A DNA stretch of 20,000 nucleotides from an uncultured virus (IMG/VR IMGVR_UViG_3300042673_000188) (IMGVR_UViG_3300042673_000188), one strand, 5' to 3'; numbered from the stretch's first letter, positions 1 through 20,000 are shown. The notes: generated by a model not told the origin, from the sequence alone. Program-made: numbers and translations.

Positions 1-1
1 T

Positions 2-3000
2 AATCCAATAACTGTTGCAAATAGAGAAGAGTTTAATAAAATAAAAGAAGAGATATTAGCTCTTATGCCTAATGCTCGTGTTTCATATAATCAAGCTAAC
101 AACACAGTTAACATTCAACTTCCAGTACTTAAGAAAAAAGCCGGACCTGCAACTACAACTACTACTAAAGAAGTAATTACACCAGAAGGATTTACAAATA
201 GAGTATTTGAAAGTAATCTGCAATTAGGTGAAGCATCTGCTGATGACCATATATCGGAAGAAGGTTATAATTATCGTACACTCTCACAAACAGAAATAGA
301 TGCAATTATAGAAAGTGGTGGTGTATTTTCAAGAGAGGGTAAACAAAGAGGTGGTAATAAAAATACTAAGTATTGGACTAAGGGAAATAATAAAAACTGG
401 TACGGAGATAAAGACACTACTGAAACTATTAGAGTTAATCAAGCAAACTTTAAAGAAAATGAGGTTGTAAAAGCTAAAGATGTAGAAGTTTATAATAAAC
501 AAACAAAACAGTTTGAACCTTTATTAGGAAGAACAACAACAACTACTACTAAAGCAGAACCAGAGAAGACAGAAGAAATAAAAGGCGGTGTTAAAGAATT
601 ATTTGATGCTGATCTTGAATTAGCATCTATCGGGACTCTGCAACAATACTCTCAATACCTTACTACTATATTTCCGGATAGCCAAGAAAAAAATATTGTT
701 TATCATGGAGGAAATATCGGAATAGAAAATTTAGGAAGATTTTATAAACCCGGAGAAGAAGGTTATAAGAAAAATGACTTCAATACCAAAGAGGGGATTT
801 ATTTTGCTTATAATAAAACAGAGGCGGAAGGATATACTAAAAAGTTTATTTTCAAAGATAAAAATAAAAAAGTTTATAGTGCCCTTGTAAATGTTAGACC
901 CTATGATAATGTTAAGCAGGTAGAAAAAAGAAATAAAGACCAAAAAGAAATTGATTTAGTAAGCATTTCTAAGGAAGACGTACAGTGGTTATTAGATAAT
1001 AACTATAATGCATTAACTAATAAAGGTAGAATTAGAGATCAGGATAGCCCATTTTTAGTTGTATTTGAGCCTGAACAAATTTACATACTGGGAACTAAAC
1101 AAGACAAAGAGGGATTTAAAAAATTTGTTTCTGGGGGTGAGTCTATAAAGACAGAAGAGGAAGAAGTAGATGAGGAAATCAATAGCAACCCTGAGGATAG
1201 TGATGATGTTAAAGAAGGTGAATCAAGAATTGATGATACTTCTAGAGAGGTAGAACAAGAGATGGATGAGGCTCAGCGTCGTGCTAATGAAGGTAAAACT
1301 CCTCCATTTTCAGAGCTTGCTAAAGAAACAATGCAAAGTATTAAAGATGCATTAGGTTCTGTCCGTGATGCTATGAAAAAGTCTTACTCTAGAATGCCAC
1401 AAGCTTTAGAGAACAACTATGAGAAATTACGTAGAGCATATAAGAAAACTGGCGGTAAGCTTAAAGAGAAACTAGCTAAAGTATTAGATTCAATTCAGAA
1501 GTATCTAAGAAAACTTAAGCAAATTTTAATTAAAGCAAGTAAGACTGTTGGAGCCAGAAGAGTCAAGAGAGGTGTACAGCCTAATGCAGGAACTCCTGAG
1601 ATGTCATCTACTAAACCGCAAGTGGTAGATAATACTCGTGAGATACTTGCAGACTTTGTAGTAGAACAATTAACCCAGTATGGTTTTGTAAAGTTCTTTG
1701 CTGAGCAAGGAATGACTATTGATGCAAATACTATTCTTAACTTAGAAGCATTAGGTACCAAGCGTGGCGACAATGTTCTATTAGAGAATAGAAGTACTAT
1801 GGAGAATACGCTACATAGAATTCTTCACATGTATATGGATAGGACTGGGCCTAAATCTGACAAAGATTACAATGCTCAGGCACAGTCTCTTATAAATATA
1901 CTACGCCCTGTTCTGCAAGAAATAAGTAAGGCAGGAGGTGACCCTAATGTAGGCGTATATATTGAGAAAATTAATTACATGTTTGATAAGAATCCTGCAC
2001 AGGAACTTGTTATTCAGTATTTGACTAATACACCATTCAGATCTTTTATATCTAGGTTGTCTCCTGAGATTCAAGCTCAGTTCCAAAGCCTAGCTAAGGA
2101 AATGGTTCTTTTCAAAGACTCTGCAGGACGTGTAACTTATAACAAGACTAAGTCATTTATCAAAATACAAGATGGTTTGTTAATGTCTGATGCTCTTTAT
2201 GAAGAGTTTATCAATAACACATTACAGACGCCGCTTGATGTTTTAGGTGATGCTATGGCTTCAGGTATGGACCCAGTTACTTTCTTACTAAATAGAATAG
2301 CCCAACCTATTGATGTATTTATTGCTGAGGAGGCTTCAGCTGAAGATCTACAAGAGATTGCTGATGAAGAGGGTAAATCTATAACTGATGTTGTAACTAG
2401 TATTAAAAATGCAGTTCTTAACTATTTGAATACTGCAAACTTTGCTAGAAGTAAAACTGAAGCTGATAAAGCACCTAGAACAAAAAAGGATGGTATCATC
2501 AGCCGTATAATTAGAAAACTCAAGAAGATGACCATTGGGTTAATGATTGCCCTTTCTACATATACAGGTGTGGCTGGATTTGACTTTAGCGGAAATACTG
2601 AAGCTGAGATAGGTGAAGAAATGGCTGAAAGACCTGTATGGAGTATGGTCAATGTTATAGATAATACTATGTCAATACTACCTATATCTGATTCTTATAA
2701 GCAAACCATGTACAGAGGTTTAATTAAGTATGGTATCTATGATATTGCAGCTGTTAAAGAGGAGGCTGTTAACTATGAAATGTTATCTGATGCAAAAGCA
2801 ATCATAGAATCAAATAATAAACTTGAGTATATCAGACAAAATACTTACTTCCAAAACTTAGGAAGGCTTGCTGATAGTCAAGGCGCTATAGGACCTGGAA
2901 AACAGTTACTAGATAGTATTATGATGTACCGTAATCAGTGGTTTAATGATGTAGGATTTGAGTATATTACAGGAGCCAGTAACAGTACAAGAGATCGTGT

Positions 3001-3784
3001 AGGTCAAACTACATATGATAACACTGTTGGTGTAGCCCACTTCTACATTATGGATAATACAGGAGGTGACCTAAGTCGTTATACAACAGTTACTAAGTTT
3101 AATGAAGCAAAGAATAATTTCAAATCTCGTATAGGTACATATGATGTTAAACCAACAGATTATGTTCCGGTATTTAAATTTAGGCCTAGACAAGATGGAG
3201 AAGATGTTGTTAATATGCAATTTAAATTAGCTTCTGAGCTAACTGCTGATGATAATGCAATTACTAAATTAATCCAATGGAAATTTGGAGATATTGATTT
3301 TAACTCTCAAGTTAACTTATATGATAAAGCTTACTGTTTAACAACTAAATCTGGTGATAAGGCTTATAGCTTTACCTTTAGTAAAAAGGCTAATGGTAAA
3401 GATTTATATAGCCGCTTCTCTGGATCAACTGTTATCTTTATCTTTAAAGATCAGAAGGGTAATACAATTGTTAGAGAGTTTACAGGAAGTATCAACGCTA
3501 TTAAGCAGGAGGGTGAGAATATCATGCAGCAGTTTCAGGTAAAACCGGAAGACCTCACAATTGGTGCATTTGATGCCGGCTCATTTAGTGCAAAACCTGC
3601 ATCTAAAAATGGAGTACTTAAGAGTGACCAGTGGGATGGCTTCAATAAAATACATCCTAATGCAGGAAGTGCTTTGATTATTTCGGTATCTAGTACACAA
3701 AAGGTTATCCAGCTTTCTGATATTAATCCTTCTGAAGAAGAAATAAATAACGTAGCTCAAGAAAAAACAAAATCATGTCAGTAA
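2..3784 (+). CDS. Large polyvalent phage virion cargo protein, 5'-truncated (ART-like modules, degenerate zincin, hydrophobic segment, C-terminal domain)
   Basis: The track gives 65..3784, but the same frame is open from position 2 (NPITVANREEFNKIKEEILAL-M), so the true start is probably upstream of the window. The protein is modular, with poly-Thr and acidic linkers. It ends ...EKTKSCQ-TAA and overlaps the next ATG. Confidence 0.85.
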   Translation, partial: NPITVANREEFNKIKEEILALMPNARVSYNQANNTVNIQLPVLKKKAGPATTTTTKEVITPEGFTNRVFESNLQLGEASADDHISEEGYNYRTLSQTEIDAIIESGGVFSREGKQRGGNKNTKYWTKGNNKNWYGDKDTTETIRVNQANFKENEVVKAKDVEVYNKQTKQFEPLLGRTTTTTTKAEPEKTEEIKGGVKELFDADLELASIGTLQQYSQYLTTIFPDSQEKNIVYHGGNIGIENLGRFYKPGEEGYKKNDFNTKEGIYFAYNKTEAEGYTKKFIFKDKNKKVYSALVNVRPYDNVKQVEKRNKDQKEIDLVSISKEDVQWLLDNNYNALTNKGRIRDQDSPFLVVFEPEQIYILGTKQDKEGFKKFVSGGESIKTEEEEVDEEINSNPEDSDDVKEGESRIDDTSREVEQEMDEAQRRANEGKTPPFSELAKETMQSIKDALGSVRDAMKKSYSRMPQALENNYEKLRRAYKKTGGKLKEKLAKVLDSIQKYLRKLKQILIKASKTVGARRVKRGVQPNAGTPEMSSTKPQVVDNTREILADFVVEQLTQYGFVKFFAEQGMTIDANTILNLEALGTKRGDNVLLENRSTMENTLHRILHMYMDRTGPKSDKDYNAQAQSLINILRPVLQEISKAGGDPNVGVYIEKINYMFDKNPAQELVIQYLTNTPFRSFISRLSPEIQAQFQSLAKEMVLFKDSAGRVTYNKTKSFIKIQDGLLMSDALYEEFINNTLQTPLDVLGDAMASGMDPVTFLLNRIAQPIDVFIAEEASAEDLQEIADEEGKSITDVVTSIKNAVLNYLNTANFARSKTEADKAPRTKKDGIISRIIRKLKKMTIGLMIALSTYTGVAGFDFSGNTEAEIGEEMAERPVWSMVNVIDNTMSILPISDSYKQTMYRGLIKYGIYDIAAVKEEAVNYEMLSDAKAIIESNNKLEYIRQNTYFQNLGRLADSQGAIGPGKQLLDSIMMYRNQWFNDVGFEYITGASNSTRDRVGQTTYDNTVGVAHFYIMDNTGGDLSRYTTVTKFNEAKNNFKSRIGTYDVKPTDYVPVFKFRPRQDGEDVVNMQFKLASELTADDNAITKLIQWKFGDIDFNSQVNLYDKAYCLTTKSGDKAYSFTFSKKANGKDLYSRFSGSTVIFIFKDQKGNTIVREFTGSINAIKQEGENIMQQFQVKPEDLTIGAFDAGSFSAKPASKNGVLKSDQWDGFNKIHPNAGSALIISVSSTQKVIQLSDINPSEEEINNVAQEKTKSCQ
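150..557 (+). repeat. Direct repeat pair encoding Thr-rich linkers (150-173 and 534-557)
   Basis: caactacaactactactaaagaag vs caacaacaactactactaaagcag, 22/24 identical. The core acaactactactaaag is perfect at 155-170 and 539-554. The copies are 384 bp apart and in frame. Confidence 0.85.
263..525 (+). other. Putative toxin-type ART-fold module within ORF1
   Basis: GYNYRTLSQTEIDAIIESGGV...TKYWT resembles the start of polymorphic-toxin ART domains (Y-R strand, then an ExxAIxxxG helix, then an aromatic strand). It is bounded by the Thr-linker repeats. Recognised by eye only. Confidence 0.4.
587..1130 (+). other. ART-PolyVal-like ADP-ribosyltransferase-fold domain within ORF1
   Basis: Motifs are IVYHGG (YHG at 701-709), GIYF (794-805) followed by AxxY, VYSALVNV, LLDNNYNAL and VVFEPEQI (from 1058). 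The flanks GVKELF...IGTLQQYSQYL..IFPDS and ILGTKQDKEGFKKFV resemble those I recall from crAss-like phage giant proteins. Confidence 0.7.
1760..2070 (+). other. Degenerate (probably inactive) zincin metallopeptidase-like domain within ORF1
   Basis: TLHRILHMY (HRILH at 1814-1828) is HExxH with E replaced by R. Downstream QELVIQYLTNTPFRSFI resembles the third-ligand E...N..F helix of MPTase-PolyVal domains. Confidence 0.5.
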
Positions 3785-5322
3785 ACTGCGCCCTTATATA
3801 CGATGATAATGGTAATCCTGTAAACTTTGCAGCACCAAACGGTAAACCATCTGAGCTTTATCTTGATTTGCTACGTGCATATGACAATAATGCACCTGCT
3901 GCAAAGCGTGATTACTTTAAAGTTTATACACGTGCAGCTAATAATTTAACAAATGGGTGGAGTGCTGTAAGACGTGTTTACTCAACAGACGCTAAGTATA
4001 GCAATAGTGAGTTTAGTTATTTTACACAAGCTGCGCCTGAGACTTTTTCTGAAGACTATGACTCAAGTCAATTTGTTGATACACGAGGTAAATATCTTCT
4101 AGCAGCTTCTGAAGAATATCGAGAACTTGCTATAGATTTTGAGCGCGGTACAAAAAATAAAATAGACCTTAGAATACCCACTACTCAGAGAACAATTCCA
4201 ACTAAATTTAATGTAACACCAGAAGAGTTTGTTAGATCTCTTGAGTCTAACAATGGTACTATGGTTGGAAATATAAAAGTGTATAAAGAGGGTACGGAAA
4301 GATCAGCTGTACAAAGAGATATAGATTCATATAATGAATATCGTGGTGGAACTTACATTACCCTGAATAAAACACAGGGAGAACTTAAGGACATTTACAG
4401 AACCAGGATACTTAAAAAAGCTGAACCTTTAGATCCACGTATAGTCAAACAAGGTAATATAGCTGCTATACAGAATGAGTTTTTTAAATATGTTAAAAGT
4501 AAAGGCTACCTGGGTATCTATTCAGAAAGCGCTAGTTCTGATGGGTTTGTAGTAACTTTTGATCGTAGCCAAGTATTAAACCCATCACAGATAAACAAGG
4601 CATTAGATGCTAATGGAGAACCTGTTTTGATACAGAGCAATGGGTCATTGTCTATTGCTGCGCTACCTAGTCCTCGTGAGACTGCTCAGTCTAGAAGTGC
4701 TAATTCAGATGCCCTAGCAGCAAGACTATTAAAGTTAGAACAAGAGAAAAAAGCACAAGATACTGGAGTTCAACCAGTTGTATCTAAAACTAGATCACAA
4801 GTTGCTGTTGAAGGTCTATTTGATAAAGCTAAAACCTTTGATGAAACAAGTGGCACATATAATGGTTTGCTATTAGACTACTTTAATAATTTAAAAGAAT
4901 ACCAGGATAATGGTGTGACACTCCAGTTTTTAACTAACTTATATGAAACAAGAAGTACTCCATTTGATGAGGTAATAGGTAATGAGAACCTTAATGAAGG
5001 TTCTTACTTTGTATCAACTGATGGTGTAACAGGAATGGTTGTAAAAAGTAATGGAGATAACTTTACCGTTATAACCAATGGTGGTATTATGCTTATGAAA
5101 AGAGAAGATATCCTGACTGAGTACTTCCCGTTAAGAGATACTGCTCCTAACTTTGTAAACGTTAGTGATGAGTATACTGAGATTATTGCTGAAAGTGATT
5201 CAGTAATGGATAAGTTCTTTAGCAATCCTGAGGCTGTTGCTAAAGCTGTTAAAGATGTTATGGAACACATGGATAATTTGCGTAAATTTGGATATGATTT
5301 TATTAAAACCCTTAGATGTTAA
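3775..5322 (+). CDS. 515-aa phage virion/polyvalent protein with an APNGKPS...DANGEP module and a split ART-like domain
   Basis: ORF from the track. Its ATG overlaps the last 10 nt of ORF1. Motifs are APNGKPSELY (from 3832), SYFT, FFKYVKSKGYLGI, FVVTFDRSQV and LDANGEP (4603-4623). The only Cys residues are at positions 5 and 515. Confidence 0.85.
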   Translation: MSVNCALIYDDNGNPVNFAAPNGKPSELYLDLLRAYDNNAPAAKRDYFKVYTRAANNLTNGWSAVRRVYSTDAKYSNSEFSYFTQAAPETFSEDYDSSQFVDTRGKYLLAASEEYRELAIDFERGTKNKIDLRIPTTQRTIPTKFNVTPEEFVRSLESNNGTMVGNIKVYKEGTERSAVQRDIDSYNEYRGGTYITLNKTQGELKDIYRTRILKKAEPLDPRIVKQGNIAAIQNEFFKYVKSKGYLGIYSESASSDGFVVTFDRSQVLNPSQINKALDANGEPVLIQSNGSLSIAALPSPRETAQSRSANSDALAARLLKLEQEKKAQDTGVQPVVSKTRSQVAVEGLFDKAKTFDETSGTYNGLLLDYFNNLKEYQDNGVTLQFLTNLYETRSTPFDEVIGNENLNEGSYFVSTDGVTGMVVKSNGDNFTVITNGGIMLMKREDILTEYFPLRDTAPNFVNVSDEYTEIIAESDSVMDKFFSNPEAVAKAVKDVMEHMDNLRKFGYDFIKTLRC

Positions 5323-5325
5323 ACA

Positions 5326-8300
5326 ATGAGTTGTCCGATACAAAAACCTGAAGATTTTTTTAAAAAGGTACAAGCTGATCTCCTTATAGTTAAGGAGGCT
5401 GGTCAACCTTTTAATTTGCGTAATTACATTGGGCAAGTCTATGATGAGGTAAGTAATGAGATTAAGGAAGATCCAAGTCTTGAGGGAAAGGCAGCTGACA
5501 TCGTAAAGAACCTACCAAAAACAGTAGCAATGGCTGCTGGATCAAGTGTTCCTCTATTTGGTTACTTAGCCGCTAATGGATTGGATTTCATTGAGTTAGC
5601 TAAGCTGACTGAAACCTTTGGTTCAATTACTCCACAAGCAGGTGAGACAATGGGTGAGGCTGTTAGTCGTGTATTATCTGATGTAGTTTTACAGTCTAAA
5701 CCAAAGCCGGATGTTGCAGCTATTAATGCTGCAGTTGAGCAGGTTGTAACTTTTCAGGAAGTAGGTCTTACTAATGACTATGTAGCTTTAATCAAAGCAG
5801 CCGTTACTTATGAGGCTAAGCCGTTTACAGTACTTAGCACTATGATGAATAGTGAAATGACTTATACTGACCCTACTACAAATAAACCTGCTGAAAAAGA
5901 AGATATTAATAAAAGATTTTATACTGGTTTTATCAGCCACATTGCATCTTCAATACCTTATGCCAACACTGTAGATGGTAAAGTCTATTTGCCTGGTACA
6001 TCAATACCTATTTATTTAACTACTAAATGGTTAGGTGCACTACCTGCAGATTCAATTTATGAAAGATTTGGTTCACCGGAGTATCAAGAAAACTTTGATA
6101 AGGTTCAAGTGATTACCAATTCTTTAGGGGAGCCTCTTTTCTTTGATGCTAAGTATAATGTAACATCTGAACAAAAAGGTAAAGCAATTTACTATAGATT
6201 CAGAAAGCGACAGACTAAATATAAAGGAGAGCTTAGACAGACATATCAGTCCATAGAAGAAGCTACAAAGAGCCATCTTAAAAGATATATCTATAATAAA
6301 GAGTTACAAGGACAAACGGTTACTGATGAGGAAATATCAGCAGAAGAAATATTGTTCAAGGATAGATATGCTTCTGAAACAGCTCTTGCTGAAAAGATAA
6401 ATGATTATGTCAACCAAAATCATAAAGAACATTTTATTGTAAATGAAATTACTGGGGTATCTGAAGGTTTTATAGATACCAAGATTCAGAAGGTGACACC
6501 AATCCGTGACATTAATTTAGATGGTCAGCCTTTTATTGTAAGAACTGTGGAGGTTCGTCAGGTAAATAGAATTGCTAATGCTGAATTAGTATTAAGAAAC
6601 AATAGAACTGTTGATCTATTTAACTATGGCGTACCTGCAAAGTATGTTGATTTAATTGCCAGAACTTTAGTAGAAGATACATACTACCAGAATGATCCAG
6701 AGTCTGAGACTATTAAAACACTTGATAAGCAGAAACTAATCAAGAACTTTATTTACACAATGCCTAATGAGTTTACTGTAACTAAGGTAGAAGATGATCA
6801 ATACAATGTTACTCTTGGTACTACCGGAAGACAAACTCTTACTAAAGAACAAACAATCGCGGCTATTAAGAATTACCTTACGACACCTCTAAGAAATAAT
6901 AAGAAAGTTATTCTTAATATAGATAAGAAGAAACTTGTAGATCCTACTCAATTTTTTGATTATACTTTACAAGATGATGGCAGTGGTCGCTATGCTATTG
7001 TACCAACCAACTTAGATTATAGTGAGTGGATTAAAGATAACTTCAGTGTACAGGCTGGTTTGGATGCTGAAGGAAAAATCAGAGGTAAGAACCCATATAT
7101 TACTTTTTCTATCAAAGCTGATCAAAATATTAAAATTGGAGAACAACCTGCAGTAGAAACTAGTAATATTGACTTTGGTGCTATTCCTGACTTCTTTAGT
7201 CCAGCTGATGACAGCATTGAAGATGAGGATGACTTGTTCAACCAAATCAAAAGAAAAGGTCTTGAGAAAGCATTTGCACAAAAGGTGCTTAACAAAAATG
7301 AGTTTGCATCAGAAGAAGAGTTTAAAGAGCAAGTCGAACTAGTAGAAGAGTGGTACAATCAGACAGGTTTGAATAAGCACTTCAAGATAAATGTATTGTT
7401 CAATGTTGTTAACTCTAAAGCAGTTGCAACCTGGACAAGAAATGCTATTAATCTTTATGCCGGTTCTGATAAGATTGATATTTTCCACGAGGCTTATCAC
7501 GGATTTACTCAAAAGTTCTTGACTCGTAATCAAAGAAATAGTTTATATAAAGAGCTTGCTGTTAATAAAGCAACCGAGAAGTTTACTACATATAAAGGCC
7601 AGACTAAAACATTTGGAGAAGCTACAGAAAGAGAGTTAGATGAATACTTGGCAGAGGAGTTTCGTGCTTATATGATCTCTAATGGTAAAGTGGAGATTGA
7701 GCGTAGAGCTGCACGTAGCATTTTTAAAAAGATATTTGATTTTATTCAGAAGCTATTTAGAAGAGGTGCAACCTACAAGGATGTACTTACTTATGATACA
7801 TCATTACCGTTGATTAATGAGATCTTCCAAAAGCTTGCTCTTGGTGATATCTCTAAATACACTGCTGATAATGCCAATGTCTCATCTGAGATACTTGAAA
7901 AGAGTATTATTTCTGCGACGGGTGATGCTGTTTTAAATGATTCAGAGACCGATATGGTCATGCTATCAGCTAATTCTGTTATATCAAGTCTTATTGATAA
8001 GCTTAATGCTGACTCTAACACAAGCGCTTATACACAAAAATTACTTATAGACTCTAAGAAAGAGACTTACAAGTTTATTAAAAATGCATTTACAAAAAGA
8101 CTTAATGCTATTGCTAATGAGTACAAAGCAATAAAAGATCTTAATCTTGATGCATCTAATCCTAGATATGATGAGTATCAAATGAAGCTTGCTACTCTTG
8201 AACATCAGATTTATATTCTTAAAACAACAGTTGACAATTTCGGGGACGTAGATAATATGTCAGAGACCTATGGATTTGTTAAACACTATGAAGATAATGG

Positions 8301-11300
8301 ATCATTCTTAGCTTATCAGAAAATGCTAGATCAAGAAGATGATCTAGATGAGACTGTGTTTGTTGCTGAAAAGAACAAGACATATGACCTTACAGGTAAT
8401 GAGAATACCATCTATGAGCAAGCACATGCTAGAACTATTTACTTAGTAGAGAGTTTACTACAACCTAAGTATAACAGCAAGACTCAGAAGTACGAGGATC
8501 CAAAAGTCAATACTAAGACTGGAGAAACTGAGTATGAGTATGAGAAAGACTATTTAGGATTTCCCAAGCTTGTAGACTTTGACTATGTATGGAACAAACT
8601 ATCTCAAGTTTTAGATAACTTAGATCCAAGTGAGTCTGTATTTAGATCACAGTTAGCTAGTCAAGCGGGAGACTTTCCGTTTTTATTCCAGCTTTTGAAA
8701 AAGTTAGGTGACCCTGAGACTAGAAACCCTTGGGTATCTAAGATGTGGGCTAGCTTTGTAACTGACTTCAATTACATAAGAACTCCTATAGAAGCTCTTA
8801 CTATTGAGTTAATTGGGACTAAAGAAGAGGAAACTAAAAAAGAAACATTTACATCTGGTGGTGCTACCTTTGGTGTAGCATCAAGTAGCTCTAAAGCTGC
8901 AGCTAGAGACTGGGATGATTACTTCCAACAGGTTAAAAATCATCCTTATATTAAAGAAACTATTGGAGCACCTAACCAACTTGATGTTCAAGCTGTATTA
9001 GATGAGTTCCAAAACAATTATCTTGGACGTGAGATTGAATTTTTCCATGCTTTAGGGATTAATATAATTAACAAACCTCAAGTAAGAGAAAGACTTCAAA
9101 GTAATGGTCGCTTTAATACCGGCCGTGTTAAAGACTTTTTAAACAATCTAGAATTCTTAATTGAGAATAATGTAAAATTTGTCTCAAGTATAGATGCTGT
9201 TGTTAATCCTAAACAAAAGGATGGTAAAAGCCTTGCTACTATATATAGTAATATCCAAGGACTGCATCTTAAATACACAGAGGACAGATCTGACTTCATG
9301 GCTTTACGCCCTGATGGAAATGCTCAATCTGAGTTTATGAGAAACAGTACACTTACTGTTAAAATAAGAGGTCTGAATAGCTTTGATACCTATGGTGAGA
9401 CTATAGCTCAACCACATCTTAGTGAGTTTGACTATAGAAGAAACCCTTGGGTTAAGAGATTAGTTCTTATGAATGACCTCTTTAACTTCAATAGCATTGA
9501 GGGTGAGAGAAAGCGTGCATCGGCATTTGTAGATACAAAAGCTAGACTTGATATTACTCTTTTAGGTGGAACTGCTGTTATTAAAGATGGTATTGGTGAG
9601 GGTCTTGCTAACATTGATCTTGATGATTACAGTAAACTTCAACAAGACTTTATCACTGTAATTTTAAAAGGTGTTAGTGAAGGTACTCGTTCTGCGGGTA
9701 AACCTACATCTGTTATTCTAAAATCAAATACCAGAAAGTTTTATGTTTCGCCGGCTGAGTTTATTAGTAATTCAGCTGTTAAAGGAAGAGGATTAGATAA
9801 AGTTGTTAATATTTTTGTAGGATATGCTGCTGCGGAATTAGATAGAATCAACTGGTTAAAAGAAAACCCTAACTCACCTGAAGCATTAGCAAACGATGGT
9901 AAAAATACCTTCTATGATAGAGGTACAGTATTTACTTTATTTGATGATATTTTTACTGATGCCACAAAGGATAAACTATACGGTTTATCTGGAGAAAGCC
10001 TAGATGCTCTTATGGCTGATATAGCCTTTAGAGAATCTGAAGAAGGTGGTGACATTGCAGACAATGTAATAAAAGATATCAGAAGCTATTTGATCAGACA
10101 ATACTCCAATACGCAGAATGCTCTTATTGGTGACATAGCAAAGCTATACCCTAATGAGAATCCTTTTATTGATCCTAATGTTATTAATACAGTTAGGAAT
10201 GAGGCTTTGTCTAATGGTATAAGATCAGAAGTTAGTGACCAAGATGCTTACCAAGCCGCATTGCTGGCTTATGTGACAAACTCACTCATACATAATATAG
10301 AAACTACTGTTATTATACATGGTGATGCTGCGCAATTTAACAATGCGTCAGATGAATTCCATAAACGTAATGCCCCAGCACAATCATCTGGTAAATTCCC
10401 AATACTTAGTAAGGAGCGTCTTGACTATTTAAATGATTTCTTAAGTAAGCCATACGTTGATTCTCCATGGTTTGCTGACTATACTTATAATGGCGTAAAG
10501 TATGTAGGTGTTGAGCCGACATTTATTAAACCATTCAGTCAACAAGCAACTTTTGCTGTTTTTAAAGAAGCTAAGATTAAGTCAATATACTATGATATGA
10601 TATTGAATAGTATTTTGGGTGATGACATGGCAGCACTTGAAGCACTAGATATGTATAAGGATGCTAGTGAGGAGGAACAAGCAGTTTTGAGGGAGCAGCT
10701 TACTGCAGAAATTACTGAAATGGTTGATGAAGCCTATGGTAATATGAAAGAGGGAGATGGTCAAGGTTGGGCAGCATTTGACTTCTATAGAGGTCTATGT
10801 GATCAACTTGATCAATGGAGCCCTGAGCAAGAAGCACTTTATAAAAAGATACTTAAGAAGGAGTACATTACAGAATCTAGATCAGATCTTTTACAGATAT
10901 TCCCTATCCTTAAGATGCAATATGATGGTCCTTTATCAGGAACCGGATTACCTTTAAATGCACTTCTTAAGTTTGAGATCTTCCCATTGATCCCTAATGT
11001 TATTGAAGGTACAGAATTAAATGTACTTCATAACAAAATGGTAGAGCAGAATATGGATATTGCTACATATGAATCAGGTAGCAAGCTTATGCATTTCACT
11101 AATAATGGTAAAACAGATCTTTTCTATTCCGATATAGAAAATAGAGAGTTGGCTCTTGTTGATGAGAACTATAGATTCACACCTAACACTTTATTCTTAC
11201 AGTATTTTAAGAAGCAGGCTGAAATCTCAGACAAGTACAAAGGCAAGACAAACCTTGCTACACAGATGAGAAAAGCCATCATTAATAATATGGATGAGTA

Positions 11301-14300
11301 TGGTGTACCTGTTGACTTTAAGTTTGATGGTAAACCTGTTGATAGAATTAAAGCTTGGAGTGAGTTAACGGAAAATCAAAAAGAGAAAGAGTCACCAAAG
11401 TATGTGGCAGTTAATCGCTACAAAAAAGCATTGTTGTCTCTTGTTGCAGCTAATACTGAAAAGCTATATAAAAGATTTGGTGTAATAGACGAAGAAGGCA
11501 ATAAAACCAATAATGCTAAAGGCATGGTTGAGTTTTTGAGAAATCAACTAGCTGTTCTCGGTTTACCAAGCCATATAATAAATGACATATCTTATGATCC
11601 AAAGACTGGTAAAATCAATAGTGATTTAAGTTTGAGCTTTGGTGCAGATGATATAGAAAAGCTTTTAATGAGCATGATTAATAAATCACTCATTAAACCT
11701 AAAATTAAAGGTGATCAGTTGGTACAAGTAAGTAACTCTGGATTTACCAGAAACTATGCAGAAAAGAAACTTAGATATGCTACTGAAGAAGAGAGACTCA
11801 AGTATCTAGGTACTGGTGACTTACCGTTTTATAACATAACAGAAGACGGTCACTTTACAAAAGCCGGAGCTAAAATGGGTATAAATGGTGACTTCAAGAA
11901 GTTACTTATGATGGAAGAGACTACCCAGAGAGTAGCTGAAAGTGAAGCACCTATTACAAGATTGCAAGCTCTTAATCAATTAATTAGAGAAGAGTCATGG
12001 TTAGCCAAGTATGAGGATCTTATTACTATAGTTACTGTACGTATCCCTACAGCTAAAGAAAACTTTATTGAGTACTTACAGGTATATGAATTCCTTGATG
12101 AAAATGCGGGACCTATTATAGTTCTTCCTATGGAAGTTGTAGGTAAATCAGGTACTGACTTTGATACAGATAAGCAGGTTAGTTACTTCCCTAACATTTC
12201 ATTCCAAAGAGAGTTTGATAAAAACTATATTGAGGAAATGAAAACTCTTTCGCCTGACCTCAAACTGGATATCAAGTACCTTAATAAAATACTTGATTTG
12301 GTTGAGGAAGATGGTATTGCCTCACTTAAACCAAAGCAGAAACAAGTATACGCTGTAGCTAAAGCCGCACTTACTGAAAAGGTGTATATGGCTGATAAAG
12401 GAATGAGAGGAGTAGAGAATGAATTCTTAAACTCTGTTAAAGGTTTACTTGACCTGATGTCTTATTCTGACTTTGTCAGACCTGTTACAACTCAAACGGC
12501 ATTACCAATTGCTAAGAAATATGAGCAATACGTTATGACCTATAATCATAAGTTGCGTGCAGATGGTACTATTGGTAAGACTACTAGCCCTACTCGTATC
12601 TTTGAAATCTTACATAACATTAAAAAGTTAAGTGAGAATAGTGTAGGTTTTCAATCTTTGGGTATTGGTGCTGTAAGTATTACAGGGGATGCTATGATGA
12701 ACCAAGCTAACCTCTACCTAAATAGAGAGTACAAGACTGAAGGTAAGTCATCACAAAAGCGCATGTTTACTATTGAGTTTGACCACAACTACTTGATACT
12801 AGATGGTGTTCCTGTAGTATCATTAGCAGCATTACGTGGTAAAAACAACTACAAGAAGATTGTAAACCAACTTGAAGAATTGCTTAATGGTTGGGTAGAC
12901 GTTGAGAAAGATGCATGGATCTTTTATTTAAATGGTGTTAAGACTGTGGCGCCGGTTATGATTGCAATGCTTCAAGCAGGTGTTGCTCTTGAAGATGTAG
13001 CAGCCTTTGTTAATCAGCCTATTATACGTGAGTATGTAAGACGCATGTCTATACTTAAGAGTCCGTTTGCATTCCTTAGCAACATTGCACCTGAGAATGC
13101 TAACTTCTTCCGTGTAAAGTCTCGTAAAGACATGTTGATTTCTGAGAATGCAAAAAATACACTTGACTATCCTATAGATCTACTTAAAGCTTTAGAATTA
13201 GAACCATTAAGTATTGATCCTAAAACCGGAACAAAAGAGAGTTCTGGTAAGTATAGCTTAGGAAACTTGACCTATACTTTTGGTCGTGAGCTTATAGATA
13301 ACTACAATACAGAGAGTCTATTTAACAAGGATACCCTGAATAAAAAAATCTTAAATAAGAGCACTGAATATGGACCAGAGGACTATGCTGTATTATTCCA
13401 TTTTTTTGAGATGGAGGACGTTGGTAAAGCACTAGCAGAACTTAAAAGAAATACAAACTTTGACGTTAAGAAAGAGTCTAGACTATTTGCTACTATGCAG
13501 AAAGATTTGTTGGCTAAAGGTATGCTTGAAGATGCAAGATTTAATCCTGAAGGTCTTGACCACATGATTAATAACTCTGTTATATCATCATTCCGTATTG
13601 CAGATGTTGCTAAAGACTTAATAGGTGGTTTATTTGGAGTAAGAGAAGATAAAGATTTCAATGACATACTTATAGCTGAGTGGTCCTCAATCAAAAGCAT
13701 TGATAAGAACACTTATGATGACATGGAAGTTACCCTCAATGAACTTAAAAATCAATATATTCAGTTCTTATTGCAGAACTATTTAAATGATGTAGACATT
13801 GATACTATAAAAGAATTCAAAGGTCTTGCGGTAAATAATAAATTACCTGTAGCTGAGGCAGCTGGTCTTAAATCATTTGGTGCCTATGTATTAAATGGTA
13901 TTCTTTATGTATCAAAGGAGTCTATAAAGAATAACTATGCAACTCTTGTAGCTAACCATCAAGACATAAGTAATGAGCAGGTACGTACCGCTAAAATAGA
14001 TACTGATCTTTTCTCTACTGAGAAGGAGTATCAAAACTTTATTCTGAACAGAGAGATATTAAGATCAATCACAGATGTTGATCAATTAATTACTACTCCT
14101 GAATTTAAAACTAGACTTATTCAGAAGAAAAAAGAGTTGCGTGCTCAGAACTCACTTACATTAAATGCTCCACTTGAGGTTAAGCAATTAATCACAGACG
14201 GTAGTGCTGGTATAGGTAGGCTTACAATGGACCTTGCGGATAGATTTGGTTATCAACTTGATGGTTATACAGGAACCGGTGAAAATCTAAATGATCTTGC

Positions 14301-15864
14301 TGGATTTAACATTAAGGGAACCGATCCTAAAAATGTATTACGTTTAAACATTGAGCTTGCTGATGCATGTGTTATATATGGTGTGGCTGATGCTACTAAG
14401 ACTAAGAGAGCAATTGAGATAATTAACTCAAGAAAAATACCTTACTTGCTTAACCCTAGTGCTCAGCAACTAAGAACTTTCTTATCACAAGGAGCTCATA
14501 AAAAAGTTAATATAATAAGTGCAGCAGCTGCTACAGCTAATGAACTAGAGCAACTAAACAAAGTTTTAGGTCCAGCACTTATTCCTGCAGAAAAAGAAGG
14601 CGCCGCAGCTATGCGTGAGGTCTATGAAGAAATTTTAAGAGATAGGACTTTAGATCAAGTATTTAATATTTATAAGTTATTTAGAGGTATTCCTAATGGG
14701 GAGGCTAGCTATGCTATGCAATTTGAAGCACTTAAGTTAAAGTACCCTACCCTTCAGGAAATGTACCCATTGGTAGATCTGCTAAGAGCATCTGCAATCG
14801 GTAAAGGTTTATTTTCAGGAGCTAATGTTCTTATCTTAAAGACCCGTAGACCTTCAAAGCCACTTAAAGAAAAGCTTTATCAGAACTTCAAAGAGTTATC
14901 TAATCCTACAAGTATAAGATTAAACATTCCTTACCAAGAGAAAGAAGCTATTGCTAAATTCTTTAGCCGTCTACCGACAGTTGTTTTACTTGCAACTGGT
15001 ATTTCTGGTAAAGGTGAGAATGCATTATGGCAATTTGTAGACAAAGGAAACTTAAATCCTGTGTTAGAAGAAGCTGTTCAGGCTGCTAGTGGTAAGACTA
15101 AGAAAAATATTATACGAGAATATATAACTAGGTTCCAACAGGCTAACAGTAAATCTAGCTTTAAGTCTCGCCGTCAATTTAGATCTTACATGGTAGATGG
15201 TACCTTCAACAAAATGGGTGCACAGACTAACTCTAAAGCAACGGGTATAAAAGAAAGTGCCGTTACCTTCTCTGCTGGAAACAAGTATAGTATCAATAAC
15301 TTAGTTAGTGCCGATATTAAGAAAGTATTTGCTAGCCAGGAAGAAGGAAACATATTCCTATACAACGGTACTACAAACCCAGCGTGGAGTTTGTCTACCT
15401 TTAATAATGTTGTGGGTATCCTGAATGATGTAGGTACTGATAACTTGATACCAATGAGAACTTATAATATGGTATACAATAATGATGCGTCTTTCACAGA
15501 TGCAAGCTATGATACCAATGTTATGATGATCAATGAGGACATAGCCCGTATTAAAAATAAGATCCAGGAGTTAGTTGACAAAGGTGTTAGAAGAGAATCT
15601 ATTAGAATCTTTACTCCTAAAACTGGACTAGGTCAAGGTATGATTGGAGCAAGTGATTTCACAGGTGGAGCCATGAATAAAATTAAGGCTAAGGGCACTA
15701 AAACTTTCTTATATTTGTCTGAAGCTCTAGCTCAACTTGGAGTTGTAAATACAAACTCTGACACTGTACTAAAGACTGATAAACCAGATGTTACACCAGC
15801 TCTTAACATAACAGATGATATGGTGCTTGATATTATAGAACAAAGAACGTGCTTTAAATCTTAA
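5326..15864 (+). CDS. Giant virion-packaged DNA-dependent RNA polymerase (crAss-like / phi14:2 gp66-type two-barrel RNAP) polyprotein with N-terminal zincin
   Basis: 3512-aa ORF. It has the metal-binding motif SGTDFDTDK (DFDTD at 12157-12171, about residue 2278), preceded by VRIPT (RIPT at 12040-12051), with EGDGQGW (DGQGW at 10756-10770) upstream, in the order seen in crAss-like RNAPs. It also has a zincin HEAYH (7486-7500) followed by DEYLAEEF (from 7639). Confidence 0.88.
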   Translation: MSCPIQKPEDFFKKVQADLLIVKEAGQPFNLRNYIGQVYDEVSNEIKEDPSLEGKAADIVKNLPKTVAMAAGSSVPLFGYLAANGLDFIELAKLTETFGSITPQAGETMGEAVSRVLSDVVLQSKPKPDVAAINAAVEQVVTFQEVGLTNDYVALIKAAVTYEAKPFTVLSTMMNSEMTYTDPTTNKPAEKEDINKRFYTGFISHIASSIPYANTVDGKVYLPGTSIPIYLTTKWLGALPADSIYERFGSPEYQENFDKVQVITNSLGEPLFFDAKYNVTSEQKGKAIYYRFRKRQTKYKGELRQTYQSIEEATKSHLKRYIYNKELQGQTVTDEEISAEEILFKDRYASETALAEKINDYVNQNHKEHFIVNEITGVSEGFIDTKIQKVTPIRDINLDGQPFIVRTVEVRQVNRIANAELVLRNNRTVDLFNYGVPAKYVDLIARTLVEDTYYQNDPESETIKTLDKQKLIKNFIYTMPNEFTVTKVEDDQYNVTLGTTGRQTLTKEQTIAAIKNYLTTPLRNNKKVILNIDKKKLVDPTQFFDYTLQDDGSGRYAIVPTNLDYSEWIKDNFSVQAGLDAEGKIRGKNPYITFSIKADQNIKIGEQPAVETSNIDFGAIPDFFSPADDSIEDEDDLFNQIKRKGLEKAFAQKVLNKNEFASEEEFKEQVELVEEWYNQTGLNKHFKINVLFNVVNSKAVATWTRNAINLYAGSDKIDIFHEAYHGFTQKFLTRNQRNSLYKELAVNKATEKFTTYKGQTKTFGEATERELDEYLAEEFRAYMISNGKVEIERRAARSIFKKIFDFIQKLFRRGATYKDVLTYDTSLPLINEIFQKLALGDISKYTADNANVSSEILEKSIISATGDAVLNDSETDMVMLSANSVISSLIDKLNADSNTSAYTQKLLIDSKKETYKFIKNAFTKRLNAIANEYKAIKDLNLDASNPRYDEYQMKLATLEHQIYILKTTVDNFGDVDNMSETYGFVKHYEDNGSFLAYQKMLDQEDDLDETVFVAEKNKTYDLTGNENTIYEQAHARTIYLVESLLQPKYNSKTQKYEDPKVNTKTGETEYEYEKDYLGFPKLVDFDYVWNKLSQVLDNLDPSESVFRSQLASQAGDFPFLFQLLKKLGDPETRNPWVSKMWASFVTDFNYIRTPIEALTIELIGTKEEETKKETFTSGGATFGVASSSSKAAARDWDDYFQQVKNHPYIKETIGAPNQLDVQAVLDEFQNNYLGREIEFFHALGINIINKPQVRERLQSNGRFNTGRVKDFLNNLEFLIENNVKFVSSIDAVVNPKQKDGKSLATIYSNIQGLHLKYTEDRSDFMALRPDGNAQSEFMRNSTLTVKIRGLNSFDTYGETIAQPHLSEFDYRRNPWVKRLVLMNDLFNFNSIEGERKRASAFVDTKARLDITLLGGTAVIKDGIGEGLANIDLDDYSKLQQDFITVILKGVSEGTRSAGKPTSVILKSNTRKFYVSPAEFISNSAVKGRGLDKVVNIFVGYAAAELDRINWLKENPNSPEALANDGKNTFYDRGTVFTLFDDIFTDATKDKLYGLSGESLDALMADIAFRESEEGGDIADNVIKDIRSYLIRQYSNTQNALIGDIAKLYPNENPFIDPNVINTVRNEALSNGIRSEVSDQDAYQAALLAYVTNSLIHNIETTVIIHGDAAQFNNASDEFHKRNAPAQSSGKFPILSKERLDYLNDFLSKPYVDSPWFADYTYNGVKYVGVEPTFIKPFSQQATFAVFKEAKIKSIYYDMILNSILGDDMAALEALDMYKDASEEEQAVLREQLTAEITEMVDEAYGNMKEGDGQGWAAFDFYRGLCDQLDQWSPEQEALYKKILKKEYITESRSDLLQIFPILKMQYDGPLSGTGLPLNALLKFEIFPLIPNVIEGTELNVLHNKMVEQNMDIATYESGSKLMHFTNNGKTDLFYSDIENRELALVDENYRFTPNTLFLQYFKKQAEISDKYKGKTNLATQMRKAIINNMDEYGVPVDFKFDGKPVDRIKAWSELTENQKEKESPKYVAVNRYKKALLSLVAANTEKLYKRFGVIDEEGNKTNNAKGMVEFLRNQLAVLGLPSHIINDISYDPKTGKINSDLSLSFGADDIEKLLMSMINKSLIKPKIKGDQLVQVSNSGFTRNYAEKKLRYATEEERLKYLGTGDLPFYNITEDGHFTKAGAKMGINGDFKKLLMMEETTQRVAESEAPITRLQALNQLIREESWLAKYEDLITIVTVRIPTAKENFIEYLQVYEFLDENAGPIIVLPMEVVGKSGTDFDTDKQVSYFPNISFQREFDKNYIEEMKTLSPDLKLDIKYLNKILDLVEEDGIASLKPKQKQVYAVAKAALTEKVYMADKGMRGVENEFLNSVKGLLDLMSYSDFVRPVTTQTALPIAKKYEQYVMTYNHKLRADGTIGKTTSPTRIFEILHNIKKLSENSVGFQSLGIGAVSITGDAMMNQANLYLNREYKTEGKSSQKRMFTIEFDHNYLILDGVPVVSLAALRGKNNYKKIVNQLEELLNGWVDVEKDAWIFYLNGVKTVAPVMIAMLQAGVALEDVAAFVNQPIIREYVRRMSILKSPFAFLSNIAPENANFFRVKSRKDMLISENAKNTLDYPIDLLKALELEPLSIDPKTGTKESSGKYSLGNLTYTFGRELIDNYNTESLFNKDTLNKKILNKSTEYGPEDYAVLFHFFEMEDVGKALAELKRNTNFDVKKESRLFATMQKDLLAKGMLEDARFNPEGLDHMINNSVISSFRIADVAKDLIGGLFGVREDKDFNDILIAEWSSIKSIDKNTYDDMEVTLNELKNQYIQFLLQNYLNDVDIDTIKEFKGLAVNNKLPVAEAAGLKSFGAYVLNGILYVSKESIKNNYATLVANHQDISNEQVRTAKIDTDLFSTEKEYQNFILNREILRSITDVDQLITTPEFKTRLIQKKKELRAQNSLTLNAPLEVKQLITDGSAGIGRLTMDLADRFGYQLDGYTGTGENLNDLAGFNIKGTDPKNVLRLNIELADACVIYGVADATKTKRAIEIINSRKIPYLLNPSAQQLRTFLSQGAHKKVNIISAAAATANELEQLNKVLGPALIPAEKEGAAAMREVYEEILRDRTLDQVFNIYKLFRGIPNGEASYAMQFEALKLKYPTLQEMYPLVDLLRASAIGKGLFSGANVLILKTRRPSKPLKEKLYQNFKELSNPTSIRLNIPYQEKEAIAKFFSRLPTVVLLATGISGKGENALWQFVDKGNLNPVLEEAVQAASGKTKKNIIREYITRFQQANSKSSFKSRRQFRSYMVDGTFNKMGAQTNSKATGIKESAVTFSAGNKYSINNLVSADIKKVFASQEEGNIFLYNGTTNPAWSLSTFNNVVGILNDVGTDNLIPMRTYNMVYNNDASFTDASYDTNVMMINEDIARIKNKIQELVDKGVRRESIRIFTPKTGLGQGMIGASDFTGGAMNKIKAKGTKTFLYLSEALAQLGVVNTNSDTVLKTDKPDVTPALNITDDMVLDIIEQRTCFKS
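7330..7770 (+). other. Zincin-like metallopeptidase domain in the RNAP polyprotein
   Basis: ATWTRNAINLY strands, then IFHEAYHGF, the third-ligand helix DEYLAEEFRAY, and an amphipathic helix SIFKKIFDFIQKLF. Confidence 0.8.
10200..12700 (+). other. RNAP catalytic core (double-psi beta-barrel pair), approximate bounds
   Basis: Contains KRN, DGQG, RIPT and DFDTD motifs in the order expected for two-barrel polymerases. Boundaries are estimates. Confidence 0.75.
14179..14530 (+). other. Degenerate SLOG-superfamily (cpYpsA / 'MoCo carrier'-like) domain in the RNAP C-terminal region
   Basis: VKQLITDGSAGIGRLTMDLADRFGYQLDGY...RLNIELADACVIYG...KIPYLLNP..QLRTFL...KKVNII tracks the family pattern KIISGGQTGVDRAALD.A...G...GG...NV..SDGT.IF...KP.L.NP...L..WL...TLNVAG. 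Key residues are substituted. Confidence 0.6.
15300..15750 (+). other. Possible degenerate macrodomain-like fold at the RNAP C-terminus
   Basis: NIFLYNG...LIPMRT...FTDASYDTNVMMINEDIARI...IFTPKTGLGQGM (GLGQG at 15625-15639)...KTFLYLSEALAQLG resembles phage macro-like domains with a P..GLGTG loop. Recognised by eye. Confidence 0.45.
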
Positions 15865-15869
15865 TAAAT

Positions 15870-18800
15870 ATGTATTGCGGAGTAGATACTAGCAGCCCGG
15901 AATGGGCAAAATTAAAGTCTGAAACTGAAGGTGTAGGTTTATTTGAAGCAGTAAAAGATGCTGTCTTTAGATCAGGAGGTGTAGTACGCCCAGTAGAAGA
16001 TGTTGTTAGATCTATTATGAAAGAGGATCTTTCTAAAGTTCTTCAATACCAAAGCCGCTTTCCTGAGATTGCGTCTGAGTTTATTACTCCAGTTAGGACG
16101 GTGTCAATGTTCCAAGGTTTTAATGAGCTTGACAACCGCAGTGTAAATTACTTTACAATGGATGCGGCTGAGGCGCAGGATTATGGAAGTAATGTTAGAA
16201 GAGTTACAATTGACTTAGCAGGTACGCTTGCCGGTGATACTAAAATATACCGTCAGATGACAACTGAGTTCCAAAACCAAACTGGCATTCAGTATGATCT
16301 TTTTGATGATGGCGTTGAGGGATTACAGAACCAAGCTAAGTTCTATGACTTCCTTAGGGATAAAGGATACAAGGGTATAGACTATACTATGTTTTCTGAT
16401 AGTCCGTATGTAGTTTTGTTTAGTACAGACAATATATTAAGTGAGGGAGTAACCCGTGATGCAAGTGGTGTTATGGTTAATGAGCTAGATCTATACATAC
16501 AGTATGAGAACTTCAAAGCTAATGAGTCAAGTCTACAGAATACAGCAGCAGAGTTTATAACTAATAAACCTAACCAACAAGTAAGAGCTCTTATCGGTAC
16601 CCTTATAGATAACCTTGGCAATACTGCTGAGGCTAACTTTATTACCGTGGAAGAGGCTAAACAGATTCACAGAGACCTTAATCAACCTTACAATAACCAG
16701 CCCGCATTCTTTTGGAATGGTGCTGCATACTTTGTTAGTGACAATGTTACACCACAAATGGCATTTCACGAGTTCTCTCACCCGTTTGTAAAAGCATTGC
16801 GCGTAAAGAACCCTAAGTTATATAACACATTAATTGACGACTTGCTTTCTTCACAAGAAGGGCAACTTATATACAATGAAGTTCTAGCAAGTAAGCCTAA
16901 TGAGTCTGAGGATTCTCCTAAGGTTTATGATGAGGTTATAGTAAAAGCTATGACTGAAGCATTTCAGAATAGAACAGAGGGTAACACAGAGACGCCGCAG
17001 TTTAAGACAGCAATTGGTAATATACTATACCGCATTAGACAGTTCTTACGTAAGCTGTTTAGCAAAGGTGATACTAAAGTAAGATTGGATAAGCTTGGTT
17101 TAGATACCACTATTAACGAGTTAGCAGAGATGCTCTTGAATAAAAAGATTGCTGACATTACAGCAGAAGATATTACAGAGCAAGATGTTATTGACTACAT
17201 GGAAAACCGCAATGATGTTGTGGAAGACTTACTTAAATTAAATAGCAATACCATTGCCAAACAAGTAACCTTTACATATAATTCGGCGGCGGATTACTTA
17301 CAAAAATTAAAGGACAACGGTTATACAAAAGAGATTGCTAACCTACTTAAAGATAGATTCAGTAATAATGAGCTTAGAGAAATTCAGAATAACCTATACG
17401 CTCAGTCGGATAAAATCTATCGAGAAGCAGAAACAGTAGAAGCAGAAATGCGTCAGGCTGCAGTAAGAGCTGAGGTATTTGCTACTAACTTATACAAGCT
17501 TCAGAATATTGTAACAAGGATCAATGAGGATGCTAGAAACAAAGCAGCAGATGCTGTTACACCTGAGAAGTCTGTAGAGGCAATGTATGCTCTTACATTC
17601 TACAAAGGTTTTGCAAACTACTGGACTGGTTATATACGAGTAATTAAAGAGGAGTTAGACAACCCGCAGATTGCCGGGGCGTATATTAAAACTAATTCAC
17701 CACTATACTCACTTATATCAAACATCCAAGATGAAGTTGATCAGCTGAATAAGACAATTAACCGTGTAGATAGAGCAGCTATTGGACCTGTGTTGTATGA
17801 GCAACTTATGCCTATGGCTGCCGAGATTGATGAGAAGTATACTAATATCATTGATATTCTCCAAAAGAGAATTGATGCTTCTGACGGTAAGAAAAAAGAT
17901 GGTTACATCAGACAGCAAGAAGATTGGAAAGCAAAGTATGAAGCTATCCGTTTAACACCAGAGAAGTTTGAAATGATCTTATCAGGTAAACTAGGAGACG
18001 GTAGCCAAGCAAATAGTTTCTTAGAGAGTTACCTTCACAACCAAGACCCGGTTGTGTCAAGTATTGCAATGTTTGTTAAAAATAGATTGACAGATGTAGA
18101 CTTGCGTACTGCAAAGTTCCAAGATAAATTCAATAAGATAATAGGACCTAAGCTCCGTGAAAATGGACTAGACAAATCATTAAATCCTGCGGCGTATGGA
18201 GAAGCTGTTACATTTTTAGATGAGTCTTATGAGAATGATAAAAACGGTAACTTAGTTAAGTTTCCTGTATGGACTATACTTTCTCCACATAAAAATTATA
18301 GATACTTCAGAGCACTTCAAGATAAAAATATTAAAGAGCTTGCTGACATTGCTGAAAAAAGCGGTACACAGGCAGACAAGGATAACCTTAGACAAGCTAA
18401 AGCTGATAAATTTAACTATGAGCTTAAGTATTTCTACATGGATTTTGATGTTCGAGTATATGCTCCAGACATCAAAATAGATAGTACACCTGAAGGACGT
18501 GAAGCAAGAGAGGAGTATAGTAAGAAGTGGCAAGAGATTAACTCTTTAGATAAGTCATTCTACAATGATCCTAATGCATATACGGAAGTTCTCACTAGAA
18601 AGAAACAAATATTAAGAGAGATATCAGAGTTAACATCAGATAAATATATCAATGGTGATCCTAAGGTAGATACAGATACTAACAAACCTCTTACTAAAGC
18701 TAAGTTGCTTAGAGAGTGGATGAATGAGAAGAGGCAGTATAAAATTAAAGTAAAGAATGAGGGAGCCTTCCAAACTGCTATTACTGACTATATGCAGAGA

Positions 18801-20000
18801 TTAATCAATAAAAATATTGATCCTGCAAGTGATGAGTTTAAGCAATCTGTAGATCAGTTCCTTACAGAAAATACAAAGAAAAGAACTACCAAAGAGTTTG
18901 ATGATCTGGTAAAGGAGTTACTCGAGCAGAGAAAAGCAATCTTTGATAAAATTCCTGAGGAGAAGCGCTCAACCATGAGTGATGATGAGATATTCCTCCG
19001 CAATGTAAACAAGGCATACAGAGATCCAGACACTGGAGAGTTACTTGGATTAGATGTACCCGATGATATTTTAGATGAGGTAAGACAAGCTCAGCAAAGA
19101 ATCAATGAAGAAAAATACGGAGGTGGTAAAAGATATGATGGTCTGACTACTGAAGAAGCTGACTTCTATGCTGATATAGTTTCTAAGTTACAGCATAACA
19201 AAAATAATCCTAAGGATAGACTTTTTATCAGTAAAGAAGACATGGATAAGAAGGTAGCTTTAGATGCTAAAAAACAGGCGGGTGATCCGCTTAGCAAAGC
19301 AGATAAGTTAGCTCTTAGAATGATACGTCAGCAGCTTGAGCAATTACGAGTAAAGCAAGCTACTGATCAGTACCTTAATACTTTTAATGCATTATTAGAA
19401 GGACTTGATACAGATAGTGTTGTAGCTCTGATAAATAGCACAACAGTAAATAGAAAAAACATTGAGATTCTCTTAGAAAGAAAAGATATAATAGATGAGT
19501 TAGCTCATCAAGGTAAAAAAGATGGTACTCTAGAAGAGCAGGAGCTCTATAAAAACTCTAAAAAGTTTGCGGCATTCTTTGCAAAGAACCACGTAAATGG
19601 AGTTAAAAGAGATGAGACTACCAAAGCAAATTATGAAGTTTGGGAACCTCTAAATGTTTGGCGTGAAGTAATGCCTACAGAAGAAAAGTACTATGAGACC
19701 CTTACCTATGTAAACGCAGAAGGTGTAGATGTTACAATTCCATTTGCACCTAGTGATGCTTACTATAGTAGTTATATAGATCCTAAATGGAGAACTGAAA
19801 AGATTGTAGGTAAAACCGTAGATAACAAATACAAGTGGTTACCACGTGTTAAAGAAGATGCGCCGGCTGATAGTCCTTTCATCAATGAACAGTACTATGA
19901 GATTAAGAAAAACAACCCAGCTTTATTTGAATTAATACAAGCTACTACAGAGTTGTATCTTGATGCACAAAACAAAAAACCTAAAGGTTCTAAGATGTAT
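15870..20000 (+). CDS. Giant virion cargo protein, 3'-truncated (at least 1377 aa), with an N-terminal ART-like domain, an HEFSH zincin and a long helical region
   Basis: Not in the track, presumably because no stop occurs in the window. My manual translation from ATG 15870 (5 nt after the RNAP stop) is open to position 20000: MYCGVDTSSPEWAKLK...PKGSKMY. It has HEFSH at 16767-16781 and YDEVIVKAM from 16926. Confidence 0.92.
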   Translation, partial: MYCGVDTSSPEWAKLKSETEGVGLFEAVKDAVFRSGGVVRPVEDVVRSIMKEDLSKVLQYQSRFPEIASEFITPVRTVSMFQGFNELDNRSVNYFTMDAAEAQDYGSNVRRVTIDLAGTLAGDTKIYRQMTTEFQNQTGIQYDLFDDGVEGLQNQAKFYDFLRDKGYKGIDYTMFSDSPYVVLFSTDNILSEGVTRDASGVMVNELDLYIQYENFKANESSLQNTAAEFITNKPNQQVRALIGTLIDNLGNTAEANFITVEEAKQIHRDLNQPYNNQPAFFWNGAAYFVSDNVTPQMAFHEFSHPFVKALRVKNPKLYNTLIDDLLSSQEGQLIYNEVLASKPNESEDSPKVYDEVIVKAMTEAFQNRTEGNTETPQFKTAIGNILYRIRQFLRKLFSKGDTKVRLDKLGLDTTINELAEMLLNKKIADITAEDITEQDVIDYMENRNDVVEDLLKLNSNTIAKQVTFTYNSAADYLQKLKDNGYTKEIANLLKDRFSNNELREIQNNLYAQSDKIYREAETVEAEMRQAAVRAEVFATNLYKLQNIVTRINEDARNKAADAVTPEKSVEAMYALTFYKGFANYWTGYIRVIKEELDNPQIAGAYIKTNSPLYSLISNIQDEVDQLNKTINRVDRAAIGPVLYEQLMPMAAEIDEKYTNIIDILQKRIDASDGKKKDGYIRQQEDWKAKYEAIRLTPEKFEMILSGKLGDGSQANSFLESYLHNQDPVVSSIAMFVKNRLTDVDLRTAKFQDKFNKIIGPKLRENGLDKSLNPAAYGEAVTFLDESYENDKNGNLVKFPVWTILSPHKNYRYFRALQDKNIKELADIAEKSGTQADKDNLRQAKADKFNYELKYFYMDFDVRVYAPDIKIDSTPEGREAREEYSKKWQEINSLDKSFYNDPNAYTEVLTRKKQILREISELTSDKYINGDPKVDTDTNKPLTKAKLLREWMNEKRQYKIKVKNEGAFQTAITDYMQRLINKNIDPASDEFKQSVDQFLTENTKKRTTKEFDDLVKELLEQRKAIFDKIPEEKRSTMSDDEIFLRNVNKAYRDPDTGELLGLDVPDDILDEVRQAQQRINEEKYGGGKRYDGLTTEEADFYADIVSKLQHNKNNPKDRLFISKEDMDKKVALDAKKQAGDPLSKADKLALRMIRQQLEQLRVKQATDQYLNTFNALLEGLDTDSVVALINSTTVNRKNIEILLERKDIIDELAHQGKKDGTLEEQELYKNSKKFAAFFAKNHVNGVKRDETTKANYEVWEPLNVWREVMPTEEKYYETLTYVNAEGVDVTIPFAPSDAYYSSYIDPKWRTEKIVGKTVDNKYKWLPRVKEDAPADSPFINEQYYEIKKNNPALFELIQATTELYLDAQNKKPKGSKMY
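16098..16439 (+). other. ART-PolyVal-like domain in ORF4
   Basis: TVSMFQG...VNYFTMDAAEAQDYGSNVRRVTIDL...FYDFLRDKGYKGIDY...SPYVVLFSTDNI matches the YHG / YFT..A..Y / GYDGI / YVVF..QI layout, with H replaced by Q. Confidence 0.65.
16620..17070 (+). other. Zincin-like metallopeptidase domain in ORF4
   Basis: PAFFWNGAAYFV strands, AFHEFSHPFV, NPKLY, third ligand DEVIV, then an amphipathic helix IGNILYRIRQFLRKLF. Confidence 0.8.

Follow-up and report, generated by a model that had tools for sequence, protein, structure and literature searches.

Two adjacent genes of cyanophage A4 (Anabaena phage A-4L) encode large, Cys-poor ejection proteins with a terminal Cys pair, gp27 having a single Cys at residue 1715 of 1717 and gp26 a single Cys5. 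Cryo-EM of the A4 pre-ejectosome places the C-terminal helix of gp27 docked in gp26 and a disulfide between Cys1715 and Cys5, a bond that the available text presents as a detail adding stability, without drawing from it any principle of chain building (PMC12002296; PDB 9K2V and 9K3A as cited there). The giant virion RNA polymerase of Schitoviridae (N4-like phages) and its companions (DEV gp71–gp73, N4 gp50) are nearly Cys-free. Suppression is close to complete, at 0.00075% in gp71 homologues, the available text describes no Cys at the termini, and a proposal cited there links the scarcity to passage through the periplasm (PMC11445570). T7 gp14, gp15 and gp16 are internal virion proteins that exit the capsid before the DNA (PMC10172136, PMC12002296). 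Within the Crassvirales, trios of cargo proteins have been detected in virions of phi14:2 (g067, g066 and g065; g066 is PDB 6VR4) and crAss001 (gp47, gp50 and gp49) (record annotation; PMC10172136), and it is for the polymerases of these two phages only that virion packaging, injection and early-gene transcription are known (PMC10172136; 10.1101/2020.03.07.982082). The Cys of both trios are concentrated at termini: g067 has Cys as its last residue only, g066 has Cys3 and Cys2179 and g065 has Cys3, while the sole Cys of gp47 lies at position -2, gp50 has Cys5, Cys2404 and one internal Cys, and gp49 has Cys5.

Here we describe a window of 20,000 nt, the whole stretch of DNA analysed, from an uncultured virus (IMGVR_UViG_3300042673_000188). 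It shares with the phi14:2 and crAss001 trios a homologous polymerase and the terminal-Cys rule, and differs in having four members, one an extra 515-aa adaptor, and in polymerase length (3512 vs 2180–2412 aa), with an identity of only 24–30% in the catalytic region. The A4-type signature, i.e., a Cys at the C-terminal tip followed by a Cys within the first ~5 residues of the next Cys-poor protein, is found at three window junctions; A4, a member of another phage family (Saffermanviridae), has one link with no polymerase in the chain, whereas the window would have three links in series. Comparing A4 gp26–gp29 with the window proteins and all ORFs of 80 related loci (phmmer --max) gave a best E of 9e-4 over one 77-aa stretch. 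Since gp26 and gp27 show no significant similarity to the block, the A4 precedent is an analogy, relatedness not being demonstrated. As in Schitoviridae, Cys content of the block is far below that of the phage proteome (0.097% vs 1.23%); unlike in that family, Cys is not completely absent, a conserved terminal Cys being kept at every junction. The window cargo would also be comparable with T7 gp14, gp15 and gp16 as internal ejected proteins, and includes a weak T7_gp14 match. To our knowledge, no covalent link between T7 core or ejectosome proteins has been described.

A four-gene block around a crAss-like virion RNA polymerase

The block comprises four genes, of which ORF1 and ORF4 were completed outside the window (Table 1): ORF1 starts 5746 nt upstream of it and ORF4 ends at window coordinate 22151. 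The 3512-aa protein is identified from its sequence as a crAss-like virion RNA polymerase of the phi14:2 gp66 type. The window proteins had no PDB matches by sequence, the single polymerase sequence giving none that was significant; a profile of its catalytic region (alignment A1) matched PDB 6VR4 chain A (E 1.4e-28, residues 1224–1525) with the DFDxD motifs aligned. The D, F, D and D of DFDTD are invariant in alignment A1, which includes four Steigviridae polymerases. The protein further matches annotated Crassvirales RNA polymerases (tblastn), its N- and C-terminal 150–250 aa have homologues at the ends of the polymerases of relatives, and on the map of the 119.5-kb genome it is placed among giant genes following the tail and structural genes. 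The polypeptide also gave a weak, sub-threshold Pfam match to T7_gp14 (E 0.0026).

ORF1 and ORF4 are homologous to the polymerase-flanking proteins of the 80 related loci, ORF1 over residues 200–1470 of the full protein to those upstream and ORF4 over nearly its full length (25–30% identity) to those downstream, its N-terminus weakly matching the heads of the latter. The small ORF2 combines two such modules: its N-terminal ~60 aa resemble the N-terminal module of downstream proteins in eight relatives (E 1e-12 to 7e-7), and its C-terminal ~200 aa the C-terminal module of polymerase-preceding proteins (E 2e-6 to 1e-3). The ART-PolyVal (PF18760) match in ORF1 falls below the curated cut-off (25.7 vs 31.2 bits, E 2.1e-5), and the segment around it (full-protein aa 2106–2310) recurs in different block proteins of relatives. 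Most likely, these four giant proteins are packed and injected by a crAss-like phage.

Table 1 Features and Cys codons of the block (window coordinates)
Feature	Position	Strand	Remark
Candidate chain member 1 (ORF1), C-terminal 1260 aa	2..3784	+	full gene 3176 aa
ART-PolyVal (PF18760) ADP-ribosyltransferase-like module in ORF1	695..1081	+	sub-threshold Pfam match
ORF1 internal Cys (only one), window residue 1112	3335..3337	+	
ORF1 C-terminal Cys	3776..3778	+	TGT; KTKSCQ, stop
Candidate chain member 2 (ORF2), small adaptor protein, 515 aa	3775..5322	+	
ORF2 Cys5	3787..3789	+	TGC; MSVNC
ORF2 Cys515, last residue	5317..5319	+	TGT; ...TLRC, stop
Candidate chain member 3, virion RNA polymerase polyprotein, 3512 aa	5326..15864	+	
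Polymerase Cys3	5332..5334	+	TGT; MSCP
HEAYH, zincin-like HExxH motif, aa 721-725	7486..7500	+	inside polymerase polypeptide
Polymerase internal Cys1825	10798..10800	+	
DFDTD catalytic metal-binding motif, aa 2278-2282	12157..12171	+	aligns with DFDID of 6VR4
Polymerase internal Cys3015	14368..14370	+	
Polymerase Cys3509	15850..15852	+	TGC; ...RTCFKS, stop
Candidate chain member 4 (ORF4), first 1377 aa	15870..20000	+	full gene 2093 aa
ORF4 Cys3	15876..15878	+	TGC; MYCG

Cysteine placement at the junctions of the block

A preliminary description of the window had listed six terminal Cys codons and about nine Cys in about 6,660 codons; all six codons are where it placed them, and a count over the parts visible in the window gives 9 Cys among 6,664 residues. 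It had also found no further Cys in ORF2 or in the visible part of ORF4, which is correct and extends to all 2093 aa of ORF4. The completed block has the same number (9 in 9,296 residues), six of them flanking the three internal junctions and none at the two outer ends. As the outer termini (the MAENLQSE start of ORF1 and the basic ...KGIENKRN end of ORF4) are without Cys, the terminal Cys mark only the three internal junctions. The original observation is thus borne out, in a stronger form than first reported. The three internal Cys, one of which is conserved in close relatives, mean that the block is not strictly Cys-free.

The ORF1 tail (...EINNVAQEKTKSCQ) is kept in six close relatives (73–97%) and in one distant relative (L102, ending ...EKTKACK), and both ORF2 Cys are invariant in homologues with identity down to 26%. 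An acidic helix said to be shared by the ORF1 and polymerase C-termini found no support in a search, the last 250 aa of ORF1 giving no match at E <= 0.01.

As the baseline we took the phage's remaining 100 ORFs with a length of 80 aa or more; they contain 1.23% Cys (332 of 27,037 residues), with a Cys in the first 8 residues of 3/100 and in the last 10 residues of 11/100. The four large proteins upstream of the block have 0, 0, 0 and 2 Cys. None of 2,000,000 random placements of nine Cys filled all six junction windows (maximum three), and the analytic chance of the six-window pattern is ~5e-14. Because this test was defined after the pattern had been seen, we use the survey of relatives as the independent check.

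Relatives, gene fusions and strand swaps

Among 67 non-redundant IMG/VR loci (80 in the redundant set), a Cys occurs within the first 8 residues of 52 of 56 polymerases and within the last 10 residues of all 62 for which the C-terminus was scored. Exactly two Cys are present in 41 of 51 complete polymerases (2362–4906 aa), and internal Cys across the surveyed polymerases number 12 in 176,067 residues. Adjacent same-strand ORF pairs have Cys on both sides in 119 cases, on neither side in nine and on one side only in seven. Upstream proteins of relatives carry one Cys only, close to the C-end, last proteins an N-terminal Cys and a basic C-end, and intercalated small proteins (165–1146 aa) a Cys at both ends; the same rule holds in members of three Crassvirales families. 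Fused neighbours lack both Cys. Exceptions include a polymerase split by an in-frame TAA (L064) and an interrupted downstream gene (L068), both without the Cys pair, and a polymerase with an N-terminal Cys and no Cys-bearing partner upstream (L065); in one clade the upstream Cys, instead of marking the tip, is found 17–26 residues short of the end. cr108_1 is also listed among the survey exceptions.

In end modules that otherwise evolve fast, no residue is better conserved than the terminal Cys. In an alignment of the C-terminal module (16 sequences, 11–19% identity) Cys is the sole invariant column, and four columns, that of the Cys among them, are invariant over the first 500 aa of the polymerase. 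Conservation as a set is seen both for the C-terminal module of the protein before the polymerase and for the N-terminal module of the polymerase itself. L016 and L031, whose protein bodies are 52–56% identical, have swapped a tail and the following head together as a matched cassette, and tail type is associated with head type in 14/15 and 17/18 cases; for both findings, genetic linkage and common descent are confounding factors.

Gene fusions remove junctions, and Cys with them. The polymerases of L047, L049 and L051 have no N-terminal Cys, and the upstream ORF visible in L049 and L051 contains no Cys at all; the three polymerases have long N-terminal extensions, those of L049 and L051 being homologous to separate upstream proteins, and L047 matches L051. 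In the Suoliviridae layout an A-RNAP fusion (A being the upstream protein) is followed by the downstream protein D, and cr1_1 accordingly has a 4551-aa fusion with the C-terminal junction only. The Intestiviridae layout is A followed by an RNAP-D fusion (4388 and 4407 aa in cr11_1 and ctbg_1), with the N-terminal junction only; these fusions have 5–7 internal Cys. The only pairs that can form are then the A C-terminus with the RNAP N-terminus in Intestiviridae and the RNAP C-terminus with the D N-terminus in Suoliviridae.

Such single-junction lineages offer next-neighbour pairs only, which argues against the intramolecular circularisation that had been put forward as an alternative. Proteins with both terminal Cys do exist, as ORF2 and the polymerase would need for closure on themselves, leaving the Cys of the first and last proteins to pair mutually or stay free; closure would nevertheless make non-partners of the pairs in cr11_1, ctbg_1 and cr1_1, it sits poorly with end modules that are each conserved as a set, and the A4 bond is intermolecular (PMC12002296). 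We regard it as very unlikely. The same low standing is given to a transient role, in which the Cys would serve end recognition or processing at packaging, perhaps by the embedded zincin-like protease. All but three of the 59 complete polymerase ORFs (80 loci, redundant set), hence 56, have kept an HExxH motif in like context (..YHEAWH.F[ST]Q), and the phi14:2 preprint notes fused polyprotein forms and suggests their cleavage (10.1101/2020.03.07.982082); nothing ties the zincin to Cys recognition, and the Cys do not mark cleavage sites, since fused forms lack them at the point that corresponds to a junction of the separate proteins.

In five phages (cr85_1, tikkala, cr128_1, IAS virus and crAss001) the gene for the first protein lies on the opposite strand, yet its product keeps the C-terminal Cys; that of IAS virus has one additional Cys, those of the other four have none. 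Persistence of the pattern in this arrangement indicates a constraint at the level of the protein rather than of the gene junction. That the terminal Cys are by-products of nucleotide signals, i.e., of start/stop overlap or translational coupling, was suggested by the ORF1 TGT, which overlaps the ORF2 ATG, and had been entered as a caveat for this codon. A relative with a 28%-identical ORF2 homologue removes it, as its upstream protein ends ...EINNVINEKTKACK with the Cys codon off the ATG. The Cys is kept without overlap in L102 and, in the opposite-strand cases, away from the polymerase start, and among relatives the gaps between block genes range from -11 to +154 nt with variable spacing of the paired Cys codons, making such an origin extremely improbable.

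A candidate disulfide-linked cargo chain

We posit that a head-to-tail tether of intermolecular disulfides probably joins the cargo in the order ORF1-ORF2-RNAP-ORF4, with ordered ejection and subsequent release. The pairing of each C-terminal Cys with the N-terminal Cys of the next protein, as originally proposed, is supported by conservation, chain position, fusions and the opposite-strand cases. As injected cargo, the block would consist of the large, multi-domain ORF1 product, the small ORF2 adaptor, the virion RNA polymerase and the large ORF4 product, purged of Cys as in other phage ejection proteins with the junction Cys spared. A short C-terminal tail bearing one Cys would face a partner Cys within the first 3–5 residues of the next protein; in the particle, each protein would dock through its C-terminal module on the N-terminal module of its successor, after which the two Cys could bond. 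The cargo would thus become a single linear chain, equivalent to the one polyprotein encoded by some relatives, in which three different connector types, one per junction, would fix the order and the chain itself would impose a 1:1 stoichiometry. The unfolded proteins might then follow one another through the tail and be released from the chain by the reducing host cytoplasm. We infer the docking, the disulfide itself rather than a shared metal, stoichiometric packaging, ordered ejection and release. No thioredoxin or glutaredoxin match was found in the phage genome, so oxidation would have to be spontaneous.

We found no published account of a head-to-tail Cys tether for Crassvirales. The available text of the phi14:2 and crAss001 papers does not mention terminal Cys of the cargo; that of the crAss001 atlas lacks the word "cysteine" and reports no cargo disulfide, reduced and non-reduced samples having been analysed (PMC10172136). 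According to the same source, crAss001 virions do contain disulfides, between tail parts, which lends some substance to the idea that the terminal Cys bind another virion part (portal, tail barrel or inner capsid surface) or copies of their own protein, as does the unpartnered N-terminal Cys of the L065 polymerase. We think this quite unlikely, as it leaves unexplained why the first member lacks an N-terminal Cys and the last a C-terminal one, why N- and C-terminal Cys are equal in number in every genome examined, and why a fusion does away with both Cys together.

The intermolecular disulfide tether shares its docking geometry with an unlikely variant in which the Cys bind a metal ion or cluster shared by two or more junctions. 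The comparative pattern shows that a C-terminal Cys and the N-terminal Cys of the following protein act together and is silent on chemistry; oxidation cannot be taken for granted in the anoxic habitats of many hosts, and the suggested six or so copies of each cargo protein per crAss001 virion (PMC10172136) could allow several junctions to meet. Against the metal variant, there is no second conserved His or Cys beside either Cys, the C-terminal module has no other invariant column, and C3 is the sole invariant side chain near the polymerase N-terminus. Moreover, the identical signature in A4 is a disulfide (PMC12002296), a bond also present in crAss001 virions.

Cysteine placement at the junctions of the cargo block

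The four window ORFs, members 1-4 of a putative injected cargo block in this crAss-like phage, are packed end to end on one strand, and their window-visible parts contain 9 cysteines in 6,664 residues. All cysteine codons in the preliminary description lie where it placed them: ORF1 ends in KTKSCQ, ORF2 runs from MSVNC to TLRC, the giant protein from MSCP to RTCFKS, and ORF4 begins with MYCG. The window corresponds to positions 12886-32885 on the minus strand of a virus record that spans 119,556 bp and carries direct terminal repeats, and the whole genome completes both open ORFs, giving an ORF1 of 3176 aa that begins MAENLQSE and an ORF4 of 2093 aa that ends KGIENKRN. At this scale the pattern is sharper than was visible from the window, as the full block has 9 cysteines in 9,296 residues, six of them beside the three internal junctions (the C-end of one protein meeting the N-end of the next) and none at the two outer ends. 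Cysteine makes up 0.097% of the block compared with 1.23% (332 of 27,037 residues) of the phage's 100 remaining ORFs with 80 aa or more, of which 3 carry one in the first 8 residues and 11 in the last 10. All six junction windows were never filled in 2,000,000 random placements of nine cysteines (analytic chance ~5e-14); this test was framed post hoc, with the pattern already seen, and the survey of relatives is therefore the real control.

Coordinates of the window features and of features in related loci (L-numbers denote the loci surveyed)
Feature	Coordinates	Strand	Remarks
ORF1	2-3784	same strand as other three	open at 5' end
ART-PolyVal (ADP-ribosyltransferase-like) match in ORF1	695-1081		sub-threshold
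ORF2	3775-5322	same strand as ORF1, polymerase, ORF4	
Giant protein (polymerase, RNAP)	5326-15864	same strand as ORF1, ORF2, ORF4	
HEAYH (zincin-like HExxH) inside polymerase	7486-7500		aa 721-725
T7 internal virion protein gp14 Pfam match in polymerase	9982-10122		aa 1553-1599; E 0.0026, 18.1 bits (cut-off 27)
ORF4	15870-20000	same strand as other three	open at 3' end
End of full ORF4	22151		outside window
Four large proteins directly upstream of ORF1	-19642 to -5747		1418, 791, 1144, 1172 aa
Small ORF between chain members	L060:16700-17347		215 aa
Small ORF between chain members	L065:18249-18734		161 aa
Split polymerase	L064:3704-13624		
Broken downstream gene	L068:13709-20591		
Thioredoxin or thiol-disulfide isomerase (annotated)	L005 (cr128_1) 12825-13070		
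Thioredoxin or thiol-disulfide isomerase (annotated)	L007 (cr108_1) 31393-31662		

A search of IMG/VR with an alignment of the catalytic region returned 345 related stretches, the best 80 of which were taken with 10-kb flanks and reduced to 67 loci by dropping duplicates with an identical 200-aa polymerase end. The terminal cysteines proved to be conserved in these homologues: 52 of the 56 polymerases with a visible 5' end have Cys in the first 8 residues, and all 62 with a visible 3' end have Cys in the last 10. The 51 complete polymerases (2362-4906 aa) mostly have two cysteines (41), with three in eight, one in one and four in one, and 12 cysteines are internal among 176,067 residues. Only one Cys, near the C-end, occurs in the locus-visible part of the protein that precedes the polymerase, and the last chain protein has Cys at its N-end and none at its C-end. 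When neighbouring ORFs on one strand, no more than 150 nt apart, were scored in pairs for Cys in the last 30 and first 8 residues, it was present on both sides in 119, on neither in 9 and on one side in 7. Three of these seven mixed pairs involve ordinary ORFs outside the block, three result from small ORFs lying between two chain members in L060 and L065, and one is a real exception, the L065 polymerase, which has an N-terminal Cys and lacks a Cys-bearing partner upstream. Narrowing the C-terminal window to 10 residues gives 12 mixed pairs, eight of which belong to one clade where the only visible Cys of the upstream protein is followed by a basic tail and stands 17-26 residues short of the end. 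The terminal-cysteine observation is real and highly non-random.

The small L060 and L065 ORFs begin MKTGIYKIEN and MLNSGVYGIF, which we take to be GIY-type N-terminal motifs, and look like homing-endonuclease insertions; after them the chain resumes with an N-terminal Cys (MATC.., MAC..). The four large proteins directly upstream of ORF1 have 0, 0, 0 and 2 cysteines, none terminal, and look like Cys-purged cargo or tail-channel proteins outside the chain, where crAss001 gp45 and gp46 likewise stand.

The junctions of the window itself are also conserved, with every covered junction Cys kept in six metagenome loci at 73-97% identity. ORF2 has few relatives, and every one keeps both cysteines as its sole cysteines, including homologues at 92% and 74% identity and more distant ones at 27% (MIQCS...TCK) and 26% (MLQCS...KCK); megablast and tblastn of ORF2 against INPHARED found nothing, and an ORF2-only search of viral contigs found no relative. 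The preliminary description had cautioned that the ORF1 Cys codon overlaps the ORF2 start (A-TGT) and could be a by-product of that overlap. This caveat is removed by L102, where the protein upstream of a 28% identical ORF2 homologue has the tail ...EINNVINEKTKACK*, the homologue itself is immediately followed by MSCPINNGQEFF, and the upstream Cys codon lies clear of the start codon. An acidic helix proposed to be shared by the C-ends of ORF1 and the polymerase finds no support in the homology search, since no homologue of its C-terminal 250 aa in ORF1 could be detected across the 80 loci.

Identity and packaging of the chain proteins

PHROGs contains no family for any of the four proteins, and Pfam gave only sub-threshold matches, to ART-PolyVal in ORF1 and T7_gp14 in the giant protein. 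A tblastn search with a 600-aa stretch of the giant protein matched 24 INPHARED records at 24-29% identity; in the 20 that show an organism name it is that of a crAss-like phage or of crAss type, and RNA polymerase is a frequent annotation among the matched genes. The DFDxD catalytic motif (DFDTD, residues 2278-2282) is conserved in an alignment with four INPHARED relatives, and a profile of this five-sequence alignment matches the phi14:2 polymerase 6VR4 (E 1.4e-28) with the motif in register, so the original label of RNAP is right. In relatives, the protein encoded downstream of the polymerase is homologous to almost all of ORF4 (25-30% identity), and the one upstream to residues 200-1470 of ORF1. 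No significant match came from searching PDB sequences with ORF4, the complete polymerase or the profile of the ORF2 family. AlphaFold2 models reached a mean pLDDT of 43 for ORF2 and 63 for the N-terminal 500 aa of the polymerase, both too weak to interpret; the latter has residues 1-4, including Cys3, below 50 ahead of a helical bundle at residues 8-99 of ~70-88, and Foldseek against the PDB gave no match at E <= 0.001.

Cultured relatives pack homologues of these cargo proteins into virions, as crAss001 gp47, gp49 and gp50 were detected there by mass spectrometry (PMC10172136) and the record annotation of phi14:2 g065-g067 comes from MS/MS. The zincin-like HExxH motif lies inside the polymerase, in the conserved context ..YHEAWH.F[ST]Q, and of the 59 complete polymerase ORFs among the 80 related loci, 56 contain an HExxH; in phi14:2 a zincin-like domain was assigned to a separate protein, gp65 (10.1101/2020.03.07.982082). 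The ORF1 segment around the ART-PolyVal match (aa 2106-2310 of the full protein) recurs in other block proteins of relatives, namely the polymerase of L025 and L009 and the downstream proteins of L035, L060 and L084, which suggests effector modules moving between chain members.

Connector modules, fusions and splits

By sequence comparison the ends of the chain proteins are modules rather than single residues. With filters off, the ORF2 family profile aligned the first ~60 residues of ORF2 to residues 2-62 of downstream proteins in eight loci (E 1e-12 to 7e-7), and its last ~200 residues to the C-terminal ~200 residues of proteins preceding the polymerase (L017 2e-6, L034 1.5e-5, L024 4e-4, L028 1e-3; others weaker). 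Cys is the only invariant column across 16 aligned C-terminal modules that are 11-19% identical to ORF2, and in the first 500 residues of 16 polymerases M1, C3, A164 and G381 are invariant. Between L016 and L031, whose polymerases share 56.5% identity along their full length and whose downstream proteins share 52%, the polymerase tail and the next head have been swapped jointly (...EFMRKCFGE/MLTCPNKSS... versus ...FEDSKNCN/MACSIIRNKE...). Tail and head types were also associated across 114 distinct two-sided junctions, with a ...GC tail meeting a C-x-L-[STN] head in 14 of 15 and a C-hydrophobic-x-x tail meeting a CP-x head in 17 of 18, which is consistent with cognate pairing and not proof of it, being confounded by linkage and shared descent. 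By the same tail and head classes the three junctions of the window are of three different connector types, a difference that would set the order as ORF1-ORF2-RNAP-ORF4. The C-tails (C-F-K-S etc.) were also considered as CaaX-like, a reading rejected because many of them stop at the Cys or one residue later.

Small proteins intercalated in the chain carry both terminal cysteines (L056, 165 aa; L081/L086, 170-171 aa; L084, 328 aa; L065, 460 aa; L030, 739 aa; L050, 782 aa; L049, 907 aa; L060, 1146 aa), and the 515-aa ORF2 of the window is an adaptor of this type.

The four polymerases without an N-terminal Cys are those of L047, L049, L051 and L064. The L049 and L051 polymerases are each preceded by a visible ORF that has no Cys; at L047 no preceding ORF can be seen. 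In L049 the long N-terminal extension has homologues among separate upstream proteins, in L034, L015, L024 and L011 (E 3e-10 to 7e-6); the L051 extension matches the L030 upstream protein (E 1e-16), and L047 matches L051. Profiles of the connector modules (alignments A2 and A3) detected no recognisable remnants at these fused junctions, and the argument for fusion thus rests on homology of the flanking bodies.

Lineages with a single junction bear on intramolecular circularisation, raised earlier as an alternative to a head-to-tail chain. In the Suoliviridae phage cr1_1 a 4551-aa fusion has no N-terminal Cys and a Cys at position -3, and is followed by a 2007-aa protein beginning MSIIC; in the Intestiviridae phages cr11_1 and ctbg_1 a zincin-bearing protein ending ...YCE or ...VCT precedes proteins of 4388 and 4407 aa that start MSC and have no C-terminal Cys. 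Each such lineage leaves one possible pair, either the C-end of the preceding protein (A) with the N-end of the polymerase or the C-end of the polymerase with the N-end of the following protein (D), and this fits the chain arrangement instead of circularisation. The chain rule also holds in the Steigviridae, where there are three proteins, the first on the opposite strand, each keeping its terminal cysteines: cr85_1 has a first protein ending ...AIKCIAF, a polymerase MSC...NTIC and a last protein beginning MARDC, and tikkala, cr128_1 and crAss001 share this arrangement. IAS virus agrees, in a record with ambiguous bases and an apparently split polymerase. The cleanest case is phi14:2, where the one Cys of g067 (1797 aa) is its last residue, g066 (2180 aa) has only Cys3 and Cys2179, and g065 (1421 aa) only Cys3.

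Two loci misfit the rule. The L064 polymerase is split, with no Cys pair, by one in-frame TAA that lies within A-rich sequence; this may reflect a sequencing error, read-through or a recent split. The L068 downstream gene, also with no Cys pair, is in parts of 204 aa and 1780 aa, with an intact homologue of 1977 aa in L083; the ~0.9-kb gap between the parts holds no ORF of at least 60 aa, and the break could be an intron or an assembly fault. A further phage, cr108_1, carries an unusual annotation and is not counted among those that keep the rule. L084 and L087 were considered as a simple fusion/split pair, and their alignment shows module replacement instead: the polymerases are 96-97% identical until ~30 aa before the L084 end and then differ, sharing the last 23 aa, with a separate 328-aa Cys-tipped protein in L084 and a different ~175-aa extension fused to the polymerase in L087. 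Both end ..KCRED, and Cys still lies only at real protein ends.

A candidate tether and its redox context

It is an open question by what means, in what order and in what numbers podovirus-like phages get a set of very large proteins through a narrow tail, especially in the crAss-like phages, which are the most abundant gut viruses in humans (PMC10172136). The preliminary description proposed that the C-terminal Cys of each protein pairs with the N-terminal Cys of the next, and both the comparative evidence and a structural precedent argue for this; we consider such pairing likely to be real. On the best-supported reading the link would be head-to-tail and intermolecular, and most likely a disulfide that arises in the particle once assembled or released; a disulfide tether of this kind is probably present in crAss-like phages, for which we predict it.

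The structural precedent comes from the unrelated cyanophage A4 (Anabaena phage A-4L), in which cryo-EM resolved a gp27-gp26 disulfide (PMC12002296). The two genes are adjacent in the A-4L record, the sole Cys of gp27 (1717 aa) is Cys1715 and that of gp26 (1114 aa) is Cys5, the same terminal signature as in the window block. A4 gp26-gp29 have no significant sequence similarity to the crAss-like block, so the likeness is a mechanistic analogy and homology is not shown. In N4-like phages cysteine suppression in the ejected proteins is essentially complete, which has been suggested to reflect passage through the periplasm (related in PMC11445570). The crAss001 atlas describes disulfides in the tail and gp57 (PMC10172136); it nowhere uses the word cysteine, and its available sections say nothing on cargo termini; the phi14:2 preprint (10.1101/2020.03.07.982082) mentions neither Cys nor disulfide, and a full-text literature search found no paper on terminal cysteines or a cargo tether in Crassvirales. 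Relative to print, the multi-link variant proposed here is new, and the tether itself is known from one cyanophage.

A conserved end-to-end tether would explain why the same cargo is encoded as one to five polypeptides in relatives, how equal stoichiometry is achieved and how release could couple to entry into a reducing cytoplasm. The tether would serve as a polyprotein equivalent, keep the stoichiometry, put the proteins in order for their way through the tail and allow them to be released by reduction. We posit more tentatively, and as a rather doubtful extension, a Crassvirales 'post-translational polyprotein', a megadalton chain in which orthogonal, cognate Cys-tipped connectors would dock in one fixed order and be locked by disulfides. 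All four proteins of the cargo, ~9,300 residues together, would then be packaged 1:1 and pass through the tail as one unbroken strand, with the basic C-end of the final member leading or following the DNA end, until the reducing cytoplasm of the host severs the chain and sets the active RNA polymerase free; swapping or inserting connector cassettes (e.g. the 515-aa adaptor) could add effector modules. As both phi14:2 and crAss001 obey the rule, the tether is directly testable in two cultured model phages, and the signature would let annotators find cargo chains and their order in uncultured phages.

The C-end of the last protein is basic, with K or R in the last three residues of 42 of 45 terminal ORFs, three of the 45 not being true chain ends; the last members nearly always end ..RK, ..RR or ..KR (L008-L087). 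A4 gp26 and gp27 touch the first DNA circle via Arg and Lys (PMC12002296), and a DNA contact by the basic C-end of the last crAss-like chain member is speculation on our part.

Neither a thioredoxin nor a glutaredoxin was found in the phage genome, so any oxidation would be uncatalysed or dependent on host or environment; a search for Erv1/ALR, which detected nothing in any control genome either, carries no weight. Among gut crAss-like phages, a thioredoxin or thiol-disulfide isomerase is annotated in cr128_1 and cr108_1.
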